Source: a virus (taxonomy: Duplodnaviria; Caudoviricetes). Taken from it: a stretch of 64,000 nt of DNA. A program made the position numbers and the translations under genes. Under the pieces are notes generated by a model, which ran no database searches, had not been told where the DNA came from, and saw nothing but the letters and a program-made list of their open reading frames with translations. Each line of letters starts with the position of its first letter. Position 1 is the stretch's first letter. The stretch lies in the IMG/VR virus record IMGVR_UViG_3300028832_000140, positions 3,153-67,152 of that record; one strand, 5' to 3'. Below are positions 1-64,000 of the stretch, in pieces.

Positions 1-56
1 GGGACTCGAACCCGTCCTCGCAGGAGAAGAGCCTTACCAGTTTAGGCTACAGCCAT
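1..56 (-). ncRNA. tRNA-like RNA with shortened/absent anticodon arm, truncated at window edge
   Basis: Minus strand ATGGCTG TA GCCT-AAACTGGTA-AGGC TCTTCTCCTGCGAGG ACGGG-TTCGAGT-CCC: D arm and T loop present, only about 15 nt between them. Confidence 0.5.
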
Positions 57-65
57 TGATGAGTG

Positions 66-452
66 TTACACTTCGTGCGTGCCTTCTACGCCGCGGTTTT
101 CTCGACCCATCGTACGCTTGCGGAGCCAAAGCAACGCTTCTTCAATCTTTGTGATGGCGCAGGCGTTTTCGCGGCACTTGAATTCGCTGTTCTGGAATCC
201 TTCGAGGCGACGGACAACCATAACGAGCAAATCTTCGTTCATGACGCCGTTTACGCCGCACTCCTTGATGGGACCTTCTTGGAAGTGGATTTCGGAGAGC
301 ACGAGGTTTTCGCCCTTGTGTTCTTCGGAGGTTTCTTCCTCGGCCTTGATGACCTTGAACGTGTGGGGCGCGTTGTACTTGTAGTCGGCTTCCTCAAGAA
401 CCTTGGTGTACTTGGTAGTGAGGAGGTCGTGTTTCGTTTCTATCATTTCCAT
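66..452 (-). CDS. tad1: Tad1/Acb2-like immune-signal sponge (anti-Thoeris/anti-CBASS)
   Basis: IHFQEG..GV..EDLL..RRLEGFQ..F.CRENACAITKIEEALLW.R.R..R..RGVEGT follows the Tad1 family pattern as I recall it. Confidence 0.8.
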   Translation of the reverse strand: MEMIETKHDLLTTKYTKVLEEADYKYNAPHTFKVIKAEEETSEEHKGENLVLSEIHFQEGPIKECGVNGVMNEDLLVMVVRRLEGFQNSEFKCRENACAITKIEEALLWLRKRTMGRENRGVEGTHEV

Positions 453-465
453 GATTTGTTTTCCT

Positions 466-717
466 TTATTTCTTTGTTAAGATTATGGACCATCCGGCCT
501 TGTTGAACTCGTACTTGTGACCGTCAAGAGTCGTGATTCTGAAATTGTTGTCGCAGTTACAATAGTTTTCAGCCGCATACTCCACGCACGATTCTCCAGT
601 AACGTCTACAATAGAGCACACCTTGACGGGGTAGTATCTAATTCCTGCTTTGCATTCAGGTCCGTTGCTGCAACCTGCAAAAATCACGGTTGCAATCGTA
701 AAAAGTATCATTTTCAT
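466..717 (-). CDS. Small lipoprotein
   Basis: MK + hydrophobic stretch + lipobox FAGC; Cys-rich. Confidence 0.65.
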   Translation of the reverse strand: MKMILFTIATVIFAGCSNGPECKAGIRYYPVKVCSIVDVTGESCVEYAAENYCNCDNNFRITTLDGHKYEFNKAGWSIILTKK

Positions 718-721
718 TGTA

Positions 722-1264
722 TCATTCCCCGAACGGGTCTAGCCGTTCCTTCGGTAGCCACTTGCCCGTGCGGGAGCGGTGGATGTAGTTCTCCGCCTTC
801 ATCAGGTCCAGTTCTATCGGCTGGTCCGCCTTCGCACCAAGTCGAGACGATAGGTACTTCGTGGCGGCGACGATGTTGTGGGCGCGCCTCGGTTCCACGC
901 CGTTCTTTATGAGTGCAGTCGCTAGGCATTCCAGGTACACGATGGTTTCCACTTCGCCGTCATAGTATTCGCCGGTCGCTGTGCGGCTATTCTTCGTCTT
1001 AATCATTCTCGCTTCTTTAGCTTCTTGAGTTTGGGGAAGGATGGCGCAATGAAACCAGCTTGAATATTGTCTTCCGTCACCGGAATCTGTAAGCACAGGA
1101 CAACCCATATACGGTAAATACGCAATAACATTCAATTCAGCATTAAAACATTCTCCAAATATGTCGGCATCCCAGCATACAGCCTTTGTTCCTTGTGGGA
1201 ATGCTACTGGTGTGTCTGACGTAAACTCTTCAAGTTCCATTCCCTTGTAGCTAATCTTCGCCAT
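722..1264 (-). CDS. Hypothetical phage protein (N-terminus paralogous to 42929-43408)
   Basis: Likely start MAKISYKGMELEE at 1264, overlapping the end of the ParB gene. Confidence 0.6.
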   Translation of the reverse strand: MAKISYKGMELEEFTSDTPVAFPQGTKAVCWDADIFGECFNAELNVIAYLPYMGCPVLTDSGDGRQYSSWFHCAILPQTQEAKEARMIKTKNSRTATGEYYDGEVETIVYLECLATALIKNGVEPRRAHNIVAATKYLSSRLGAKADQPIELDLMKAENYIHRSRTGKWLPKERLDPFGE

Positions 1265-2669
1265 CGTCGGTTTCCTTCTCGTTTGCCTTTTCGGATTCCC
1301 AGAGTTCCTTCGCCTTCTGCATGGCCTCGTCCTTCGGGAGGCACCCGAAGTAGCCGCGTTCGTCGCCGTTGCGTACGCCGCTGTAACCGAGTACGGATTC
1401 AACGATTTCGTCTTCGAGGATGTCGCGCTGACGCTTTTCGCCTACCTCGTCGCCTACGTGCAGCAGGAACGATTCGTCCTTGTCGGTATGGTTGCCGTCC
1501 GCGTCGCATTCCGTGTATTCGTAGCGGCAGTTCGTGAGGGTGGCGAGCACGAATGCCACCTGGATGTCGTCGAGTGTAGCGACGACATCGTGTACCTTGG
1601 CACGTACGTGCGGTTCGTCCACCGCGCACACCTTGTGCTCGATGGCGTTCCTGTCGCTCCAGGAAAGTCCGTCTTCGTCTTCTCCGTCGTTTCCGCCGTC
1701 TTCGCCTTCCTCTTCGGGTTCGCGGTAGGCGAGTCCGGACTTCCCGTCGTACACCCAGAACATCGGCTTCACGCCATTTTTCTTCAGTTCCTCGATGTGT
1801 TCCTTGTCGTCTTCGTCGTCGGTGTCGGCGGTCCATTCGCCCCATCCGTTGCATGCGTACTGGTCTTCGCCTTCGGGGACGCGTTCGTAGCCGTTGGCCT
1901 TCCAGCTTTCGGCGAGCTGTTCCTCGAACTTCTTCACGTTCGCCTCGAAGCATTCCTCGTCGAGACAGTACACGTCCTTGATGTCGCCGAACAAATCCTG
2001 CTGGCAGTCGGATTTCTTGGTGCATCCCTCGCAGACCTTCTTGCAGTCGAAGCAGGCCTTGTCGAGGGCCTTGCGGCTTTTAAGGATTGCGTTACGCAAC
2101 TGTTCCGGCGTATTCCACTTAGCCATGTCGAGGAAGCGGTCGATGTCGCCTTCCGGGCAGACGGTGAGCGCTTCGGCGTGTCCGAGGTTGATGATTCCCT
2201 TTTCCAGGTATTCGATGGCCTTGCCGCCGAGCTTCGCGATTCGGTAGCGTGCCTCCGCCCACCTTGCGGACTTGCCGAACATGGCGCCCACTTCCATTCG
2301 TCCCTTGCCCCTGCGGAACAGGGACGCCACGGCCTTCGCCTCGTCGACGGGAGTCATCTGCGAACGTACGATGTTCTCGGCGACAGAGACTTCCTTGTAT
2401 TCCTTCTCGGTCCCGAATTCCACCTCGATTGCGCTCACGGAACGCTTGAGTTCCTTCAGCGCCGCGAGTCTGCGGTTTCCGGCCACCACCACGAAGCGCC
2501 CTTCGTCGGTACGTCGCACCGTGATAGGCTGGATTAGCCCGTGGGTCTTTATGCTCGCCACCAGGTCGCTTACGTCGCCGATTTCGGAACGGGGGTTCTT
2601 CGGGTCGAAATCCACCTCGTCGGGGCGGAGTTCCATCACCGCCATGTAGGACGCGATTCCTCTTGCCAT
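1251..2669 (-). CDS. ParB/RepB/Spo0J-family protein
   Basis: NPR..DLVASIKTHGLIQPITV..VVAGNRRLAALKEL..ENIVRSQMTPVDEA, HTH, Cys cluster. Confidence 0.9.
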   Translation of the reverse strand: MARGIASYMAVMELRPDEVDFDPKNPRSEIGDVSDLVASIKTHGLIQPITVRRTDEGRFVVVAGNRRLAALKELKRSVSAIEVEFGTEKEYKEVSVAENIVRSQMTPVDEAKAVASLFRRGKGRMEVGAMFGKSARWAEARYRIAKLGGKAIEYLEKGIINLGHAEALTVCPEGDIDRFLDMAKWNTPEQLRNAILKSRKALDKACFDCKKVCEGCTKKSDCQQDLFGDIKDVYCLDEECFEANVKKFEEQLAESWKANGYERVPEGEDQYACNGWGEWTADTDDEDDKEHIEELKKNGVKPMFWVYDGKSGLAYREPEEEGEDGGNDGEDEDGLSWSDRNAIEHKVCAVDEPHVRAKVHDVVATLDDIQVAFVLATLTNCRYEYTECDADGNHTDKDESFLLHVGDEVGEKRQRDILEDEIVESVLGYSGVRNGDERGYFGCLPKDEAMQKAKELWESEKANEKETDDGED

Positions 2670-2699
2670 TTTGTTTTTCCTTTGATTCGATTGTTGTAG

Positions 2700-2773
2700 T
2701 AGACCGGGTGGAAGTCGAATCCACTATCGGAGCGTTATGAGGGCCCTGCTTATACCAGTTAAGCTTCCGGTCT
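2700..2773 (-). tRNA. tRNA with CAT anticodon (Met or Ile2), slightly atypical
   Basis: AGACCGG AA GCTT-AACTGGTAT-AAGC A GGGCC-CTCATAA-CGCTC CGATA GTGGA-TTCGACT-TCCAC CCGGTCT A; no encoded CCA. Confidence 0.8.
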
Positions 2774-2883
2774 GTGTTTTAAACTTCTATCATCCTAGAT
2801 TCAAACTCTACATAAATTCAGCGTTCCTTCCGTTGTATTATCGCGTGTGGTGTGCGGAGCTTTCAAGTAAAGTAATTTTTCTA

Positions 2884-2912
2884 TTGACAAAAAATGACAC
2901 TTTTTATATATT
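2884..2912 (+). promoter_or_regulatory. Sigma70-type promoter for the sigma-like gene
   Basis: TTGACA-17 nt-TATATT, 18 nt before ATG 2931. Confidence 0.75.
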
Positions 2913-2930
2913 GAGTTTCAAGGGATAATA

Positions 2931-3596
2931 ATGGAACCGACAGACGAACTTTACAGGCAATGCGAGGGCTTGCTTGCGTCACGCGTCGAGGACGTGCTTT
3001 CACGGAAACCTTACCTCGACAGGGACGAGCTCAAGTCAATCGCCAACTCTATCTTCTGCGACGCTTGCAGGAGTTTCGACGGCTCGAAGGGAGCCAAGTT
3101 CACCACATACCTCTACAAGAAGCTATCGAACCTCGAAGAGGAATCGAGGCGCGTGCTCGTACCGGACGGAAGCGGAGGATACACGGTCGCGCTGAATGTA
3201 GACGACTTTGGCGAAGACAATGAAGGCAACATGTTTAAGGTCCGGGTAGACAAAAGCGTAATCCTTCCCGCGTCCATAGCCTACGCCGAGCGCATGGCCG
3301 ACGACGGTCATTCGGAGCTGTTCAGCCATTGCGACAAGGTGCTGTCTGCCGATTCCGCGAAGGTAGTGGGCGACATCGTGGACGGCGAACTCGACCCGAA
3401 ATACAGGAAGGGAACGGCGGTACACGACAGGCGGTACTCCGGAAACTGCGTCATGAACGCTAGGCGCCTCTGGCTACGCAGGTACAGGAACATGGGCTGG
3501 ACCGTTGAACAGTGCGAGCGGACGCTAAAGGAAGTCCGGAGCATAGTCAATCAATACAGCCGTGGGCGACTGCCGTGCAGGCTGGTCCGCGTATAA
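2931..3596 (+). CDS. Phage sigma-factor-like transcription regulator (candidate late activator)
   Basis: ELKSIANSIFCDACRSFDGSKGAKFTTYLY resembles sigma70 region 2; first gene of the late block. Confidence 0.65.
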   Translation: MEPTDELYRQCEGLLASRVEDVLSRKPYLDRDELKSIANSIFCDACRSFDGSKGAKFTTYLYKKLSNLEEESRRVLVPDGSGGYTVALNVDDFGEDNEGNMFKVRVDKSVILPASIAYAERMADDGHSELFSHCDKVLSADSAKVVGDIVDGELDPKYRKGTAVHDRRYSGNCVMNARRLWLRRYRNMGWTVEQCERTLKEVRSIVNQYSRGRLPCRLVRV

Positions 3597-3615
3597 AAAA
3601 AAGGAAAAGGATTTT

Positions 3616-3861
3616 ATGGCAACGAAGAAGAAAACCGACAATGCCGAGAAGAAGGTGCCGAAGTCGAAGGTCGTGCGCTTCGAGGTCATCGCCTTCGACA
3701 ACGGAATGGAATTCCAGCTCCCAGTGCCGGTGGAGATGAAGGTCGGCGACCTTAACTCCAACGTCACCTTGCAGGTGGCGCAGGTGCTCGTGAAGGAAAT
3801 CAACCTTCTCGGCCACAAGTGCCTGTGGCGCCGTACCCCGAAGGAACGCCGCGGACGGTAG
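3616..3861 (+). CDS. Hypothetical protein
   Basis: ATG 3616 after AAGGAAAAGG, in-frame ORF. Confidence 0.6.
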   Translation: MATKKKTDNAEKKVPKSKVVRFEVIAFDNGMEFQLPVPVEMKVGDLNSNVTLQVAQVLVKEINLLGHKCLWRRTPKERRGR

Positions 3862-3913
3862 CGGCATAAGAATTTTTTTTTTTGACTCCGTAGTTGATTG
3901 CTCCATAGTAGTC

Positions 3914-3945
3914 GGCGGGCGTGCCATTTCTCCGGCGCGTCCGCC
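3914..3945 (+). terminator. GC hairpin, probable intrinsic terminator
   Basis: ggcgggcgtgcc / ggcgcgtccgcc stem followed by T-rich run. Confidence 0.5.
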
Positions 3946-3991
3946 GTTTCCGTTTTATTCATTGTGCGAAAACACATAGAGGACTTGTACC

Positions 3992-4732
3992 ATGGCAGAA
4001 TGGAATTCAGCACCGGCAAGCAGCACGGCCACGATCTTTAATGAAGGTGCGCCGTTGGCTAACGAAGCGCTCGTCGAAGAATGGCTCGACAACCAGCGCA
4101 GGCTGGAAGATTACGCACGCGTGGCCGAAGAAGAACGCGAATCCGACGCGATGCGTCACAAGGCGGCTCTCGGCAACATGCGCAATGGCTACCGTTCCAT
4201 GCTCCGCGAGAAGCTGAAGGACGGCGAACTGATGACCGACCGCGAGCTGTGGGCCCTCTCCGACGGCAACGAGGACGATTTCGAACGCCTGCGCATCGAG
4301 CGCGACCTAGACCTCGAAAAGGAACTGAAGGAACGCGAGCTCCGCCCGCACTCTCTCGAAGTCAAGGAACAGCCCTCGAAGCTGGAGGCATTCCTGCTGG
4401 GCTACGACCCGGAAGACGACGGCGAGGGCGAGGGGGTCAGCGTCGTGGACGCCGGTTACTTCGTCCCGGTCCTCGGCTCCGCCATGTACGGCAACAGCAT
4501 TCTCGACCAGGTGAAGCGCGGCGGCATGCCGGGCGCACTGGACGCCGCCATCGCGGTCCCGTTCTTCGGCCCGAGAATCAAGAGGGCTGGCAAGGCGTTC
4601 GTGAAGGGCTTCAAGGCCGGACGCGCACGCAGGTTCGCCGAAGGCCTGAAGGACAAGGACTACAAGACCCCGCTTGACTACGCCCGCACGCAGCTCTTCG
4701 ACAGGGAAGGAAATCTGGTGGGCGAGTGGTAG
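3992..4732 (+). CDS. Hypothetical virion-associated protein
   Basis: 246-aa ORF with RBS-like GAGGA; hydrophobic/basic C-terminal segment. Confidence 0.6.
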   Translation: MAEWNSAPASSTATIFNEGAPLANEALVEEWLDNQRRLEDYARVAEEERESDAMRHKAALGNMRNGYRSMLREKLKDGELMTDRELWALSDGNEDDFERLRIERDLDLEKELKERELRPHSLEVKEQPSKLEAFLLGYDPEDDGEGEGVSVVDAGYFVPVLGSAMYGNSILDQVKRGGMPGALDAAIAVPFFGPRIKRAGKAFVKGFKAGRARRFAEGLKDKDYKTPLDYARTQLFDREGNLVGEW

Positions 4733-4882
4733 CCGCCTAACTTACACACGCTTCCTTTATTCATAGTGCGACGGTACTCCGTACCGCCGTTTTCCCCGTT
4801 GTATGCGCTTGAACACGAGTGTTCCGGGGAGAACCCACGCCGCAGACGGGGCCGCGACAAAATTCCCGTCGGGAGATATAGA

Positions 4883-5401
4883 ATGAATGCACTAGAATAT
4901 GTCAGGAAGATTACGCAGAACGGCTCGCGATGCCGTTTCCCGTCCGAAAAGTCCAAGGAAGTGAAGGTAATCGAGGGTTCGTCGCCGTTCCAGAAGTTCG
5001 AGACGAAACTTTACCGCACCGAGCCGGACGAGGACGCCGAAATCAAGCTGGAGAACACCCTGCTGGAGCGCGTGACCGTCACGGCGCTCAATTCCACGAC
5101 ACCGCAGGCCTTCTACGACCACGTGTGCCTCATCCTGCCGAAGAAGGTGGGCAAGGTGACTATCGAGCGCGGCGAATACGACGAGGAGAAGTGGAAGCCG
5201 CTCCTACAGGAGCTCACCCTCGAGATAAGCAACGAGCTCGCGGCACTCGCGTTCAAGGAACGCAACTTCAACGGATCGCAGACCATCATCAAGATGCTAC
5301 AGGCGCGCATCAAGTCGTGGCAGAAGGCTGTCGTGGCAGAAGTCGGAGCCGAGAAGGACGAGGACGACGGACACATCCAGCTCAACATCAACATAGTGTA
5401 G
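4883..5401 (+). CDS. Putative terminase small subunit
   Basis: Directly upstream of TerL; ATG 4883 after GGGAG; helical protein ending IQLNINIV. Confidence 0.55.
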   Translation: MNALEYVRKITQNGSRCRFPSEKSKEVKVIEGSSPFQKFETKLYRTEPDEDAEIKLENTLLERVTVTALNSTTPQAFYDHVCLILPKKVGKVTIERGEYDEEKWKPLLQELTLEISNELAALAFKERNFNGSQTIIKMLQARIKSWQKAVVAEVGAEKDEDDGHIQLNINIV

Positions 5402-5424
5402 CGCATGGCGGAGGCTGAATCCGC

Positions 5425-6699
5425 ATGCGGACAATCAATGTAGACATCAAGCCCGAACCATACCAGCGGTCCTTCTTCACGCAGAGGGAGGAACTTTCCG
5501 GCATATACGCAGGTCGAGGCATAGGCAAGTCGTGGATCATGCACCACAAGTCGAGCATCGCAGTCGCAAGCGGCGAGACAGTGCTATACCTCACGCCTAC
5601 CAACTCCCTTCTTCGAAAGCAGATGATGCCGAGAATGATTTCCATATTGCGTGGGTGGGGTCTTGACGCCATTTGGAACAAGTCGGACGAGACAATCACG
5701 ATTGCCGGTTCGGCAGGAATAATTTATGGAGCGTCATACCGCAACTATGACGAAGTTTGCCGTGGCGTAGACGGAGTGTCCACAGTATGCTACGACGAGC
5801 TTGCCAAGGCCGATGACTTGCAGATGCTCTTTGCGGCCGTCGCACCGACGATGCGAAACGCGAAGTTCCCTCCGCAGACCATTTACGCGACAACGCCGCG
5901 CAAGGGTAGCGAATGCGACCGTATGGTATTAAAGGGGGAACTTGGGCGCGTCGTGACGGGCGCCACCATCGACGACAATACCCACGTGACCGAGGCCGAG
6001 CGCGAGAACATGAAGCGGTTCCTGAAGGGCGACCTGTACCGCCAGGAAATCCAGGGGCAGATTCTCTCGGGCGACATCGAGAGCGCCGTATTCACATCGG
6101 ACTGCTTCGGGCGAATGTGGCAGCCGCCTAGGGGCCACGCCTCGATGGGCGTAGACTGCGCCGGTCACGGGCGAGACTACAACGTGTTCTACGTGATCGA
6201 CGACGTGCATATCCTCGAAAAGGTCAAGGTGCAGAAGGCCGACTCCTTCGAGATGAACAACATTGCCCGCGGACTCATACAGAAGTACAAGGTACGCCAG
6301 GTGACGGTGGACGGCACCGGCGGCTACGGGCAGGCCATATACGACTTCCTGAAGCTGGACCCGTCTCTACAGGTCTACTTCACGAACTTCGGGCAGGCCG
6401 CGGAAGACCACGAGCACTTCGCCAACGCCCGCGCCGAGATGTTCTTCCGTCTCGCCGAGGCGATGAAGCTGGAATTCCGTCTCGACGACGCGGAGACCGA
6501 GGAGGAGCTTCGCATCATCAGTTCGGACGTAAACGTTTCGGGAAAGTGCCTGCTGGTGAGCAAGGATGTCATCAAGAAGGTGCTCCAGCGCTCCCCGGAC
6601 AGCTCGGACGCCCTCGCGCTCGCGTACTACAACAGGCGCAAGATGTCCACGCTCGACGTGGCCGTGAACAGCATGTACAAGAAGATGCGCATGTTCTAG
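5425..6699 (+). CDS. terL: Terminase large subunit
   Basis: Walker A GRGIGKS, Walker B VCYDE, nuclease MGVDCAGHGRDY and SPDSSDALAL. Confidence 0.92.
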   Translation: MRTINVDIKPEPYQRSFFTQREELSGIYAGRGIGKSWIMHHKSSIAVASGETVLYLTPTNSLLRKQMMPRMISILRGWGLDAIWNKSDETITIAGSAGIIYGASYRNYDEVCRGVDGVSTVCYDELAKADDLQMLFAAVAPTMRNAKFPPQTIYATTPRKGSECDRMVLKGELGRVVTGATIDDNTHVTEAERENMKRFLKGDLYRQEIQGQILSGDIESAVFTSDCFGRMWQPPRGHASMGVDCAGHGRDYNVFYVIDDVHILEKVKVQKADSFEMNNIARGLIQKYKVRQVTVDGTGGYGQAIYDFLKLDPSLQVYFTNFGQAAEDHEHFANARAEMFFRLAEAMKLEFRLDDAETEEELRIISSDVNVSGKCLLVSKDVIKKVLQRSPDSSDALALAYYNRRKMSTLDVAVNSMYKKMRMF

Positions 6700-6736
6700 G
6701 GCGGTTTATTCATCGGTAAAAAGAGAGGTTTTCTAT

Positions 6737-6988
6737 ATGGCTACGAATACGAACGACCGCGGCGTGAGCGCGAGGCTACAGCAGGTTTCGCCGCTGACGA
6801 AGGAACTGTCGGACGTTGTGAACGCCGTGCAGGGGCTGTGGGGCCGTTCCACGGGTGGCGGGAGCGACACGACCTGGTGCATACTCGGGCGCGTCGTTTT
6901 CGTGCAGGGCAATACCGAAGAATGCCCCGTGAAGGTGATTGCGTGGAATAGCTGCGACGGCGGCGGTAGCTGGGGCATAGTCAAGTAA
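6737..6988 (+). CDS. Hypothetical protein
   Basis: ORF with GAGG RBS after a TTTATTCAT motif. Confidence 0.65.
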   Translation: MATNTNDRGVSARLQQVSPLTKELSDVVNAVQGLWGRSTGGGSDTTWCILGRVVFVQGNTEECPVKVIAWNSCDGGGSWGIVK

Positions 6989-7011
6989 ACTTTTGAAGGG
7001 AGCAAAGTAGC

Positions 7012-8496
7012 ATGGAATACAATCTGCTAGACCGCATCATGGACGAGGACTACTACGGACCCGGCAGTGCCGAGTTCCTGCTGCGAGGCATGAGCCCCGA
7101 AGGGCAGAAACGGTTCATCAAGGACTTGTCGAAAAGCCTTTCTAGAAAACTTGTTCCAGGTGCAGGGAAGGAAACCCGAGCCGAGCGCAAGAAGTTTGCG
7201 CAAGAGCTGGAATCTTCCATCAACCGCATGCCGGAGGATTTGCAGGACTCGTGGCTTATTTCTGCTGGAAGACCGGGTACAATTTCGCTTGACAACGGAT
7301 TCAATGCGATGTTCGAGGCGAGTTCTTACAATCCGACATCAAATAAGATTGTAATAAAGGACAACGTCAACGACAACCGCCTTAAATCGGCCTTGCACGA
7401 AGTTGCCCATCACTCCGATTTCAATATGGCGAAGAAGCGCCCCTACGACGGAAAGAAAGTCCGTATGAGCGCAGCTGCGTTCGCAAATCTCGGCGACGAC
7501 ATCAGAAATGATGTGATTACGGGTAAGACCGACAACTATTATGACCTGATAACAGGCCGTGAAAAACTCGAAGACGACGATGCCGAAATGTTCGACCCGA
7601 GACAGCAGCTTCTTGACAATATATACGAGTTTACATACGACACGAAGGCTAACAAGGACTATCGTTCTGGCTTGAAAGAACAAGTGGACCGTTCCCTGAT
7701 GGACTGGCATTCGCTTAACGAAAAACTCCCGTTTGACATAGCCCACGGCAACGAATACCGGGAAAGACGGCAGCTCGAAGGGTTGAGACAGTACATGGGA
7801 GACCCTAGAGTATATCCGTTTGAAGTGGCCGGTGATGCAAGACGCGGAATCAAAGACGCCGAAAAGGCTATAGAGTTTTCAAAGCAGTACCCGATTGCCG
7901 TGGAAGGCCCGTCCAACATCTACGAGATTCTCGGAACAGAGGGCGGTGCTGAATGGATGCGCGATAACATGAAGGATTCCTATGCGAAAATGGAACGCCT
8001 TGCAAAAGAAGACATCCGAAAGTTACGTTACGTTCCTCGATCCGAAAAGTACGCCGACGAACTTGGCTTGGAACTCATAGCGAAGAACCGCGAAAGGGCG
8101 GCAAAGAGAAAACAGACCCTTCTTGACAGATACCGAGCCGATTTCATGACATTGCCCGAAGAAAAGCGAAACTACTACGAAAACGCGAAGCCCGGTGACG
8201 TGCTCTGGCTCAAGAGCCCGGAGTTTGAAGAAGGCCTGAACCAATACTATGTAATCAAGGGCGACCCGCATTACGAAGCAAGGGGTTCCAAGCTCTACAA
8301 GGTTCACGATGATTCTCCGCTGACAGTCGACAAGAACAAGAGGGGACGTTTCAAGAAAGTCTTAAAACCTATCGACCTGAACGAGCTCGCTCCCGATTTC
8401 GTTCCGACTGACAAGTTCGACATCGAGTTCCCGCAACACGATAGCAAGAAGGTACTTGAAGCGCTTGAACGCAGCCGAAAGCGCAGGGCTAAATAG
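7012..8496 (+). CDS. Zincin-like metallopeptidase effector (HExxH), candidate capsid cargo
   Basis: ALHEVAHHSD motif; paralog of 13194-14678; N-terminal NLLDR. Confidence 0.6.
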   Translation: MEYNLLDRIMDEDYYGPGSAEFLLRGMSPEGQKRFIKDLSKSLSRKLVPGAGKETRAERKKFAQELESSINRMPEDLQDSWLISAGRPGTISLDNGFNAMFEASSYNPTSNKIVIKDNVNDNRLKSALHEVAHHSDFNMAKKRPYDGKKVRMSAAAFANLGDDIRNDVITGKTDNYYDLITGREKLEDDDAEMFDPRQQLLDNIYEFTYDTKANKDYRSGLKEQVDRSLMDWHSLNEKLPFDIAHGNEYRERRQLEGLRQYMGDPRVYPFEVAGDARRGIKDAEKAIEFSKQYPIAVEGPSNIYEILGTEGGAEWMRDNMKDSYAKMERLAKEDIRKLRYVPRSEKYADELGLELIAKNRERAAKRKQTLLDRYRADFMTLPEEKRNYYENAKPGDVLWLKSPEFEEGLNQYYVIKGDPHYEARGSKLYKVHDDSPLTVDKNKRGRFKKVLKPIDLNELAPDFVPTDKFDIEFPQHDSKKVLEALERSRKRRAK

Positions 8497-8551
8497 CCTC
8501 CGTGTTTATTCATAGGGCGTACAACCAAGATTTTTAACACAGGAGTATAAA

Positions 8552-8722
8552 ATGACCGAAGAACTCGCACAGCTTTTCGAAGACCTCAAGGGCCGTTACG
8601 GCATCGCCGACGAAGACATGGCCGTGATTACGCAGGCCGTGGACACCACGGTTGCCGAAGCCGTCGCTGAAGCCACGGGCGAAGGCGTCCCGGCTGGCGA
8701 AGGCGAAGATTGGGAGGGCTAG
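8552..8722 (+). CDS. Small acidic protein, 56 aa (not in ORF track)
   Basis: AGGAG RBS, MTEELAQLFEDLKGRYG...GEDWEG*. Confidence 0.7.
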   Translation: MTEELAQLFEDLKGRYGIADEDMAVITQAVDTTVAEAVAEATGEGVPAGEGEDWEG

Positions 8723-8726
8723 TCCC

Positions 8727-9425
8727 ATGGCAGGTACATTCCTTGACCGCGTGATGCGCTACGGCGGCGTACAGAGACGCCCGCAGGCCGCACCGCGCGA
8801 CAACGGCGTCAACGTCCAGCGCCGCGGTTTCGTGCCGCAGGGCGGACGCATTCCGCAGGGATACGGACAGCAACGACAGGTGCAGCCGCAACCGCAGCCG
8901 GTGCAGCGCCAGTACACGCCCGAAGAAATCTACGCATACCGCATGGAGATGGCGAAGCGCGAATACGCACAGCGAGCCTACGAGGCCGAGATGCAGCGAC
9001 GCGCCGCATACGGCGTCCCGCAGGTGGGCGATGGCGCAGCAGCGCGACCGTACGAGTTCCTGATGGGCGAGGCCGACCGACTCGGCGCAAGCTCCGGCGC
9101 GATGCCCGCCGGTGGCGCACAGGTTCCGCAGGGCTACGCACAGCAGCCCGAACCGGAAGAACAGCCGCTTACCGAGGAGGAAGAGGCCCAGCTCCGAATC
9201 CGCCTGATGTACAACGACTACACCCGCGAATCCGCGGAACGCGGTGCACAGCCCGCCAGCTTCGAGGAGTTCGTGAACGCGCTCGTGGCACGTTCCCAGG
9301 CGCAGCAACAGCAGGCCGCTGAACCGCAAGCCGTGCAACAGCCGGAAGCGCAGCCCGCGGAAGTTCCGCAGGTAGCCGCCGCCGAGCCTACGGCCCCGAT
9401 GCCGCAGGGTGTCCAGACGGCATAG
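8727..9425 (+). CDS. Gln/Pro/Ala-rich protein, candidate capsid cargo
   Basis: Likely start ATG 8727 (MAGTFLDRVM); low complexity. Confidence 0.65.
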   Translation: MAGTFLDRVMRYGGVQRRPQAAPRDNGVNVQRRGFVPQGGRIPQGYGQQRQVQPQPQPVQRQYTPEEIYAYRMEMAKREYAQRAYEAEMQRRAAYGVPQVGDGAAARPYEFLMGEADRLGASSGAMPAGGAQVPQGYAQQPEPEEQPLTEEEEAQLRIRLMYNDYTRESAERGAQPASFEEFVNALVARSQAQQQQAAEPQAVQQPEAQPAEVPQVAAAEPTAPMPQGVQTA

Positions 9426-9530
9426 AATTTCCATTGTTCCTTGGGTTAATTGAAAAAACGGGATCCGGGGCTAACCACGCCCCGGTTTCTCGTTTTTATT
9501 CATAGTGCGATATAACATAAGGAGTAACCA

Positions 9531-10130
9531 ATGCCCACACCGAAGAAAGTAAACTTGCTCGACAAGATGTATCGAGCTTACAAGGACGCAAACCCGAACA
9601 CATCAAATGTTACAGACAGAATAAACACGATTTATCGCGAAGGTGGCTATAAAGGCCGCGTTGATCGTTACCTGTCTAACAAGTCCGTAAACGGGGCTAA
9701 AAAGGCAAAGCGCGAAATCGCACGGTTCCATGAAGACATTTTCCCGAATGAACTTGAAATATACTTTGACGAAAATCCGCGCTTACACAAGGACAATGAT
9801 TTCGGACGTGCTTTCGATGCAGTCGAGTCTCGCGTAGGTTATCTTGGTTCAAACGAAAAAGCGGCAAAGGAACGAATCGCTCGTGACTGGTTCGAAAAGA
9901 TTGATGGCGGAGAAAAACCTAGTGCTGGATGGAAAACAGAACTCAATGTAACGCCCATGCAGAGCGACCCGTACAGACTAAACGAACTTTCTAATAATGA
10001 CCTTTTCTACTTGTACGAAAGGACTGGACGTCCCGAATACGGACTTGAAATAAGCCGCCGTCATAACAAGATGGTGGAAGAAAACAAGAAGAATTTCCCG
10101 TACTTGTTTGGCGAACAGACCGAAAAGTAA
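9531..10130 (+). CDS. Hypothetical protein, candidate capsid cargo
   Basis: AAGGAG RBS; N-terminal NLLDK; AT-richer than flanks. Confidence 0.7.
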   Translation: MPTPKKVNLLDKMYRAYKDANPNTSNVTDRINTIYREGGYKGRVDRYLSNKSVNGAKKAKREIARFHEDIFPNELEIYFDENPRLHKDNDFGRAFDAVESRVGYLGSNEKAAKERIARDWFEKIDGGEKPSAGWKTELNVTPMQSDPYRLNELSNNDLFYLYERTGRPEYGLEISRRHNKMVEENKKNFPYLFGEQTEK

Positions 10131-10266
10131 TTACGGCGTTTACCTCCTCATAGCGCAATAGGCCCCTTTTCGGGGGCCTTCTTTTATTCATACCACGGAA
10201 GGCCGAGAACGAGCCTTTACTCACAACTTCAACGCAGCGCGTGGCGTACACGCGAGGAGATAGGTA

Positions 10267-11502
10267 ATGCCTAACGAAGCAATGAATCCGAACATGGACA
10301 TTGATTACATCCTGGCGTCCTACAAGGACGACGAGCCCGAAACGCAGACGGAACCCGGTGCATCCGAACCGGCTCCCGAAACGCAGACGGCTACGGCAGG
10401 TGACGGGGGCCACCCGGAACAGGCCGCAGGAGCTGAACCCGCAAAACAGGAACCCGCGAAAGCAGATGGGCCGCAGAATGACGCGAACGCCCCGGCGGGA
10501 CAACAGGCAGCGGGCGCCGAGCCGGACAAAGACAACAATGGCGGTGAACCCGCCAACGGTGACGGCGGTGTGGCTGGTACTGAAGGCAACGCAGGCGCGG
10601 CGTCGGAACCCGCGAAGGCGAAACCCAAGGTGCCGCGCAGGAATCCTCTTTCACGACTCGAGAAGGCCGAGTATTCCACCCGCAAGTGGAAGCAGAAGTA
10701 CCGCGAAATGCGCGAGAAGCGCGACGCCCTCCAGGCCGAACTAGAGAAGTACAGCAGGATCGACCCTACGCAGTTTCGCGACCCCGCAGACAGGGAGCGC
10801 TTCCTAGCCTGGCAGGCACGTACCGAGCAGAAGCTCAACGGCATGGACGAGGACCTGGAAGACATCGCGAACAGACAGTACGAACGCGAGTACGAATCCA
10901 AGGTGGAGGCATTCTACCCGGACGAGGACGCGCGTCACGCATTCGACGCACTTGACGAACACTACGGTTCCGTACTGGACGCCACGTGCCAGAAACTCGA
11001 CCCGGACAACATCATCCTTGACTTCTTGCAGAACTCCCCGTACGAGCCGGTCTTGAGGAACATCATCTACAAGAACGGCCCGTTGCAGGAACAGCTCTTC
11101 GCGAGGTTCGGCAGCCGCGCAATCGCCAACGCGACACGCGTAAACCTGCTGAACCAGCTCGAAAGCCAGGTGAAGGCGTTCTACGCGAGGGAACAGGGCG
11201 CACAGCCCGAACAGCAGGCGGCACCACGCACGGCACAGAACGGCGCGGCCACGCAGCAGAGACGGTTCACGCTCCCCCCGAAGAAGGACGCCCCCGCAGC
11301 CACGGCTACTGCACCGGTCGCAACGCAACCGGCAGTTCCCGCACAGGCCGTGGCACCGGCTCCCGCTCCAGCTCCCGCTCCGGCACAGCCGACGATGAGC
11401 AGCGGCGTGACGGGCTCGCTCACCCGAGGAAACGAGGGTGGCGGCGCAATCGACGAGAGCGCGGAAGCCAACGCACTCTTCAGGAAGATGTTCGGGTCGT
11501 AA
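10267..11502 (+). CDS. Capsid scaffolding protein
   Basis: Acidic/Pro-Ala N-terminus, coiled-coil middle, immediately upstream of capsid gene. Confidence 0.7.
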   Translation: MPNEAMNPNMDIDYILASYKDDEPETQTEPGASEPAPETQTATAGDGGHPEQAAGAEPAKQEPAKADGPQNDANAPAGQQAAGAEPDKDNNGGEPANGDGGVAGTEGNAGAASEPAKAKPKVPRRNPLSRLEKAEYSTRKWKQKYREMREKRDALQAELEKYSRIDPTQFRDPADRERFLAWQARTEQKLNGMDEDLEDIANRQYEREYESKVEAFYPDEDARHAFDALDEHYGSVLDATCQKLDPDNIILDFLQNSPYEPVLRNIIYKNGPLQEQLFARFGSRAIANATRVNLLNQLESQVKAFYAREQGAQPEQQAAPRTAQNGAATQQRRFTLPPKKDAPAATATAPVATQPAVPAQAVAPAPAPAPAPAQPTMSSGVTGSLTRGNEGGGAIDESAEANALFRKMFGS

Positions 11503-11562
11503 AGACAGACAAAACCCACACTTCAAATCGTGACGCTTTCATAGCGTCCAAAGGATGACATC

Positions 11563-12765
11563 ATGGCAAATTCCACCGTTCAGAACAAGAAGGTGATTTC
11601 CCTCGCCCTCGGCGCAGTCGCCGACGGCGCTTACCTCTATGCTGGTGCCGACCGCGCCATTGCCGCTGAAATGCAGGGCAAGGACAACGGCGACATCATC
11701 TACTACAAGACCACCAATCTCGGCCAGGCCGAAATCTCCGACGTGTCCATGGGCAACCCGGCCAACACCGGCCTCGCCTCCCTCGACATCGCGTCCGCAA
11801 CCCCGGTCAAGCACCGCCAGGTTCCGGTGAAGATCAAGGACGCCCGCGTGATGTACAACGTGAAGGCAATCGAAAAGCAGATTACCTCCCTCGGCAAGGA
11901 CATCGCCATGGGCAAGATCGGCCAGAAGCTCGCCAAGAAGGCCGTCAAGAACGTAATCGCCGAAGACATCCTCACCATCGGCAACATCTTCGTCGGCAAC
12001 GACTTCGCCGCCTTCCAGAAGGCCGGCGCATTCCTCAAGGCCTACGTCGATGGCACCCTCTACGGCTTCATGGACTGGAACGTCTGGGGCGACTTGACCG
12101 CCAAGGGTCAGCAGGCCGTGCCGTGCGCACTCGCCGAACCCCGCTTCGGCCGCAACCTCCGCGGTTCCTGGTCCCTCATCGACCAGCTCCGCACCATCCC
12201 GGACATCCCGCAGTTCAAGATCGGTGATGTCGCTTCCGCCAAGGTGAAGGCCTCCGTCGCCACCTCCGCAAGCACCGTCGCCCTCACCCTGACCGCAGGC
12301 GATTCTCCGCTCGCAGTCGGTGACAAGGTTGTCGTGGCCGTTCCGGGCATCAACGCCCTCGACGTGAACGACAACGACACCGGCGTCGCCAACAGCTTCG
12401 TCGTGACCCTCGAAGCCTCCGTCGCCGCTTCCGCAACCACGGACGTGACCGTGACCTTCGACCCGCAGCTCGTCGTCATCCCGGCATCCATCGCCGCCAA
12501 CGCCTCCGTCGAAGTCAAGGGTGCCGCCGGTACTTACGGCGCAACCATCATTCGTGCAGAAGGCGCACAGGCCTTCGGTACGATGAACCAGTGCGACTGC
12601 GAAGGCGCCAAGTACGAAAAGAGCTCCATCGACGGCCTGACCGTGCACGCCAACTCCGGCGAGAACATCGGCGCCCTGTCTACCGACAGCCGCTACGACA
12701 TGATTCTCTGCTCGAAGCTCGTGGAACCGCGTGCCGCCGCCTTGGTGCTCTACAAGATCGCCTAA
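11563..12765 (+). CDS. Major capsid protein (P22 coat-like)
   Basis: 400 aa, strongest C-ending codon bias in the window, follows scaffold, strong terminator downstream. Confidence 0.8.
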   Translation: MANSTVQNKKVISLALGAVADGAYLYAGADRAIAAEMQGKDNGDIIYYKTTNLGQAEISDVSMGNPANTGLASLDIASATPVKHRQVPVKIKDARVMYNVKAIEKQITSLGKDIAMGKIGQKLAKKAVKNVIAEDILTIGNIFVGNDFAAFQKAGAFLKAYVDGTLYGFMDWNVWGDLTAKGQQAVPCALAEPRFGRNLRGSWSLIDQLRTIPDIPQFKIGDVASAKVKASVATSASTVALTLTAGDSPLAVGDKVVVAVPGINALDVNDNDTGVANSFVVTLEASVAASATTDVTVTFDPQLVVIPASIAANASVEVKGAAGTYGATIIRAEGAQAFGTMNQCDCEGAKYEKSSIDGLTVHANSGENIGALSTDSRYDMILCSKLVEPRAAALVLYKIA

Positions 12766-12811
12766 CCACGGCGATACAAGGAATTCTAGGTTGGCATAAC
12801 CTATTATCCCC

Positions 12812-12854
12812 AAAAAAAAGGCCCCGTCACCTAACCGTGGCGGGGTCCTTTTTT
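12812..12854. terminator. Bidirectional intrinsic terminator
   Basis: A8-ggccccgtcac-loop-gtggcggggtcc-T6. Confidence 0.8.
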
Positions 12855-12876
12855 ATATGGTCGGCGAAATTATCGT

Positions 12877-13050
12877 TTACTTGTATCTTGAGTCCGGCTT
12901 CTGCGCGAGGTATTCTTTAAGTAGGTAGCGAATGAACGAACCCGTGTCGTCTGTAATAGTAGTTGGAACACCACTGTTTATGGCTTCGATTTTGGCTCGC
13001 TCCAGCATAGTAACGTCAAGCGTTATACAGAACTTAGTTTCCAATGTCAT
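12877..13050 (-). CDS. Small ribbon-helix-helix-like protein, 57 aa (not in ORF track)
   Basis: MTLETKFCITLDVTMLERAKIEA...SFIRYLLKEYL; upstream TTTACT-17-TATATT on the minus strand. Confidence 0.6.
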   Translation of the reverse strand: MTLETKFCITLDVTMLERAKIEAINSGVPTTITDDTGSFIRYLLKEYLAQKPDSRYK

Positions 13051-13193
13051 AGAGAATTACATCCTGCAACATTATTTTTGAATATTTATGTGAAATATAA
13101 ATAGTAAATGTTTTAAAGTAAGTAGAACTAAAAAAAATGATTGGTTTATTCATACCATGGAAGTTTAACATTTTCACGGACTTTTTTTTGTAT

Positions 13194-14678
13194 ATGGCCG
13201 AAAGAAAAAATTTCTTGGATCGGGAAAAGGAGAGACAGGACGGCGACAGCGTCCTGCCATATTCCATAGCACTCATTCCGGGCTTGACGGCCCTGGAACA
13301 GGACGCGCTCGTGAAGGACATCGCGGAAGGGGTGGTAAAGAAAAGTGTTGAATCACGAAACGCGAATACGTATAGTGAAAAATCGATTGATGAAATTAAC
13401 AAATACATATCGGATAGGAAAGCCGCTGACATACTAGAACATGCTATACAGCGAATGCCTGAACCTCTACGAGACTCTTGGCTGATGTCGTATGTTGATG
13501 GTTTGCCTCCGTATTTTTACGATGACGCATTTAAATCTGAACGAGGAATACCTGATAACGCTACAGGATATTACGCTCCAGACGAGTACAGAGTGTATAT
13601 AAGCAACAAACATTTTATTTCTGATCCAAGAATAGCTATTCATGAAAATGTTCATAAGACTAATCATGACTTGAATCTAAGTCATCCTTTCTATGAAGGT
13701 GTCGAAATAGAAAATGTTCCTGACAGAATGGTTGGTATTGGACTCGGCAAGACATTAAGCGGAGAATTTCCGAAAATTCTTAAAACACCTAAAGGAATTA
13801 TGAATAGAAGTGAGTTTATTGGTGAAATAAACAAAATGGTGGGTAATAAAGATGCAAACAAACTTGCAAGAAGGTTCTATGAAAATAGTCTTTTAAATAG
13901 TGGTATTTATGAATCAGCAAAACAAGCGTATTATCCCAAAAACGGGTCTAAAACCGATATAAGGGACTGGAATGATTTTATATGGTATAATGATAAATTT
14001 ATAGATGATGTTTTTAATCTTTCACCTGATTATGTAGATAAGAATAACGAAAACCATCTTTCAGAAAATATAACAGGAGGCCATCCAAACTCCTATAAAG
14101 AAGAAAAGGAAAAAATTGCTGACTATCAACAGTATTACTTAAAAAATAACGGTTTTGCCGGAAGGGATTTTGTTGAAGAAGGACTTCCAAAGTATGCAGC
14201 TCAATCAACAGAATCAACAGCACATCTTGCAGAACTGATGTCTACAAGGGGTGGCGAAGAAACAGTAAAACTCCTTTATCCGAAGACGTACAACCGCATG
14301 ATGAATGAATACCGCAATGATCCACGTCGTTCTTGGCCTAAAGAGTCTTTAATACCATGGCAGAGGTACTCTCACGAAAGTAATTCTAACGTGTACGGAC
14401 AGCGCGGCAGCGAGCCTGAAGCATTCAACCCGAACAATGAACGCCACTATGTACGTGTACCCGACCCTTATGGAGGATGGCACTACGGCGACGATTACAC
14501 CGATGTAAACCTTGTAGCCGCACGTCGTGGTAAGAACTACGTCGAATACCGCGACCTTGACGGAAACTGGAAACGTTTTTACCCTAACGAACTGAAATAT
14601 GTCAAGGAAGGTAAGATTAACAGAAATAAGAAGTGGGCTTTGGAACTAGTCAAGAAACTCCGTAATGGAGTGAAGTAG
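13194..14678 (+). CDS. Zincin-like metallopeptidase effector (HExxH), candidate capsid cargo
   Basis: GYY..AIHENVH; STAHLAE..YPKTY; paralog of 7012-8496; start MAERKNFLDR at 13194. Confidence 0.6.
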   Translation: MAERKNFLDREKERQDGDSVLPYSIALIPGLTALEQDALVKDIAEGVVKKSVESRNANTYSEKSIDEINKYISDRKAADILEHAIQRMPEPLRDSWLMSYVDGLPPYFYDDAFKSERGIPDNATGYYAPDEYRVYISNKHFISDPRIAIHENVHKTNHDLNLSHPFYEGVEIENVPDRMVGIGLGKTLSGEFPKILKTPKGIMNRSEFIGEINKMVGNKDANKLARRFYENSLLNSGIYESAKQAYYPKNGSKTDIRDWNDFIWYNDKFIDDVFNLSPDYVDKNNENHLSENITGGHPNSYKEEKEKIADYQQYYLKNNGFAGRDFVEEGLPKYAAQSTESTAHLAELMSTRGGEETVKLLYPKTYNRMMNEYRNDPRRSWPKESLIPWQRYSHESNSNVYGQRGSEPEAFNPNNERHYVRVPDPYGGWHYGDDYTDVNLVAARRGKNYVEYRDLDGNWKRFYPNELKYVKEGKINRNKKWALELVKKLRNGVK

Positions 14679-14783
14679 TTTAATACTTCTTTATTCATTG
14701 CCCGACATATTTATCCCTCCTGATACGAGGCCCTTTTATTCATAGGTCGTAACGAACCTATCGGATAGAAGGGCTTTTTTGTC

Positions 14784-16694
14784 ATGGACGGACTTTTACA
14801 GGCTGAAAACAACAACGGATTCGCGCCAATTCCCGAAGAAGAGGAAACCGACATCATCGAGAAATGCCGCAAGTTCCTGAAGCGCGCAAGCGACAGGTGG
14901 TGCTCCGACATCGACGACCAGGAACTCGCGCTGGAGGTGGCGGGAGGCAACTTCTGGGGCGTGGGCGACAACAAGAAGCGTTGGGCCATTCTAGACAAGG
15001 ACGGCAAGGACCTCATACCGACCATTCCCTACAACAACATTTCCCCGCAGGTGAACGCCATCGCGTCGCCGTTCTCCCGCTCGCCGTTCCACATCAACGT
15101 GGTTGACAAGACCGAGCAGACGGGCGGCAAGGTGCTACAGGACGCCATCGTGAAGATAGAGTCCTCCAACAACGCCAAGAACGTCTACCAGCGTGCATTC
15201 ACCCGAGGCGTCACTTGCGCGGCGGGCTACATCGTGGTAGGCACCAGCCTAGCCGACGGCAAGGTGGTCCCGTCCGTGGAGTTCATAGCCGACCAGAAGC
15301 AGGTGGCGATAGACCCCGACTGTATCGACCCGTCCGGCTGCGACGCCGAGGAAGGCGCAATCATCAGCTACATATCCGTCACGAAGGCGAAGCGCGAATA
15401 CGGAGACGACATTGTACCGATGGACTACCCGTCCGGACAGCCGCGCATGTCTTTCGCCGGAATCACCGCATGGCAGGACAAGACCGACAAGGTACAGCTC
15501 GTCCGCTACTTCCGCAAGGTGACGAAGGAATTTCCTGACCCGCAGAACGGAGTGACAGTAAAGAAGACGTTTGTCCGTATGCACACGATATGCGGCGAGC
15601 GCGAGGTGCGCGAACCGGTTGACCTCATGACCGACATCATCCCGATTGTCCGTTTCGCGGGCTACACCGACTACGATTCCGAATACGGGCAGGTGTACAC
15701 GGGATACGTACAGAAGATGATGCCGCAGATCGAGCAGATGAGCCTCGCTCTCACCATGCAGGCGCTACGCATGCGCCGCTGTTCGAACGTCCGCGGCGTC
15801 GTGGGCAAGTCCGCCACAGAAGGGTGCGAGGAATACTTCACGGACTTCGAGAAGGGCTCCGCTATGTGGCTCACGTGGAACGACAAGGCTGGCGCAACTC
15901 CTCCGCAACTCGTCAACGATTCCTTCAACACGGCCGACATTACCGCCGCCCTCCAGGAAGGGCGCCAGACGATGCAGGAATGCACCGGCGTGAACCTCGC
16001 CGGTCTCGATACCACCCAGCGCACGGCCTACGAGATAATGCAACAGCAGATAAACTCGGAATCCAACGTGCAGGAACTCTACATCCACGCCGAGGCCGCA
16101 TGTCACGCCCTTGGCCGTATCATGCTCGGCATCCTGAACAACGGCGACGTGCCGGAGTTCACCCTCGAAGGCGGTCCTAACGTAATCACCGCCAAGATGA
16201 AGACCCGTTCCGAAATCCAGGCAATCGCGGAAATGGCGGACCCTGCGCACAAGGAACTCTGCGCCATCCGTCTAGCCGAGACAATCGACAGCGACGTTGC
16301 CAAGGACCTCGCGCAGGACCTGAAGGCGAACACGGAACTGAAGCTGACCGAGGGCCAGGACGTCGGAACGATGATGAACGTGGCCGAGAAGTTGAAGAAA
16401 CAGCTCGACGAGGCGATGGAGAAGCTGGAACAGGCACAGGCCGAAAAGCAGGAACTTGAACGCCGCAACTACGAGCTCGAGCTCGCGCAGCAGAACATGA
16501 AGAGCCAGCAGGTCTTGCAGAACATCCAGTTCCAGCAGCAGATGAAGCTCCGCGAGGCGGAACTTGCAGCCAAGAACGCCACGGCCGCCGCGAAGATAGC
16601 GGCAGACGAACGGAAGCTCGCCATCGACGCGCAGAAGGCCGTGGACGCGAACCGCGAACAGACCGCCCGGATCATCGCAAACAGGGGGTACTAG
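14784..16694 (+). CDS. Portal protein (P22-like)
   Basis: 636 aa, P22-portal-like size and pattern with long C-terminal coiled coil. Confidence 0.8.
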   Translation: MDGLLQAENNNGFAPIPEEEETDIIEKCRKFLKRASDRWCSDIDDQELALEVAGGNFWGVGDNKKRWAILDKDGKDLIPTIPYNNISPQVNAIASPFSRSPFHINVVDKTEQTGGKVLQDAIVKIESSNNAKNVYQRAFTRGVTCAAGYIVVGTSLADGKVVPSVEFIADQKQVAIDPDCIDPSGCDAEEGAIISYISVTKAKREYGDDIVPMDYPSGQPRMSFAGITAWQDKTDKVQLVRYFRKVTKEFPDPQNGVTVKKTFVRMHTICGEREVREPVDLMTDIIPIVRFAGYTDYDSEYGQVYTGYVQKMMPQIEQMSLALTMQALRMRRCSNVRGVVGKSATEGCEEYFTDFEKGSAMWLTWNDKAGATPPQLVNDSFNTADITAALQEGRQTMQECTGVNLAGLDTTQRTAYEIMQQQINSESNVQELYIHAEAACHALGRIMLGILNNGDVPEFTLEGGPNVITAKMKTRSEIQAIAEMADPAHKELCAIRLAETIDSDVAKDLAQDLKANTELKLTEGQDVGTMMNVAEKLKKQLDEAMEKLEQAQAEKQELERRNYELELAQQNMKSQQVLQNIQFQQQMKLREAELAAKNATAAAKIAADERKLAIDAQKAVDANREQTARIIANRGY

Positions 16695-16695
16695 C

Positions 16696-17208
16696 ATGCC
16701 GAAGGTTCCGAAGACTTTCCTTGATAAAATGGAAAAGGTCGTTCGCCGTTACCACGCCACTACGGACGAGCCGTTGCGCGGGATCCTTTCGCAGGGTTCC
16801 ATCAAGACAACCATTGGCAAGCATAACGTGTACGAGGCCGACCTCCAGCACAAGAAAAAGAATCCCGACGGGACTTTCGTCTACGTGGAAGAAACCCGCC
16901 CGATTTTCACCAGCAGGAGACGCGGAGAATGGGATATGGGGCCGGAAACGAAGACCCTCGTGCTCGAAATTCCCGAAAGCGTCTACAAGGGCATGAAACG
17001 GACCGACCTGAATCCCGACTATGCTCCAGGCGTGCAGAAGCGCGGACTCGGTTTGCCCGAAAAGGTTTACTCGGTGGACCGTGGCGGCAGTGCAGACTTC
17101 TTCATGGAAGACCTGCCGCTTGATTACGCCGTGGGCGGCTACATAGGGAAATCGCGAAAGATGGTCCCGCTGGATTCGTTGCGGCACCTTCTCGAACTGG
17201 ACAAGTAA
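16696..17208 (+). CDS. Putative ADP-ribosyltransferase-fold protein, candidate cargo
   Basis: RYHATT..LRGILSQGSIK, IFTS, VLEI pattern of HYE-like ARTs; N-terminal TFLDK. Confidence 0.5.
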   Translation: MPKVPKTFLDKMEKVVRRYHATTDEPLRGILSQGSIKTTIGKHNVYEADLQHKKKNPDGTFVYVEETRPIFTSRRRGEWDMGPETKTLVLEIPESVYKGMKRTDLNPDYAPGVQKRGLGLPEKVYSVDRGGSADFFMEDLPLDYAVGGYIGKSRKMVPLDSLRHLLELDK

Positions 17209-17324
17209 CAAGGCTTACGGCCCCGCCTCCCGGCCATAAAGGGTTGGCGCGACCGTGGCGGGGGCCGGATTCATTCCGGCTCCCGTTTTATTCATAGGTG
17301 GATAATTACGAGGAATTCTGACCG

Positions 17325-17891
17325 ATGAAATGGCACGTATGGAACAACGGCGGCAACAGCGAAGGCCCGGGCAACTGGCGGTACGACCCCAGGTACAGGG
17401 ACGCGCTCGTCCCGCAGAACAAGGCCATGAACGACGAGCACCTTGCGCAGCTCGAGACCGAATGGTTCATGACTCACGAACCGCCTCCGCAGATTATAGG
17501 AAATCCGGGCGCGATGAGGGCATGGCGAACCGCTGCCAAACGGCAGGCGCGAGAATGGGCGGTGAAGATGGAACCGAAGCGGTTCCTGAACCCGTTACTA
17601 CGCTCTATCAACGGGATTCCAGCCGACACGAAGATGCGCCGCACTCCGGGCGGACAGACCGCGAACCTCTCGTCTAGCTGGGTGGGCGACTTCACGTCCC
17701 TCGGCGACACGGGCTGCTACATAGACCTCGGCGGCAAGAAATACTTCTTCAAGAAATCCGAGGTGGACGCCGCGACGGGTCCGGGCTCTTTCGCGAAGGC
17801 CATGTCGGCCCCTTCCATCGGCTCCTACATCGCTACGCACTGGATCGGGAAACTCCCTTCGAGTGTCGTCAACCGCGGAAAGAAAAAGTAA
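17325..17891 (+). CDS. Protein with C-terminal KTSC-like domain
   Basis: SSSWV...KKYFF...MSAPSIGSYIATH resembles KTSC. Confidence 0.5.
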   Translation: MKWHVWNNGGNSEGPGNWRYDPRYRDALVPQNKAMNDEHLAQLETEWFMTHEPPPQIIGNPGAMRAWRTAAKRQAREWAVKMEPKRFLNPLLRSINGIPADTKMRRTPGGQTANLSSSWVGDFTSLGDTGCYIDLGGKKYFFKKSEVDAATGPGSFAKAMSAPSIGSYIATHWIGKLPSSVVNRGKKK

Positions 17892-17912
17892 CCCGGAAAG
17901 GATGTATATACA

Positions 17913-18833
17913 ATGCGAGTAAAGGAACTGCTCTTGCACGCCCTTTCGAGGGCCAACCACATCGAGGACGGGACGCCCGCGGACGCACGCGAGCTTACTA
18001 AGGCGCGTAACCACTTCGCGAGCGCCCTCTCGAAGTATTCCTCGTCGAACCTCATCACGGCGTTCCAGCGCACGTGCGACGTGGAATATGCCGAGAAGCA
18101 GGTCATAGGCCGCTACAACCTGAAGCGCGGCAAGGTGATGCACGAGGCGCAGACGCGCGACGCCCTTCCAGACCCGACAAGGCTGACCGTCAACAAGGAT
18201 TTCGGTCATACGGCAGACGACGGCATGTACTACCGCATAGGCGGCGTCATGACGCCATCCGGGCTTGAACAGGTGTGGATGGCGGCTACGGAAGGTGAAA
18301 AGCCGGAAGAATGGCTCGCTTCCCTCGGCTGTTGCGACTTCGTGCCGGACAAGGTTGTTCTCGACATGGAACGTATCATGGGCTGCATGTACCGCATGAA
18401 GGGGCAGTCCGGCGCGTTCTCCAAGATGGATTTCGTCCCTCTCGTGAATTTCTACGCCGACGATTCCAGGACAATCTACAGCTCCTCACCGGTGGGCGAG
18501 AACAAGGTGGAACTCCTTCTACCCGCCGGTCTTGACGGCTACGACTTCAAGATCGTGTACTACACGAAGATGGAGTTCAAGGACGACGACTACATCGAAC
18601 TGCCCGAGGCGTACAAGGAACTCCTCACGCTCGCCGTGACGGTGGGACTCCTTTCCGAGGACGCAGATTCCGACCCGAAACAGCTCGCCAACTACTCCGC
18701 GCAGCTCACGTCCATGGAAGACCTCATCGGCGCCACAAACGTTACCACGCGCAGGCTTACGCGCGAACCCGACGGAAGCTCGCTCGACTCGCTCCGTTCC
18801 GGCGCGTTCATCCGCAGGAGATTCTGTAGATGA
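17913..18833 (+). CDS. Head-tail adaptor (P22 gp4-like)
   Basis: N-terminal helix pattern and position before gp10-like gene. Confidence 0.6.
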   Translation: MRVKELLLHALSRANHIEDGTPADARELTKARNHFASALSKYSSSNLITAFQRTCDVEYAEKQVIGRYNLKRGKVMHEAQTRDALPDPTRLTVNKDFGHTADDGMYYRIGGVMTPSGLEQVWMAATEGEKPEEWLASLGCCDFVPDKVVLDMERIMGCMYRMKGQSGAFSKMDFVPLVNFYADDSRTIYSSSPVGENKVELLLPAGLDGYDFKIVYYTKMEFKDDDYIELPEAYKELLTLAVTVGLLSEDADSDPKQLANYSAQLTSMEDLIGATNVTTRRLTREPDGSSLDSLRSGAFIRRRFCR

Positions 18834-20368
18834 GTTTCGTATCGAACCTCGTAGGATTTACAAGGAAGTCCCAGTTCGCGAAGCTGGGACGTTCCGACAC
18901 TTACAACATGTTCGTCGAGCAGAAGGACGCCAACGAGCAGGGGTTCTCGGTGGTGCTCCTCCCTATGCCCGGATACGAGAACGCCGTCACGCAGGGTTCG
19001 GAACCTGAAGGGAAACCGCAGGGTACGTTCCGCTGTTCCCGCGGCTACAACGGGCGCCCTGTCGTCTACGGGGTATGGGGGAAGAAACTCTACCTGCTCC
19101 GCGAGGTTGGCGCGACCAGGAATTTCTATTTCATCGGCGACATCGCCGGTTCAGGCAAGGTTACGTTCTGCGAGACGACCGGATACGGCCACTCGCACCC
19201 GCACCTCGTGCTCTGCGACGGCGTGAACGTATACGCCGTAGACACTACCGTGCCTCCGATAAGGCAGGCACAGGACCTCAAGACGGTCACCATGCCACTC
19301 AAGTACCCTGACGCCACTATCGACCGCATCACGCCTTCGTGGGTGGCCTACATGTACGGATACCTGCTCGTTGGCGCAAAGGGTACGGACATGTTCTACC
19401 GCTCGGTGCAGTTCCCGTTCGAGACCGCCGACGACCCCATGGGACTCGACAAGAACCAGTACGGCATGTGGACCTTCTCCGAATGGCAGCCTGACAATAC
19501 GCTTGTCGGCTGTTCCACGGGCTCGCGCCTTTTCACTTTCGGCGAACGTTCTTTCCAGGCGTTCACGTTCCAGGATTCCATGGAGAACCCGTTCGTGTCG
19601 CCGGACACGGCGGCGATGAGCATCGGAATAAAGAACGCCGACACGCTTGCTGTCTATGGCGACAGCGTGATTTGGCTAGGCTCTTCGTCCATGGGCGACG
19701 GGTGCGTCTACATGATGGATTCCTCCTTACAGCCGAAGCGCATTTCGACAGATGAAATCGAGCGGATGATATGGAAGTACGACTTCAAGACGGCCTACGC
19801 GTTCGTCTTCAAGTGGTTCAGTCACCCGATGTACGTTATTTCCTTCCCGTCCGACGGCGTTACGCTCTGCTACGACATCCGCGAGAACGGCTGGGTCCGC
19901 ATGGGCTCACGAAACGGGAAGGAGGAGGACACGTTCCGCTACTCCTACCCGGTGACGGGCGTAAACGGAGACCTGTTCCTACAGGGCGAGGGATGCCTCG
20001 TCAAGGCTACAGAGGACACGTGGTTCGAACATGACGGTACGCCTATTCTCCGCAAGAGGGCGGGCGGAGTCATTTCTAGCGACAACAGGCCTTTCAAGAT
20101 TGGGTCGATAAAGCTCATAACGAACAACGGCGATTACCGCAACGTCCTTGACCACGCGCCGCTTATCACGCTCCGATACTCCAGGGACGGAACTACCTGG
20201 GTTGCTTCCAGTACACGTACGCTGGGCCTCGCCGGACGCTACGACTACGATACGGTATTCCGCAACCTCGGCAAGGCGCAGTACCTCGCTGTGGAGGTGG
20301 GCACCAGCGAGAACATCGGTTTTGCTCTCTATGGTCTCGACGTGAAGGGCGTTACGTGCGTAAAGTAG
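18830..20368 (+). CDS. Tail hub/DNA stabilization protein (P22 gp10-like)
   Basis: 512 aa beta-rich; position between adaptor and ejection genes. Confidence 0.7.
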   Translation: MSFVSNLVGFTRKSQFAKLGRSDTYNMFVEQKDANEQGFSVVLLPMPGYENAVTQGSEPEGKPQGTFRCSRGYNGRPVVYGVWGKKLYLLREVGATRNFYFIGDIAGSGKVTFCETTGYGHSHPHLVLCDGVNVYAVDTTVPPIRQAQDLKTVTMPLKYPDATIDRITPSWVAYMYGYLLVGAKGTDMFYRSVQFPFETADDPMGLDKNQYGMWTFSEWQPDNTLVGCSTGSRLFTFGERSFQAFTFQDSMENPFVSPDTAAMSIGIKNADTLAVYGDSVIWLGSSSMGDGCVYMMDSSLQPKRISTDEIERMIWKYDFKTAYAFVFKWFSHPMYVISFPSDGVTLCYDIRENGWVRMGSRNGKEEDTFRYSYPVTGVNGDLFLQGEGCLVKATEDTWFEHDGTPILRKRAGGVISSDNRPFKIGSIKLITNNGDYRNVLDHAPLITLRYSRDGTTWVASSTRTLGLAGRYDYDTVFRNLGKAQYLAVEVGTSENIGFALYGLDVKGVTCVK

Positions 20369-20413
20369 ACTGTTTTATTCATAGGTGAAAAAAGAATACA
20401 AGGAGATTTGACA

Positions 20414-21082
20414 ATGGTAGGAGCCATAGCAGGTGCAGTGGGCGGTCTCGCCTCCGCCGCGATAGGCGCATACGGCGCAGCGCAGGAACGCAAGGCGGCA
20501 AACCGCCGCAGGGCGCAGGCCAACCAGCAGATTTCGGAATGGCAGAAGCAGGCCGAACAGATCCTCGCCGAATCCGAGGCCAACCGCACGCAACTCTCGG
20601 ACGCGAATTCCGTGAGCCGTTACAAGGCGCTCCGCGATTCCTACGACCCGTCGGCGTATGTCGTCGAGCCGGAAAAGTTCGACAAGAGTGCCTACAGCGT
20701 GGAAGACTACCTGAACCCGAACCGCGACGCCATCCTCGAAGACATCGCGAGGGCGTCGCAGCACACCGCCGCGGCGGCAGGTCTAGGCCATTCCTCCGGC
20801 GCGGTAGAGGCAATCAACAAGTCCATCCTCGAAAAGGACGAGGAACTACTCAAGGAAGCCCGCCAGGAAATGAAGGACGAGCGTTCCTTCGACTACGGCA
20901 TGTACACGGACTACATCAACCAGCAGCAGAAGAAGCTCGACTCCATGCAGCAGGGCTACAAGGACCAGCTTGAACTTCTCCGCGGCGACATCCAGTTCGA
21001 CCAGCAGAATACGGACGCAGTAATTCAGAACCGACTCGCTCTCGGCAACTCCATAGCGCAGAGCCGCGCACAGCTCGTATAA
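20414..21082 (+). CDS. DNA ejection (pilot) protein, gp7-like
   Basis: MVGAIAGAVGGLASAAIGAYG Gly/Ala N-terminus then coiled coil. Confidence 0.6.
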   Translation: MVGAIAGAVGGLASAAIGAYGAAQERKAANRRRAQANQQISEWQKQAEQILAESEANRTQLSDANSVSRYKALRDSYDPSAYVVEPEKFDKSAYSVEDYLNPNRDAILEDIARASQHTAAAAGLGHSSGAVEAINKSILEKDEELLKEARQEMKDERSFDYGMYTDYINQQQKKLDSMQQGYKDQLELLRGDIQFDQQNTDAVIQNRLALGNSIAQSRAQLV

Positions 21083-21100
21083 CGGGAGGATTTTGACACA

Positions 21101-21949
21101 ATGGCTACACCAATGAATTTTCAGTCGCTTAATTACGGCGGCATAGCCCAGCAGGAGCAGGACGCCCGCAGGCGCTATTACGACAGCTTGAGTTCCATAG
21201 GCGGCGTCATCAAGGACACCGGCAAGGAATTCGAAGACTATCTCGCCCGAAAGAAGGCCGAGGAAGACGAAAAGCGCAAGTGGGACAACATGATTGCCCA
21301 GCAGGAATACCAGAAGGAACAGGACAGGCTTAACCGCGAACACACCGAGGAACGCGAGGCCATCGAAGACGCCCGTGTATTGCGTGATTGGAAGCTCAAG
21401 CAGGAAGAACTCCGCAAGAAAACCTACAAGAATATGAACGACGCAGCCGCACTCGAAAAGTACCGCGAAGGCTTGCAGAAGTCCTACACGCCCGAGTTCC
21501 TAGCGAAGTACGGCCCGACCGCGCAGGCCGACTACAACACGGCGCTTACCGCACCGACGCTTGCAGAAGCCGTAGCCGCAGGCCGCAACCTCGGTCAGGG
21601 TATCTATCAGCAGGATATGATGAACTTCCAGCGCGAACAGGCGCAGAACGCCGACAGCAAGGATTCCGAGTACAAAAAGCAGCTCGCCATCAAGAACGCC
21701 GTGCAGTCCGGCCTGTTCAAGAACGGAATCGACTTGACGGGAACGCGCCTTCCGAAGACGAAGGCCGAGGCGCAGGCGCAGATTGGACTTATCGACTCGT
21801 ATCTCGGTAACGATTTCCTCGGAGGTATCGACACTTTCGATGGTACTGCCGGTACGGGCGAACTCGCGTTCAAGCTGCAATACCTGAAGGAATTGCTCTC
21901 GAAAGTCGGCACTCCGAAGAAAAAGAAATGGGAGAAGAAACCGTTATAA
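21101..21949 (+). CDS. Putative DNA ejection protein
   Basis: Helical, Gln/Glu-rich, follows pilot gene. Confidence 0.5.
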   Translation: MATPMNFQSLNYGGIAQQEQDARRRYYDSLSSIGGVIKDTGKEFEDYLARKKAEEDEKRKWDNMIAQQEYQKEQDRLNREHTEEREAIEDARVLRDWKLKQEELRKKTYKNMNDAAALEKYREGLQKSYTPEFLAKYGPTAQADYNTALTAPTLAEAVAAGRNLGQGIYQQDMMNFQREQAQNADSKDSEYKKQLAIKNAVQSGLFKNGIDLTGTRLPKTKAEAQAQIGLIDSYLGNDFLGGIDTFDGTAGTGELAFKLQYLKELLSKVGTPKKKKWEKKPL

Positions 21950-22033
21950 AAGAACCTTGTTCTTTTTTGCAACGGGGCCAGCCATAGCGGCTGGCTTTCG
22001 TTTTATTCATAGGGGGAAATAAAGAGGTTATGA

Positions 22034-23683
22034 ATGGCTGAAAGTTACCTGCAAAAGGCTACGCAGATTTACAACGGCTTCAATGCCGAATCTTCGAAAA
22101 AATGGCTCCGCAAGAACGGCCTTACGGAACTCGCTAAGATGTTGCTCGACGACATGGCTGACGCCAGGAGCGAGGAAGATTTCAAGAAGGCCGAATACCA
22201 GTTCAAGAACCGGATCGTGGTTCCTTTCTTCAAGGAATCCGTCTATCCTCTCGGTGAAAAGGCCGTGAAGGCGTTCGTCGCCGAGAACCCCGTCATCAAC
22301 GTGGCGCCTCCGAAATCCGTCGGCAGCTACGACGAACTGAAGAAGAACCAGGCGTTTGCAGACAGCAAGTATGCACGTCAAGTCAAGGATGATAAGGGTG
22401 AAACCCAAGTAAACATACCTCTCCTGCAAGTCGCGAACGACCCGAAGGAATTGAGCCTCGCGGCACTCCGTCTCGGCATCACCCCCGAAGACCTCCACGA
22501 CCACATCCTGAACGAATGGGACAAGAAGAAAAAGCGCGAATGGGTCGAAGCAGAAAAGGCCATGCGCAAGGCTATCGTCGACGGCGGAGAGATAAACGGA
22601 GTAAAGTTCCAAGGCAGAAAGGGTGTTCTCAAGGATTTTAACAAGAGCAAGTGGAGCGGTGTGCTGAAGACTGTCGCCCCCGAACTCTACGCCGGAATGC
22701 GCCGTGACATCGCCGAAGGAAAGGGAGAAGCCGGTAGCATAGCCGGTTGGCTCGGTGAACACAAGAAGGATGCCATCATCGACGCTGCACGAAATACCGC
22801 ACTCGCGATGACAGGATTTGCTGCGAGCCCATTGGCTACCGCAGGCGTAGTCGGTGCCACGGAGCTTTCTTCGCTCGCGGCAAGCGACCACTACGACATG
22901 AATACGCGTAACGTAGGCGCCGCTCTCGCGGGAGCGACTTTTGCAGGAACGGTGCCCATTCTTGTTACCCGTTATGCGGCTCCGTTGCTGAAGTCGGGAA
23001 GCAAGACCATAAGGAACTCCGCACGCGACATTCTTCGCAGGATTCGTAACGGCGAAGGCACGGCCGCGGAAGTCGAACAGAACGCCCTCAAGGAAGCCGT
23101 TGACGAGGCGGCGAAGGTCGTACGTTCACGAGTAGCAGGTAACGAGACCCTGACTTCGGATGACGTTCGGAACGCCGTAAATGCCGTGTACCAGAAGGTA
23201 ATCTCGTCGCCGAAGAACGCCTTCTCCGACGGGACGAGAATCACGCAGGCCGACATCGAAAAAGCCCTGCTTACCGAAGACGGCGTGAACAAAATCAAGG
23301 GATTCCTTTCTGCACCGAGCAAAAAGACGTGGGTGGAGTGGAACAAGATGTCCAATAACCCGGCGTATGGGTATGAACAGCGTATCGTATTGCAGGACGC
23401 GATGAAGCGTGCCGAAGAAATGTTCCCCGAGGCCGTCAAGGAAATCAAGTACATCAGCGGCAACGGCAAGGCGCTCAACAGCGTCATTGCAACCGGAGCA
23501 AGGGTCGTGAACACCGTAGGTTCCAAGGCTGAACCGATGGCCGCACGAAACGTCTACGAGGAAGGTCTTTCTTCCTACGAGGCGGACCACCCCGAACAGG
23601 TGGAAGCCTGGAAGCGCTACGGCATCCCGAGCTGGGACCCGCTCGCGGACGAGTTCAACGAGAAGTACGGGGAGGGCAAGTAA
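22034..23683 (+). CDS. Putative large DNA ejection protein
   Basis: 549 aa with Gly/Ala hydrophobic central segment. Confidence 0.5.
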   Translation: MAESYLQKATQIYNGFNAESSKKWLRKNGLTELAKMLLDDMADARSEEDFKKAEYQFKNRIVVPFFKESVYPLGEKAVKAFVAENPVINVAPPKSVGSYDELKKNQAFADSKYARQVKDDKGETQVNIPLLQVANDPKELSLAALRLGITPEDLHDHILNEWDKKKKREWVEAEKAMRKAIVDGGEINGVKFQGRKGVLKDFNKSKWSGVLKTVAPELYAGMRRDIAEGKGEAGSIAGWLGEHKKDAIIDAARNTALAMTGFAASPLATAGVVGATELSSLAASDHYDMNTRNVGAALAGATFAGTVPILVTRYAAPLLKSGSKTIRNSARDILRRIRNGEGTAAEVEQNALKEAVDEAAKVVRSRVAGNETLTSDDVRNAVNAVYQKVISSPKNAFSDGTRITQADIEKALLTEDGVNKIKGFLSAPSKKTWVEWNKMSNNPAYGYEQRIVLQDAMKRAEEMFPEAVKEIKYISGNGKALNSVIATGARVVNTVGSKAEPMAARNVYEEGLSSYEADHPEQVEAWKRYGIPSWDPLADEFNEKYGEGK

Positions 23684-23686
23684 CCG

Positions 23687-26047
23687 ATGAGACCGCTGAC
23701 ACCTTTCGTATCGTACAACGACAACACCGGACACCCGCTCGTAGGGCGAATCCAATTCTGCAATACAGACGCTTCACCGGCAGAGGTGTTCGCGTCGGAC
23801 GGCACCACGTCGCTCGGCAGCTCCGTGTTCACGGACTCCTCGGGACGTCCGGTCCAGCAGCCGTTCCTCGAAGACAAGGACTACCTTCTCTTCTTCGACA
23901 AGTATGTCGGCCACGCCACGATGACGGAAGACGACGATAAGGATAGCTGGGAGGAGCAGGGTAGCGCGATTGACCGCTACGACGTGTTCGGAGTTTCCGT
24001 AGATTGCGGTACCGTGGTGTCCGTAGCGACCCTGGAGGTACTCCGCAATACGGCGCCCGATACGGTAACGCCTTTCGACGGCGTGTACATGGTGGACCTG
24101 CTTGGCTACGACGAGGTTGGCGACAAGCCGGTGCTCCGCTACGTGTGGGACGCCGAGAATACCGATTCCGACGACGGCGGCTCGGTCATCGCCGTGGATG
24201 ACGTCGAGACGGGGCGCTGGGTTATCAAGGACCGCCCGGAATACGTCGATTCCCGACATTTCGGTGCGTTCCCGAACTCTACCGCAACGGCTTACCCGAC
24301 GCAGCGATACGACCTCCAGCGTGCCGCCCTGTGGGCTCACGACAACGGTCTCGGCCTGTACCTCCACGCAGACGATACGCACGCATACTACGACATTTCC
24401 GGACTGAACATCTACAATCTAAAGTGCGCTCCGGGTGCGACCGTCTTCACGATCACGGGCAGCGTTACAAATATCATCGGACTTGAATCCGTCACGGTGC
24501 ATTCCGCCAACGGACTAGAAGGCACGACCGTGCTCAACGATAAGGTTGTACGCACGTCGTGGGCCGGCACCTCCGCCCACACGAGACTTTCCCCGACGGA
24601 GCGTCTCGTCATAGACAGCGCCTTCTCCGGCGTTCAGGGACTCCGTTCCTGGAGCGGGGTGGCCGTTGACATGTACGACACGTCCAACAACTCGCTCTCG
24701 TTCACGGACTGCATTGTCTACGTACACGAGGACATGGACCCGGAGAATAGCGTCTCGTTCGACTCCTGCTCGTTCGTGGCGCACGGCACGATGGACGGGT
24801 ACATCAGTTTCAGCAACTGCTTCATCCCCGCCGGCATCTTCGCGCACGACTTCGACGCCTCCAACTGCTCCGTGACTGACTGCACCGTCGCACCAGCCGA
24901 CGAGTGGGAGGACGTCAAGGACTGGCTCGCACTCAAGATTAGCAACGGCGACTGGGAATACGACTTCCGCGGTACGGGCTCGATAGAGATGCTGATAACG
25001 AAACCCGCCGGTTCTACGGGAACGCTGATAGTAAAGAACTCCAAGGACCTAGTTCTGAAGGCTTCCGGTACCATCCCGAAGCTGGAACTCGTGGACTGCA
25101 CGGGTACGACGATTTCGGTTTTCTCTTCGTCGTCAAAACTTGTCGTGAACGGTGGTTCCGTTGACGGTTCCGTGACCTTGCTCGACGAGGTGTATTTCGG
25201 CAGGGCGACCGTCGCGGGCAACTTCACCGTATATTCTTCCGTTGGCGCCGACGGCTGCGTGTTCTCCCCGACATCTAGCGTAATCGCTTCCTATATCAGG
25301 CTTTCCAACTGCCGCGCCGACGAAGGCTCCGTATTCGCGGAACTCGGCACGTCTTCCGGTATCGAGGGTTCAGTCTACGACAACTGCACCATCTCCGGCG
25401 AGGTGTCCGGCTACAAGTCCACCGTAAGGAACAGCCACGTCGCAAGACTGACCGTACTCGGGCTAGTCGCGGGCTCGACCTCGTTCCCGTGGGAATCCGT
25501 CATCGACAACAGCCGCGTTGACGACTGCCGCCTACAGGTGTACTCCACTAACAAACCAGCATTCTCGTGGAAGAACTCATCCATAAACATAACGCAGTAC
25601 GGCGCAACGTACGACGTACCGGGCCAGACTTACACGAGGGAATGGAACATCGAGAACTGCGACGTCACTTTCGGCAACCGCAAGTTCTACAAGAGCTCGA
25701 CCATGTTCAAGGCCCCGGTGGCCGTAGGCGACATAAAGAAACTGCCGCACTCCGCATCGGGAATTTTACACACGTACTACGTGTGCGTGCCGCTCGACGA
25801 CCTCCTCCTCTTCGAGAACTTCTTCCATTTCTCCGAGAGCTCCGTGGCAGTGCTCGTCAACTACTTCGGGTACGCGGTCCGCGTCTTCGTGGACTGCGGG
25901 TACACCAGCTCGCACCACCTCCAGGCATACGTTGGCCGCATCGTGAACGTGTCAGGCACTCTCTGCCTGTTCCTCGGCACGACCGACGCCGAGATTGCCG
26001 TGAACCCCGGAGATACGCTCTACGTGGACTACGACATCGTGTTCTAG
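23687..26047 (+). CDS. Tailspike-like protein
   Basis: Head-binding-like N-terminus, LLGY..GD..YVWD..DDGGSVI module, beta-helix-like repeats. Confidence 0.75.
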   Translation: MRPLTPFVSYNDNTGHPLVGRIQFCNTDASPAEVFASDGTTSLGSSVFTDSSGRPVQQPFLEDKDYLLFFDKYVGHATMTEDDDKDSWEEQGSAIDRYDVFGVSVDCGTVVSVATLEVLRNTAPDTVTPFDGVYMVDLLGYDEVGDKPVLRYVWDAENTDSDDGGSVIAVDDVETGRWVIKDRPEYVDSRHFGAFPNSTATAYPTQRYDLQRAALWAHDNGLGLYLHADDTHAYYDISGLNIYNLKCAPGATVFTITGSVTNIIGLESVTVHSANGLEGTTVLNDKVVRTSWAGTSAHTRLSPTERLVIDSAFSGVQGLRSWSGVAVDMYDTSNNSLSFTDCIVYVHEDMDPENSVSFDSCSFVAHGTMDGYISFSNCFIPAGIFAHDFDASNCSVTDCTVAPADEWEDVKDWLALKISNGDWEYDFRGTGSIEMLITKPAGSTGTLIVKNSKDLVLKASGTIPKLELVDCTGTTISVFSSSSKLVVNGGSVDGSVTLLDEVYFGRATVAGNFTVYSSVGADGCVFSPTSSVIASYIRLSNCRADEGSVFAELGTSSGIEGSVYDNCTISGEVSGYKSTVRNSHVARLTVLGLVAGSTSFPWESVIDNSRVDDCRLQVYSTNKPAFSWKNSSINITQYGATYDVPGQTYTREWNIENCDVTFGNRKFYKSSTMFKAPVAVGDIKKLPHSASGILHTYYVCVPLDDLLLFENFFHFSESSVAVLVNYFGYAVRVFVDCGYTSSHHLQAYVGRIVNVSGTLCLFLGTTDAEIAVNPGDTLYVDYDIVF

Positions 26048-26131
26048 AATACTTTGTTTGTGTCAAAATATGACATCTTGTCCCTCCAAAGTGTCTATGT
26101 TGTAATGTAGACGTACTGGGAGGTACAAGAC

Positions 26132-26659
26132 ATGTCAACAGAAAAATCAAGAAATGACTCGAAAACGGGGCGCTTTTACGGAAAGTTGCCACCGGAAATG
26201 CTCGCGGACCTGGATTTCCTGCTCATAAAGCTGCGCAGGATCAACCGCAAGGTGCTCAAGCAGAAGACAATCAAGCGTACGGAGATAAGGGCCTTGCCCG
26301 ACGGGGAATACCTCCGCCTGTGGGGATACCTGCGCCACTGCTGTTCGCTCGTCACCACGTGGCCGAACGTAAGGAGGGCCATATCGGCCATCGCCGACAA
26401 GAGTTCAAGAACGGAGGACGACGTCCGCGACGAGTGCATAGACGCAATCACGACGCACGTGTACACGTACGCCTGGCGCAAGTACAGGCATTCCGAAGAC
26501 TGCGGGCTCGTATTCACGACGGCGGAATTCGGCTACAAGGGCTGGATAACGTCGCAGAACCTGTACCACGACGGGGTGGAATTCTCCCGCGAACTCTTCG
26601 CGTCCGACAATCCGTCTTGCGGAGGGAAGGTGTCGTCCGTATCCGCCGAAAGGTCGTAG
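26132..26659 (+). CDS. Hypothetical protein, possibly a second sigma-like regulator
   Basis: Basic N-terminus; EDDVRDECIDAITTHVYTYAWRKY weakly sigma-region-2-like. Confidence 0.45.
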   Translation: MSTEKSRNDSKTGRFYGKLPPEMLADLDFLLIKLRRINRKVLKQKTIKRTEIRALPDGEYLRLWGYLRHCCSLVTTWPNVRRAISAIADKSSRTEDDVRDECIDAITTHVYTYAWRKYRHSEDCGLVFTTAEFGYKGWITSQNLYHDGVEFSRELFASDNPSCGGKVSSVSAERS

Positions 26660-26709
26660 CCCGTCGCGGTTTTATTCATAGTGGGAAAATTAACGAGGAT
26701 TCCCACAAG

Positions 26710-28023
26710 ATGCACTATCTAGTACCAGTACCGATGCAGTACGTAGACGAGTCCGGCGTCCCTCGCGACGGAGGCTCCGTCAGCGTATACAGGACCGGCA
26801 CGCCGGAACTCGCCGCCATATACCAGAACTCGTCTACTGACGAACTCGCGGAGAACCCTTCGCAGTTGGATTCGAGCGGTATGTGGAGGGCTTTCGTCGA
26901 TGCAGGCATCCCTCTCGACTACATCGTGAAGGACAAGGGCGGCAACGTCATAGCCACCTATATAAACATTTCAATTGACGTCGGTTCCGGTTCCGGCGGT
27001 GTCACGAAGGAATACGTTGACGCGCAGGACGACCTTATCCGCGAATCCGTCACCGAAATTTCGAACGACCTCGACGACGAACGCGAAAGGGCGGTTGCCG
27101 CCGAAGCCGCGGCAAGGACCGTCGTCAAGGAAGGCGTCGGCATTTCCGTCACGGAGGTCGTCAAGGATGACGGTCATTCAGAATTTACCATCGACAACGA
27201 GGGCGTAACAGGCGTAGAAATCGCGAGCCCGAACGACACCGTGTCCATATCGAAGACGAAGGACCCGGTTACCGGCGTGGAGCACTTCAACATTGAAGTG
27301 AACAATACGGAAGGCCAGTACATAAATATCGCTTCCGATTCCGTGTCGCACGGTACCGATACGCAGACGCTCGAAGACGATACGAGAAAGTACGTCCCGC
27401 TCGCTGATTCCGAACTTTCCGGTCTCGTCGGACGCAACGGCATCACGTTGCAGGATTCCGAGGATGATGTCGTGAACGCGGTCGCCGTACTCGACCACAA
27501 CAGGAAATACCTCTGCACCGCGCAGGTGAAGGTGACTGTCAATGCGAACACGAACGACATGGTGAACGTGGACGTGTTCACGATGGTGGGCCACCAGAGA
27601 TGGCTCGCGGGTTCGTTCTCCGTAGATACGACGCTTGACCACTCGACTAGCAAGACTATAACGTGGATGGTGGAAGGTACGGACGCGACCGGCATACAGA
27701 TGGCCCTTTCGGAAGACGGTACGGGCGCGGAAGTAGAGGTGGAGGTGAAACAGCTCTTCATCGCCGAATTCTCTTCCATAACCGGTACTGGTGGCGGCGG
27801 TAGCCGTACGTACATCCCCGGCGACGCCATCAACATCACGGACGACACGATTTCAGTCCGTTACGGATACGGCCTAGACATCGACTCCACGAATAATAAA
27901 CTCAAGGTTTCGTCCGAGATTACCGACCAGATAGACGACCTGAAGGACAACCAGCTGAAGATAGCCCCGCCCGAACACGAGGGCGTCGGCACGATGCTTT
28001 TCTACACGGGGGAACTGATATGA
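26710..28023 (+). CDS. Tail protein with head-binding-like N-terminus
   Basis: Start ATG 26710 after TTTATTCAT and GAGGA; QYVDESGVP..GSVSVYRTGT. Confidence 0.65.
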   Translation: MHYLVPVPMQYVDESGVPRDGGSVSVYRTGTPELAAIYQNSSTDELAENPSQLDSSGMWRAFVDAGIPLDYIVKDKGGNVIATYINISIDVGSGSGGVTKEYVDAQDDLIRESVTEISNDLDDERERAVAAEAAARTVVKEGVGISVTEVVKDDGHSEFTIDNEGVTGVEIASPNDTVSISKTKDPVTGVEHFNIEVNNTEGQYINIASDSVSHGTDTQTLEDDTRKYVPLADSELSGLVGRNGITLQDSEDDVVNAVAVLDHNRKYLCTAQVKVTVNANTNDMVNVDVFTMVGHQRWLAGSFSVDTTLDHSTSKTITWMVEGTDATGIQMALSEDGTGAEVEVEVKQLFIAEFSSITGTGGGGSRTYIPGDAINITDDTISVRYGYGLDIDSTNNKLKVSSEITDQIDDLKDNQLKIAPPEHEGVGTMLFYTGELI

Positions 28024-28259
28024 GCCTCGAATCGGCAGTGAAGGCGGGGGTAGCCGTCAAGATGGGGACGGTGGAGAAAATCGTAGACGAGTCCGGCGAC
28101 GTTACGGAGTTGCCGTTCCCGGTAAACGTGATAATCGACGGTACCCAGAGCACCCCGTTCATCAACGTCATCAAGGCCTTGTGCCGTTACATAGAGAGTA
28201 ACCGCGAGGCCGTCGAAATCGGCAAGGAAACCTTAAAGAAGAATAATGGAGGCGAATGA
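28020..28259 (+). CDS. Hypothetical tail-region protein
   Basis: ATGA overlaps at both ends. Confidence 0.6.
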   Translation: MSLESAVKAGVAVKMGTVEKIVDESGDVTELPFPVNVIIDGTQSTPFINVIKALCRYIESNREAVEIGKETLKKNNGGE

Positions 28260-29806
28260 TGCCCGATCCGACCTACAAGGACCTATTCTACATCAAGGAC
28301 GCGACAAACAACGTCATCTACCAGATAAAGGCGACTTCTCTCAAGGATGCCATCACTATCGCGTTGTCTGGTGACGTTGCAGGTTCCGCTTCCACCACGT
28401 TCGGGTCTAACGTGACCATTTCGGCTGTCATTGAGAACGGCGTGGTGACACATTCCAAGCTCGCAACCGACGCCGTGCAGAACGACGTTATCAAAGACAA
28501 CGAGATTACGAAGCCGAAGTTCAACTCGTCTGTATATGACGAAGTGAATGGTACAATCGCCGACGGCACTAACTCCAACCTTGCGACAAAGACGCAGGTC
28601 AAGGCCTACGTCGAGTCAGTCATCAGCTCCGAAGGCCACTACAAGGGCGTGCAGAGCGTGGCGACAATCAACACGTGGACTGCGGCGAACCTGCACAACG
28701 GCGACCGAGTGATTACATCCAGCGACCCTGCCGGTTCCGGTACCGGAACGCTAACGCTCGGGAACCTCCCCGTGGTAGACGGGCAGGAAGTCATCTTCTA
28801 CGTGTCCGACGACCAGAGCGTGAAGATTTGGCAGAGCTCCGAAGGCAACTACAAGCTTAAGCAGGCGGCGGTCTCGGACCCGACCGCAAGCGGAACGACA
28901 ATCACGGCCATTGACACCATTACGCAGAACGCGAACGGCGAGATCACCCCGACAAAGAAGACCATCCGCAGCGCCACCACATCCCAGACTGGCGTGGTCC
29001 AGCTTGCGGGCAGCATCGGGGCCACGGTGGCTTCCGAGAACAACAAGGCCGCCTCCGAGAAGGCGGTCAGGGACGCAATAAACGCCTTGGACTCCAACGC
29101 CACCAGCACGGACGGCACCAATGTCCAGGTCAAGGTGACGACTACGGACGGCATCGTTTCGGCGGTGAACATCACGACCGACAATACCGAAAACGTCAAC
29201 AACAAGACGGCGACCATCCGTGACGCTTCAAGCGCGGACGACGACAAGTACCCGACCGAGAAGGCGGTGCGTGCCGCTATCGACGCAATTGACGGGGGCG
29301 CTTCCGAGATGGGCGAGGTGGTGGCCGCATCGCTCAACGACCTGGACGCCCGCATCAAGGCTGTGGAAGAATCCGTGGCCGAGGAAAATCTCGGCGACCG
29401 CACGGCCGACAGCCTCGACGTGCAGGTGCTGAAAATCGGCGGCGACGAAATCGCCCCCGGCACGGCTACGCCAAATGCGGTAGGCAGTTCCGCATCCGTT
29501 GGTTCCTCCGGCAAGTACGCCCGCGAGGACCACACCCACAATATCGTAGTCGCAAGCGGCGACAGCGAAGGGCAGGTCAAGGTAGCTGGTCAGAACGCGA
29601 CCGTCAACGGATGGAGCGCCATCTCCGGCAAGGCGGGCTCCGCAATCCAGGGCGTGAAGGTGAACGGGACCGCACTCACTCCCGACAGCAACAAGGTCGT
29701 GGACATCCCTGCCGCAAGCACGAGCGCATACGGAGCCGTACAGTTCATGACATCCTCGGAGGCGGCAAGCCTCTGGGCTAACGCATGGGCCGCAGCCACG
29801 GCATAA
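28256..29806 (+). CDS. Tail fibre protein
   Basis: Thr/Ser/Ala-rich fibre modules (ATTSQTGVVQL, ASTSAYGAVQ). Confidence 0.7.
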   Translation: MMPDPTYKDLFYIKDATNNVIYQIKATSLKDAITIALSGDVAGSASTTFGSNVTISAVIENGVVTHSKLATDAVQNDVIKDNEITKPKFNSSVYDEVNGTIADGTNSNLATKTQVKAYVESVISSEGHYKGVQSVATINTWTAANLHNGDRVITSSDPAGSGTGTLTLGNLPVVDGQEVIFYVSDDQSVKIWQSSEGNYKLKQAAVSDPTASGTTITAIDTITQNANGEITPTKKTIRSATTSQTGVVQLAGSIGATVASENNKAASEKAVRDAINALDSNATSTDGTNVQVKVTTTDGIVSAVNITTDNTENVNNKTATIRDASSADDDKYPTEKAVRAAIDAIDGGASEMGEVVAASLNDLDARIKAVEESVAEENLGDRTADSLDVQVLKIGGDEIAPGTATPNAVGSSASVGSSGKYAREDHTHNIVVASGDSEGQVKVAGQNATVNGWSAISGKAGSAIQGVKVNGTALTPDSNKVVDIPAASTSAYGAVQFMTSSEAASLWANAWAAATA

Positions 29807-29824
29807 TGACAAGGAGAATCGCAA

Positions 29825-29998
29825 ATGTCGCAGACCTATGACAACAAGGCTATAACGGGCGCGGACCTTGAGACTATCCTCACATCCGCCGCATCGGAAA
29901 TCAAGAAGAAGCAGGACATCATCGACGCCGAGTACGACGCCGCAAACGGCATGATCGTGCTTAACAACATCGACATCAGCGTGGCGAGCTCCACGTAG
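29825..29998 (+). CDS. Small tail-region protein, 57 aa (not in ORF track)
   Basis: AAGGAG RBS; MSQTYDNKAITG matches the N-terminus of 33303. Confidence 0.7.
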   Translation: MSQTYDNKAITGADLETILTSAASEIKKKQDIIDAEYDAANGMIVLNNIDISVASST

Positions 29999-30015
29999 AC
30001 AAGGAGAATTGAACA

Positions 30016-31398
30016 ATGGCAGGAAGCTATATCAACAAGTACGCCGACGCGGCCGAATACGCGGCAGACACCGCACGCTCGGCCCTCGGCAAGAGCACCG
30101 TATCGCTGGAATCCGACAGCGGGGTCCTGCACTACGACGGCGTCAACGTTGAAATCCACAAGAAGGCCGTCAAGGTGGGCGACGCCGTGTACGTTGACGG
30201 CAGCGGCAACCTCCACTTCATCGACACTACCGGCACGGTCAACAACACTGACCTCACCACGGCTGTCGCAAGCGGCGGTCGCGGGTGGACTTCCGTCGGC
30301 GTTGTAGGCATGAGGAAGGGACAGAAAGCCTTGATATTGCACAAGACGGAGACCGAAACGAAGTACATCAACGCTTGGGCCTTCAAGGTTACGGGCTACG
30401 CGGCAGGAACGGCAATCGTCTTCAAGGCTTACACTGCCAGCGATACGACCGAATACGTGGAAGTGACCGGATTCACGCCTACCGCAGAGAACGTGGCGAG
30501 CGTCAGCGCCATGGCTACCGCCATGAACTCGTTCCTCACGACCAACCAGAACCCGACCGGAGCCGTGCAGACTAACTGGTCCGCATGCGTGATGAAGGAC
30601 GCGTCAGGCAACGACGCCGTGTTCATGCTCCTGGAAGGCAACTCGTCAAGCGGAGTCTACTACTCGCACAGACAGAGCCCCATCAAGAGCGGCGCTACGG
30701 CAACTCTCGCAACGTGGGACCTGCTCGGACTTACATCCGACAAGACCACGAACGCACGTGTCAACGGCTCGCACGACTTGCGTGCAGGATGGAACAAGGA
30801 CCAGCTCTACAACTACTACAAGGCCTCCACAAACCGCGATTCCGTGGGTTCACCGACAGACTCAATTACTAGCGGCGGCATTATCTCGGAGAAGGCGTGG
30901 AACAACAACAGCTTCCCGACGGTAAAGGCTTACTACGGCACGTGGGACAAGTACCTCGACAGCGTGATGCTCAAGGTTCCAGCCGGAGCGTATTCCTCGG
31001 ACGCCCTGCCTGTGTACTACGGCAAGGCGAAGGAAATCCAGGACAAGGCGAAGACGGTCACGTTCACGTCCGTCATCAGCGGCAGCGAGAAGAAGGTGTT
31101 CAAGGCTTTCGACGTGTCCGCGAGCGTATCCGACGGAGGCGCCGGTCTCGATTGGTACATGCCCGGCATAGAGGAGGCATTCGGGATATTCAGCCAGATG
31201 AAGGTTGACGGCTCCGACCCCGTGAACTCCGCCATGGTCAAGATAGGGAGTACCGCCCGCAACCTGGAACAGACGCGTTGGGTCCCTGCGCGCTATGCCA
31301 ACCTTAACGCGTGGTTCATGGCCGCCTACGGCTCCTTCACCTTCAGCGCCTTGGCCAACACTTCTCGGGCGTGTGCGGTGGCGCTCTTAAACCTTTAA
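30016..31398 (+). CDS. DGR target, putative receptor-binding protein with C-terminal CLec-like domain
   Basis: C-terminus DWYMPGIEE...RWVPARY..AW..G..RACAVALL carries the VR. Confidence 0.9.
   Translation: MAGSYINKYADAAEYAADTARSALGKSTVSLESDSGVLHYDGVNVEIHKKAVKVGDAVYVDGSGNLHFIDTTGTVNNTDLTTAVASGGRGWTSVGVVGMRKGQKALILHKTETETKYINAWAFKVTGYAAGTAIVFKAYTASDTTEYVEVTGFTPTAENVASVSAMATAMNSFLTTNQNPTGAVQTNWSACVMKDASGNDAVFMLLEGNSSSGVYYSHRQSPIKSGATATLATWDLLGLTSDKTTNARVNGSHDLRAGWNKDQLYNYYKASTNRDSVGSPTDSITSGGIISEKAWNNNSFPTVKAYYGTWDKYLDSVMLKVPAGAYSSDALPVYYGKAKEIQDKAKTVTFTSVISGSEKKVFKAFDVSASVSDGGAGLDWYMPGIEEAFGIFSQMKVDGSDPVNSAMVKIGSTARNLEQTRWVPARYANLNAWFMAAYGSFTFSALANTSRACAVALLNL
31274..31388 (+). repeat. DGR variable repeat (VR)
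   Basis: 115-nt ungapped match to TR; 25 mismatches, all opposite TR adenines. Confidence 0.97.
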
Positions 31399-31411
31399 CC
31401 TTTTTCAGCTT

Positions 31412-31435
31412 GGCGGCGGCCTCCGCGCCGTCGCC
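31412..31435 (+). promoter_or_regulatory. GC hairpin downstream of VR (DGR target-recognition element)
   Basis: ggcggcggc-ctccgc-gccgtcgcc, 13 nt after the target stop codon. Confidence 0.7.
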
Positions 31436-31467
31436 CTGCACCCTCTACACAAAGGAAACTACACGAT

Positions 31468-31908
31468 ATGCAGGAACTGCACAACGTAAAGGGCTCTCGC
31501 AAGAACGGCATCTACGTGGACTGCAAGCAGCTCGCGATGAGGCTCTACAAGCTCTCGTTCACGATGGCGAAGCGCGACCGCGTAATCTTCGGCGACCGCA
31601 TGCTGTCACTCGCCCTCGACTGCGTTGAGGACTTCGCTTTCGCGTACCAGTATCCCGAAAGGAGGGTGGAATATACCGAAAGGCTCATATTCGACTTCGG
31701 CAGGCTCAAGGAGCTTATGCGGATGGCGTGTGACCTCAAGATTATCTCGACGAAGCACTACGTGACGATTTTCGAGTACGTGGAGCGTATCGACGAAGGC
31801 GTAGGGAAATACCGCAAGTACGGAATTTCCAAGGTTCAGGCAGCCGCGGGTTCAAACGACGGCCGTGGCTCTGGTAACGAAAGACAAGAGGAGGCGACGG
31901 TATCATAA
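31468..31908 (+). CDS. avd: DGR accessory protein Avd (four-helix bundle)
   Basis: 146-aa helical protein between VR and TR; IFGDRM..ALD..RLKELMRMACDLKIIS. Confidence 0.85.
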   Translation: MQELHNVKGSRKNGIYVDCKQLAMRLYKLSFTMAKRDRVIFGDRMLSLALDCVEDFAFAYQYPERRVEYTERLIFDFGRLKELMRMACDLKIISTKHYVTIFEYVERIDEGVGKYRKYGISKVQAAAGSNDGRGSGNERQEEATVS

Positions 31909-31969
31909 ATACCAGTATCGGCAGTGCGCCTTATCCCGTGCATCCCCGGTTGTTCCGGTAGGGTTGTCT

Positions 31970-32084
31970 CGCGTTGGGTCCCTGCGCGCTATAACAACAA
32001 TAACGCGTGGTACATGAACAACAACGGCAACTTCAACAACAACAACTTGAACAACAATAATCGGGCGTGTGCGGTGGCGAACTT
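31970..32084 (+). ncRNA. DGR template repeat (TR)
   Basis: 17 AAY triplets in the VR frame, 37 adenines; lies between avd and RT. Confidence 0.97.
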
Positions 32085-32105
32085 GATTTCCCGTTACCGC
32101 TGGAG

Positions 32106-33296
32106 ATGGCTATGGTAAGACTGGAAGACTTGACAGAAGCGTATTTCATGGCCCGCGCAAACAAGCGCAGGTCAAACGATTCCGTCCGTTTCGAGGTTGG
32201 CTTCGAGACAGGTCTTGTCCGGCTCATGGACGACATCAACCGCCGTACATACACGGCCAGCTCCAACTACGCCTTCGTCGTGTTCTCCCCCAAGCCGAGG
32301 GAGATTTTCGCCACGGAGATGCGGAACAGGGTGGTACACCACTACCTCGACTGGAGACTGCGTCCGATATACGAGAAGGTTTTCAGCGACAGGACCTTCA
32401 ACAACCGCAAGGGCATGGGACTGCACAAGGCGATAGCGACTTTCCGCGAGGACGTGCGCGAGATGACCGCAGACTACACGCAGGACGCGTGGATAGCCCA
32501 CCTAGACATCAAGGGGTACTTCCCGAACGCAGACGTGGAAATCGCGCTCAAGCAGCAGCTCGACCTAATAGATACGTACTATGATGGAGAGGACAAGGAA
32601 GACCTCAAGTACATGATGACGGTCTGCATGCGCGCCGATCCTGCGAGACACTGCGACGTTTTCGTCCCGAGGACGAACTGGTCTGCCATCGCTCCCGAAA
32701 AGAGCCTATTCAACAAGCCGGTAGGCGTAGGCGGCGCGATAGGTTTCCTCTGCTGGCAGAACGCCATGGGGAACTACATCAACGATGTCGTGAAGTGGCT
32801 ACAGGGACACGAATTCCTGCGCATCGTTGTGTTCGTCGACGACATCTACGTGGTAACGTCCGACAAGGCAAGGTTCCTCGCCTTGATGCCAGTATTGCGT
32901 TCCAAGCTGGCCGCGCTTAATGTTCGCTTCAACGAGGGCAAGTTCTACATGCAGCACTACTCCAAGGGCGTGATGATGCTGGGTACGGTACTCAAGTTCC
33001 ACAGGCAGTACGCCAACAACGGGACCGTAAAGCGCGGATTCCGCAGGCTACGCGATTGGGCGGGTGTAGGCAGGATTAGAAAGGCCGACATTAACCGCAT
33101 GCTGTGTTCTCTGAATACATACTGCGGGATATTCAAGGGACACAACAACGGAAGGCACCTTGAGTTATTCATGGAGGAAGGATTGCGTAGGCTAGGCAAG
33201 TACGTGAAATGGAACGAGTCCAAGAAATGTTTCAACCTTGTCAGGAACTTTAACGACTATTTGATTTCCCGATATGCGGGCAGGAAGGCGGTGTAG
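32106..33296 (+). CDS. DGR reverse transcriptase
   Basis: KPREIFA..RNRVVHH, LDIKGYF, KSLF, IGFLCWQ, FVDD; start ATG 32106 or 32112. Confidence 0.93.
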   Translation: MAMVRLEDLTEAYFMARANKRRSNDSVRFEVGFETGLVRLMDDINRRTYTASSNYAFVVFSPKPREIFATEMRNRVVHHYLDWRLRPIYEKVFSDRTFNNRKGMGLHKAIATFREDVREMTADYTQDAWIAHLDIKGYFPNADVEIALKQQLDLIDTYYDGEDKEDLKYMMTVCMRADPARHCDVFVPRTNWSAIAPEKSLFNKPVGVGGAIGFLCWQNAMGNYINDVVKWLQGHEFLRIVVFVDDIYVVTSDKARFLALMPVLRSKLAALNVRFNEGKFYMQHYSKGVMMLGTVLKFHRQYANNGTVKRGFRRLRDWAGVGRIRKADINRMLCSLNTYCGIFKGHNNGRHLELFMEEGLRRLGKYVKWNESKKCFNLVRNFNDYLISRYAGRKAV

Positions 33297-33302
33297 ACGA
33301 TT

Positions 33303-35924
33303 ATGTCAGAGACTTACGACAACAAGGCTGTGAACGGCAAGGAACTTGCGGAGCAGACGCTCGTGGGCGTTGCCTCCGAAATCAAGCGGGAAGGATACGT
33401 CAGCGCCGCCGCCTTCAACGACGTGGTGGCTCGCCTCGTGGCCTTGGAAAAGGCGATGGCAGAACAGAACCTCGGAGAACGCACCGCCGACTCAATCGAC
33501 TCGCAATCGCTCAAGGTGGGCGGCACCGACGTCAAGACGAAGCAGGCCGCCAAGAGCAACCCTTCCGCAAGCAGCGGCAGTGCCACCACGTTCGTCGATA
33601 CGCTTTCGCAGAACGAAAACGGCGAAATTACGGCCACTCGCAGGGCCATGAAGCTGTACACGGGTACGGGCTCCAATACGGACGCACCGATGACGCAGAA
33701 GGCCGTCAAGGAAGCCCTTGATACTAAGGCCCCGATTGCATCGCCTACGTTCACGGGAACCCCTGCCGCACCTACCGCAAGCGGTTCTACGGACACCACG
33801 CAAATCGCGACTACGGCTTTCGTGCATGACGCCATCGAGAACGACCTCAAGAAGGCCGCCGATGTTTCGGGCATGGGCAACGACGACACCCACGCCTACA
33901 GCGGCGAGGCAGTCAGCATGGCCATTTCGTCGGCAGTCAGCGGTAACGTTGGCGGTTTCCTCGGCAACATGACCGTAGCGCAGATGAACGCCTACACTAA
34001 CCCGAAGATGGGCGACAACGCAATCGTGACGGACACGGGAACGATTACGGTAGGCTCCGAGTCGTGCGTTATTACTACGGCGCCATCCGAGGTGCGCTGG
34101 ACTACAAGCGGTTCGTGGAAGGTGTCTTCCGCTGGCTACGTGCGCGACACGCAGGTGGCGACTACGAGCGTCCTCGGCCTCGTCAAGTTGAACACGTCCA
34201 ACGGCGGCGTGGAACTTAACTCAAGCAACCAGATGGTCGTTCACGGGTGGAGTACCAAGCAGGACTCGTTGCCGTATGCAAACGGCAAGTATGGGATCGA
34301 CATCAGTGGAAGTTCAAGCTCGGCCTCTGTTGCAGGAGAACTGGAGAAGGTGTCGCTCGGACAGGTTGACGAACTGCCTGTTAGCCTCATCGTAAATTCA
34401 AATTTCAAGGCCGGGACGTTCCTTTTGAAAGGTGACGATTACGGAGGACAGCCTTACGTGTTCGGTAACGTTACGATTCCGAACAACCAATGGTATCGTT
34501 TTACCGTAAGCGGTCAAACGTCTACCGACTGCGTGATTACGCTTGAACCTTGTACTGGTGGTTCATCGTCCCCGTTCAACATCTTCAAGATTCTTGTAGA
34601 CAACGGGAGTTCAAGAACCGACAAGGTGATGAAGGTGGTGCGCGTGCCTTACGAGTCTACCTCGTCTGCCGTCGGTGATTCGTCAAAGCCGGTATACGTA
34701 GACGAAAGCGGAGAAATCAAGGAATGCAATCCGTCTAGCATGTCAGTCGGCTACGCTTCGGCCGCAGAGAGTGGGTCCGCATTGGCGCAGGCAATAGCCC
34801 CGGATGCCGACGTGGCTCTGATTGTATATGGCGATGCTACGTACTCGTCCGTGAAGGCACTGTACAACGCAGGGAAGAAACTCTACCTCGTGACTGGCGG
34901 CAACATCCAGCCTAGCGGAAAGTTTGAGTACCGCATACCCCTTACGCTAATTACCTACGATGCGAACAACGAGGTCAACGCCTTCTATTTCGAGTATGCG
35001 CAGGATGACCGAAACGGGGCATCGGAAGTATCGTCCATTGCCGTGTATCGTCTTGATTCTACCGGGTGGACATCTACGGCAAAGGCTGTCGGTTATGCCA
35101 CGAACGCTGGACATTCGTCTACAAGCGGTACGGCAACCAACGCCACGAACGACCACGGCGGCGCGAAGATAAGGGACGCGTACATATCTAATGTAGTCGA
35201 CAGCGTCTACGATGCGACTAACCCTCCTCAATACATTTATTCGTTTGACGGCGTCAGCGTCGCCGCGAACCAGGACGGATTCAGGGTGGCTACGCTGTCG
35301 AGGTACAAGATACCTTTCCCTCGCGTGTACTTCCACACGCGAAGTGAACTGACGGTGCGAAATCCGACAGACCAGTCTTCGACCACTCCTGATAATTGCG
35401 CATACATTATCAATAACTCAACCGCAAGTTTAGGATACAATGGTTTTACTTGTCTCGGTCATGAAAAACCAATAGGATACGGTCAAAAATATTATGGTGT
35501 CTGCTCGACAGATTTAATTGTTGGGTTGACAGAAATTGATTTCGATTTCAGCGCGACGTGGGTCAATCACACCATGGAACAGCAAAATTTCCCTCCGTCA
35601 TTCATGCAGATAGTGTTTGCCGCAACGTGGGACGAGAACGATTTTCAGCAATATCCTAATTGTGGCTATGGATTCGCACTAAATCATGAGAACATCTTCA
35701 CTACGACTAGAGGAAGCTACAGATTCGAATATGGAACTTCGGGCTTTAATAATGACATGCCAGTTATGGGACATGTGAGGATGGTCGGTGTTATTGGCAA
35801 TGCAGGATTAAGGCGTCTTTTTATCGGTGCGTTCCAACCGCGTTCAGATGCGTACATAAAAATGAAAATTTCGAACGTCAGAGTACGTGGAAATCTTGGC
35901 GCTATGGAAGCAAGCGTAATGTAA
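33303..35924 (+). CDS. Long tail fibre protein
   Basis: APIASPTFTGTPAAPT..DTTQIATTAFV fibre motif; modules shared with 28256 and 29825. Confidence 0.8.
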   Translation: MSETYDNKAVNGKELAEQTLVGVASEIKREGYVSAAAFNDVVARLVALEKAMAEQNLGERTADSIDSQSLKVGGTDVKTKQAAKSNPSASSGSATTFVDTLSQNENGEITATRRAMKLYTGTGSNTDAPMTQKAVKEALDTKAPIASPTFTGTPAAPTASGSTDTTQIATTAFVHDAIENDLKKAADVSGMGNDDTHAYSGEAVSMAISSAVSGNVGGFLGNMTVAQMNAYTNPKMGDNAIVTDTGTITVGSESCVITTAPSEVRWTTSGSWKVSSAGYVRDTQVATTSVLGLVKLNTSNGGVELNSSNQMVVHGWSTKQDSLPYANGKYGIDISGSSSSASVAGELEKVSLGQVDELPVSLIVNSNFKAGTFLLKGDDYGGQPYVFGNVTIPNNQWYRFTVSGQTSTDCVITLEPCTGGSSSPFNIFKILVDNGSSRTDKVMKVVRVPYESTSSAVGDSSKPVYVDESGEIKECNPSSMSVGYASAAESGSALAQAIAPDADVALIVYGDATYSSVKALYNAGKKLYLVTGGNIQPSGKFEYRIPLTLITYDANNEVNAFYFEYAQDDRNGASEVSSIAVYRLDSTGWTSTAKAVGYATNAGHSSTSGTATNATNDHGGAKIRDAYISNVVDSVYDATNPPQYIYSFDGVSVAANQDGFRVATLSRYKIPFPRVYFHTRSELTVRNPTDQSSTTPDNCAYIINNSTASLGYNGFTCLGHEKPIGYGQKYYGVCSTDLIVGLTEIDFDFSATWVNHTMEQQNFPPSFMQIVFAATWDENDFQQYPNCGYGFALNHENIFTTTRGSYRFEYGTSGFNNDMPVMGHVRMVGVIGNAGLRRLFIGAFQPRSDAYIKMKISNVRVRGNLGAMEASVM

Positions 35925-35948
35925 AAATTTAACAGAGAGGATAACTAA

Positions 35949-36476
35949 ATGGCAAAGAGCAACAAGGTACTGCTCAACATCGACCAGAGTTCAGATACTT
36001 CTGCGGAAGAAAAGGCGCGAGCACGTAACAACATCGGAGCCGTGGCCGGGTCGGAAGTTCCCGACCTTTTCGTGTGGCGATGGAACGATACGACTCCTCA
36101 ATGGACTATCGTGGGCGCTGACGAAATAGTGAGATTGTGGTATTCAAAGAACTATCATGTGAATAATGCCTCTATCGAACTAAACAGCTCTCATTCCAGT
36201 ATCTGCTTCATAGACGTTACTTTGCCTGAACTGAACGCTAACGAAACTTACAAACTGTCTTTCGAGATAGACATAAGAGCGGTAGGCGCAGATTATTCGA
36301 GTGCCAGCGTTGTAATTCGTATTGATTCAGAAACAAGCGGATTTACTCTTCTTCCAGAATACGATACGGACGGAAATGTCCCGTTGAACAGACTACAGCT
36401 TCCAGCGCAAGGCGCTACGGTCAAGCACAAGGTGTACGTTGACGGCCATGCGTTCAGGGTGGCCAGGCTTGCATGA
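35949..36476 (+). CDS. Tail-fibre-associated protein
   Basis: EEKARARNNIGA motif; position. Confidence 0.5.
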   Translation: MAKSNKVLLNIDQSSDTSAEEKARARNNIGAVAGSEVPDLFVWRWNDTTPQWTIVGADEIVRLWYSKNYHVNNASIELNSSHSSICFIDVTLPELNANETYKLSFEIDIRAVGADYSSASVVIRIDSETSGFTLLPEYDTDGNVPLNRLQLPAQGATVKHKVYVDGHAFRVARLA

Positions 36477-37144
36477 TTAACTTCCTACAGATAGCCATCA
36501 CCAACGAGTGCAACTTTTCCTGCTGGCATTGCCCGATGGGGAAGTGGCGCAACTCGGAGAAACCGAAGTTCCCGTTGAACAACGGCGAACTTTTGCCTTT
36601 CCTTGAACGCTACGTAGACCCGAAAAAGTGGGTAATCGAACTCACGGGCGGTGAGCCGACCTTGTATGAGGGCTTTGACGAACTGCTTGAGTGGATGTCT
36701 ACGCACGGCTATTACACGCTTGTCAAGACCAACGGAAGCAACCCTGTCAAACACTACGATAACGTGAAGGTATGCGCCGCGTTCCACCGACTTGAACAGC
36801 CTCCAAGATACTTTGACGAGTACCTAATCGTTGACAAGATTCAGCGGGAGGAGAAGGAAGCCTACTGCAAGGAGCGCGGGATACCGTACAAGGTAATTGG
36901 CTACAACAAGGAGAACCCGGACGACGCCACGTGCGGATTCACGTTCGTCGCGTTCGTAAACCCTGCCGGACACAACCTCTCATGCCCTGCCGACAGACCC
37001 GCGCAGCTCGTGGAAGGTTGCGACGATTACGGACGCATCAACCACCGCGAGTTCTTTTACGGGCGGTGCTGCAAGACTTGCAAGGCGGCGGTAGACGCGT
37101 GGCGCTTCCTGCCGGATGAAATCAAGGCAAGGGCTACGCAATAG
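36473..37144 (+). CDS. Radical SAM protein
   Basis: CNFSCWHC, ELTGGEPTL, TNGS; C-terminal Cys. Confidence 0.85.
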   Translation: MINFLQIAITNECNFSCWHCPMGKWRNSEKPKFPLNNGELLPFLERYVDPKKWVIELTGGEPTLYEGFDELLEWMSTHGYYTLVKTNGSNPVKHYDNVKVCAAFHRLEQPPRYFDEYLIVDKIQREEKEAYCKERGIPYKVIGYNKENPDDATCGFTFVAFVNPAGHNLSCPADRPAQLVEGCDDYGRINHREFFYGRCCKTCKAAVDAWRFLPDEIKARATQ

Positions 37145-37206
37145 TTTATTCATAAAACGATGACGATGTTTGATGGGAAATTGATTGATTATTGTAAACC
37201 GCCTAT

Positions 37207-37602
37207 TTGGAGGGGGAGTTGACATTGGACATCACGGGTATAGACATGGCCGCGCTCGGCACGGCACTGGGTTCAATAGGCGGCACGATTGCAGCCATTA
37301 TCAAGGCCGTAAAGTCGGGTAACGAGGCCGCGGCCGCGAAAGCCGAGACCGAGACAATACAGGCTGAACGAAAGGCGCAGGCAGAGCTCCGCGACAGGCA
37401 GGTGCAGGAACTGAATACAAAGTGCGCCGTGCTTGAAAACAGGATTTCCGCGAACGACAAGCGCCTTGACGAGGGAACGGCCAATTTCAAGCAGCTTGAT
37501 GCGAAAATCGACGATTTGCGAAATACCGTCGATAACAAGATCGACGGGTTGAGTTCATCTGTAAACCAACTGATCGGTGAAATCCGCGCCGGGAGGAAGT
37601 AG
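37207..37602 (+). CDS. Holin-like membrane protein
   Basis: One N-terminal TM segment then coiled coil; start TTG 37207 or ATG 37246. Confidence 0.5.
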   Translation: MEGELTLDITGIDMAALGTALGSIGGTIAAIIKAVKSGNEAAAAKAETETIQAERKAQAELRDRQVQELNTKCAVLENRISANDKRLDEGTANFKQLDAKIDDLRNTVDNKIDGLSSSVNQLIGEIRAGRK

Positions 37603-37605
37603 CGT

Positions 37606-37698
37606 ATGAAGGCTCTTGCAATAGTGGTTTTCATTCTTGTCGTAATCCTTCTTGGATTCTTTCTTTTTGACGACGACGACTGGACAAATATCAGCTAG
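37606..37698 (+). CDS. 30-aa membrane peptide (not in ORF track)
   Basis: MKALAIVVFILVVILLGFFLFDDDDWTNIS after GGAGG. Confidence 0.5.
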   Translation: MKALAIVVFILVVILLGFFLFDDDDWTNIS

Positions 37699-37712
37699 AA
37701 CGGAGGACAAGG

Positions 37713-38204
37713 ATGTCTGTAACTGTTACGAAGGCGTGGACGGCGAAGCCGTTCGTGTGGCATACTGACAAGGACAGGACGCACGCGCTAGTGTGGAGTT
37801 CTACTCTGTATCTTGAAATCCGTGAAGTCAACGGAAAGAAGCGTAACGTGATGGTTCACTTCAAGGGACGAGATGACGAGGCCGGTTCCAAGTGCTACCG
37901 CTGCGACGGCCTATCCGTGCCGAAAATGTTCCGTTGGTTTCTGCCGGATTGGGACGAAAAGAACCAGCTCTACAACCTCGCCGGCGCACTTCACGACTGG
38001 CTCTACGCATCGGAGGGTAACTACTGCATGTTCAGCCGTTCGGAATGTGACGACATGTTCCGCGGCATACTGCGAGAGTCCGGTCAGAGCCGTTTCAAGG
38101 CCGGAACGGCGGACTACATGGTCGGCCTGTTCGCAGGTAACGGACATCACTGGGGAAACGACAACTACAATATCGCGGACACGGTGAAGATGGAGTTCGT
38201 GTAG
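37713..38204 (+). CDS. DUF1353-like protein
   Basis: DGLSVP..AGALHDWLY..R.ECDDMF pattern. Confidence 0.7.
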   Translation: MSVTVTKAWTAKPFVWHTDKDRTHALVWSSTLYLEIREVNGKKRNVMVHFKGRDDEAGSKCYRCDGLSVPKMFRWFLPDWDEKNQLYNLAGALHDWLYASEGNYCMFSRSECDDMFRGILRESGQSRFKAGTADYMVGLFAGNGHHWGNDNYNIADTVKMEFV

Positions 38205-38355
38205 CCCGTTATTTATTCATTCGGACGAAGGGATTTGACGCCATGTCGCGGAAAGAAGGGATCCGCGGCGTGAGCTTTGAAAAAAGACATTAGAGGGCCG
38301 ACTCGGGAAACACCCGATAGGCATTACATAACACCAATCGAAAGGAGATAATAAG

Positions 38356-38874
38356 ATGGTGTATCAAGAAGACAAGGAATACGCCTCCAAGGGCGTAGGC
38401 ACTGCCGGTCTTACCACCGGCATCATCGGTACCGTCGGTACCGCAATCGCGACCGGCCTGCTCGGTGGCAACGGCCTCGGCGGTCTCTTCGGAGGCAACC
38501 AGAACCCTGCCGCAAGCCCGGTCTACCAGCTCGCACAGAAGGACAACGAAATCGCCCTCCTGAAGGCGCAGCAGTATTCCGACGGCAAGGTGGTCGCCCT
38601 CATGGAACGCGTCGCGAACCTCGAAGCCCGCGTGCTCGCCGACGAGAAGACGGACCCGCTGCGCGACCAGATTCTCGGCGACCGCATCGCAGGCCTCTCC
38701 GCCATTGTGAACCGCATCAGCGCCCCGTTCGTACCGAACTGGGCCGTGGCTCCGGGCTGGGGGCCTGCTTTCGTGTCCCCGTTTCCGCCCGTCCCTCCCG
38801 TCGCCGCCGGTAGCGGAACCGTCACCCCGACTCCCACTACCACAAGCACGACCGCAGCGTCGCAGGCCGCGTAA
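38356..38874 (+). CDS. Hypothetical phage protein
   Basis: GAAAGGAG RBS; Gly-rich hydrophobic N-terminus. Confidence 0.75.
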   Translation: MVYQEDKEYASKGVGTAGLTTGIIGTVGTAIATGLLGGNGLGGLFGGNQNPAASPVYQLAQKDNEIALLKAQQYSDGKVVALMERVANLEARVLADEKTDPLRDQILGDRIAGLSAIVNRISAPFVPNWAVAPGWGPAFVSPFPPVPPVAAGSGTVTPTPTTTSTTAASQAA

Positions 38875-38889
38875 GAAGAGAGGTAGCGC

Positions 38890-39219
38890 ATGACTATCTC
38901 CCTTGAACAGGCACTCAACGGGGTAGCCTCGTTCGTAGAGAACGACATGCTCCCGAAGATGCCTAACGGCTTGAAGAAGCTGGCGACCGTCATGGCGGTG
39001 GAAACTGTCAAGAAGGCCCCTGCCGTCATCGCGAAGCCCTACGAGGGGTTCTTCAAGATGGTGGGCGTGCTTTCCGAGGACGGTTCTTCTGTCGATATGG
39101 ACATGCTGTCCGGCCACCTGAAGAACGCCTTCTCCAAGGTTCCGTCCGTGGACCTGTGGGGATTCACCTTCGAACCGTCCGACGCCGACAGGCTCGTGAC
39201 GCGCATGGGAGGCGTGTAA
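38890..39219 (+). CDS. Hypothetical phage protein
   Basis: GAGG RBS; coupled to neighbours. Confidence 0.7.
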   Translation: MTISLEQALNGVASFVENDMLPKMPNGLKKLATVMAVETVKKAPAVIAKPYEGFFKMVGVLSEDGSSVDMDMLSGHLKNAFSKVPSVDLWGFTFEPSDADRLVTRMGGV

Positions 39220-39410
39220 TGATGGACGAACGCATGAAGAAGGTGCTGGAACGCACCAAGGAAACGCTGACGCGCCACCTGGAAGACCTCAACGACCAGG
39301 TAGACGTGAACAACGGCCGTATCAAGGATCACATGGTTCTTGACGGCATCAAGGACTCCCTGAAGAGTGTGAGGTGCTGTCTCGAACTGGAGGCCATGGC
39401 TACCAAGTAG
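39219..39410 (+). CDS. Hypothetical phage protein
   Basis: TAATG overlap, start 39219. Confidence 0.65.
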   Translation: MMDERMKKVLERTKETLTRHLEDLNDQVDVNNGRIKDHMVLDGIKDSLKSVRCCLELEAMATK

Positions 39411-39426
39411 CCTTCGGTACGGCAAG

Positions 39427-39461
39427 AAAAAGGACGGTTCCCGGTTTCGGGAGCCGTCTTT
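39427..39461. terminator. Terminator between convergent late and early blocks
   Basis: aaaaa-ggacggttcccg-gttt-cgggagccgtct-tt. Confidence 0.8.
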
Positions 39462-39487
39462 AGTTTTGTTCCTGAAGAACGAAAGAA

Positions 39488-39682
39488 TTACTCGCTCAAC
39501 TTTATTCCTTTTATGAAATTTTCGAACTTCTCGTAATCGAAATCTTGACTATCGTAGCACATTTCGGAGTCGTCCTTGAAGGGGCATTTCGAGCATGTAT
39601 CCTTGCCTGATATTGAACCGTAGAAGTTGCACATTCCGCACCATATTTGTGTGAGGTATAGTTTTCTTTGTTCATCGCTCAT
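39488..39682 (-). CDS. Small Cys-containing protein
   Basis: Start MSDEQRK at 39682 after AGGAGG. Confidence 0.55.
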   Translation of the reverse strand: MSDEQRKLYLTQIWCGMCNFYGSISGKDTCSKCPFKDDSEMCYDSQDFDYEKFENFIKGIKLSE

Positions 39683-39693
39683 GTTCGCCCCTC

Positions 39694-39897
39694 CTACGTG
39701 TCGATCGCGATGCGGAACGTATGCAATTTGCCGTCGTTGCCGTGTAGCGTCTTCACCATGATGATTTGGAGGTATGCCGGAATGTGCGTCCACGTGCGCT
39801 CGCCCTGCGGCAAGTCGTAATAGCCCGTGTTTCCGATGCGTTCCTTGAATTCGTCCTCGTCAACCGTCCTGCTGTCAACCGTGTATAGTATGCTCAT
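39694..39897 (-). CDS. Hypothetical protein
   Basis: ORF with GGGGA RBS. Confidence 0.55.
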   Translation of the reverse strand: MSILYTVDSRTVDEDEFKERIGNTGYYDLPQGERTWTHIPAYLQIIMVKTLHGNDGKLHTFRIAIDT

Positions 39898-40000
39898 GTT
39901 ATTATCCCCTTTTAAGAATGTTGCGGCGTGGCGGACCCATCCGCCCGTTTTGGCTCGCTTTCGCTGTCGTGTGGTCCCATGTTTGGCGCCGCCGTAATGG

Positions 40001-40318
40001 TTAGCGGTTGGAGTTCCTTGGGCCGCGGGGGAGTCCCTTGTCTGCTCTAGGAGCCTTGTTCGGCGAACCCTTCGGCCTGCCGCCCTTGCGCCCGTTCTCG
40101 GCGCTGGTGCGCTTCTTCAGCTCGCTCTCGGCTTCCGGCTTTCGTTCCTTCGGCGGCCTGTGCTTTTTCCCGATGTCGGAACGCGGAACGCTGTTCTTCG
40201 ACCCCTTCTGGCGACCGGCGAACGACTTTACTAGACCTTCGGCTACGGCCTGCTTGATGACCGAGGCCACCTCGTCTGGAGAGAATTCGTTGCCGCAATG
40301 CGGACACTTGATTGGCAT
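40001..40318 (-). CDS. Zn-ribbon plus AT-hook-like basic protein
   Basis: KCPHCG, GRQKGS, ENGRKGGRPKGS; upstream TTGACG-17-TATATT. Confidence 0.6.
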   Translation of the reverse strand: MPIKCPHCGNEFSPDEVASVIKQAVAEGLVKSFAGRQKGSKNSVPRSDIGKKHRPPKERKPEAESELKKRTSAENGRKGGRPKGSPNKAPRADKGLPRGPRNSNR

Positions 40319-40374
40319 AAATGAACCTACTTTTTGAAACCAATATAGATTAGGCGTCGGATGCCGTCAAGCGT

Positions 40375-40782
40375 CTAGTATTCGCACTGCGTGAGCATCA
40401 GGTAGCCTTCCGGGTGATTGCGGGTGTACATCTTCTGGACGTGTTCAAGGACATAATCGCATTCCTCGTCGGTGAGCGAGACCGTCTCGCCGTCCTCTCC
40501 GCGGTTGACTACCAAAAGAGAGCCGACGAGCTGCGCACTTCCGAGGTTGTCAATCGCGGAAATCTTGGCGTTCATCTTGAACGTACCCTCGTCGTCGCAC
40601 ACGATGTCGAAGCGCCTGCGGCTCCTGCCGTGGCCGATTTCACGGGACACGATGTCGATGCAGTCGCAGTGGAGCATTTCGTAGTATTTCTGGAGCTTGC
40701 ATTCGAACTCCACGACGTCGGCCTTGTCGTTCTCGATGTCGATGAGTACGCCCTTGATGGTTTCTGTCTTTTCGTTTTCCAT
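40375..40782 (-). CDS. DUF3846-like protein
   Basis: YEMLHCDCIDIV..IVCDDEG..LVGSLLV..SLTDEE. Confidence 0.6.
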   Translation of the reverse strand: MENEKTETIKGVLIDIENDKADVVEFECKLQKYYEMLHCDCIDIVSREIGHGRSRRRFDIVCDDEGTFKMNAKISAIDNLGSAQLVGSLLVVNRGEDGETVSLTDEECDYVLEHVQKMYTRNHPEGYLMLTQCEY

Positions 40783-41445
40783 AGTGATGTCTCCTATGCT
40801 CTTGTAACGTTGATGATTAGCAACAGCCAAAACAAGCATCGAATCCGACGATAATCTTCTTTACGCTTTCCTTGACGTCTTCGATAGTGCCGCTAAGTCG
40901 GTCGGTCCATGACGATTTAAATTGCTGGCTGTAGCAAACGAACCAGTGGTTTTCTCTGTCGCCAGCAGGCTGAATGCTGGCTTCGGTGTGTTCTGACCTG
41001 ATGACGATTTCACGGATTTCACCGGTCTTTTCGCTGTAAAAAACGATTTCTTTCATGGTTTACTCCTTGTCAAAGATTTCCAAAAGATCTTTTTCGCACT
41101 TGAATTCGGTTTCGTGCGTTTTCTCGTTGAGTACTCCTACAACATTGAATTCGCTACCGTCTGCGACTTTAGAACATTCGTCATAAGGGCAATCGGTATC
41201 AATAGTTCCGCCATTAAGAATATCGGTGCGGTAGTAAATTTTTCTGTTTTCGAGGAATTTTCTACCGCAATGCTTGCAAGTAACTTCTATCGTGAACCTC
41301 ATTTTGAACCTCTCTTTTTCGTTGTTTACGAAATAAATATACCTAAACAATAAATAAAAATCAATAGGTTTATTTTAAAAAGTGTGTAAAAAAAATACGG
41401 GACCGTGAAAGGCTCCGTATTTCCATAGATTATATAGTGGGGCAG

Positions 41446-42513
41446 CTAGATTTCGGGTATGGCGTCTACCGCCTTCTTCCGGCCTTCGTCCAGCACCTTG
41501 GCGTAAATCTGCGTGGTCGTAATCTTCGTGTGGCCGAGCAATTTTGAAACAGTGAACAGCGGCGCCCCGTTGGCGAGCGCAAGGGTTGCGAACGTATGCC
41601 TTGCCACGTGGAACGACACGTGCTTTTTTATTCCAGCCCTTGCCGCCCACTCCCTTATCTTGGCGTTATGCCACGCCTCGCATGTGGGGAAGTCGTGGAA
41701 CACCTTCTCGGAGTCGTTCTCCCGAAGGAACTTCTGGGCATTCTTGCCGATTGGCACCTGCACGAACTCCTTGGTTTTCTGCTGACGCAAAAAAATTACG
41801 CCGTTCCTGATGTCGGTCCACTTCAGCGCCTTGATGTCAGACAGGCGCAGCCCCGTGAAGCACGAGAAAAGGAACGGGTAGCTGATGCGAGGCTCGCACG
41901 GAGTTTCCTTCATTGCCGCAAGTTCCTCTATTGTCAGGAAGCATCTTTCGCCTGCCACCTTCGAAGGGACGAGACCCGAGAAGTCGGGAACCATCGTTAT
42001 GATCCCGTCGAGTTTCGCCTTGTGCAGAATCGTCTTGAGTACGTTCGTCTTCGTGAGGATAGTGTTGTCGGCGTACCCCTTCGTGTCGCGCATCCACTCC
42101 ACTAGACGGCCGTAGAAGGCGCGGTTTATGTCTACCAGACGCGCGTGCCTGGAGAATTCCTTGAAGTTGGCTATCAGTTCCAGGCGCGAATGTCGGGTGC
42201 CTTCCGTGCGGCATGTAGCGGATTCCTTGAGCGCGTAATCTATGAACATCACGCTGTGGTCGGATTCGCGGACGAATACGCCGAGGTCGGCCTCGTCGAG
42301 TTCGCGCGATTTCTTGCGGGCGTATTCTTCTGCCATTGCGAGCGTGTTGGAATTTGCTATCTTTATGCGTGCCGACGTGCCTGGGTTCAGGTACAGGTTC
42401 AGCGGCTCCCGGATGCGTTTCCCGTCGATCCGGTAGTTGATGAAAAGCGACTCGCTGCCGTCCTTGAGCTTGCGCCTGAAGACGGTGACGCGCTGGCGCG
42501 TGACCGAGACCAT
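41446..42513 (-). CDS. int: Tyrosine integrase
   Basis: FTGLRLSD, HVARHTFAT, LGHTKITTTQIY; likely start ATG 42513. Confidence 0.95.
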   Translation of the reverse strand: MVSVTRQRVTVFRRKLKDGSESLFINYRIDGKRIREPLNLYLNPGTSARIKIANSNTLAMAEEYARKKSRELDEADLGVFVRESDHSVMFIDYALKESATCRTEGTRHSRLELIANFKEFSRHARLVDINRAFYGRLVEWMRDTKGYADNTILTKTNVLKTILHKAKLDGIITMVPDFSGLVPSKVAGERCFLTIEELAAMKETPCEPRISYPFLFSCFTGLRLSDIKALKWTDIRNGVIFLRQQKTKEFVQVPIGKNAQKFLRENDSEKVFHDFPTCEAWHNAKIREWAARAGIKKHVSFHVARHTFATLALANGAPLFTVSKLLGHTKITTTQIYAKVLDEGRKKAVDAIPEI

Positions 42514-42860
42514 AGTGACTACTCCTCGTCTTGAGAATTGCAAGTGACCAAGACGCGCCCAAGATAGAAAAAAGGACGCACCGAAATGTGAGCGGATAGT
42601 CCCGAAGTCCCGGTTTCGACGCCATCGTTTTACGGAACGATACGTTTGAATTCGGTTTGTTCCGTGCGTAGTGCCAAGAGTCCCTTTGGCACTATAAAGC
42701 AAGAAAAAACGGCTGCAATCCCAATAACTACGCGGGTTGCATCCGTTTTTCTTTTTATACTGATTCGGTCTCGCGTGACCAAAAAGTGACTAAAAATGAA
42801 TTTTCTTTAATTTCTTGGCTCGTTTCGTTACGAATAGTACCTTGTAAATGCAGTCACGCA
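42500..42860. other. Probable attP with arm-type repeats
   Basis: GTGAC(C/T) repeats at 42500, 42515, 42544, 42775, 42786 beside the integrase start. Confidence 0.5.
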
Positions 42861-42928
42861 TTATCTAGACGCAGAAAAACCCGCCGGAAACTCCGACGGG
42901 GTCTTTGCTTTGTGGGGTGGAGGAATTT

Positions 42929-43408
42929 CTATTCAAGTCCGAGGTAGTCTGCGGTAGGCTCGTGCCACTCGGTATCGTCCCACTTGCGGACAACTATCCA
43001 CGACCCGTCATCAGCCCTTTTTAAAGCCTTGTCACATTCTTCGTCAGCTAATTCTTTTTCATAAAGATGCGAGGAGAAAACAAGATGGTCAATATCACTT
43101 TCGCTTTTTGATTTAAAGGTCATTTCGCCGTTCCCTTTAATCAACCATTTAGCCAACTCCCTGTTCGTAACCATACGCGGCTCCGGTTTCGGATTCGGTT
43201 CTTCGGGTATCTCGGCGCAGTACAAATAATTGTTCTCTAAACGGCCACATTCATCTATCGTTGTCACAGGGAACCCAACACCAGGAAGAATTGCGGCTAC
43301 GATACATTCTTTTTTGTTTGCGTCGTTATCCCAAACGACCATTTTCTTCGGCGGATCAAAAACCTGCGGCTCCGTTATTTCTTTGAGTTCAATTCCGTTG
43401 TACTGCAT
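42929..43408 (-). CDS. Hypothetical phage protein
   Basis: Start MQYNGIELKEI at 43408 after AGGAG. Confidence 0.65.
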   Translation of the reverse strand: MQYNGIELKEITEPQVFDPPKKMVVWDNDANKKECIVAAILPGVGFPVTTIDECGRLENNYLYCAEIPEEPNPKPEPRMVTNRELAKWLIKGNGEMTFKSKSESDIDHLVFSSHLYEKELADEECDKALKRADDGSWIVVRKWDDTEWHEPTADYLGLE

Positions 43409-43410
43409 TT

Positions 43411-44613
43411 TTATTCTCCTGCCTTGAAGTTGTAAATGGGCTTGATAATCTTCACTATTTCTGCCGTGTCCTTGATGTTCTCGACGATTTCTTCCATCGG
43501 CTTGTATGCCATGGGTGATTCGTCGATAGTGCTTGAGCTGACGCACGTCGTGTAGATTCCTTCCATGGAAGACTTGAAATCGTCTATTTTCAGCATTTCC
43601 TTGGCCTTTGAGCGCGACATTATGCGACCAGCTCCATGAGGACCAGAGAAGTTCCATTCGGGGTTCCCCTTGCCCTTTACGATAAGCGAGCCGTCCCTCA
43701 TGTTCATAGGGATAATGGCCTCTTCGTCCTTTTGCAAGGAAATGGAGCCCTTGCGGAGAATATTGTTTCTTATGTCGATGTAATTGTGCTTCGTGGTAAA
43801 GCTATCGAGTATGCAGCCTTTAGGAATACCCATTGATTCGATAACCGTATCCATCATCGCTTCACGGTTAAAGTGTGCGAATGATTGCCCAATCCACATG
43901 TCGTTTATGTAATCGGCGAAGTAATCGCCTTCGAGGTACGCCAGCTCGTTAGGGACGGGGGCCTTTGTCTCGTGGAACGCCTTCAGTTCCTTTTCTATGT
44001 CAGAAGTACGGCCTTCGGCCTTGCAACGGGCAATGATTTCCTTTTCCTTGTCCCTGCCCGCGCTGTGGTACTGGATGGCGCGTTTCTGGTGGAAGTTGCA
44101 GACCTCTACTCCGAGGTGACGGGAACCCGAATGGATCACGATATAGTAGTTGCCTTCGTCGTCAACGTCGACTTCGCCGAAATGGTTGCCGCCGCCAAGG
44201 GTGCCGATTGAAAGCTTGAGCTTTTCGGCGTCGACGGGGGTTACTAGTTTTTCGAATTCGACATAATCGGCATAGGCGTGCTTCTTTTCCCTGTGGTTCA
44301 TTCCTGACGGGATTTCTTCGTGCCAGATGCGGTCCATCTTCTGCAAGTCCATCTTGAACGACTTGTCAATCTTTACAACAAGCATACCGCAATTTATGTC
44401 CACCCCGACCAGGTTGGGAACGACCTTGTCTACAAGTTTCATCGTCAAACCGATTACACAACCCGCTCCGGCGTGGCAATCGGGCATGACGGCGAACTTT
44501 GAACCTTCGGCGAACTTCTGGTTCATGAGGTTTAGAATCTGCTTGTAGGCAGCCTCTTCCAGGTTATCCGTGTATACTTTAGCGACGTTGTATTTTCCTT
44601 TAATTTCAATCAT
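43411..44613 (-). CDS. rtcB: RtcB-family RNA ligase
   Basis: MPDCHAG, GVDINCG, GTLGGGNHF, IHSGSR, HNY, HGAGR, DESPMAYK. Confidence 0.95.
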   Translation of the reverse strand: MIEIKGKYNVAKVYTDNLEEAAYKQILNLMNQKFAEGSKFAVMPDCHAGAGCVIGLTMKLVDKVVPNLVGVDINCGMLVVKIDKSFKMDLQKMDRIWHEEIPSGMNHREKKHAYADYVEFEKLVTPVDAEKLKLSIGTLGGGNHFGEVDVDDEGNYYIVIHSGSRHLGVEVCNFHQKRAIQYHSAGRDKEKEIIARCKAEGRTSDIEKELKAFHETKAPVPNELAYLEGDYFADYINDMWIGQSFAHFNREAMMDTVIESMGIPKGCILDSFTTKHNYIDIRNNILRKGSISLQKDEEAIIPMNMRDGSLIVKGKGNPEWNFSGPHGAGRIMSRSKAKEMLKIDDFKSSMEGIYTTCVSSSTIDESPMAYKPMEEIVENIKDTAEIVKIIKPIYNFKAGE

Positions 44614-44884
44614 TCGTTATCCCTCTCAAATTCATCGTACAGTTCGATCCTCTTCTGCATGGAAAGCCTCTTCGCCATCCTTTTCCACAGGTAGAACCAG
44701 TTCTTTACGACCATCGGCATGAAGCACGTGTCGCATACTCGGTGAAGTCTCGGTTCATCAGGAGAGTCTTCCATGCAAATATATTCGGCTCCGCAATTGT
44801 CGCACTTTACGATAATACAACATTTGCCACCGATTCTGACGACGTTCGAAAATCCTCTGTAGTCCAGGTTCATAATAATCAATC

Positions 44885-45805
44885 CTATTCAGAAATGATC
44901 TTCTTGTTTCTGTACCAACTTCCTGCGATAAGTCCGTCGGGATGCACTACGATTTCACGTAGAATCTTGTCGTCCTCGGTGCCTTCGAGGTCGTGCAGCA
45001 GCTTCATGTTGGAATGGGACAGCGTAATGTTCAAGCCCTTGTAGTTCCATGTCTCGTAGACGTAGTAGTCCTTGAGCACTTGTTCGACGAGCGTGGAGTT
45101 GTCGTAGAGGAAGTGCTTGAGCTGCTGGTACAAGTCATCCGTCGGCGCATTGTCGGTCACGTTAATGAGCCTACGGAAGCTGAGGTCGTCGATGTAGCCA
45201 TTGTAATGGTCGATGTAGTCCTTTATTTCTTCGACAGACTGCAATCCATGCGGATGAAGTACGCACTGAAGCCGGATCTTTGTGTTCGGATGCTTTGCAC
45301 GGTACTTGTCGAGCATGTCGATGTCGAGATCGCCGAAGCCAGTGTAGTCGTCGGAGCCTACCTTGTGGCGAGAGATGTTGACCCAGTCCGGATCGAGCAG
45401 GCTGTCAATAGTCTTGCTGAAGTTCGTGTTGATGTTAAGGAATACCTTGTAGTTGCCTTTCAGGAAATCCACGACATTGCCAGTGATGGGGCTGATAGAC
45501 GGTTCGCCTCCAGTGATGCTCACGGTGGCCAGATGGCCTTGGCTATCGAGTTCGGCAATCAACCGCTTCAAGTTAGCCATCATCTTGATGGGGTCGTCCT
45601 TGATGTGACTTTCCTTCTCGATGCAGAACGGACAGTGAGCGTTGCAGCGGTCGGTAATCTTGATGTGGACGTGCTTCATCCAGAAGTCGTCCATGATGCG
45701 CCACGGCTTGTCGAACAGAGTGACAGGAGTGTCGTAGAGCTTCTCGTTACTTTCAAGCACTGGGTTGAACGAGTAGTTATTTATGTCATGAATTTCTTGA
45801 ATCAT
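44885..45805 (-). CDS. Radical SAM protein
   Basis: CNAHCPFC, SITGGEPS, NTN; start ATG 45805. Confidence 0.88.
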   Translation of the reverse strand: MIQEIHDINNYSFNPVLESNEKLYDTPVTLFDKPWRIMDDFWMKHVHIKITDRCNAHCPFCIEKESHIKDDPIKMMANLKRLIAELDSQGHLATVSITGGEPSISPITGNVVDFLKGNYKVFLNINTNFSKTIDSLLDPDWVNISRHKVGSDDYTGFGDLDIDMLDKYRAKHPNTKIRLQCVLHPHGLQSVEEIKDYIDHYNGYIDDLSFRRLINVTDNAPTDDLYQQLKHFLYDNSTLVEQVLKDYYVYETWNYKGLNITLSHSNMKLLHDLEGTEDDKILREIVVHPDGLIAGSWYRNKKIISE

Positions 45806-45991
45806 TTCTTCACCACCTTCTGCACCTTCTTTATCAACTCCTCGGCCTCGGCAATCTGCACGATGACCTTCTCGCGGCGCTCGCCATTCCTGCACATGTA
45901 CGAACGGTCGTACAGCTTGTGCTGGTGCTCGATGAGCGATTCCAGCATCAGTTGAAAATCTTGCGTCGTGAACGTCACTTGTTCCATGCGT

Positions 45992-46369
45992 CTATTCCTT
46001 GCGAAATTTTCGGACAACGGCTTTCTTGTCTTCTTCCGTGTATGAACATTTTTCTGTAAAGAGCTTGGCATATTCTCCTTTACCCAATTGAGTTATAACG
46101 TGCTCGAACAGATTGAAGTTTACCTTCGGGTTAGGAACTGCAAACAAACTATATTCATCAATCCTTACGACGTATTCCGCTATTTCGGAAGGGTCTACTG
46201 TCTGCTCCGCAATGGGCCTAGGTTCTCTTGCCTTGCAATCTTCCTTCGGACATAGTCTACACGCGGAAGTGTTGTGGTAATAGTAGCACATCAGGTTTTC
46301 CTTCACGTAACCAGGAGCGTCTTTTACAAAATCGAGGAATTTTTCAAATCTTTTATCAAGTTCAGTCAT
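45992..46369 (-). CDS. Hypothetical protein
   Basis: ORF with AAGGAAGG RBS. Confidence 0.6.
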   Translation of the reverse strand: MTELDKRFEKFLDFVKDAPGYVKENLMCYYYHNTSACRLCPKEDCKAREPRPIAEQTVDPSEIAEYVVRIDEYSLFAVPNPKVNFNLFEHVITQLGKGEYAKLFTEKCSYTEEDKKAVVRKFRKE

Positions 46370-46500
46370 GGCTAAAGTCCTTCCTTAAAAAAAGGTTGTA
46401 CTGTCTGTTCGCGTCCATCGTAGGTGTCAACGGCTCCGTTCCGGTCTTTTCTGAATCTACCTTGTTATCGGGGTTTGCGTGCTTGGTAGGAGCCATGGAG

Positions 46501-46785
46501 CTATACGGCCATCCGTAGTTCTTCGATGGGCGTCACGCGGTGCGATTCCATGTACGCGTCCAAGTCCTTGCGGCGGAACTTGATGAACTTGCCGTCCTTG
46601 ATGTAGGGTATTTCGCGTGCGCGGACACGGTCTTTAAGGGAGCGTGCCGTAGTCTTGAGGTAGTCTACTGCCTGGTCGAAAGAGAGGTAAGGCTCGGCTG
46701 GGTGCAGCATCGCTTCCATGGCTTTGAGGATGGATTCTTTCATCTTCTCAAGGTCGTTGCATGTCACGAGTTCGCTAGGTGTCAT
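46501..46785 (-). CDS. Excisionase-like HTH (HTH_17/MerR-like)
   Basis: YLSFDQAVDYL..IPYIKDGKFIKFRRKDLDAYM. Confidence 0.8.
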   Translation of the reverse strand: MTPSELVTCNDLEKMKESILKAMEAMLHPAEPYLSFDQAVDYLKTTARSLKDRVRAREIPYIKDGKFIKFRRKDLDAYMESHRVTPIEELRMAV

Positions 46786-48001
46786 TGTCCTTTTCCTCCT
46801 GTTTTTGTTCCTTCTCGATACCGATGTATATTTTCGGCATCTTCATGGAGCGTATTTCGAGCATGGTAAAGCACCAAAGCGCTAAAAAGAGCGCCTTGTC
46901 TTCTCCGACAAAAATGTATGCAGCGGAGTAGTATGTGGCTAACGCAATGAACATGTACGTGATAAGTCTATCTATCATAGTTTCTTCCTTTTCGATTGAC
47001 GTCTCTTTTCCGCCTGGACTACCGCCATCCATTCCTGTTCTTCCCTGTACCATCCCTTCGGGAGTACGAGCAACAGTAACTCTGCCTGCTTGCGCTCTTC
47101 CGCGGTAAGTTTGCGCCTGTCGTTCTTTCCCATGTAGTAGTGGGAGAGCCCCAAGGCTACGGCCTCGCAGATTTTAAACTGGTGTTTTGTCAAGTTTACC
47201 ATAGCCAAATACCTCCGACTAAAGAGATGAAAAATACGTCAGCAAGAAATGCGATTAATACGGCAAAACCGCGGTCCGAAATCGGTGAATATCCTCTGTA
47301 ACCGTCTCTCGTCCACGCCCAAATCTGCGATGCGAGAATAAATACGATTATTGCGATTACAGGCAATGAAAGTGTTATTGTCATTTTCTTCTTCTCCTTG
47401 TCTTAAAAGACCAACTATCAAAAGAAACTCCAGCAAGAGTAGCCAGCTCGTTATATTCTTCCGTTTTGCAACTACGGCACTTAAAGTCATGAAAAGTGTA
47501 ACCGATTACTTCGCATCCTTTTACAATAGGTTCGCCGCATACGTGACACTTACGCATTCGCTTGTGAGCGTTGCTGATGTGGTTGTGGCGGTGTCCGCCT
47601 TTCATGCGGTTGCCTACGCCTTCAATGTCTTTGCATTCTGCGATGGTGAGACCTTCAAATGAAGCTCTGGAAGCCCACAGATTATTCAAGTATCTTCCAC
47701 CGTAAGCCTTTTTGAGTTTCTTGAGCTGCTTTGGTCTGCCGCTTTTCAACACTTTTCTAACACGTTCTCGCAGTTGAAATATTGTTTTCTTAATCGTTGC
47801 CATCTCATTATCTCCTTTCAAAGACAACCATAACACACCCGAATAAAAGAGCTGTCACAATAGCGCTTAAAATTTCTATTAAAACACAAGCACCAAACAA
47901 ATCCGTTCGGTTCTCAATAGCACCATAAACAATCGCAATAAGGCAGGCAACATTTAAACATAGGCTAATCATCGCCGTACCGCAAATAATCACTTTAACC
48001 A

Positions 48002-48316
48002 TCACTTCGCCTCCTTGAATTTCTCGGCAAGTTTCAGCCAACGTTTTTCCCATTTCATATAAAGTGCGGCTTGTTTGTCCGTGCCACCTTTTTCGGGGAT
48101 GAAAATTGCAGCAGCCCACTCCGAACGGCAGAGTTTCGCCATCGCCAAGCACCGCTTGTACTTCTGGTGGGCGATCACCTTGTCGGCTTCGGACTTGAGG
48201 TAGACTTTTTCATTTCCTAAAAGTCTAGGACTGTTTTTCTCGTCAACGGCTATAACCGTTGGGCTACCGTCTTCTAACATTTTCCCTAAACCAACTTCAA
48301 ATACTTTCAGTTCCAT
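48002..48316 (-). CDS. Hypothetical, paralog family A
   Basis: VYLKSEADKVIA shared with 48473. Confidence 0.65.
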   Translation of the reverse strand: MELKVFEVGLGKMLEDGSPTVIAVDEKNSPRLLGNEKVYLKSEADKVIAHQKYKRCLAMAKLCRSEWAAAIFIPEKGGTDKQAALYMKWEKRWLKLAEKFKEAK

Positions 48317-48472
48317 CTTATCCTTCCCTGTTAACCGTGTCTTCGTATGTTACGCACTCTTCGTCTTTCTTCTTGGCAAACTTCTTTGTGATGCGTCCGA
48401 AGAAGAATCCGATGAAGTAGCACGTGATGCCCATCACGAAAGCGAATCCAAACGAGCAATCCATATCACCTC

Positions 48473-49015
48473 CTACTTGTAGCGTTCCGCCATTGCTCGG
48501 CACTTACGTTCTACGTTTTCCCAAATTAAAATCCACTTATACGGCCTGTGGTGCGGTGCTTTATATGATATAATCGTTTCGTGCCGAACATTAAAGTCAA
48601 CTATTGCATAACTACTTTCGTCTTGGCAAGTCCAATAGTTAACTTCCTTTACAGCTTCACTAGCTCTCGCCAGCCACAGCGCCCTCTTGAGCCTACGCCC
48701 GCGCATACCCGCGTCCACGCACTCTGCGTATGCGCTCTTCTGCACGTCCTCTAGTTTCGCCTTGAGTTTTGCGTTTTCCATACGCAATGCAACAGTTGCA
48801 TTATGTTCATTCTGCGCATTGTAATGCCATAGGTTTGCTCGGTTATTATGCGCGTTGACTTGCGCCTTGAGTTCCGCAATCACCTTGTCGGCTTCGGACT
48901 TGAGGTAGACTTGTGTAGGCGGCATCTTTACACCGCCAAACAATTCGTCCATATAATCACAATCTTTTTCATTTCGGACAATTTCTTGTGCGGTTGTTGC
49001 TTTCAGTTCGCTCAT
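48473..49015 (-). CDS. Hypothetical, paralog family A
   Basis: VYLKSEADKVIA and RRLKRALWLARA..ERKCRA; start 49015. Confidence 0.65.
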   Translation of the reverse strand: MSELKATTAQEIVRNEKDCDYMDELFGGVKMPPTQVYLKSEADKVIAELKAQVNAHNNRANLWHYNAQNEHNATVALRMENAKLKAKLEDVQKSAYAECVDAGMRGRRLKRALWLARASEAVKEVNYWTCQDESSYAIVDFNVRHETIISYKAPHHRPYKWILIWENVERKCRAMAERYK

Positions 49016-49428
49016 TTGTACTCCTCCGCTTTGGCTCGGCACTTGCGTTCTACGGTGAGCCACTTTCTCATCCATTCTTCGGGAAGCCTTAAAAGACCTT
49101 TTCCATTTAGAGCGCCTTTAATTGTATGACCTCCGTCATATTTAACGCAATAGCCAGTAGAATGATACCATCCACGCGCTTCGGACTCTGCTGCATCAGC
49201 CCTCGCAAGCCACAGCGCACGTTTCAGCCTACGATTTTTGGCGGATTCGCAAGCAATCACTTCTTCACAATAAAAGTGTTGCATCATCCATATCTCGCAT
49301 TTTTTCAGCCGTTCGTTCTCGGCCTGGAGTTCCGCGTTCTCCGCACGCAGTCGGCTGATTTCGTCGATAGCCTTGCCCGTAACATCCATAACGTGCTGTG
49401 GGTTCAAGTGTTTAAGTTCCATTGCCAT
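49012..49428 (-). CDS. Hypothetical, paralog family A
   Basis: RRLKRALWLARA..VERKCRAKAEEYK. Confidence 0.65.
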   Translation of the reverse strand: MAMELKHLNPQHVMDVTGKAIDEISRLRAENAELQAENERLKKCEIWMMQHFYCEEVIACESAKNRRLKRALWLARADAAESEARGWYHSTGYCVKYDGGHTIKGALNGKGLLRLPEEWMRKWLTVERKCRAKAEEYK

Positions 49429-49921
49429 TCTTGATTCTCCATTCGTTTAAACATTTATCGTATTTCTGCGGTACATCTTCCGGCTTGATTTCACCACGAT
49501 CCAAACGCCGTCTCCAGTAGTTCCACGCGCACATTCCAACGCCTCCGTGTTTCTCCGACCATCTAGCTTGATACCTTGCCACGTAGCCCTTGACCTTTTC
49601 GGGGTGATTTCTCTGATAAATCATGCACTTCTGCGAGTTCGTCAGCTTGCCTTTCGGTGTGGCGCTGTACTTGCGCGAAGCCTTGCGGACATTTGCTCTG
49701 TTCTCGCGGAGACGCTTGTCGGTGCTTGGCTTCGGGGCGAAGGCATCTAGGCCGAGATTCGCCAGGCGTTGCCGTGCCATCTGCTGTGCGGTCATTTCAG
49801 CCATTGACGGCCTCCTGCAACCACAGCACGATTTCGCCGAAGTACGCGAAGGCGGTGTAGATGAACAGGCCGTAAATGAGTGCCGCCACGACATACGCCC
49901 ACGCGGCTGTCAGTTTCTCGT

Positions 49922-50872
49922 TCATTTCGCCCTCGCTTCTTCAAGTCTTTTAAACATATCTTCAAGGCCGTGCTTCTTCATGATGGTCTCGTAGAGTTTC
50001 GGGTGATTCATTCGGGCGTAGGAGATTGACCTCATGTCTCCATGTGCAATCGGTACGGGGCAGAACATGCAGCCTGTCCTAGTGCACCCTGTAAGCATAT
50101 ACATTTCGCCTACTCTCACAATATCGCCGTACATAGGAGACAACTGGATATGTCCTTCTGCGATATACTTGAGTACATCTGATTCTGTCCATAACGCAAT
50201 CGGCGTACTCCTGTGTCTACCAGTAAACGAGTTGCAACCGCTCTTTGTCCAGCCAACGGCTCTGCGGAACGATTCCTCCGCGCGTGTCCCGATAAACGGT
50301 GCGCGGCCAGTCTTTCTCTCGTAATCAATCATCGGCAGCTCTTTCATGAGCTTGCAACAATCGGGCGAAATCTTTACACCGCAATCAAGCAAGTATGCGT
50401 ACTTCTTGAATCGTGCCTTGTACCTGTTTTCGTTGCCTTCGGTATCCTTGCCTTCAAATGCGTTCACGGCATACTTGACCCCATTCCTCGCATCCTTAAC
50501 GTACATCGCGACTTCCTTGCTGGGGTAGACTATTCCGTCTTCCTTGAGTATTTTCGGAAAATGCTTGAAGGGGTAGACCTCGGTTACGTTCGCGAACGTT
50601 CTAACGAATTTAACCTGTTCGGGAAACTCAATCCCAGTATTACTGAAGACTGCTGGGACTTCCGCGTACATGGAGCGCACGAGGTCAAGAACCACGGACG
50701 AATCCTTGCCGCCGGAAAAGGACACGTACACCATGCCGTTCTCGCGTTCGTAGAACTCGCGGATAACATCTTTAGCGTGGTCAACCTTCCATGCGAACGG
50801 CTTTTTCTGCAATCGGCGAAGGTCTTCAATAGGCTCTGATTTCAAACTTTGGATGATTTCAGCATCAGTCAT
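49922..50872 (-). CDS. PAPS reductase/PP-loop family protein
   Basis: VSFSGGKDS, TGIEFPE, CC..MK, GTRAEES.RR, RTGCMFC. Confidence 0.88.
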   Translation of the reverse strand: MTDAEIIQSLKSEPIEDLRRLQKKPFAWKVDHAKDVIREFYERENGMVYVSFSGGKDSSVVLDLVRSMYAEVPAVFSNTGIEFPEQVKFVRTFANVTEVYPFKHFPKILKEDGIVYPSKEVAMYVKDARNGVKYAVNAFEGKDTEGNENRYKARFKKYAYLLDCGVKISPDCCKLMKELPMIDYERKTGRAPFIGTRAEESFRRAVGWTKSGCNSFTGRHRSTPIALWTESDVLKYIAEGHIQLSPMYGDIVRVGEMYMLTGCTRTGCMFCPVPIAHGDMRSISYARMNHPKLYETIMKKHGLEDMFKRLEEARAK

Positions 50873-51432
50873 GCCACCTTCCTCCTCTTGGATTTCTTGT
50901 CCGTGGCGAATCCTTCCGGCTGCAATCTGTGGCCTTCCTCGTCATAGTATCCGAGTTGTACGCGCCTCTGGAATACGCTAGGCTGTTCTTTCTTGAGGTT
51001 CTGTATGTACTCTTCGTCTGTGTATCCAGTCAATCGCAAGTAAACCTTATGGAATTCGTCGGCGTTCATTACTTTCTTTTTTATACATTCCCCGCTATAA
51101 TGAACGTAGGCTTCTATACGCCTTCCGTCCTTACGTTTCCATGAGTAGGAAACCGCGTCTACGTTGCAGATTTCTCTAGCTGTTATGGGCTTTCCACAGC
51201 AGAAGCATTCTCCAATGACATCTTCGTAGGACACGCGGTCATCTTCGCGGAGGTCGTACCAGTAAATGCCAGCCTTGACAAATCTGTCTACGCACTCTGC
51301 CACGTACTCGCGCACGTTGCCGCTATATTTGGCCCATAGTTCATTGCATATTGCTTCTGCCTTGCGTTCGCAGATAACATGGAGCGGTTCTTCTTCCACG
51401 GGAGCGAACATGTCAAGCTGTACTGCGTCCAT
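50869..51432 (-). CDS. Hypothetical protein with CxxC
   Basis: ECFCCGKP; coupled to neighbours. Confidence 0.55.
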   Translation of the reverse strand: MDAVQLDMFAPVEEEPLHVICERKAEAICNELWAKYSGNVREYVAECVDRFVKAGIYWYDLREDDRVSYEDVIGECFCCGKPITAREICNVDAVSYSWKRKDGRRIEAYVHYSGECIKKKVMNADEFHKVYLRLTGYTDEEYIQNLKKEQPSVFQRRVQLGYYDEEGHRLQPEGFATDKKSKRRKVA

Positions 51433-51447
51433 AGTATTCCTAGTCCT

Positions 51448-52182
51448 TTAAAAGAGTGAAAGCTGTCCGATTTCCTGTTTCTTGCCGAGAATAAAGTCGC
51501 AAATAAAGTTCCTGGCGTAATCGGGAGAAATCATGGAGCGTTCTTCGGAACAAATTCCCGCTTTTATTCCTTTTTTGCAATCGTTTACCACAAGTCTTTT
51601 TTCTTTTGGTGTAATTTGTATGGTGTTACCTTTTGTTGGTTCAAATCCAAAGCACCAATATGCAGTAGGCTTAACGAAATAGTCGCCTTTCATTTGGCGG
51701 TTTTTGTCTATTATTTTAGGCTTCGGAAAATTTTGGATTCCCGTTAAATAGCCGAGTTCACTATATGGATTTTCTATCACTAAAGGAACTCCATTTTCAT
51801 TTGTTACGGCCAACAATTTGTATAACAGCTCGTGAAAAAAGGTTCTTTTATGCAAGCGTTCAATAGCGTCTTTAATCCTTTCAGGAATGGTTTTATGCCT
51901 ATTATTCAAACTTTCTAGCGAGAAATAAAGCATTTGGATATTTTCAAAGTAAATGCAAGGGAAAAAGGCAACAATGAGGTCGTCCTTCGTTATGCTGTCA
52001 AACACGCTTGCCCCCCCCTCGTAAGCATTTTGTATGTTTTCAAAAAGGTCTACAACGTGGTCTGTTTCTCCGAAATTATTCTGGATGTCGTAATCTTCGG
52101 CAGGGATGCCGAGTTTTATAAACTCGTTCTTAAACGTTCCGCTCTGCTCGAAAAAACAGTGAACCTTACCTTTGATTTCCAT
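51448..52182 (-). CDS. C5 cytosine DNA methyltransferase-like protein
   Basis: FFEQSG (motif I-like), AFFPC (motif IV), IENP (motif VI). Confidence 0.6.
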   Translation of the reverse strand: MEIKGKVHCFFEQSGTFKNEFIKLGIPAEDYDIQNNFGETDHVVDLFENIQNAYEGGASVFDSITKDDLIVAFFPCIYFENIQMLYFSLESLNNRHKTIPERIKDAIERLHKRTFFHELLYKLLAVTNENGVPLVIENPYSELGYLTGIQNFPKPKIIDKNRQMKGDYFVKPTAYWCFGFEPTKGNTIQITPKEKRLVVNDCKKGIKAGICSEERSMISPDYARNFICDFILGKKQEIGQLSLF

Positions 52183-52467
52183 TTGTCGTTTATCCTTGTT
52201 TCAAATCCTTGCCCGCAGTTATGGCCTGCGTGTGGAGGCGCGGCGGTTACACCTTCTCTCTATCGGCACCAGCTAATCCACCGATTTCTATGCCGCCTAG
52301 TGGCGTGGGCGGTAAGCAAAAAATGGAGTCTTCTACGAGCCGCCTCGCCGCGCCATGCGTCCCTAACGTCCTGTTATAGGCGACGCAATTTTCAAGATTT
52401 TTGCACTCCGGGTGCGGAAGTATAGGGGGTGTTGTTTACGGTAAAATGTGTACACCCATCGGGCTAA

Positions 52468-52540
52468 AGCCACCACAAGGAATCGAACCTTGAGCCTTCG
52501 CCTTACAAAGGCGCTGCTCTACCAGTTGAGCTATGATGGC
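52468..52540 (-). tRNA. tRNA-Thr(TGT)
   Basis: GCCATCA TA GCTC-AACTGGTA-GAGC A GCGCC-TTTGTAA-GGCGA AGGCT CAAGG-TTCGATT-CCTTG TGGTGGC T. Confidence 0.92.
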
Positions 52541-52597
52541 CGGCACCCCTTTTCTTCTCGCGGGAAGGGGTCACTCCCGCTTGCCGGAGACACGGCT

Positions 52598-53056
52598 CTA
52601 AAACGGGAGATCGTCGTCGTCGCCGGACGCGTAGGCCTGCTGTTGGGCCATGTTCTGCTGGTAGTCGCTCGCCACCGACTGCCCGAAAACGGAGCCCTGC
52701 TGTCCCTGCGTTGCGCCCTGCGTGCGGGGCGTGAGCAGCTGGAACGTGGAGAGGTTGACTTCAGTCATGCTGCGTTTCTGCCCCTGGTTGTCAGTCCAGC
52801 TGCGGTTCGTGAGCTCGCCTTCCACGTAGAGGCTCGTACCCTTGCAGATTCCGAGCTGTTCGACGATTTCGGCAGTCTTTCCCCAGCCTACGACGTTGTG
52901 CCATTCGGTCTGTTCCTTCTGTTCGCCGTTCTGGTCGCGGTAGCGCTTGGAGGTAGCCAGCGAGAACGAGACGCGCTTCTTTCCGGAAGGTGTCATGGAG
53001 ATTTGTGGGTCCTTGCCCACGTTGCCGATAAGCATCACTTTGTTCAAATAAGCCAT
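52598..53056 (-). CDS. ssb: Single-stranded DNA-binding protein
   Basis: LNKVMLIGNVGKDP..TEWHNVV, C-terminal DDDLPF. Confidence 0.95.
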   Translation of the reverse strand: MAYLNKVMLIGNVGKDPQISMTPSGKKRVSFSLATSKRYRDQNGEQKEQTEWHNVVGWGKTAEIVEQLGICKGTSLYVEGELTNRSWTDNQGQKRSMTEVNLSTFQLLTPRTQGATQGQQGSVFGQSVASDYQQNMAQQQAYASGDDDDLPF

Positions 53057-53254
53057 GTTTCTTTATCCCTTTAGTTTGAGTTCCTGCTGTCGTTTCCTGT
53101 CGACCTTCGTCGGTACCACGTGTTCGCGGTGGCCTTCGTACCCGTGCCGCGCCGCCCACTGTTCCAACGCGTACACAATCCTGTACGCCTGGGAACGTCT
53201 GCCGCATTTTGCGCCGACTATCGACGCGGCTGGGTATTTCAGGAGCCTTTTCAT

Positions 53255-54259
53255 TTAGTCTCCGAACATGTCGTTGTCTTCGGTCGTCGACGATCCTTCT
53301 GTCGGCGCGTCACCGGACGCGGGTTGTTCGGGTTCCTTTTTAGTTTCCTGCTTCGGTGCGGCCTTCGCGGCGGCAACCTTGCCGTTCTTCGTGGCCTGCT
53401 TGGCTTCGGCATCCTTTTCAGCCTTGTCGTCCATCACCGCCTTCCAGGACGTTTCGCCGTCCTTGATTGCGGAGTAGATGGCGCGGAGGGTCTGGAGTTC
53501 GTTCGGGTCGAGCGCGGAGAGTTCGTGGCCGACGTAGTCCTTGAGCGATTCCACAGCGACACCGAGCTGCGCGAAGGCGTCGATCAGGCGGTTCTTGGCG
53601 GCATCCGGGTCGGCGGCGTCCTGCTTCGCCATTGTCTGGCGGACATAGTAAAGAGCCTCGTCCACGAGGTCGCCCGGAATCAGGCGGAGTCCGAGAGTAC
53701 GGACGGCCTTGGAAATCAGAGCGTTCTGCTTATTGAGGATGTCGTCGTCGGTGCCGTGGAGGATGTAGACGGGCTTGCCGTAGGAGTTGGTGCGGACGCG
53801 GATGGGCTTTTCGCCCTGCGGCAGCTTTTGGCGTTCGACGGTCTTGGTGACGGTCACGTCCTGGCTGAAGTAGGTGTTCGTTTCCAGGTCGCTGACGGCG
53901 ACGCGGATCACGCGGCGTTCGTCGTCCTCGGAGACGGTGGCCGTCTCGGTGAGGATGTTGGTCATGTTTCGTATAGCGGCTTCCACGAAGCGGATGCTGG
54001 GGCCTTCGATGCCCTTGCCGACGGGCTTGTGGTAGATGGCTACGTTCGCGAAGCTGGGGCGGCGGGCGTCCTTGAGCATTGCCTGGCGGACCATGTCGAG
54101 GTCACGGGGGCGGGCGAGGGCCATCTTGTAGCGGGCCTCGACGATTGCCTTCTGCTGCGCGGCCATGGCGACGGCGGCGTTTTCGGATGCGGACATTGCC
54201 ACGGCGGGCATCATCTGCTGTTCGGGGGTTGCGATTGCGGGGGTCATTGCTTGTTCCAT
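53255..54259 (-). CDS. Putative recombination/annealing protein
   Basis: Between YqaJ nuclease and SSB; acidic tail. Confidence 0.5.
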   Translation of the reverse strand: MEQAMTPAIATPEQQMMPAVAMSASENAAVAMAAQQKAIVEARYKMALARPRDLDMVRQAMLKDARRPSFANVAIYHKPVGKGIEGPSIRFVEAAIRNMTNILTETATVSEDDERRVIRVAVSDLETNTYFSQDVTVTKTVERQKLPQGEKPIRVRTNSYGKPVYILHGTDDDILNKQNALISKAVRTLGLRLIPGDLVDEALYYVRQTMAKQDAADPDAAKNRLIDAFAQLGVAVESLKDYVGHELSALDPNELQTLRAIYSAIKDGETSWKAVMDDKAEKDAEAKQATKNGKVAAAKAAPKQETKKEPEQPASGDAPTEGSSTTEDNDMFGD

Positions 54260-54285
54260 AGTTTTACCTCTTTGGGGTTGATTGT

Positions 54286-55260
54286 TTAAAATCCTTTTGC
54301 GGTGATGCGGAGTGTTCTATTGCCCGGCTTCGTCTCGGTGTACTTCGCGACGAGCTCCTCGCGCTCGAGTACGCTCATGTTTTCCATGGCGGCCTTTGCG
54401 ACGGCCTCCCAGTCGGTCTTCTGCGAATCCTTGGCGTTCTTCCAGGTGCAGAATCCGGGCACCACCGTGGCGTCGCCCATGAATACCTTGATGCGGTTGC
54501 CAGCCTCGTCCTTCTTCGCCTTGGCGTCCTTCTCGGCGGCGCTGGCGGCCTTGTAGTCGGCCACGTACTTCTGGAGGCTCTCGTCGGCTTCCTTTTCGAG
54601 GTCGGGCGTACCGATGGCGAAAGTGTCCTTGATGTAGGCGGAGGTGTTGTCGTCTCCGCCCGCCTCGGGCATTTCCCCGGAGGCGATAAGCTCGAAAAGG
54701 CTGTCCGCGGCATCGACGATCGCCTTCGCGAGCTCGTCGTCCCATTCCATCTGGTAGATGTAGAAGTCCTGGCCCGCGAACATCACCGCGAGGTGTGCGA
54801 ACCTTGCGCCCGTGACCATCATCTGCACCTGCAGCTGGGTCTTGTAGTATTCGGGGAAGTCGGAGGTCCAGGCGTCGCCCCATTTTTCGTTCTTCCAGTG
54901 GATGTTCTTGGCGTCCACCGGGATTCCGAGGGTGTGGTTCCATCCGTCGAGGGATGCGCCGAGGCGCGGGAAATTGTCGCTGGTGTGGAGGTCGTATCCG
55001 TCCATGTGTTCGACCTTCGCGTAGGTGTCCTCGGCGTACATCTTGAGGATGGCGGGTTCGAATGCGAGCCCGGCACGCATCGCGGCGGTCTGCGCGATTT
55101 CCTGGCCCTGGCCCGTCTTGTCGAGCCACACGCTGAACTTGGATCCGAAGGGGGAGATTCCGAGCAGCTGCGCGGCGTCCGTTCCGGTGACGTAGTGCTT
55201 CCTCTTTTCGAGCCATTCGGCCTTCTTCGTTTCGTCCTTCTGTACTTCGATAAATTCCAT
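54286..55260 (-). CDS. YqaJ-like (lambda exonuclease family) nuclease
   Basis: EWLEKRK..GTDAA, LGASLDG, DAK, YKTQLQVQM. Confidence 0.9.
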   Translation of the reverse strand: MEFIEVQKDETKKAEWLEKRKHYVTGTDAAQLLGISPFGSKFSVWLDKTGQGQEIAQTAAMRAGLAFEPAILKMYAEDTYAKVEHMDGYDLHTSDNFPRLGASLDGWNHTLGIPVDAKNIHWKNEKWGDAWTSDFPEYYKTQLQVQMMVTGARFAHLAVMFAGQDFYIYQMEWDDELAKAIVDAADSLFELIASGEMPEAGGDDNTSAYIKDTFAIGTPDLEKEADESLQKYVADYKAASAAEKDAKAKKDEAGNRIKVFMGDATVVPGFCTWKNAKDSQKTDWEAVAKAAMENMSVLEREELVAKYTETKPGNRTLRITAKGF

Positions 55261-55264
55261 GATG

Positions 55265-56311
55265 CTAGTATTCCACCTTGAGGTTGTTGATTTTTCCGGT
55301 GAGGATGGCCTTCACGACGGCCTTCGCGGATTCTTCCGCGGCGAGTCTGTAGCCCGGGTCTGAATGTCCGGCGATCCGTTTCTTGAGTTCAGGTTCGATG
55401 GTGTCGGCGATGTCGGCGACGATGCGCTTGTTAACCGCCTTCTGTTCGTCGGTCCACTTGGACGGCTTCTGCTCGGGTGCGGTAGCCTGCGGTGCCACGT
55501 AGGCCTTTTTGGCCTTTTCTTCTTCCAGCTTGCGTTCCGCCTCGGCTGCACGGCGTTCGGCCTCTTCCTTCTCGCGTTCCATGCGTGCCTTCTCTGCCGC
55601 AGCCTTCGCCTCCGCTTCTTCCTTGACCCTGCGCTCGGCTTCTTCCTTGATCTTCTGTTCGCGGATGATGCGTTCCGCCTCTTCCTGCTTCCTGCGGAGC
55701 TCTTCGAGCTCGCGGGCCTCCGCTTCGCGCTTCTCCGCTGCCTTCAGCATGGTTTCGAGCGCTGCGATTTCTCCGGTCACGGCCTTGGTGGCCTTTTCGA
55801 GGCTCTCCTTCCATTTTTCGGCGGTGAGCGCGATTGCCTTTACTGATTCGATGTTCTGCTTGATGGTGGCGGAGTCCGCACTGATGAGCTGCTGGTGCAC
55901 GGACTTGATGCGGTCGATTTCGGCTTCGCGTTCCTCGATCTCGGTGACTGGGCGGCGGATTTCTTCCTGGAGGGCTTCCATCTTCTCGCGGAATGCCTTG
56001 CGGTTGTCGTCGATAATGCCGGGGAGCTTCTTGAGCTCCGCGACCACCTGCTTTCCGAGGTTGTCCACCTTGACCCTTACGCTCGCGAGCTGGCGTGCGG
56101 CGCCCTTGATCTGGGATGCGCCCTCCTTCGTGGTCGGGTCGGCCACGAGGCCCTTGGCCTTCGCCTCGATGACGCCGTAGAGGGCGTCGAGGTTCTTGCC
56201 GTCGGTAAAGAATCCCTGCAGTTCCTCGTCATGGCTCACGATGACGCTGTAGTCGTCGAGTACGGCGACGGGCATCTGCTCCGCGATTCCGTTAGTGTTT
56301 ACGTTTTCCAT
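55265..56311 (-). CDS. Coiled-coil phage protein (DUF1351-like)
   Basis: Long E/K/A coiled coil next to recombination genes. Confidence 0.55.
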   Translation of the reverse strand: MENVNTNGIAEQMPVAVLDDYSVIVSHDEELQGFFTDGKNLDALYGVIEAKAKGLVADPTTKEGASQIKGAARQLASVRVKVDNLGKQVVAELKKLPGIIDDNRKAFREKMEALQEEIRRPVTEIEEREAEIDRIKSVHQQLISADSATIKQNIESVKAIALTAEKWKESLEKATKAVTGEIAALETMLKAAEKREAEARELEELRRKQEEAERIIREQKIKEEAERRVKEEAEAKAAAEKARMEREKEEAERRAAEAERKLEEEKAKKAYVAPQATAPEQKPSKWTDEQKAVNKRIVADIADTIEPELKKRIAGHSDPGYRLAAEESAKAVVKAILTGKINNLKVEY

Positions 56312-57266
56312 TTTCCGTGTCTCCGTTGGATTGTGGATTGTTGATAAGTTGTGTCAGTTGTTGACAGATTTACGTGCTTGCCATCTGCGCCTGGAATTCC
56401 ATCACGTAGTCCATGTCCTTGAGCGTGGACTCGTAGGCGAGGCGGCGCTCGTCGGTGCGGAGCAGGATCACGTGGTCGTCAACCTTGCGTCCTGCCGTGA
56501 AGAGGGCCACCAGGCGGCGGCAGCGGCGGTTGTAGATTTCCGCGGCGCGTTCGTGAGCCTCGCGGATGATGTTGATGTCGTTGAGTGTCGTCATTGTCGA
56601 TTGTCCTTTTTGATTTTCTTCAGCCCGTTGAAGTTGCCGTTGTAGCAGGCGTAGCAGATGAAGTAGCGGTTGACCTGCTTGCAGAATTTCTTGAGCCCGC
56701 ATACCGTGCACGTGGCGTACTCGTTGTATTCTGGATGCGGTCGGCCCATTACAGGTTCACCTCGATGTAGCCGAGGATGAGGAACGCCAGGAGCGTCACG
56801 ACCACGATGCCGAACGGGGCCAGGTTGTCGATGATGGCGCGTAGTGCGCGGCGCTTCATCCAGTATTCGGGTGTCTGGTACTCGTTGAACTCGATGTTTT
56901 CGTGGATGCCGTCGTCGGCGGCGTTGCGCGTGAATTCGTTCTTACACATTGTCCGTCTCCTTCCTGGGCGGGCGTCCGCGGCGCTTCGGTGCCGGTGCGG
57001 GTGCGGGGCGGTCCGCGATGGACTTGATTTTCTTCTTGACGGCGCGGCCGAAGGTTTCGTCATTCGCCTCGCCGATTCGGTCCGTGACGAAGCGCGTTAT
57101 ATCGAGTTCAAGGGAACCGGCGAAATACTTGCCCGCGTTCTCGGCGGCCTCGAGGATGGCCTCGCCGATTTTCTTCGCGACGGAATCCGGGTCCTTCATG
57201 ATGGCGGCCTTCGCCACCATGTCCAGGTCTAAATTGCAGTCCATAGTTTCTTTTCTCCTTGTTGAA

Positions 57267-57908
57267 TTAAGCGGTGTACCCGTTCACCTTGGCCTCGTGT
57301 TCCAGCATCACGCGGAACTGCGGCACGGTAGGCGGTATAAGTCCGTGGTTGAGCGGCGCGTCGGCGGGGTAGCCCTTGGCTACGGGCAGCAGGCGCCAGT
57401 ATTTCTTGTAGAGGTCTTCGAGCATGGCCTTCTTCGGCCTGTCGAACGCGAGCGCTGCGGATTCGTTGACGTATACCGGCACTTCCTTGTCTCCGCGCTT
57501 CTCCTTGCGGGTGAGGTGTACCTTGCAGTATTCGGAATACTCGCGGTCCGAAATCGCGGCGGAGAGGTTCCTGATGGCGGTCATCATGTTGTTCTTGCGG
57601 AGCTTCATGTCTGTCGGGAGCCATGCTGCTCTCGGGTCGCGGTTCTCGATGAGCGGGAGCGAGGACGTCTGCGTGTATGTCTCGGCGTGGTGGTTACGGG
57701 CGGCTGTCACTATCGTTGGGATTGTCGGCACGGCCTCCACCTGGACAGCCCTGCGGAAGATGTCGTGTGCGTTTTCGGCAGTGATCGACGGTACTGCGTC
57801 CATAACCGCTGCCGCGATTCCGTCGATAGCGGACGACGGAACGGTCTTGTTCGCCGCGATGTAGCAGACCGTTAGTTCCTTCTTGATGGCTTCGATGGTT
57901 TCGTTCAT
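57267..57908 (-). CDS. Putative replication/helicase-loader-associated protein
   Basis: ATGA-coupled downstream of the replication initiator. Confidence 0.4.
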   Translation of the reverse strand: MNETIEAIKKELTVCYIAANKTVPSSAIDGIAAAVMDAVPSITAENAHDIFRRAVQVEAVPTIPTIVTAARNHHAETYTQTSSLPLIENRDPRAAWLPTDMKLRKNNMMTAIRNLSAAISDREYSEYCKVHLTRKEKRGDKEVPVYVNESAALAFDRPKKAMLEDLYKKYWRLLPVAKGYPADAPLNHGLIPPTVPQFRVMLEHEAKVNGYTA

Positions 57909-58588
57909 AGGTTCATCCCCACGTTGTTGAGCGCCTTGCGCCAGTTCTTCTCGAGGTAAGTCTCGCCGTCATCGTTCCTCTCGTCGGCCTTGTCGTTACG
58001 GTAGTTGGCCCACTTGACAAGGACCGCGTAATGGGACCTTGCCTTGAGCTCGCCGTTTTCCAGCTTTGCGGATAGGGAGTCTATGGCCCTGTCGCATGCC
58101 GTCTTGTTGCCGAACTTCTGTAGCAGCGAGTTGTACTGCTCCTGCGTGAGCGTGACGTTGCCGAACTCGCCGGAATAGGCCAGGTTCAGCACGACCGGAT
58201 CTTTTGACGAAACGGTGCAGGACGTTGGCACTTTGCTATCGTCCTCGCCATTGCTGGTGGAGGCGTCCTGCGAAATGGTGGCAGGCGTTCTAGATTTACG
58301 ATACTCCCCATCCTCGCGGGTAGGGGCGCCTGCCGTATTGTCCTTGTCCTTCCTTGGGCGTCCGCCCTTCTTGCCGTTCTCAGAAGCTTGGGGATACCTT
58401 TCGGCACGTTCCATAGACCAACGAACCATCTGGGAGCCGAACGACGTAGTGTCGTCAACAAGTTCTTCCAGGTCGTCCATGGACTGCCGCACGTCCGCGA
58501 CGATCTGCTCGTCGGTCAGCTTGCGGTAGTGCTTGATGAACTCCTTGAAGAGTACTCTAGCCCAAAATCTGTCGTTCAATGCCGTCAT
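57905..58588 (-). CDS. Putative replication initiator
   Basis: ENGKKGGRPRK linker and C-terminal DnaD-like VTLTQEQYNSLLQKFG. Confidence 0.55.
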   Translation of the reverse strand: MTALNDRFWARVLFKEFIKHYRKLTDEQIVADVRQSMDDLEELVDDTTSFGSQMVRWSMERAERYPQASENGKKGGRPRKDKDNTAGAPTREDGEYRKSRTPATISQDASTSNGEDDSKVPTSCTVSSKDPVVLNLAYSGEFGNVTLTQEQYNSLLQKFGNKTACDRAIDSLSAKLENGELKARSHYAVLVKWANYRNDKADERNDDGETYLEKNWRKALNNVGMNL

Positions 58589-58767
58589 TACTTGGTTACT
58601 CTTTTCCTGTGGTATTCCTTGACGGCGTCGATGACGATGGAAGTGTTGGTGAGCGGTTCGAGCTCTTTTGCTCGTACGACTTTCAAGTCGTCAAAGAGTG
58701 GAGAAATTTCAGGCGGAAGTTTCACCTGAATTTCAGTCAGTTTCTTTTCCTGTTCTATTTCAGCCAT
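58588..58767 (-). CDS. Cro/Arc-like ribbon-helix-helix protein, 59 aa (not in ORF track)
   Basis: MAEIEQEKKLTEIQVKLPPE..TSIVIDAVKEYH; TAATG overlap with next gene; AAGGAAG RBS. Confidence 0.6.
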   Translation of the reverse strand: MAEIEQEKKLTEIQVKLPPEISPLFDDLKVVRAKELEPLTNTSIVIDAVKEYHRKRVTK

Positions 58768-58824
58768 TATTCTTCCTTAAGATTTTTGTATCAAATTTCA
58801 AGACTTTTAGTCTTTTTGTTTAGG

Positions 58825-58853
58825 AATATAGTATTAAATTTTAAGAAAGTCAA
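58825..58853 (-). promoter_or_regulatory. Early leftward sigma70-type promoter
   Basis: TTGACT-17-TATATT on the minus strand. Confidence 0.75.
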
Positions 58854-58928
58854 TACCTTTTAGTGAAAAAAAGTATCTTTTTTTGATATTCAGTATACTT
58901 TTGAGAGCTAAAAGGCTATTTTTGTGAT

Positions 58929-59369
58929 GTGGAAGAAGAAGTTGAGCCAAAAAAAGAAGAAATTTGCTCGGATAAAGAGTCCTCACAGGAAAACGATGTG
59001 CAGGGATGCTTTTTTGACGACGGATTGAAAACTCGCAGAAAGAAGCCTAAAGAAGTTTTTCTTGCAAAGGTTAATCTCGAAATGTTGAAGAAGGAACTCG
59101 GCTTTTCGACTGTTGAGGAAATAGGAACTTTCGTCAATTTAGCCAACCCAAAAAACGCATATAACTGGGCTAAAGAAAAAGACGATCATGGAACAAGACC
59201 TTCTTGGAATGCTATAGTTAGGATGCTACGTCGTGGGGCGACTACAAAGACTCTGTTCGGTGTAGATTCGCCAGAAGTATCTTCTGAACCGCAGAAAATA
59301 GTGCTTACTGACGACCTGATAGCAGAAATGATGACTCGCGCCGGCGAGATGCTGAAGAAGAAAAAATGA
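58929..59369 (+). CDS. XRE-like HTH repressor candidate
   Basis: Divergent from early operon; EEIGTFVNL..AYNWAK..RPSW..G.TTKTLFG; start uncertain. Confidence 0.6.
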   Translation: MEEEVEPKKEEICSDKESSQENDVQGCFFDDGLKTRRKKPKEVFLAKVNLEMLKKELGFSTVEEIGTFVNLANPKNAYNWAKEKDDHGTRPSWNAIVRMLRRGATTKTLFGVDSPEVSSEPQKIVLTDDLIAEMMTRAGEMLKKKK

Positions 59370-59376
59370 AAATCAC

Positions 59377-59557
59377 ACGATATATCATACGATAGGTCGT
59401 ACGATATATCGTACGATTAAGGAGAACTTAAAAACGTTATAAAACGTTTCGTAACGTTAAGCAAACGTTTTACCAAATAAAACCAAATTGGTTTTTGTAA
59501 AACCAAAAAAAACCAAATTGGTTTAGAAAAAACCAAATTAAACCAAAAAAAACCAAA
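59377..59557. repeat. Three tandem blocks of phased iteron-like repeats
   Basis: ACGAT x4 (12-nt period), AACGTT x4 (10-11 nt), AACCAAA x6 on a 10-nt grid. Confidence 0.85.
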
Positions 59558-59710
59558 CCTTCTATAACAATAGTAATAGAAAAAGAATAAGTAATAGAAA
59601 TAACAGATATTATCTTTCATAGAACTATGTACGTAGTTTGATATTAAGTTCCATAGGGAGAGACTACGCGCGTGCGCGCGCGAAAACCGATAATACGGAA
59701 AGGAGAAACG

Positions 59711-60310
59711 ATGATGAAGAAGATTGCTATCATAATCGCAATAACAATTACCTTCGTATTTTCTAACGAAAAGTTGATGACGTGCGATGTAGTGGAAAAA
59801 GGAATCGTAAAATGTTCTTTGCTGCGAAAGTCAAAGGACGGTTTCCCGATAATTGATGAAATCGTGTACCATTTCAAAAAAGATGGTTCATACGTAAGGA
59901 AAATTCTTCAAGGTGGGAACCAGGATGAAGAATGGGAAAAATCAAGAAGACAGGTGATGACTTCTGTACTTGCTGAACCGGAAAGGTGGCCTTGTTTAGA
60001 AAAAGACCCTATTGGATCGTATAGTGTTGCTGATGGAGACTGCTTTAATATGGAGAGCAGATTCGTAAGCAAAATAATGAAAGGTGAAAAATTTCAAATT
60101 TTTGACACCAATGGAAATGACCCATTCGAAAATATGGGAGAGCAAAAGATTGTGAGCTGGACAATATGCTCGACTCCTACTAACGTAACGACATTAGGAA
60201 TACACAAGATTACTCGACTTGCTACAGACATGAAAATTTATTCCAATCTTAAACCGTCTACTCATTGCCAGGATTTTATGGCTACGGACGCGCTCTACTG
60301 GAAGCCGTAA
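59711..60310 (+). CDS. Secreted/membrane-anchored moron protein
   Basis: AGGAG RBS, MMKKIAIIIAITITFVFS signal peptide; AT-rich. Confidence 0.7.
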   Translation: MMKKIAIIIAITITFVFSNEKLMTCDVVEKGIVKCSLLRKSKDGFPIIDEIVYHFKKDGSYVRKILQGGNQDEEWEKSRRQVMTSVLAEPERWPCLEKDPIGSYSVADGDCFNMESRFVSKIMKGEKFQIFDTNGNDPFENMGEQKIVSWTICSTPTNVTTLGIHKITRLATDMKIYSNLKPSTHCQDFMATDALYWKP

Positions 60311-60394
60311 CCGAAAACACTACCGCTTCCACGCGGATTTGTCTATATTTGGGGTAGGGATGACAGGTTAAACAGCTCACAAAGGAGGCCGACC

Positions 60395-60610
60395 ATGAAA
60401 AAACTCATCTTCGCAGTCCTCGCGATTGCCGCGCTCTCGTTCGCCGACAGCCAGTCGGAGTTCTGCGCGGGGTTCGAGTTCGGCTACAAGCTCGTGAAGG
60501 GCAACAACGTCCTTGTCCCGCTATGCCCGCTCGCTCCGCTTACGCCGCTCGGCTCCACGCCGTACCAGGAGGGAGTCAAGGCCGGGATGAGGAAGGCGCA
60601 GTCCAACTAG
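60395..60610 (+). CDS. Small secreted protein
   Basis: GGAGG RBS, MKKLIFAVLAIAALSFA signal peptide. Confidence 0.75.
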   Translation: MKKLIFAVLAIAALSFADSQSEFCAGFEFGYKLVKGNNVLVPLCPLAPLTPLGSTPYQEGVKAGMRKAQSN

Positions 60611-60685
60611 GGCTGCACGCATTCCCCGACAATACTACGGAATTCCCTAGCCGGGAACGGACCGCCTACCAGCGTCCCTCGCTGG

Positions 60686-60862
60686 TTATCTCCCCTTCAG
60701 CGCGCCCGTCCCGGCACTTTTCTTTTCATCCCCCATGAATTCCCTCTCGACGGCGCCCGCTATCCTGCGAAGCGCCTCCCTCTCGAGACCCGGCTCCGAA
60801 AGCCCCTTCCTGGCGAGCGCGTATATCAGCGCGACAGCTTCCCTCTGTTTCTGTCCAGGCAT
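60686..60862 (-). CDS. Small hypothetical protein
   Basis: Start MPGQKQRE at 60862, divergent from HTH gene. Confidence 0.5.
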   Translation of the reverse strand: MPGQKQREAVALIYALARKGLSEPGLEREALRRIAGAVEREFMGDEKKSAGTGALKGR

Positions 60863-60994
60863 AGTGCGATTTCCCCTTCGTCTTTCATACCTTTTCGGTG
60901 TAAATATAGTACATTTTGTCAAAAATAAAAGTTTTTCTTGTAAAAATATATAATTTTACAAACTTTTCTTTTAGAAGTTACTATATTTCCTTGT

Positions 60995-61321
60995 ATGGAA
61001 GGATTGAAAGTAAAGGAATTCCTCGCACGCGAGGGCGAAAGGCTCGGCATCCGCACGCAGGAGGAGCTGGCCGAAGTGCTCGGCGTCACCGACCAGACCG
61101 TATCGAACTGGTCGAACGCCGTGACTTTTCCCCCGCACAAGACGGAGTACAGGCTCCTCTTGATGGGAATGACCATCGAGGAGCTGTTCGGCCCCGAAAT
61201 CTGGGAGGCCGTGAAGAAGCGCGTCGCCGCCGAGAGGTCCGAGGAGGCCTTCGACAGGAAGACCGACTTCTTCATGCAGAAACTTTTCGACAAGATCGAC
61301 AAACTAGAACCGAGGGGATAG
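60995..61321 (+). CDS. XRE-family HTH regulator
   Basis: TQEELAEVLGVTDQTVSNW..P..GMTIEELFG. Confidence 0.85.
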   Translation: MEGLKVKEFLAREGERLGIRTQEELAEVLGVTDQTVSNWSNAVTFPPHKTEYRLLLMGMTIEELFGPEIWEAVKKRVAAERSEEAFDRKTDFFMQKLFDKIDKLEPRG

Positions 61322-61324
61322 AAA

Positions 61325-61567
61325 ATGACATCGGAAGAATTCGAAATTTCGTATTGCAAGGGAAAGCGCGAGGCCATGACATGCTTCGCCGACTGGCTCC
61401 GCGACCACATCAAGGTCGCCAACCGCGCCATCGACGACGGGCTCGACAAGTCCAAGGTGCTCGACCGCACCCTGGAGTTCATGGCCGAGGTGGCCGACAG
61501 GATGGACGGAAAGCTCTCGAAGGAGCCCATGCTGATTTCCAAGGAAGTCGCCGAAAAGACGGAATGA
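61325..61567 (+). CDS. Hypothetical protein
   Basis: GAGGGG RBS, follows HTH gene. Confidence 0.6.
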   Translation: MTSEEFEISYCKGKREAMTCFADWLRDHIKVANRAIDDGLDKSKVLDRTLEFMAEVADRMDGKLSKEPMLISKEVAEKTE

Positions 61568-62155
61568 AACCCGAAAACGATACAAAATGTTGAATTTTCC
61601 GGTCTTATTTGCGGATTTTGCAGGATTCTTGCAGAATCTATGTCTAAAAATCGGGATTTTTTAGACATACGGCAACTCCGTCACGCTCTATGCGCATTAT
61701 GCGTGTTTGTGTATAAAACGGATTTTGGACGGAAACGGCTCTCTAGGCCGTTTTTCTTTTCGGGCGGTAGGAAGTACGGGTGAGTGTCCAAAACGGCTTT
61801 CTAGGTCGGTTCCGTGCGAAAATTCGGCTATTCCTGGTTGGAATACTCCGAGTCGGAGACATTAAACCCGAAAATCGGGGCCGTTTTCTGCCGGATTTGC
61901 GAACGGTTCGCAAATTGTGCGTTTGCTTTGTCGTCTGGGAAAAGGTATATTGGGTGGTGTGGGGTGGACTGGGTGTTTGATACACTTGGTACACTTTGCT
62001 GAAAAGCTGCACTTTGTAAAGTGTTAAAAACGAAAGAGTGTATCGGGTGTGTTTATTGACGGAAATCCGGCGCAAGCCGTGTTTTCTTTCGTTTACTTTT
62101 CGTGCCTTTTGGAATTTCGCCAGAATGCGGTTTCTTTTTTTTGTCAAAAAATGAC

Positions 62156-62184
62156 TTGACGGAATCCGCCGGAAGATGTATATT
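62156..62184 (+). promoter_or_regulatory. Sigma70-type promoter with no downstream ORF
   Basis: TTGACG-17-TATATT. Confidence 0.6.
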
Positions 62185-62267
62185 TAGGGCATCCTTTGGC
62201 ACTCCTTTAGAAAATGGCATAAGGACGATTAACCACGGTCTAACCGTGGTTTTTCCGTTTGTGGAAC

Positions 62268-62296
62268 CAAAAAAAAAGACCGTCTACGCGGTCTTC
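62268..62296 (-). terminator. Intrinsic terminator for the right-hand minus-strand operon
   Basis: Minus strand: gaagaccgcgtagacggtc followed by T run. Confidence 0.7.
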
Positions 62297-62520
62297 TGAA
62301 TTTTCTTCATGGCTCGTTTGCGCCTTACGCATTCTGCTATCGTCCGGTGGCACTTCCGTCTGTTCTCCGGGTTCATCAGGTATCGATTCATTCTTGCGAG
62401 CCCAAGACGCCGCACCCTCTCCGCCTCCGTCTCGTTCGGCACCTCTCCCAGCCTAGGCACGAACTCAACGTCAGATGGCTGCACGGTGACGGTGGTCGTT
62501 ATGCTGCGCGTCTTCTTCAT
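62284..62520 (-). CDS. Small basic protein
   Basis: ATGA-coupled in minus-strand chain. Confidence 0.5.
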   Translation of the reverse strand: MKKTRSITTTVTVQPSDVEFVPRLGEVPNETEAERVRRLGLARMNRYLMNPENRRKCHRTIAECVRRKRAMKKIQKTA

Positions 62521-62894
62521 TTCGTTTCGTCTTCTTGGGAGTTAATTCCGAATACGGCTTCCTCGGCTTCGATTTTTTCTAGCAAGTTCTTGTATAGGAG
62601 CGAGAGTATAGTTGACAGTACGCCTATCGCGTTCTTGACTCCATGTGTAGCGAACTCGCACCAGAGCTTTTCTGACTCCAGCGTTGAATAGTTGGTGATG
62701 TAGCCTAATTTGACTTCATCGTCGAACTTTACACCGTGGCGTTCGAACAGCCTTATGTTACTTCGCAACAAGTCTATCCTGTCGCGTTCCTCTTTGTCGA
62801 GAAACGGTATGCTCTTTTCTCCCAGAGGTCTCATGAAGTCCTCGTATTCCTTCGGGTCGAAGTCTTCGGGTATATAATCGCTATCCTTCATCAT
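62517..62894 (-). CDS. Hypothetical protein
   Basis: AGGA RBS, coupled ORF. Confidence 0.6.
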   Translation of the reverse strand: MMKDSDYIPEDFDPKEYEDFMRPLGEKSIPFLDKEERDRIDLLRSNIRLFERHGVKFDDEVKLGYITNYSTLESEKLWCEFATHGVKNAIGVLSTILSLLYKNLLEKIEAEEAVFGINSQEDETK

Positions 62895-63651
62895 TTTTCC
62901 TTTTTACCGAACAGTTTGCCGTCCGGCGTGATCCAGAGTTCTATGTCGTTGCCGTCCGCTATGTCGAAAGAGAATTCCTCGACCACCTTCAGCCACTCCA
63001 GCGTGCGCTTGCCGAGCACCTTCGCCTTCTTCAGTCCGTCGCCGGGTGCGTCTGCCGTCGTTATCAGGTATTGCAGGGCCGCGCGGAATCCGCGCACGTA
63101 GTCAGGATTGTAGCGAGCGCCAATATCTTCTTCATCCTTCGCCATAGCCTGCACCTCTCGTTCTCCTTCTCTCTGTGCGCCTCGTAGTGCCTTTTCTGTT
63201 TCTCCTTGCACCTTTCCGGGTGCCGTTCCTTGTATCGCCTCGAACGCTCCAGCATTCCCTCGTGTCCCGGTCCGCCTACGCCGTCATAGGCCTTCTTGTA
63301 TGCCTTCCGTTCGGGACTGCGCTCACGTTGGTTACGGCGCTTGCGTTCCGCCTCTGCCACGGTGGCCGACGCCGCTATGGACCAAGCCAGCGCGTCCATG
63401 GCCGCTATCCGTTCCCTGGCCTTCGAGTAGACTTCGCTCATCCAAGCTCCAGCTCCATTCCCTTCAGGCGGTCGCGCGGTATGTCCTTCGCTATTTCGCG
63501 TAATGCGTGCCACGGGGCGCACCATCCGTTCACCGTCAGTATGAGCTGGACGTGTTGCGGGCATTCGGCAGATGTCCTGTCGCGGTAAGGGTAGATGCGC
63601 GCGTACATCGTCTCGGCTCGGTGCTGTCTTGCAGGGTTCACGGCCATGGGG

Positions 63652-63957
63652 TTATCCTTCCTTGGATTCTTCCTTTTCCTTGTCTGTTACTACCTTCATG
63701 ACTTCCTCGGGCGTGGTGTATGGCGGGTTCATCATTACGGCGTCAAAGCCTGCCGCCTCCGAGTTCATCTTGACGGAACGGCTGAAGAGTCTCTTGCTCT
63801 CGTTCAGCAGTTCGTTAGCCCTTTTCTCGTCGAAGGTTTTCTTGAGGTCGCCCAGGCGTATGTAGTGGCCGTAGAGCAGTCCGAAGAGACGGTTGCGTTC
63901 GTTGTTCGCCGTGACAAGCGAGGCGTACAGCTTCTCGCACTTCTTCGCGAGGGACAC
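63652..63957 (-). CDS. Hypothetical protein
   Basis: GGAGG before GTG start; coiled-coil-like. Confidence 0.55.
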   Translation of the reverse strand: MSLAKKCEKLYASLVTANNERNRLFGLLYGHYIRLGDLKKTFDEKRANELLNESKRLFSRSVKMNSEAAGFDAVMMNPPYTTPEEVMKVVTDKEKEESKEG

Positions 63958-64000
63958 CTCCAGCGGTGTACGCGCTACTTCGCTACCCCCCCCCCGTTGT

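Follow-up and report, generated by a model that had tools for sequence, protein, structure and literature searches.

Organization of the + strand block

The window, by which we mean the whole stretch of 64,000 nucleotides that was analysed, belongs to an uncultivated temperate phage from the rumen with a P22-like portal. A block of + strand genes is headed by a sigma-like gene, and an AT-rich 9-mer, TTTATTCAT, recurs between the genes of this block, ahead of almost all its transcription units for particle and lysis genes, in DNA of 55% G+C. The features of the block are:

2884..2912, + strand: site resembling a sigma-70-type promoter (TTGACA and TATATT, 17 nt apart); the sigma-like gene starts 19 nt downstream; putative promoter for early or host-driven transcription of the sigma operon
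2931..3596, + strand: P0001, a sigma-like gene for 221 aa; region 2 spans roughly residues 4-81
3616..3861, + strand: P0048, an ORF of 81 aa that separates the sigma gene from the terminator
3913..3946, + strand: strong terminator-like hairpin (13 pairs, 11 G-C) that ends the sigma operon, 7 nt before copy 1
3954..3962, + strand: copy 1, 29 nt before gene 3992-4732
4756..4764, + strand: copy 2; a 118-nt leader separates it from gene 4883-5401 and the large terminase gene
6705..6713, + strand: copy 3, between the large terminase gene (stop 5 nt upstream) and gene 6737-6988 (start 23 nt downstream)
8505..8513, + strand: copy 4, with a stop codon 8 nt upstream and a start codon 38 nt downstream, at 8552
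9495..9503, + strand: copy 5, preceded by hairpin 9465-9485; gene 9531-10130 starts 27 nt downstream
10183..10191, + strand: copy 6, preceded by hairpin 10160-10179; the two-gene unit 10267-12765 starts 75 nt downstream
12820..12847, + strand: terminator-like hairpin at the end of unit 10267-12765
13145..13153, + strand: copy 7, preceded by an AT-rich spacer of 290 nt; gene 13194-14678 starts 40 nt downstream
14690..14698, + strand: copy 8, upstream half of a tandem pair before the portal gene
14735..14743, + strand: copy 9, 40 nt before portal gene 14784-16694
17287..17295, + strand: copy 10, into which hairpin 17257-17287 runs, 29 nt before gene 17325-17891
20374..20382, + strand: copy 11, 5 nt after the head-closure gene stop, 31 nt before the ATG at 20414
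22002..22010, + strand: copy 12, preceded by hairpin 21974-21998; gene 22034-23683 starts 23 nt downstream
26671..26679, + strand: copy 13; the ATG at 26710 lies 30 nt downstream
37145..37153, + strand: copy 14, immediately after the stop at 37144, 53 nt before ORF 37207-37602
38212..38220, + strand: copy 15, with a stop 7 nt upstream; ORF 38356-38874 starts 135 nt downstream
39430..39461, + strand: strong terminator-like hairpin of 14 pairs that closes the + strand block

The leader of copy 2 contains a conserved hairpin plus T-run after the motif. The tandem pair of copies 8 and 9 is also present in two relatives, G001 and G003:C95. The unit behind copy 13 extends over 10.5 kb with no further copies and contains a retroelement and a tail fibre gene, and the product of ORF 38356-38874, downstream of copy 15, is glycine-rich with a membrane-like N-terminus.

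Frequency and placement of the motif

An exhaustive count confirms the 15 exact copies of the original prediction, all on the + strand and intergenic, with none on the - strand. Dinucleotide-preserving shuffles gave a mean of 0.39 and a maximum of 3 copies (0/100 reached 15), and under a third-order Markov model TTTATTCAT is the top over-represented 9-mer of the genome, with 15 seen versus 0.31 expected. Across the entire 67,152-b virus record the counts are 15 forward and 0 reverse, with no extra copies beyond the window, and 0 and 0 for the same pattern read backwards as a control. The two - strand arms hold 0 copies, which agrees with the predicted absence from the early arms. One-mismatch copies show no excess: 12 (8 on the + strand, 4 on the - strand) accompany the 15 exact ones, compared with an expectation of about 9.3 that covers all matches with up to one mismatch. 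The motif is therefore all-or-none.

Placement was evaluated on a gene model of 38 + strand ORFs, each checked for start, stop and frame. No copy (0/15) lies inside a gene. Intergenic gaps of at least 25 nt in the block hold the motif in 14 of 18 cases, one of them twice, and the shorter (<25 nt) or overlapping junctions in 0 of 19. The next start codon follows within 23-40 nt at 10 of the 15 copies, the short distance that had been described as usual; the remaining five distances are 53, 75, 85 (the upstream copy of the tandem pair), 118 and 135 nt. The preceding stop codon lies 0-11 nt upstream of eight copies and 23 nt upstream of a ninth. In a scan for hairpins followed by a T-run, the five strongest + strand sites beside the motif end 0-9 nt before a copy, so that 5/15 copies have such a site directly upstream; the other 10/15 are preceded by a stop codon or by a spacer without a strong hairpin.

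Counting the first T of the motif as 0, positions -45 to -2 carry less than about 0.3 bit each, both in the 15 sites and in 31 non-redundant sites from this phage and its relatives, and provide no -35 partner, as had been predicted. The extension of the motif that the original prediction drew was right in that downstream sequence is conserved, but too narrow: the consensus reads A(+9) G(+10) ... G(+14) A A A. This conserved, purine-rich stretch lies 5-8 nt downstream of the motif and is what would be expected near a start site.

The sigma-like gene and its operon

P0001 had been called sigma-like from the window alone, and several sequence comparisons bear this out for region 2, which in sigma-70 proteins binds core polymerase and recognises the -10 element. 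The protein matches the sigma factor family phrog_351 at 1.6e-8 over residues 4-64. Its match to PF04542 (16.5 bits, E 4.3e-4) is under the curated cut-off of 24 and is the sole such match in the genome; among wider relatives of P0001 the same family matches in 9/10, of which 3 are at or above the cut-off. With a profile of 23 homologues, 57/58 PDB matches are sigma factors (best 4.5e-5), and hhalign places residues 4-81 on residues 13-93 of Escherichia coli FliA with a probability of 66% and an E of 5.4e-5. Sigma70_r2 is also found in 21/30 of the ESM Atlas clusters nearest to P0001. By these comparisons P0001 is sigma-like through region 2.

The rest of the protein is less familiar. Region 4, which in the sigma-70 family recognises the -35 element and binds the flap, was sought with PF04545 and PF08281, which match neither P0001 at E 10 nor ten of its relatives at E 0.01. 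The C-terminal half of P0001 has no match and does not align to FliA, and an Atlas search with residues 120-221 returned scores of 0.85 or less. Against all of Pfam, P0001 matches no family at E 0.01; against NCBIfam at E 1 it returns solely weak FliA/WhiG and SigI models. No polymerase family was found among the proteins scanned.

The promoter-like site at 2884-2912 is the top match of a promoter scan (11/12), and its hexamers and spacing are conserved in G001 and G003:C95 although the surrounding sequence diverges. Relatives likewise keep a hairpin at the place of 3913-3946, with a different stem sequence in L031.

The operon also contains a conserved 81-aa gene, P0048, which was absent from the original prediction. 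The ORF is present in 4/4 relatives examined; its product has no Pfam, PHROG or PDB match and no DNA-binding or polymerase-binding signature. Database homologues of P0048 are 89-94% identical, whereas those of the sigma-like protein are about 62% identical, and the region 2 segment of P0001 (residues 41-80) is 60-65% identical to relatives with an identical 9-mer. Conservation therefore favours P0048 at least equally, and we regard it as a candidate partner or co-factor and an equal candidate for motif specificity.

Co-occurrence of motif and sigma-like gene in relatives

TTTATTCAT is present on the sigma strand of every one of the five relatives with a close sigma homologue (58-64% identity), and all five with distant homologues (26-44% identity; G002, G004, G005, L020 and L021) have 0 copies on that strand, a pattern that upholds the predicted co-occurrence. 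More specifically, G001 has 10 copies and G003:C95 has 14 on the sigma strand, with 0 on the other strand in both, and L030, L031 and L032 have 2, 5 and 6 copies, every one downstream of sigma; the 10-kb upstream flanks of L030 and L031 hold 0 copies. The rest of the 3.5-Mb MAG that holds C95 contains 32 copies on both strands versus 15 for the backwards control, and on these counts we rejected TTTATTCAT as a host promoter.

This phage and the five close relatives together have 51 sites, whose flanks fall into 31 different contexts; the 9-mer is unchanged in 51/51. At some matching sites, such as copy 11 versus G001 and G003:C95, the 9-mer is the same and both flanks have diverged. Hairpins upstream of the motif also persist in place with other stem sequences. 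Homology blocks shared with relatives start or end at copies (3972, 8505, 9493-9513, 10156-10160, 14689 and 38212), and at copy 15 homology with G001 and G003:C95 begins exactly at 38212. Together with the five copies that follow strong hairpin-T-run sites, these breaks support the original idea of cassettes. Other blocks end at gene boundaries without a motif (6987, 21081 and 23678).

RNA contigs near the motif

RNA evidence comes from assembled contigs of three metatranscriptome runs in two studies and concerns a relative roughly 92% identical; such contigs cannot give strand, true ends or level, and their ends may reflect strain branching. At three copies contigs start 0 to 69 nt after the motif end, in line with the proposal that the + strand, intergenic motif heads transcription units. 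At copy 1 they start at 3979 and 3984, 17-22 nt after the motif. At copy 2 they have 48, 30 and 34 additional letters before 4837; in L030 and L031 the distance from the motif end to the equivalent of 4837 is exactly 48 nt, and the longest contig seems to start with the base that immediately follows the motif. In two runs the contig on the upstream side stops about 8 nt short of this copy. Some hairpins downstream of the motif include the first base after it.

At copy 6 contigs run from 10210, 10220 and 10260, 19-69 nt after the motif, to 12811-12827 with word depths of 66, 233 and 29. Depth rises from 0-4 to 29-233 across the motif, the unit 10267-12765 is the most abundant RNA, and the contig ends of all three runs are near the hairpin at 12820-12847. 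None of these RNA contigs at copies 1, 2 and 6 reaches upstream of the motif, where a DNA run is continuous; the DNA run also has breaks near copies 6 and 8. Copy 4 is bridged by an RNA contig of X23, which is compatible with read-through and lends no support to initiation there.

A sigma-70-type -10 element usually ends 6-8 nt before the start, so the -10-like part of the motif would be its first six letters only, or the geometry would be unusual. The copy 2 contig that starts at the first base after the motif is a poor fit to a canonical -10 element and keeps a reading by RNA processing alive.

Comparison with known systems

T4 gp55 is without region 4, yet it is counted in the sigma-70 family. 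The T4 late word is a different one from TTTATTCAT. Passages of PMC7892883 describe T4 late promoters as a -10-like element without -35 conservation, read by gp55 through a region 2 homology domain only. The system here resembles this in having a single AT-rich -10-like element, repeated before late genes, and the lack of -35 conservation extends to all 15 sites and to the 31 non-redundant ones. A small second protein is encoded beside the sigma-like gene, much as gp33 accompanies gp55 functionally in T4. Unlike T4, this phage is temperate and encodes no recognised clamp (gp45 in T4), and the start-site distance may differ. P0001 as a gp55 homologue was rejected: hhalign of its family profile against T4 gp55 gave a probability of 0.6% and BLASTP an E of 27, and tblastn of P0001 against 50,697 phage records returned 3 weak matches, 0 of them T4-like.

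In phiEco32-like phages, according to passages of PMC4331800, a phage sigma reads a 9-bp word, which in phiEco32 and 7-11 is short, nearly invariant and over-represented in intergenic DNA before middle and late genes. A short, nearly invariant, intergenic 9-bp word is common to both systems, although the word is another one and the groups are unrelated, those phages being lytic podoviruses of enterobacteria that also carry an anti-sigma, of which none was found in this phage. The late activators RinA and ArpU of temperate phages of Gram-positive bacteria are described in PMC3152322 as products of a small gene directly before the terminase genes that turns on the late operon. The small, putative regulator gene upstream of the terminase genes is similar here, but those phages have one regulated promoter before terS, compared with 15 copies in this block, and the Pfam and NCBIfam results for P0001 place it outside the RinA/ArpU families. 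The best sequence relatives of residues 4-81, by the PDB profile, hhalign and NCBIfam, are the FliA/WhiG (sigma-28) group, from which P0001 differs in having no aligning counterpart of regions 3 and 4 and a promoter without -35; its FliA/WhiG NCBIfam score is far under the cut-off (15.5 versus 189.6 bits).

Interpretation of the motif

We consider it probable that TTTATTCAT is a late promoter, most likely read by the sigma-like protein alone or with P0048. In the mechanism that we propose, host RNA polymerase with its primary sigma would transcribe a short operon (2931-3596 and 3616-3861) from the promoter at 2884-2912 and would halt at the terminator at 3913-3946. The sigma-like protein, alone or with the 81-aa protein, would then bind host core polymerase and take it to a single kind of -10-like element, present 15 times and independent of any -35 box, with the weaker downstream A-G-n-n-n-G-A-A-A forming part of the promoter. 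Each copy would be followed by a unit whose genes, one to about ten in number, serve the particle, packaging or lysis. In many units the T-run of the hairpin merges into the T's of the next copy, so the block would amount to a chain of terminator-promoter cassettes. Binding of core polymerase is a prediction, and late timing is assumed from gene content. Transcription would begin at one of the first seven or so bases behind the motif, and we infer that the sigma-like protein, rather than its 81-aa neighbour, reads the motif.

Several other readings account for part of these observations. It is rather unlikely that late precursors are instead cut at or just after UUUAUUCAU by a sequence-specific endoribonuclease of phage or host, so that a protective hairpin would close each upstream fragment and each downstream fragment would start directly behind the word. 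The apparent start of the longest copy 2 contig and the upstream contigs that end about 8 nt before that copy would suit such cleavage, as would the GC-rich hairpins that immediately precede at least 5 copies; a word confined to one strand and to noncoding sequence would serve equally well as an RNA signal or as a promoter, and since RNA contigs bridge copy 4, transcripts can contain the word. However, the T-runs of the hairpins are typical of intrinsic terminators, at which a precursor would end before reaching the site, no nuclease of such specificity was recognised in the genome, and the sigma-like gene would be left with no other over-represented word to read. The purine-rich consensus next to an AT-rich 9-mer resembles a melting and start region, and the 8- to 60-fold jump in depth at copy 6 is better explained by initiation. 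In a broader form, which we rate as unlikely but somewhat more plausible, the 9-mer is no -10 element at all and RNA starts right after it. Either a region 2-only protein and its 81-aa partner could position polymerase in a geometry new for sigma-70 relatives, or an endoribonuclease could cut a long late transcript into hairpin-capped cassettes; either way, the word would also serve as a junction where related rumen phages exchange cassettes.

A promoter read by something other than the 2931 product appears decidedly unlikely. The 81-aa protein might act on host holoenzyme as an activator or appropriator, for which its higher conservation beside an identical word speaks, or an unrecognised phage polymerase might be at work: a start abutting the word resembles promoters of single-subunit or non-canonical phage polymerases more than a -10 element, and most large late proteins are without a family match. 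Yet neither a binding signature in the 81-aa protein nor a polymerase family was found, and the sigma-like gene, the only recognisable transcription-machinery gene beside the block, accompanies the motif in 5/5 close relatives. We consider it highly improbable that the word is solely a recombination or cassette junction, an integron-like or short-homology crossover point with no role in transcription. Homology blocks do start or end at copies, two junctions in DNA-run variants, 9513 with 10160 and 13489 with 14689, lie at copies, and the tandem pair 14690/14735 resembles a junction scar; other blocks end at motif-free gene boundaries, so an excess at copies is not clear. Moreover, the cassettes contain essential genes (terminase, portal and head closure), no dedicated recombinase lies beside the array (the one integrase, at 41446-42702, is an ordinary arm-binding tyrosine integrase), and the fixed spacing between motif and start codon would go unexplained. 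Any effect on recombination may well be secondary to a promoter role.

The element is thus most likely a -10-like-only late promoter with a new sigma-like family, in a phage group that is undescribed. With a late promoter read by the sigma-like protein, the strategy of the phage would be a familiar one, found in a phage group not previously described.

Organization of the phage genome

The source record is 67,152 bases long and is rated complete by CheckV; the window has a G+C content of about 55%. The phage is temperate, closely similar DNA comes from bovine gut metagenomes, and GenBank yielded no relative when searched with 9.3 kb of DNA, with the portal protein or with the sigma-like protein. 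Most genes of the genome are without known function. The features used below are as follows.

Features of the window
about 2900 to 39460, + strand, block of particle and packaging genes
2931-3596, + strand, 221-aa sigma-like protein (P0001)
3616-3861, + strand, 81-aa ORF (P0048), behind the sigma gene and ahead of its terminator
3913-3946, + strand, hairpin terminator of the sigma operon
5425-6699, + strand, large terminase
14784-16694, + strand, P22-like portal
18830-20368, + strand, head-closure protein
31468-31908, + strand, Avd of a diversity-generating retroelement (phrog_3206, 1.2e-10)
32067-33296, + strand, reverse transcriptase of the same retroelement (PF00078; phrog_1423, 1.9e-41)
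33303-35924, + strand, tail fibre
52467-52541, - strand, tRNA-Thr (anticodon TGT; ARAGORN; Rfam 66.4 bits), the sole tRNA of the window
arms, - strand, arm-binding tyrosine integrase, ParB-like protein, RtcB, RecE-like exonuclease, methyltransferase and similar others

The retroelement (31468-33296) lies between an upstream 460-aa gene and the downstream tail fibre gene. An Rfam scan matched nothing in the late block, its sole match in the window being the tRNA at 52468-52540; a known RNA family was rejected as a reading of the recurrent 9-mer described below.

An invariant 9-mer at the head of late genes

An exhaustive count found TTTATTCAT 15 times, always on the + strand, at 3954, 4756, 6705, 8505, 9495, 10183, 13145, 14690, 14735, 17287, 20374, 22002, 26671, 37145 and 38212 (copies 1-15), exactly as originally predicted. 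The remaining genome holds no copy, nor did the backwards control; dinucleotide-preserving shuffles gave a mean of 0.39 copies and never reached 15 in 100 trials, and one-mismatch versions occur at chance level (12 observed, about 9 expected). The over-representation and these controls rule out chance or a composition artefact.

With 38 + strand ORFs modelled as genes, each verified for start, stop and frame, we found none of the 15 copies inside a gene, confirming the proposed intergenic placement. The 9-mer occupies 14 of 18 intergenic gaps of at least 25 nt and none of the 19 shorter junctions, and the next start lies 23-40 nt away for 10 of the 15 copies. The longer gaps that lack it are 11502-11563, 26047-26132 and two within the retroelement. 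Between -45 and -2 the information content is nil, in line with the predicted lack of a shared -35 element, and there is a preference for T at -1. Downstream conservation had also been predicted and is present; it is weaker than the 9-mer itself and reaches further than proposed, with A, G, then G-A-A-A at positions 14-17 (first T = 0). Conservation is thus confined to -1 to +17, ruling out a longer repeat or the end of a mobile element.

The expectation that terminator hairpins precede the 9-mer held in part: among the + strand sites of the block that combine a hairpin with a T-run, the strongest immediately precede copies 1, 5, 6, 10 and 12, or stand behind the 10267-12765 unit and at the block end. 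Folding of the 36 nt behind 31 sites gave a mean of -4.2 kcal/mol against -3.4 in shuffles; strong hairpins occur at few sites only, so that a general 5' hairpin behind the 9-mer is ruled out.

Several junctions have features of their own. Between copy 7 and the terminator at 12809-12854 (A-run, hairpin and T-run, of bidirectional look) lies a 290-nt AT-rich non-coding spacer, 12855-13144. Behind copy 2, the 118-nt leader 4765-4882 carries a hairpin plus T-run adjoining the 9-mer, kept with changed stem letters in the relatives G003:C95 and L030-L032; from its sequence it looks like an attenuator ahead of a small gene and the large terminase gene. Behind copy 4, at 8552-9425, the reading frame switches from a 56-aa ORF (8552-8722) to one of 257 aa in a different frame (8652-9425). 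Relatives are about 260 bases longer at this place, and RNA contigs skip short stretches (8730-8742 and 8808-8882); the present genome may carry a disrupted or rearranged form of the gene. The small genes behind the last two copies (37207-37602, 37606-37698 and 38356-38874) encode membrane-like, glycine-rich or coiled-coil products, and the region 37207-39410 is possibly a lysis module, in which no endolysin family was recognized.

A divergent sigma-like protein and its operon

The sigma-like nature of P0001, part of the original prediction, is borne out by several searches. Residues 4-64 of P0001 match PHROG 351 (sigma factor) at 1.6e-8. On Pfam Sigma70_r2 P0001 reaches 16.5 bits, short of the cut-off of 24, yet nowhere else in the genome gave such a hit; the best NCBIfam matches are weak ones to FliA/WhiG and SigI. 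Searched against PDB at E 1, a profile built from 23 homologues matched 58 sequences, 57 of them sigma factors, and aligned residues 13-93 of E. coli FliA to P0001 4-81 (E 5.4e-5), spanning the complete region 2. Among the 30 nearest ESM Atlas clusters, 21 carry Sigma70_r2, which 9 of 10 wider relatives likewise match. Region 4 models match neither the P0001 gene nor its relatives, and the C-terminal half gave no alignments. As judged from these profiles, P0001 is a divergent sigma relative that bears region 2 and a C-terminal domain without assignment. Such an architecture agrees with a promoter that lacks a -35 box, as in T4 (PMC7892883). P0001 belongs to a protein family separate from T4 gp55, to which similarity is undetectable.

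Within the block, the closest fit to a sigma-70-type promoter (TTGACA, 17 nt, TATATT; 11 of 12 positions) ends 19 nt ahead of the sigma start and is kept in the relatives G001 and C95. A direct repeat, TGACA-N5-TGACA, overlaps its -35 box and, from its position, could be an operator. In G001 and G003:C95 the divergent region between the ParB-like and sigma genes (here 2670-2930) is shorter by about 200 nt, and a 63-aa ORF at 2737-2928 is not kept.

All four relatives examined have the 81-aa ORF, which is missing from the original prediction. Identity to its database homologues is 89-94%, well above that of the sigma protein (about 62%). The 81-aa protein carries a basic tail at either end and matched neither families nor structures (Pfam, PHROG, PDB). 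By analogy with gp33 and gp55, it may act as partner to the sigma-like protein.

Co-occurrence of the 9-mer and the sigma gene

Homologues of P0001 are few: 8 clusters by word search and, at E 0.001, about 40 clusters at 50% identity among 1.8 billion representatives. Two of them, P0007 and P0009, are 55% and 50% identical to P0001, one being encoded on a 70-kb contig. Five other sequences carry a 58-64% identical homologue, and all five carry the 9-mer on the sigma strand only, as expected if the two co-occur.

Relatives with a close sigma homologue
G001, 42-kb IMG/VR record, 10 copies on the sigma strand, 0 on the other
G003:C95, 64.7-kb contig of a MAG labelled Fibrobacter sp., yak omasum, 14 copies on the sigma strand, 0 on the other
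L030, L031 and L032, metagenome contigs, 2, 5 and 6 copies in stretches downstream of sigma

The 10-kb flanks upstream of sigma in L030 and L031 hold no copy. One of the 14 C95 copies is the reverse complement of the ribosome site plus start codon of an opposite gene and was counted as chance. Altogether there are 51 sites, falling into 31 groups by flank similarity, and the 9-mer is invariant in all of them, even at matching sites where both flanks have diverged.

Outside C95, the approximately 3.4 Mb left of the 3.5-Mb MAG hold only 32 copies, on both strands; the 9-mer is therefore not a general host signal, and a host promoter is ruled out. Because C95 is phage-like over its full length and the sigma gene occurs in only 1 of 151 genomes of the MAG's family, Fibrobacter is a bin label, not a demonstrated host. 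C95 also contains a tandem 9-nt array (L023-L026) of about 25-30 copies of AAGGCGTTC in register, which the window lacks.

The 9-mer is absent from five sequences with a 26-44% identical homologue (G002, G004, G005, L020 and L021); since these share nothing but the sigma gene with the window, this absence says little on co-variation. G004 has a + strand word of its own, GCTATATTG, often behind TTTTGCCC (loci L027, L019 and L028), and the arrangement TTTTGCCC-N4-GCTATATTG occurs five times on the sigma strand. G002 carries TGTAAGCAAAATGTAAG iterons (L014-L017) at about 24.6, 46.3 and 55.7 kb, one set lying just upstream of the sigma homologue. The sigma homologues of G002 and G004 are 26-30% identical to P0001, and neither the G004 word nor the G002 iterons could be linked to their own sigma gene.

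Scans of the sequence collection with two longer patterns returned at least 113 and at least 118 stretches (28-46% G+C, 1-4 copies each), which we reject as chance matches; the known relative was not among the matches listed. In literature searches we found no description of the motif or the family, the 9-mer in the matches listed being primers or unrelated; on Fibrobacter prophages, none of the matches listed concerned the present element.

RNA contigs and mosaic junctions

Two studies, with three bovine metatranscriptome runs between them, supplied RNA contigs of an approximately 92%-identical relative. Being contigs and not reads, they do not reveal true ends or strand, and strain branching can end them as well. 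Their uneven depth argues that they represent RNA and not contaminating DNA. In all three runs, no other RNA contig comes near that of the two-gene unit 10267-12765 in abundance: an approximately 2.6 kb contig runs from 10210, 10220 or 10260 to 12811-12827 at word depths of 66, 233 and 29, with neighbouring parts at 0-30. Its start lies 19-69 nt behind copy 6 and its end in the terminator region that follows the unit; its terminal letters in one run are presumably Illumina adapter. A DNA run is uninterrupted across copy 6. The unit has no family match, and its first gene shows, in the DNA run, a length-variable proline/alanine/glutamate-rich linker near 11353-11386.

At copy 1, contigs start at 3979 and 3984, 17 and 22 nt downstream. 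At copy 2, contigs carry 48, 30 and 34 letters ahead of 4837, and the 30 displayed letters match L030 and L031 without difference. In these two relatives the motif end lies exactly 48 nt from the point matching 4837, so the longest contig seems to start at the first base past the 9-mer. Copy 4, with no hairpin ahead of it, is spanned by contigs. Parts of the late block are without RNA contig, for example 13760-20400 in the data set X21, which is not evidence of silence. Taken together, the contigs lend weak support to transcription units that start just past the 9-mer, and they warn that RNA may start closer to the 9-mer than a -10 element allows.

Homology blocks shared with relatives start or end at copies (3972, 8505, 9493-9513, 10156-10160, 14689 and 38212), and variants in the DNA run join 9513 to 10160 and 13489 to 14689. 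Other blocks end at gene boundaries without the motif. The 9-mer thus often coincides with mosaic junctions, an excess over other gene boundaries not being established.

Readings of the 9-mer

The best-supported reading, and a probable one, is that the 9-mer is a promoter, with the sigma-like protein most likely its reader: the copies stand at the head of genes on one strand, and all relatives with a close sigma homologue carry them. An RNA processing site appears unlikely.

That the promoter has the 81-aa protein, or a polymerase that escaped recognition, as its reader strikes us as rather improbable. The region 2 segment of sigma is only 60-65% identical among phages with an identical 9-mer and shows no special conservation in segmental identity, a finding that makes it less certain that sigma alone sets the specificity. 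We give very little credence to a pure recombination site. The mosaic junctions that would suggest it are likely a by-product of shared sequence at unit heads, and blocks also end where the motif is lacking.

Read as a promoter, the 9-mer would follow the same principle as the T4 gp55 (PMC7892883) and phiEco32 (PMC4331800) strategies; what differs here is the protein family, which is new, and the group of temperate phages, which is undescribed. The principles known for late transcription in phages are left unchanged. If the reading is true, it would describe a complete, simple transcription switch for an uncultivated group of rumen phages, made of one host-type promoter, a sigma-like gene with a small partner, an invariant 9-bp word and defined terminators. 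It would also map transcription units in a genome whose gene annotations are mostly function-less, define a new family of region 2-only sigma-like proteins unrelated to gp55, and supply a compact orthogonal promoter/factor pair. Promoter copies at mosaic breakpoints would offer a testable case of modular exchange that keeps transcription units whole.

Follow-up and report, generated by a model that had tools for sequence, protein, structure and literature searches.

Five late genes in the head module of an uncultured phage encode proteins that begin with the same short peptide, [NT][FL]LD[RK]. This tag is under protein-level selection and is confined to the late head module, and comparison with related genomes indicates that the bodies of the putative cargo proteins are exchanged behind it. 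By analogy with the capsid-targeting sequence (CTS) of phage T4, we slightly favor the reading that the tag is a capsid-loading address of the T4 type in an unrelated lineage whose portal is of the P22 type. The phage comes from the cattle rumen; the window (the whole stretch of DNA that was analyzed) covers 64 kb of a 67-kb genome.

Six-frame translation yields seven matches to the strict [NT][FL]LD[RK] pattern in the window and eight in the genome. Five of the seven lie three to seven residues past an ATG, all in long late head-module ORFs (genes A to E, Table 1), and each reads as the initial annotation had reported. The remaining two lie within gene A (at 8116) and in a short ORF (at 60006). 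The internal rate of the motif in real proteins predicts about 0.04 N-terminal matches, compared with the five observed. Shuffling of codon blocks produced on average 0.5 matches overall and 0.005 at N-termini, the latter figure being biased low because shuffling destroys ORFs. The paralogy of A and D reduces the number of independent tagged families in the window from five to four. The tag codons vary among the five genes (AAT/ACA/AAC/ACT; CTG/TTC/TTG; CTA/CTT/CTC/TTG; GAC/GAT; CGC/AAG/CGG/AAA) and are synonymously variable inside each family. Selection therefore acts on the protein, as had been proposed from the differing codons. The initial annotation had named an equal frequency at early-gene N-termini as evidence against its reading; no tag was found there, even with a very loose pattern, and none was found in the tail-fibre module (23687-35924).

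Table 1. Tagged genes and neighboring head-module genes, with positions counted from the first nucleotide of the window.
Feature	Coordinates	Strand	Description
Terminase large subunit (TerL)	5425..6699	+	Pfam Terminase_6N/6C; phrog_2, E 9e-31
Gene A	7012..8496	+	494 aa; tag NLLDR at residues 4-8 (nt 7021-7035); HExxH zincin-like body, basic C-terminal tail
Gene B	8727..9425	+	232 aa, Q/P-rich; tag TFLDR at residues 4-8 (nt 8736-8750)
Gene C	9531..10130	+	199 aa; tag NLLDK at residues 8-12 (nt 9552-9566)
Putative scaffolding protein	10267..11502	+	Assigned by position, composition and a family adjoining the capsid gene in relatives
Major capsid protein	11563..12765	+	Assigned via relatives, phrog_283
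Gene D	13194..14678	+	494 aa; paralog of A, HExxH; tag NFLDR at residues 6-10 (nt 13209-13223)
Portal protein, P22 type	14784..16694	+	Pfam P22_portal, E 2e-28; phrog_156, E 9e-30
Gene E	16696..17208	+	170 aa; tag TFLDK at residues 7-11 (nt 16714-16728)
Gene F	22034..23683	+	549 aa; loose variant SYLQK at residues 4-8

The tagged genes are interleaved with genes for terminase, scaffold, capsid and portal, and this part of the initial annotation holds, TerL and the portal being assigned by Pfam and PHROGs, the capsid protein via relatives and the scaffold by inference. Of 32 aligned relatives of the capsid protein, eight hit phrog_283 ('major head protein'), the best at E 5e-7. The putative scaffolding protein has no Pfam or PHROG match. 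Its gene lies directly upstream of the capsid gene, its ends are of low complexity around a charged helical middle, and its family adjoins the capsid gene in all portal relatives. A promoter-like box, TTTATTCAT, lies 30-50 nt upstream of genes C, D and F. GGAG-like sites are seen in front of A, B, C and E. The box of C, at 9495, is a late promoter-like box of its own, and that of D, at 13145, lies downstream of an alternative ATG at 13137. Together these putative signals support the tagged start codons.

Related genomes show what happens behind the tag. Across seven of them the tag heads at least 18 unrelated families: 23 tagged proteins sort into 18 BLAST families, which range from 74 to 549 aa and differ in composition. 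The description of the tagged proteins as otherwise mostly unrelated holds, with A and D as paralogs. Unrelated tagged proteins occupy the same three slots in the relatives (between TerL and the scaffold, between capsid and portal, and behind the portal), and differing slot occupants are seen in L001, L005, L006 and L008. Gene E starts 1 nt past the portal stop codon. In L001, whose portal is 96% identical, DNA homology continues through codon 12 of E, is lost, and returns after the stop codon, and the body behind the tag is an unrelated protein of 129 aa. The end of homology just behind the tag indicates that the body was swapped while the tag was retained. The slot of D holds in L005 an unrelated 549-aa protein starting MAVTNLLDRL, with DNA homology lost between 12945 and 14689. 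In the slot of C, L006 carries two unrelated tagged genes, which start MPIKPSKKMLPLDRIY and MPNIKKVLPLDRIY. The swappable character proposed for the tagged genes is borne out by these exchanges and by the recombination boundary just behind the tag, but it does not extend to the A/D family, which is conserved across the close and mid clades.

The tag itself drifts with lineage. In L010, five or six genes have it as [TN]ILD[KRQ], and in L011 about five genes have it as phi-LD[EDW]. This coherent drift over all tagged genes of one genome implies a shared partner. Enrichment of the motif in relatives had been suggested as a check. At residues 2-15, the tripeptide phi-LD occurs 24 times against 4.2 expected in the close clade and 10 times against 1.4 in the mid clade. 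The enrichment is weak in distant relatives (portal 29-36% identical), with 35 against 21.7 in a set that includes redundant loci.

Genes A and D form one paralogous family (BLASTP E 2e-9) with HExxH in both members. Gene D is a low-GC cassette (GC 0.48 versus 0.55-0.60 in the flanks) between the capsid and portal genes. Down to 31% identity the best conserved block of the A family is the N-terminus, where MEYNLLDRI.DED.YG is near-invariant. H129 and E130 are invariant and H133 nearly so in 14 sequences including D, and HExxH is present in all but one of the A/D family members found in the loci of relatives. The AF2 model of A has a pLDDT of 84, with residues 1-21 below 50 and a short helix at residues 6-9. 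In this model the tag of A sits on a predicted disordered leader, detached from the confident body. The model resembles the anthrax LF and Pro-Pro endopeptidase (PPEP) zincins at modest VIA-align Z scores of 6.3-7.9 (1yqy_A, Z 7.9, 172 aligned, rmsd 4.5; 6fpc_A, Z 6.4; 9g0j_A, Z 6.3). These top rows are mutually coherent, yet Z stays under 8. A Foldseek search against PDB returned no match at E <= 0.001, and A and D have no sequence match in Pfam, PHROGs or PDB. The closest fold is a phage 'minor capsid protein' in BFVD (E 2.9e-5), followed by weaker matches to polyvalent and MuF-associated proteins (MuF-named rows, E 0.13-0.18). The 'two zincins' of the initial annotation keep their HExxH motif and a modest LF/PPEP fold match, but they are one paralogous family, and one lacking a Pfam match. 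The further idea of injected anti-host enzymes finds some backing only in this zincin-like fold and is otherwise mostly unsupported. Every genome of the close and mid clades has the A/D family, whereas other tagged genes vary, so A and D may be core assembly parts instead of cargo.

The remaining tagged proteins are less easily placed. No family was detectable for B, C or any of the other tagged proteins outside A/D. The tag of B is kept in its orthologs, at a spacing of 3, 6 or 9 residues from Met1. The Q/P-rich B could be an assembly factor, as could the tagged proteins of only 74-111 aa, some of which contain the motif twice. Homologs of E keep [TN][FL]LD[KRN] while the residues upstream of the tag vary. 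For E there was no Pfam match and a PDB profile search was empty. Its 'ART-like' label in the initial annotation remains a candidate assignment: the AF2 model was unusable at a pLDDT of 32, and a single weak hint came from a language-model neighbor cluster named DarT/PARP (score 0.92, 143 shared features), a level that chance can produce.

Gene F is probably an ejection or internal virion protein, as judged by its position. The genes before it are weakly T7_gp14-like (20408) and Hc3/nozzle-like (18830), and 20408-23683 forms a putative ejection-protein block. The looser SYLQK noted earlier is present in F and conserved as [NS]YLQK in close relatives. In the family at large (KYLDEA, KYAQEV) it resembles a family-specific N-terminal helix, which makes the membership of F in the tag system uncertain. 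Positional analogs in distant relatives start KILDELY, ETILDEL and LSLLDAAY.

The preferred reading would run as follows. The element x(2-9)-[NT]-[FL]-L-D-[RK]-phi would be a portable N-terminal address tag on proteins produced late, alongside the head proteins. Its probable structure is a short amphipathic helix carried by a flexible leader, with the tag as the capped first turn: N or T would be the N-cap, D at N3 would complete the capping box, and docking onto some part of the assembling procapsid would fall to the two hydrophobic residues. The scaffold, capsid and portal proteins are all candidate receptors. By analogy with T4 and P22 the docking partner would be the scaffolding protein, the alternatives being the inner capsid surface or the portal. 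Any protein behind the tag would be enclosed in the head and would exit at infection; both physical loading into the capsid and ejection into the host are inferred. A bolder version, which is conceivable but rather doubtful, holds that the helix-cap motif of 5-7 residues (N/T-phi-L-D-R/K-phi) is a general capsid-loading address that arose independently of the T4 CTS, in a podovirus-like lineage having a P22-type portal, and recruits more than a dozen fast-changing unrelated proteins to the scaffold or inner capsid, after which the self-tagged LF/PPEP-like zincins A and D would trim or activate the cargo.

The motif could instead be mainly a processing site, a propeptide cut (for example after L-D) by the tagged zincins A and D to release or activate late proteins, with targeting secondary or absent. 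The universal retention of the A/D family in the close and mid clades, set against the variability of the other tagged genes, is consistent with such a role. The T4 CTS is also a cleavage substrate, and the T4 prohead protease is itself thought to be propeptide-targeted (PMC9026906). The phi-L-acidic pattern resembles the T4 cleavage logo L/I-x-E, and in some small proteins the motif recurs internally, but the internal TLLDR of A is not a conserved feature of its distant homologs. The invariant HExxH and the fold resemblance to LF and PPEP, which are site-specific endopeptidases, also fit, although A and D are called proteases from a motif and a Z score that is middling. An Asp at P1 in T4 blocks cleavage and not targeting (PMC9026906). 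No canonical prohead protease of the gp21 type was found by Pfam or PHROGs in the late genes scanned; a divergent protease or the A/D zincins are candidates for removing the tag. A cleavage site alone would leave the confinement of the motif to the head module unexplained, and a primarily proteolytic role is unlikely.

Tail fibres share N-terminal anchors, and tailspikes and decoration proteins exchange modules behind a conserved N-terminus. The tag might likewise be a common docking arm that anchors proteins elsewhere on the particle, as exterior decoration, head fibres, or portal-vertex or tail accessories. The tagged genes do flank the capsid and portal genes, and the fold of A matches proteins annotated 'minor capsid protein'. 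However, known anchors are folded domains, tens to hundreds of residues long, whereas the tag has 5-7 residues on a disordered leader. Among the tagged proteins are very small, highly charged ones that match no adhesin or Ig-like family, and the tail-fibre module is free of the tag. An anchoring role of this kind is quite unlikely. Short polar-hydrophobic-hydrophobic-basic N-terminal motifs can also serve as protease recognition signals, so that the tag might have no virion role and act instead in regulated degradation, in binding of a chaperone or host factor, or in co-assembly of late proteins in the infected cell. Its restriction to genes among those for capsid, scaffold and portal fits assembly better, and its variable spacing from Met1 disfavors an N-end-type signal; a function of this kind is very unlikely. 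Least probable, and only barely credible, is descent of all tagged genes from a single gene by duplication, with bodies that have since become unrecognizable and an N-terminus that is simply the slowest part to evolve. Duplication clearly occurs in the module, as A and D are true paralogs and the proteins L005 n86 and L006 n77 are homologs. Against a common origin stand the number of BLAST-unrelated families and their spread in length and composition, the breakpoint exactly behind the tag in the slot of E despite near-identical portals, and the coherent drift that implies a shared partner.

If the tag is a capsid-loading address, several known systems offer comparisons. Polyvalent proteins fused to MuF (SPP1 gp7) and MuF toxins are head-module products with enzymatic domains that vary, zincin-like metallopeptidases among them, and are thought to be capsid-borne. 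The tagged genes likewise lie in a head module, and the best viral match of the A model is a 'minor capsid protein' with weak polyvalent and MuF rows behind it. In contrast to the single fusion with a folded portal-binding domain, the address here would be a peptide of 5-7 residues on the products of separate genes, and A to E contain no MuF or head-morphogenesis (SPP1 gp7-like) domain and match no Pfam family at E <= 0.01. Encapsulin cargo peptides are mostly C-terminal and bind an HK97-type shell protein directly, in systems without portal, terminase or DNA. Here, too, a short terminal peptide is found on unrelated proteins encoded beside an HK97-type shell gene, but the tag is N-terminal and the capsid protein is only a candidate receptor. 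An encapsulin system was rejected, as TerL and a P22-type portal are present.

The closest parallel is T4, in which diverse internal proteins (IPI, IPII, IPIII and Alt) share only a 10-residue CTS that targets them to the scaffolding core (PMC3012670, PMC9026906), and the analogy drawn in the initial annotation is apt. In both systems a short N-terminal peptide is the sole common part of diverse proteins, it persists where the bodies change from one related phage to another, and the proteins are encoded and expressed with the head genes. Prohead loading and delivery with the DNA would also be shared (PMC3012670, PMC9026906). Unlike the myovirus T4, the present phage belongs to a lineage with a portal of the P22 type, and it has a separate scaffold and a genome of about 67 kb. 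The peptide also differs. It is centered on L-D-[RK] at a variable spacing from Met1, whereas the CTS is described as ending in Glu, and its invariant acidic residue is the Asp that at P1 blocks T4 processing (PMC9026906).

In phage P1, the first 30 residues of DarB are enough to load a reporter (PMC9024508), and DarA-Hdf pairs attach to the inner surface of the capsid (PMC12810830). P1 uses an N-terminal signal of fewer than 30 residues for head loading, its cargo being anti-defence proteins (PMC9024508, PMC12810830), but the Dar N-termini have no consensus (PMC9024508) whereas a clear one extends over many families here. Internal proteins of podoviruses (P22 gp7, gp16 and gp20, T7 gp14-16, and the cargo of crAss001) reside inside the head and leave it ahead of the DNA (PMC10172136, PMC13434306). 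The P22-type portal and the weakly T7_gp14-like gene recall these phages, although the tagged genes belong to the head module and are separate from the putative ejection-protein block. PMC10172136 and PMC13434306 describe no shared recruitment peptide for those ejection proteins, in contrast to the shared tag here. If the bolder version above is true, the tag would offer a defined way into the question of how podoviruses recruit their internal proteins.

Five late genes of the window, designated A to E, encode proteins that carry the same short peptide, [NT][FL]LD[RK], close to the N-terminus. The initial annotation had read this tag from the sequence, and translation confirmed all five N-termini exactly. 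Six-frame translation of the window gives seven strict matches to the motif, five of which lie 3-7 residues behind the ATG of a tagged gene; about 0.04 N-terminal matches are expected from the internal rate in real proteins, and shuffled genomes contain on average 0.5 strict matches in all. The codons of the tag differ among the five genes and vary synonymously within each family, so the constraint acts on the peptide rather than on DNA or RNA, which bears out the earlier claim of protein-level conservation. The tagged start of gene D is supported by a promoter-like box at 13145, since the alternative ATG, at 13137, lies upstream of this box. Gene A has a second, internal motif, [TKS][LIV]LDR in homologs of at least 50% identity and absent from the most distant ones, which may be due to chance or may be an internal processing or docking site.

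The virus record (67,152 bp) is complete according to CheckV, and the window covers 64 kb of it. Near-identical DNA is present in bovine gut metagenomes from more than 10 studies, and tblastn searches with the portal and gene A against 50,697 phage records returned no cultured-phage match. RNA runs contain only small shares of the window. Late genes occupy about 2.9-39 kb of the window, on the + strand. A TTTATTCAT box (mostly TTTATTCATAG), found in 15 copies between 3954 and 38212, all of them on the + strand and 30-50 nt ahead of late gene starts, probably serves as a late promoter specific to the phage. At its own N-terminus the scaffold family (homologs L010-L087) conserves a short helix onto which the portal or the tags might dock; its sequence is DIDYILASY in the close clade, but T-E-E-A-L-x-Y-L in distant ones. 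Both ends of the complete record (genome 1-40 and 67110-67152) show a C-run followed by GTTGT, which may reflect either a genuine terminal repeat or the short overlap that a circular assembly leaves at its termini.

Positions of the tagged genes and of other features in the window
Feature	Position	Strand	Basis or remark
Sigma-factor-like gene	2931-3596		phrog_351 (E 1.6e-8); head of late block
TerL	5425-6699	+	Terminase_6N/6C, phrog_2
Gene A	7012-8496	+	tagged
Internal TLLDR of gene A	8116-8130		residues 369-373
Gene B	8727-9425	+	tagged
Gene C	9531-10130	+	tagged
Scaffold-like gene	10267-11502	+	family adjoins capsid gene in all portal relatives
N-terminal helix of scaffold	10267-10330		
Capsid gene	11563-12765	+	relatives match phrog_283
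AT-rich spacer	12766-13193		428 nt
Gene D	13194-14678	+	tagged
P22-type portal	14784-16694	+	Pfam and PHROGs
Gene E	16696-17208	+	tagged
SU10-adaptor hint	17913	+	weak
Hc3/nozzle-like gene	18830	+	
T7_gp14 hint	20408	+	weak
Gene F	22034-23683		loose variant SYLQK; putative ejection or internal virion protein by position
Candidate diversity-generating retroelement	30016-33296		tail-fibre region; target, avd, TR and RT, from first reading of the sequence

The breadth of the tag was followed through the portal. A full HMMER search with the portal reached only 139 representative clusters; a narrower portal alignment seeded a locus search that yielded 80 viral loci, the wide one being too divergent to serve as a seed. 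In two loci whose portals are 58-62% identical the tag persists in drifted form: five or six genes of one (L010), the E homolog among them, carry [TN]ILD[KRQ] followed by a hydrophobic residue and V, and about five genes of the other (L011), with the A homolog among them, carry a hydrophobic residue followed by LD[EDW]. The reduced motif, a hydrophobic residue followed by LD at residues 2-15, occurs 24 times in the close clade against 4.2 expected and 10 times in the mid clade against 1.4, while the distant clade (29-36% portal identity) has only 35 against 21.7, and there the positional analog of gene F accounts for most occurrences. The N-terminus of F itself, [NS]YLQKA and elsewhere KYLDEA or KYAQEV, looks by sequence like a family-specific helix, and jackhmmer among the fetched loci found no homology between F and its positional analogs. 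L011 also has two paralogous genes of about 213 aa, one on each side of the portal gene (9224-9868 and 11894-12535), with a common N-terminus, ..SKQ.KALYEAALRRKG, that is different from the tag.

Within families the tag is the part that holds. Gene A has 13 homologs in a big protein collection, and their MEYNLLDRI.DED.YG block hardly changes even where overall identity falls to 31%. Four homologs of E keep [TN][FL]LD[KRN] while the preceding residues vary, and the B family keeps the tag while its distance from Met1 shifts from 3 to 6 to 9 residues. The bodies behind the tags are largely dark: neither genes A-F nor ten tagged proteins of relatives match a Pfam or PHROGs family, one sub-threshold GH99 row excepted, and profile searches of the PDB that started from alignments of E, A and the capsid protein gave no match. 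Charge and pI do not distinguish tagged from other late proteins. The AlphaFold2 model of A has a pLDDT of 84, with residues 1-21 below 50 and only a short helix at 6-9, which makes the tag a flexible leader in this predicted structure. The body has an invariant HExxH. In structural comparison it comes closest to anthrax lethal factor, in the catalytic domain (Z 7.9), and to Pro-Pro endopeptidases (Z 6.3-6.4), rows that are coherent but middling; a Foldseek search of the PDB was empty at E <= 0.001. The top viral model carries the annotation 'minor capsid protein' (E 2.9e-5), and polyvalent and MuF-associated proteins come next with weak rows. The model of E has a pLDDT of 32, and the idea that E is ART-like has one weak language-model neighbour as its basis.

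In related contigs the same slots, from TerL to the scaffold, from the capsid to the portal and behind the portal, are occupied by other proteins bearing the same tag. The capsid-portal slot of L005 holds an unrelated 549-aa protein that starts MAVTNLLDRL, the slot behind the portal of L001 holds an unrelated 129-aa protein that starts MPKVPKTLLDKM, and L006 has two unrelated proteins with LPLDRIY upstream of the scaffold. Small proteins of 77-101 aa are found in L005, L006 and L008; in two of them (L008:262-567, 101 aa, and L005:11714-11974, 86 aa) a second motif, GNLLDRFL or NPLDRM, stands about 25-45 residues further in, and two tags on one small protein could indicate an adaptor or competitor rather than cargo. 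The exchange is visible in the DNA. Compared with L001, whose portal is 96% identical, homology runs from 16600 to 16732, the 3' end of the portal gene through codon 12 of E, and is then gone until 17222, just past the E stop; compared with L005, it is gone from 12945 to 14689 in the capsid-portal slot. Gene D is a low-GC island (0.48). The AT-rich spacer between a terminator-like hairpin behind the capsid gene and the low-GC gene D resembles a scar left by an inserted cassette. In X12, a contig from another cattle sample, the end of the portal is joined to the region behind E (16687 to 17217) with 15 other letters between and E is absent; another contig of the same run covers E, which suggests that E is an accessory cassette in natural populations. 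Joints in contigs from other cattle samples hint at natural strains that lack E or differ in content at the C and D slots, but the hint is weak, given short sides and an 80% likeness cut-off.

The best-supported reading of these comparisons is that the tag acts as an address label that would dock late proteins onto the assembling procapsid through a putative receptor. N/T-x-x-D is the classic helix N-capping box, and we infer that it applies to the tag, which would form the capped first turn of an amphipathic helix presenting two hydrophobic residues. A complex prediction of the scaffold, the capsid protein and residues 1-30 of A gave ipSAE values of 0.02 and 0.21 against a mark of 0.32, which speaks neither for nor against binding. 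The tag was also considered as a mimic of the C-terminal helix of the scaffold (NALFRKMF) and rejected: the scaffold is without the Asp that is invariant in the tag, and clades differ in register.

Other explanations for a shared N-terminus are that the tagged genes are diverged paralogs, that the tag is a non-virion signal, that it anchors exterior or vertex accessories, or that it is purely a processing site. Common descent does account for A and D, which are paralogs (E 2e-9; HExxH in both), and thus the window holds four independent tagged families; with the tags trimmed, 23 tagged proteins from seven genomes fall into 18 BLAST families. A signal acting outside the virion is to be set beside the early genes of the window, none of which has an N-terminal tag, however loosely the pattern is drawn. 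Anchoring of exterior or vertex accessories would place tagged proteins on the particle but not in its interior, and the 'minor capsid protein' match of A is to be read both with this and with the address label. Cleavage of the tag is possible, the conserved and self-tagged zincin-like proteins A and D, whose family occurs in every close and mid-clade genome and is absent from distant ones, being the candidate protease. A scan of late genes with Pfam and PHROGs, however, found no canonical prohead protease, and Asp at P1 blocks processing in T4 (PMC9026906).

Little is understood of the way in which short-tailed phages bring internal or ejected proteins into the procapsid, and the tag gives a concrete handle on this step because the candidate cargo bears a motif that is very short and well defined. 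Fusion to a reporter allows a test with procapsid-like particles assembled from three genes, so that the rumen host need not be cultured. The tag also provides an annotation rule by which dark head-module genes become probable virion cargo, and it is a possible minimal signal for loading proteins into phage particles. Should the tagged zincin-like proteins process cargo, they would be a new type of head-associated protease. To our knowledge, there is no clear consensus loading signal outside the T-even phages. In T4, a 10-residue N-terminal capsid targeting sequence is all that diverse internal proteins have in common, and it targets the scaffolding core (PMC3012670, PMC9026906), the same logic as that of the tag. 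The tag likewise matches the N-terminal signal of DarB in P1, a phage in which a consensus signal was sought and not found (PMC9024508) and in which proteins of this kind can be located on the inner surface of the capsid (PMC12810830). T-even phages thus already embody the principle; the new element is that an uncultured lineage with a P22-type portal, unrelated to them, has a clear consensus tag, which is carried by many families and has visible cassette exchange behind it.

Follow-up and report, generated by a model that had tools for sequence, protein, structure and literature searches.

A BPP-1-type diversity-generating retroelement with a variant reverse transcriptase motif in the tail-fibre block of an uncultured phage

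The window analysed here, a 64,000-nt stretch of phage DNA taken as a whole, carries a cassette of three genes and a pair of repeats (Table 1). The ORFs for the target, avd and the reverse transcriptase (RT) are all intact and stand in canonical order. The arrangement target-avd-TR-RT proposed in the first-pass annotation is borne out by the ORFs together with Pfam and PHROG matches. The variable repeat (VR) forms the 3' end of the coding target gene; the template repeat (TR) is non-coding and lies between avd and RT.

Table 1. Features of the cassette and its immediate surroundings, in window coordinates.
Feature	Position	Strand	Description
Small ORF, 57 aa	29825..29998	+	directly upstream of target; N-terminus like that encoded by the fibre gene at 33303 (873 aa)
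DGR target gene, putative receptor-binding tail protein, 460 aa	30016..31398	+	VR forms the last 41 codons
Variable repeat (VR)	31274..31388	+	sites actually changed span 31297-31364; from TR alignment, repeat search and comparison with relatives
GC-rich block common to VR and TR	31366..31383	+	CGGGCGTGTGCGGTGGCG; TR copy 32062-32079; candidate counterpart of (GC)14 in the BPP-1 IMH
VR-specific AT-rich tail, IMH-like	31384..31411	+	differs from TR tail 32080-32107; holds the target stop codon
GC-rich inverted repeat, candidate hairpin/cruciform target-recognition element	31412..31435	+	9-bp stem with one G-T, 6-nt loop CTCCGC
avd, accessory variability determinant, 146 aa	31468..31908	+	phrog_3206 'Avd protein of DGR', E 1.2e-10, residues 12-137
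Template repeat (TR)	31970..32084	+	37 A; 17 in-frame AAY codons; holds the second copy of the GC block
DGR-type RT, 394 aa	32112..33296	+	from ATG 32112; longest ORF from GTG 32067

The two repeats align without gaps over 115 nt and differ at 25 positions, every one of them an adenine in the TR (A>C 11, A>T 8, A>G 6), as the first-pass annotation had described with the correct coordinates. There are no mismatches at other bases, and the adenine content falls from 37 in the TR to 12 in the VR. The probability that 25 mismatches would all fall by chance on 37 adenines among 115 sites is about 1.5e-16. An independent repeat search recovers the same pair (family D2, 78% identity), and the ends of the repeats are correct because the first mismatch at a base other than adenine sits at 31389/32085. 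No further VR partner of the TR was found on the record, which holds this one VR only.

The counts of mutated adenines and diversifiable codons require some adjustment. The translation of the ORF in the TR frame, RWVPARYNNNNAWYMNNNGNFNNNNLNNNNRACAVANL, contains 17 Asn (AAY) codons. Two of the mismatches, at 31384-31385 (CT in the VR, AA in the TR), lie 3' of the GC block, and CT is present in all five VRs compared, namely that of the window and those of four related IMG/VR contigs (L007 to L010). These two positions are therefore fixed differences between the IMH and IMH* tails, not as products of mutagenesis. Their exclusion leaves 23 of 35 adenines mutated, where 25 of 37 had been proposed, and 16 of the 17 AAY codons open to diversification. 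Three further TR codons (TAT, TAC and ATG) contain a single adenine. The theoretical ceiling is then 15^16 x 48, or about 3e20 protein variants, which preserves the order of magnitude of the earlier estimate (about 10^20) but replaces its basis, 15^17.

The VR and TR share the 18-nt GC block and diverge immediately after it, from 31384 and 32080, so that the common block followed by distinct IMH- and IMH*-like tails is present as originally described. The block is identical in the window, L007 and L008, with one substitution each in L009 and L010, and 26 of the 28 positions of the VR tail are the same in all five loci (31392 and 31407 vary). An IMH at the 3' end of the VR and an IMH* at the TR can both be recognized on this basis, with putative functions. 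A candidate hairpin lies downstream, where the first-pass annotation placed it. Folded as DNA it reaches -12.1 kcal/mol with a moderate z of -2.4, and 3 of 200 shuffled sequences fold as well. Its sequence is identical in L007, L008 and L009, and L010 has a different inverted repeat at the same place. The 9-bp stem and 6-nt loop differ from the 8-bp GC stem and 4-nt GRNA loop given for BPP-1 and BPP-1-like phage DGRs in the portion of PMC3240598 used here. Promoter-like sites were not above chance (2 found, 1.8 expected), a comparison with Rfam gave no matches, and RNA structure around the TR showed no excess (z -0.08).

The avd product has no match in Pfam or among PDB sequences. The RT most likely starts at ATG 32112 rather than at GTG 32067, since GGAG lies six bases upstream of the ATG and homologues begin there; the searches used 32109-33293, one codon longer at the 5' end. 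The RT matches RVT_1 (E 2.8e-12), phrog_1423 (E 2.1e-41) and a single PDB entry, 8ub7 (E 1.3e-9), which is titled only 'Reverse transcriptase' and which we take to be bRT of BPP-1. Its active site reads FVDD. The alignment to 8ub7 shows Arg (in KPR) and Ile (in IG) conserved at the positions of bRT R74 and I181, residues reported as promoters of adenine mutagenesis (PMC7826257, in the part consulted).

The target protein has no match in Pfam, PHROG or PDB sequences, and none of its 113 homologues has a Pfam domain on record. A link does emerge at the level of family profiles. The C-terminal profile aligns over 67 columns with that of the DGR target in Bacteroides phage F2, an Lcl_C-like protein (hhalign probability 91.6%, E 8e-7), which itself scores 34.6 bits (2.6e-8) against Pfam Lcl_C, for which the cut-off is 34.9. 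In the ESM Atlas, residues 345-460 gave a lead in the same direction, 26 of 30 named hits being clusters in which 13-17% of members carry Lcl_C. The target does not reach the gathering score of Lcl_C/DUF1566 (PF07603), and none of 99 family members matches that model at E up to 0.1; neither C-terminal fragments of the target nor a six-frame translation of the genome match it at E up to 10. The resemblance to Lcl_C, as far as sequence comparison goes, is remote and confined to the profile level. With these null results, the possible C-type-lectin fold of the C-terminus and the putative role as a 'tail adhesin' named in the first-pass annotation rest on one profile-profile hit plus position in the fibre block.

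The target gene sits between fibre-like genes in a structural block that includes portal and head-closure genes, and its 873-aa neighbour (at 33303) matches tail-fibre PHROGs (1.8e-13). The small ORF directly upstream shares a repeat with this neighbour (family D7, 29825-29870 and 33303-33348, 76% nucleotide identity) and is kept upstream of the target in L007, L008/L004, L009/L005 and L011 (48-100% amino acid identity); it is a possible partner of the target. The most likely function of the Lcl_C/DUF1566-like C-terminal domain would be to bind a host receptor. Alternatively, the DGR could be genuine and its target another virion or surface protein, or a protein acting on something besides a host receptor, as might be suspected from the lack of any matching PHROG family, from the unannotated N-terminal 340 residues and from the nearest ESM Atlas clusters, which are unnamed or labelled 'flagellin hook IN motif'. 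This alternative is unlikely given that fibre-like genes flank the target on both sides and that the small ORF preceding it also starts like a fibre protein. Viral DGR targets are, moreover, mostly tail-structure proteins (PMC8144416), and in the Bacuni phages, the closest cultured DGR phages, an Lcl_C/DUF1566 protein varies in step with host range (PMC8143477); both statements come from the sections of these papers covered.

Comparison with the relatives records the action of the system in the lineage. Their TRs are nearly identical, and each VR is different. The 115-nt TR of the window is identical to that of L008 and differs from that of L007 at the first base, and a 171-nt query spanning it (31940-32110) is 99.4% identical to each. 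Outside the VR, the target gene differs from those of L007 and L008 by 2.7-3.5%; within the VR the divergence is 26-30%. When each VR is compared with its own TR, mismatches fall on adenines in 17 of 17 cases in L008, 24 of 25 in L007 and 18 of 18 in L009. The TR of L009 itself carries 13 substitutions relative to that of the window, and all 13 are mirrored in its own VR, indicating that homing has been recent on the timescale of strain divergence. At the 16 AAY codons and at the TAC codon, 22 natural protein variants show entropies of 2.1-3.0 bits; the rest of the protein averages 0.27 bits, with no column above 2 bits.

The sequencing runs add to this picture within the limits of their format, all four having been compared as assembled contigs, which drop minor variants. 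A contig from run X4 covering the VR has 29 differences within it, 28 at TR-adenine sites and one elsewhere, and the X4 contig over the TR (31424-32300) has two differences, neither in the TR. In X1, probably the run from which the record came, one assembled contig spans the region with no differences. These comparisons show mutagenic homing on the evolutionary scale only.

An alternative is a retroelement that homed in the past and has since fallen silent in this genome, leaving a frozen VR and strain differences that are inherited. Loss does occur in the lineage: L010 retains the target and VR, has neither avd nor RT adjacent or anywhere on its 35-kb record (88% complete), and its VR shows three differences from the window TR at bases other than adenine. 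No within-sample VR polymorphism was found in the assembled contigs from which minor variants are dropped. A silenced element is nonetheless very improbable here, in view of the three intact ORFs, the lack of any mismatch other than at adenine in 115 nt, the conserved TR beside VRs that differ among phages only about 3% diverged, and the complete transfer of TR changes to the VR in L009. What the sequences show is the architecture of the cassette, its strict specificity for adenine and homing that has recurred in the recent evolution of the lineage; the DGR is probably active in the present population as well.

The unusual point of the cassette is the signature motif of its RT. Region 4 of DGR RTs carries the hallmark [I/V/L]GxxxSQ; the sequence here is IGFLCWQ, which keeps the Ile, Gly and Gln and has Trp in place of Ser. 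More distant relatives mostly carry the DGR motif IGNLTSQ. Of all 130 aligned sequences, 43 have exactly this motif, and SQ is found in 93 of the 110 relatives in the RT alignment that do not have WQ. Counting the query, the WQ form occurs in 18 of the 128 nearest cluster representatives aligned, and it is found in 38 of 80 related IMG/VR loci. A TR/VR pair of 60 nt or more is present at 75 of these 80 loci, and at 67 of the 75 adenines account for at least 90% of the mismatches. Within the xWQ clade, 36 loci have a TR/VR pair, and 612 of their 627 mismatches are at adenine. Judging from these alignments, the IGFLCWQ-type motif is common to a clade of phage RTs that are still adenine-specific. 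The same bias across RT relatives counts against reading the repeats as a mere duplication that has diverged under positive selection, with no part for a retroelement. The probability of that reading is practically negligible: the repeat itself is its sole argument, the second copy lies in non-coding DNA between avd and RT, and the confinement of 25 of 25 differences to TR adenines refutes it.

Departures from the SQ motif have precedent. In the part of PMC3521204 consulted, the last two positions of [ILV]GxxxSQ are altered in 15 of 155 DGRs that look functional, with the endings SP, SH, NQ, PA, AQ and VQ, so that SQ is common but not obligatory. GxxxSP is described in an epsilon crAss-like phage (PMC11054128, also in part). 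These RTs likewise vary the last two residues yet give adenine-specific VR changes. WQ is absent from the variants given in the covered text of the two papers, and here it defines a whole clade. A tentative proposal, somewhat less probable than its negation, is that a sizeable clade of phage DGR RTs with the motif IG[FHYRW]L[ILVC]WQ (Ser replaced by Trp, and the usual Asn by an aromatic residue, His or Arg), undescribed in the literature text searched, is paired with a variant Lcl_C-like VR scaffold lacking WSST (for example RWVPARY) and mutates adenines almost exclusively. Such specificity would imply that selective infidelity at adenines tolerates a bulky Trp next to the templating or dNTP pocket. 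If the proposal is true, this clade may escape DGR finders that rely on the SQ motif.

Taken together, the adenine-only TR/VR pair, Avd, the RT, the GC block with diverging tails and the candidate hairpin downstream support the original reading of a BPP-1-type system, and it is highly probable that the element is a complete BPP-1-type diversity-generating retroelement (DGR). It lies among the tail-fibre genes of an uncultured phage of 67 kb whose source was cattle gut or rumen. Its architecture is textbook, and the cassette is a clear but ordinary case of a well-known system. It shares with the DGR of Bordetella phage BPP-1 (mtd-avd-TR-brt) the gene order, the placement of the VR at the 3' end of a gene in the tail module, adenine-only differences, a TR dominated by AAY codons, and a GC-rich block after which the VR and TR tails differ, with a GC-rich inverted repeat downstream; the sole solved relative of the RT and the two conserved bRT positions are further points of likeness. 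The RT has low identity to that of BPP-1, aligns well only over residues 5-142 and has about 35 extra residues between motifs 3 and 4, the latter reading IGSLTSQ in BPP-1. The GC block and tail measure 18 and 28 nt, compared with (GC)14 and 21 bp, no solved structure resembles the target in sequence, and the TR ends 27 nt from the RT start codon (ATG 32112).

The closest cultured relatives of the RT are those of the Bacteroides uniformis 'Bacuni' phages F1, F2 and F4 (33.5-36.3% identity over 88% of the query). F2 also has the order target-avd-TR-RT and a C-terminal VR of about 108 nt, and 13 of its 14 TR/VR mismatches are at TR adenines by our own count from the printed alignment. The target C-terminus follows the F2 family profile: W-x-[LM]-P..E, then the VR, then R-x-x-x-V-[AS]-x-[LF]. 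In contrast, the F2 RT has the canonical motif IGNLFSQ, its target is 253 aa long and matches Pfam Lcl_C, and its VR scaffold opens with YWSSTEY rather than RWVPARY. The Bacuni phages also have a second, remote VR according to the portion of PMC8143477 covered, as against the single VR on the present record.

By analogy with BPP-1, the TR would be transcribed and the transcript copied into cDNA by RT and Avd, with misincorporation opposite template adenines. The cDNA would then replace the VR at the 3' end of the target gene, with the GC block common to both repeats, the tail specific to the VR and the candidate hairpin downstream giving homing its direction. The expected outcome would be variation at the 16 AAY codons and up to three single-A codons within the Lcl_C/DUF1566-like C-terminal domain.

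Among natural systems of targeted protein hypermutation, DGRs are the best known, and those of phages are thought to let them track changing host surfaces. Cattle gut or rumen is the source of the present example, which is a very clean one. Its sister genomes record repeated homing, and this makes the element useful for teaching or benchmarking and as a way into the host recognition of an uncultured rumen phage. The RT motif is the only feature with wider reach: an adenine-specific clade with Trp in place of the signature Ser would constrain models of selective infidelity in DGR RTs and would warn against motif-based DGR detection.

The window is part of a 67,152-base IMG/VR virus record (100% complete by CheckV) and holds what the evidence supports as a complete diversity-generating retroelement (DGR) of the known BPP-1 kind. 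The first-pass annotation had assigned it to this type, and the assignment is borne out by the adenine-only mismatches between its repeats, by an Avd protein and a DGR-type reverse transcriptase (RT), and by comparative evidence for homing. Realignment of the variable repeat (VR, 31274-31388) with the template repeat (TR) returns the 115-nt ungapped pair of that annotation with the same counts and ends. All 25 mismatches (25/25) fall at TR adenines, 37 of which are present, and divide, TR to VR, into 11 A>C, eight A>T and six A>G changes. The probability that 25 mismatches would all land on 37 of 115 sites is ~1.5e-16, and a non-adenine mismatch first appears at 31389/32085. An independent repeat search recovers the identical pair (family D2). 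On the whole record the TR has one VR partner, a third match being a 17-nt chance similarity.

As annotated, both repeats share a GC block, 18 nt long, and their tails diverge 3' of it. Two of the mismatches, at 31384-31385 (CT in VR, AA in TR), lie 3' of this block, and CT occurs in 5/5 of the VRs compared, those of the window and four related loci. These positions thus behave as fixed IMH/IMH* differences, which leaves the 17th AAY codon outside the diversified set. The earlier count of 25 mutated adenines among 37 is therefore right in placing every change at A, but two of these are fixed tail differences, leaving 23/35 adenines changed in the mutagenised part of VR. Translated in the target frame, TR reads RWVPARYNNNNAWYMNNNGNFNNNNLNNNNRACAVANL and does contain the 17 AAY codons previously counted, but the last is the one beyond the GC block. 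The recomputed diversity ceiling, 15^16 x 4 x 4 x 3 = ~3e20 proteins, is of the same order as the ~10^20 variants first proposed. Target codon 457 (31384-31386), which corresponds to the 17th AAY codon, encodes Leu in 18/22 protein variants. One of the 22 carries Asn there, the residue encoded by TR; cDNA may occasionally integrate further 3', or another TR may have been the source.

The ORFs occur in the order previously described, target-avd-TR-RT, and the individual features are listed in the table. The RT probably starts at the tabulated ATG, because GGAG lies six bases upstream and homologues begin there. Among solved structures it matches 8ub7 alone, an entry titled only 'Reverse transcriptase' that we take to be the BPP-1 bRT complex.

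Features of the DGR cassette and of the small ORF preceding it
Feature	Position	Strand	Basis
57-aa ORF	29825-29998	+	ORF call
Target, 460 aa	30016-31398	+	ORF call
Avd, 146 aa	between target and TR	+	PHROG 3206 'Avd protein of DGR', E 1.2e-10
TR	31970-32084	+	between avd and RT; alignment with VR
RT	probable start ATG 32112	+	Pfam RVT_1, E 2.8e-12; PHROG 1423, E 2.1e-41; PDB 8ub7, E 1.3e-9

Target-site elements downstream of VR can be compared with those of BPP-1, for which excerpts of PMC3240598 give the requirements as (GC)14 and a 21-bp element followed by an 8-bp GC-rich inverted repeat with a GRNA loop. The layout of elements in the window is the same, whereas the details set against these excerpts differ: an 18-nt GC block, a 28-nt VR-specific tail, a 9-bp stem and a 6-nt loop. 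The hairpin noted earlier at 31412-31435 does fold as such a stem and loop, a GC-rich inverted repeat with an energy of -12.1 kcal/mol (z -2.4) that begins 28 nt 3' of the GC block. It is identical in the related loci L007, L008 and L009; a fourth, L010, has a different inverted repeat at the same position.

Comparison of these four related IMG/VR contigs, in all of which the locus is present, argues strongly that this DGR has homed repeatedly. The TRs of L007 and L008 lie 0-1 base from the window TR, and their VRs differ. Mismatches between each VR and its own TR fall at adenines in 17/17 cases in L008, 24/25 in L007 and 18/18 in L009. The L009 TR carries 13 substitutions relative to the window TR, and 13/13 are present in its own VR, a concerted change that repeated overwriting of VR from TR would predict. 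Against L007 and L008, the target gene is 2.7-3.5% different outside VR and 26-30% different in the first 92 nt of VR. Across the five VRs, 35/37 TR adenines differ from A at least once, the two unchanged in all five being those of TAT and ATG. Upstream of the GC block the varying sites number 33 and span 31297-31364. The same concentration is seen among 22 protein variants that share 77-94% identity with the window protein: 16 AAY codons and a TAC codon reach entropies of 2.1-3.0 bits, the rest of the protein averages 0.27 bits, and entropies above 2 bits are confined to these codons. The element is presumably still active today.

L010 differs in content. Its target gene (L010 3989-5377) is 90% identical and retains a VR, which shows three non-adenine differences from the window TR. 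A search beside this target and across the rest of the 35-kb record (88% complete) found no avd, TR or RT, and L010 has probably lost its DGR.

Among the matches listed, the stretch was found in 20 runs belonging to 12 studies, for the most part under the label bovine gut metagenome; the run data are assembled Logan contigs, which drop minor variants. In one run, X4, a 404-nt contig over VR has 31 differences, 29 of them inside VR and 28/29 of those at TR-adenine sites. An X4 contig that runs from avd through TR into the beginning of the RT (31424-32300) shows two differences, none in TR. As read from these contigs, X4 is a second, independent case of between-population VR turnover with the TR fixed. 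X1, the likely source run, yields a single contig without differences, in an assembly from which minor variants are dropped. X6 contigs break off at 31219 and pick up again at 31365, so that VR lacks coverage, and in X3 10/30 bins are covered; such gaps carry no evidence either way. Summed contig depth over the TR core (31973-32074, up to 32087) is 5-70x that of the flanks in X1, X3, X4 and X6, arising from many other contigs that match 50-110 nt of the AAC-rich TR with ~10 differences each. These matches from unrelated contigs rule out the depth as this phage's own signal and indicate that cattle-gut samples are rich in TR/VR sequences with this type of scaffold. A search of genome contigs for a host gave one distant match, to an uncultured rumen Prevotellaceae MAG (33% identity, residues 5-173), too weak for an assignment.

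The RT departs from most of its kind at the hallmark [ILV]GxxxSQ motif, usually IGNLTSQ in DGR RTs, which in the window reads IGFLCWQ (motif 4, 32728-32760). Among 128 aligned sequences with residues there, comprising the query and representatives of the nearest 50%-identity clusters, WQ occurs in 18/128 and SQ in 93/128. A second tally covered 80 related IMG/VR loci, with the motif read in 78 and missed by the regular expression in two; three of the 80 have no usable TR/VR pair (L038, with a 38-nt repeat only, and L046 and L071, in which the contig end cuts the TR region). An xWQ motif occurs in 38/80 loci (within L014-L049), with a pair of at least 60 nt in 36/38 and 612/627 mismatches at adenines. 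IGNLFAQ, with Ala for Ser, accounts for 40/80 (within L050-L093), with a pair in 39/40 and 544/560 mismatches at adenines; this group contains 13 distinct TRs against 35 distinct VRs. Changes at TR adenines run to C 20%, G 45% and T 35% in the WQ clade (n=590) and to C 16%, G 53% and T 31% in the AQ clade (n=490). A WQ-specific substitution spectrum was rejected, the two clades showing no striking difference in a comparison that selection confounds. Phe for Tyr in YxDD was likewise discarded as a special trait, since F is also present in 19/110 non-WQ relatives.

The closest cultured relatives of the RT are those of the Bacteroides uniformis phages F1, F2 and F4 (33.5-36.3% identity). The window RT keeps the residues at the positions of bRT R74 and I181, which, in excerpts of PMC7826257, promote adenine mutagenesis; the same excerpts report an unchanged misincorporation frequency for bRT Q187P. 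Motif variants SP, SH, NQ, PA, AQ and VQ are described in 15/155 elements in portions of PMC3521204, where WQ is not among them, and an SP-motif DGR was missed by myDGR according to part of PMC11054128. Retrieved portions of the full-text literature on 'SQ motif' or 'GxxxSQ' make no mention of a WQ motif; survey supplements (e.g. PMC8144416) may already include the WQ clade or this IMG/VR contig.

The target protein lacks a direct family match. Pfam gives none for the target, 99 family members or C-terminal fragments (E up to 10), and PHROGs none for the target. In the PDB the single sequence has no match and a 99-sequence profile reaches chance level only (E 0.35 or worse). The Pfam Lcl_C model finds nothing over the genome, and tblastn of the target finds no match in 50,697 phage records. 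All 113 homologues are unannotated. In 16 (P0098-P0113) the similarity is confined to the C-terminal 13-25% of the query and the N-terminal body is a different one, which marks the VR domain as a mobile module. A homologue search with residues 345-460 returned 26 proteins, none with a recorded Pfam domain, and no new link.

More distant comparison points to a putative C-type-lectin-like fold for the VR domain. The F2 DGR target matches Pfam Lcl_C with E 2.6e-8 and 34.6 bits, 0.3 below the cut-off, and the window family profile aligns to it in hhalign with probability 91.6% and E 8e-7 over 67 columns, pairing DWYMPGIEE with RWWLPSLGE and RWVPARY....AW with YWSSTEY....AW. In the ESM Atlas, 26/30 named matches to residues 345-460 are clusters with 13-17% Lcl_C members. 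The earlier remark that VR begins with RWVPARY where W[ST]S[ST] is more usual proves accurate in light of this profile alignment and Atlas lead, and the opening would mark a divergent Lcl_C-like scaffold. Many WQ-clade loci encode VR peptides with an [RF]W..[AC]R....AW scaffold. The target is a putative adhesin; parts of PMC8143477 place the DUF1566 targets of the Bacuni phages, F1, F2 and F4, in the C-type-lectin group and tie VR differences to host range.

The cassette has a GC content of 0.52-0.59, equal to that of its surroundings, and sits within a structural block that also contains a portal, a head-closure protein and, downstream, an 873-aa protein with matches to tail-fibre PHROGs (1.8e-13). 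Comparison of the entire cassette with the phage collection by blastn, and of 29000-34000 with Rfam (E up to 1), gave no match. RNA folding of 31909-32230 does not outperform that of shuffled sequences (z -0.08), and a promoter and terminator scan stayed at chance level. The 9-mer TTTATTCAT has 15 copies on the + strand against 0.39 expected and is absent from 26680-37144, the entire fibre and DGR block. If this 9-mer were a late promoter, the DGR might be co-transcribed with the fibre genes, without a promoter of its own. The start of the 57-aa ORF resembles that of the 873-aa fibre gene (33303-33348; 76% nucleotide identity over 46 nt). This ORF is kept upstream of the target in relatives, L010 having a 160-aa fibre-like ORF there, and it may supply a fibre N-terminal anchor as a protein of its own or be left over from module shuffling. 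Just 3' of the fibre genes, a 223-aa ORF (36473-37141) has radical-SAM PHROG matches (best E 1.8e-10), which makes it an unusual neighbour for tail genes.

The element thus belongs to a kind already known, the BPP-1-type DGR. Its variant features, modest in weight, are the WQ-type RT clade and the WSST-less Lcl_C-like scaffold.
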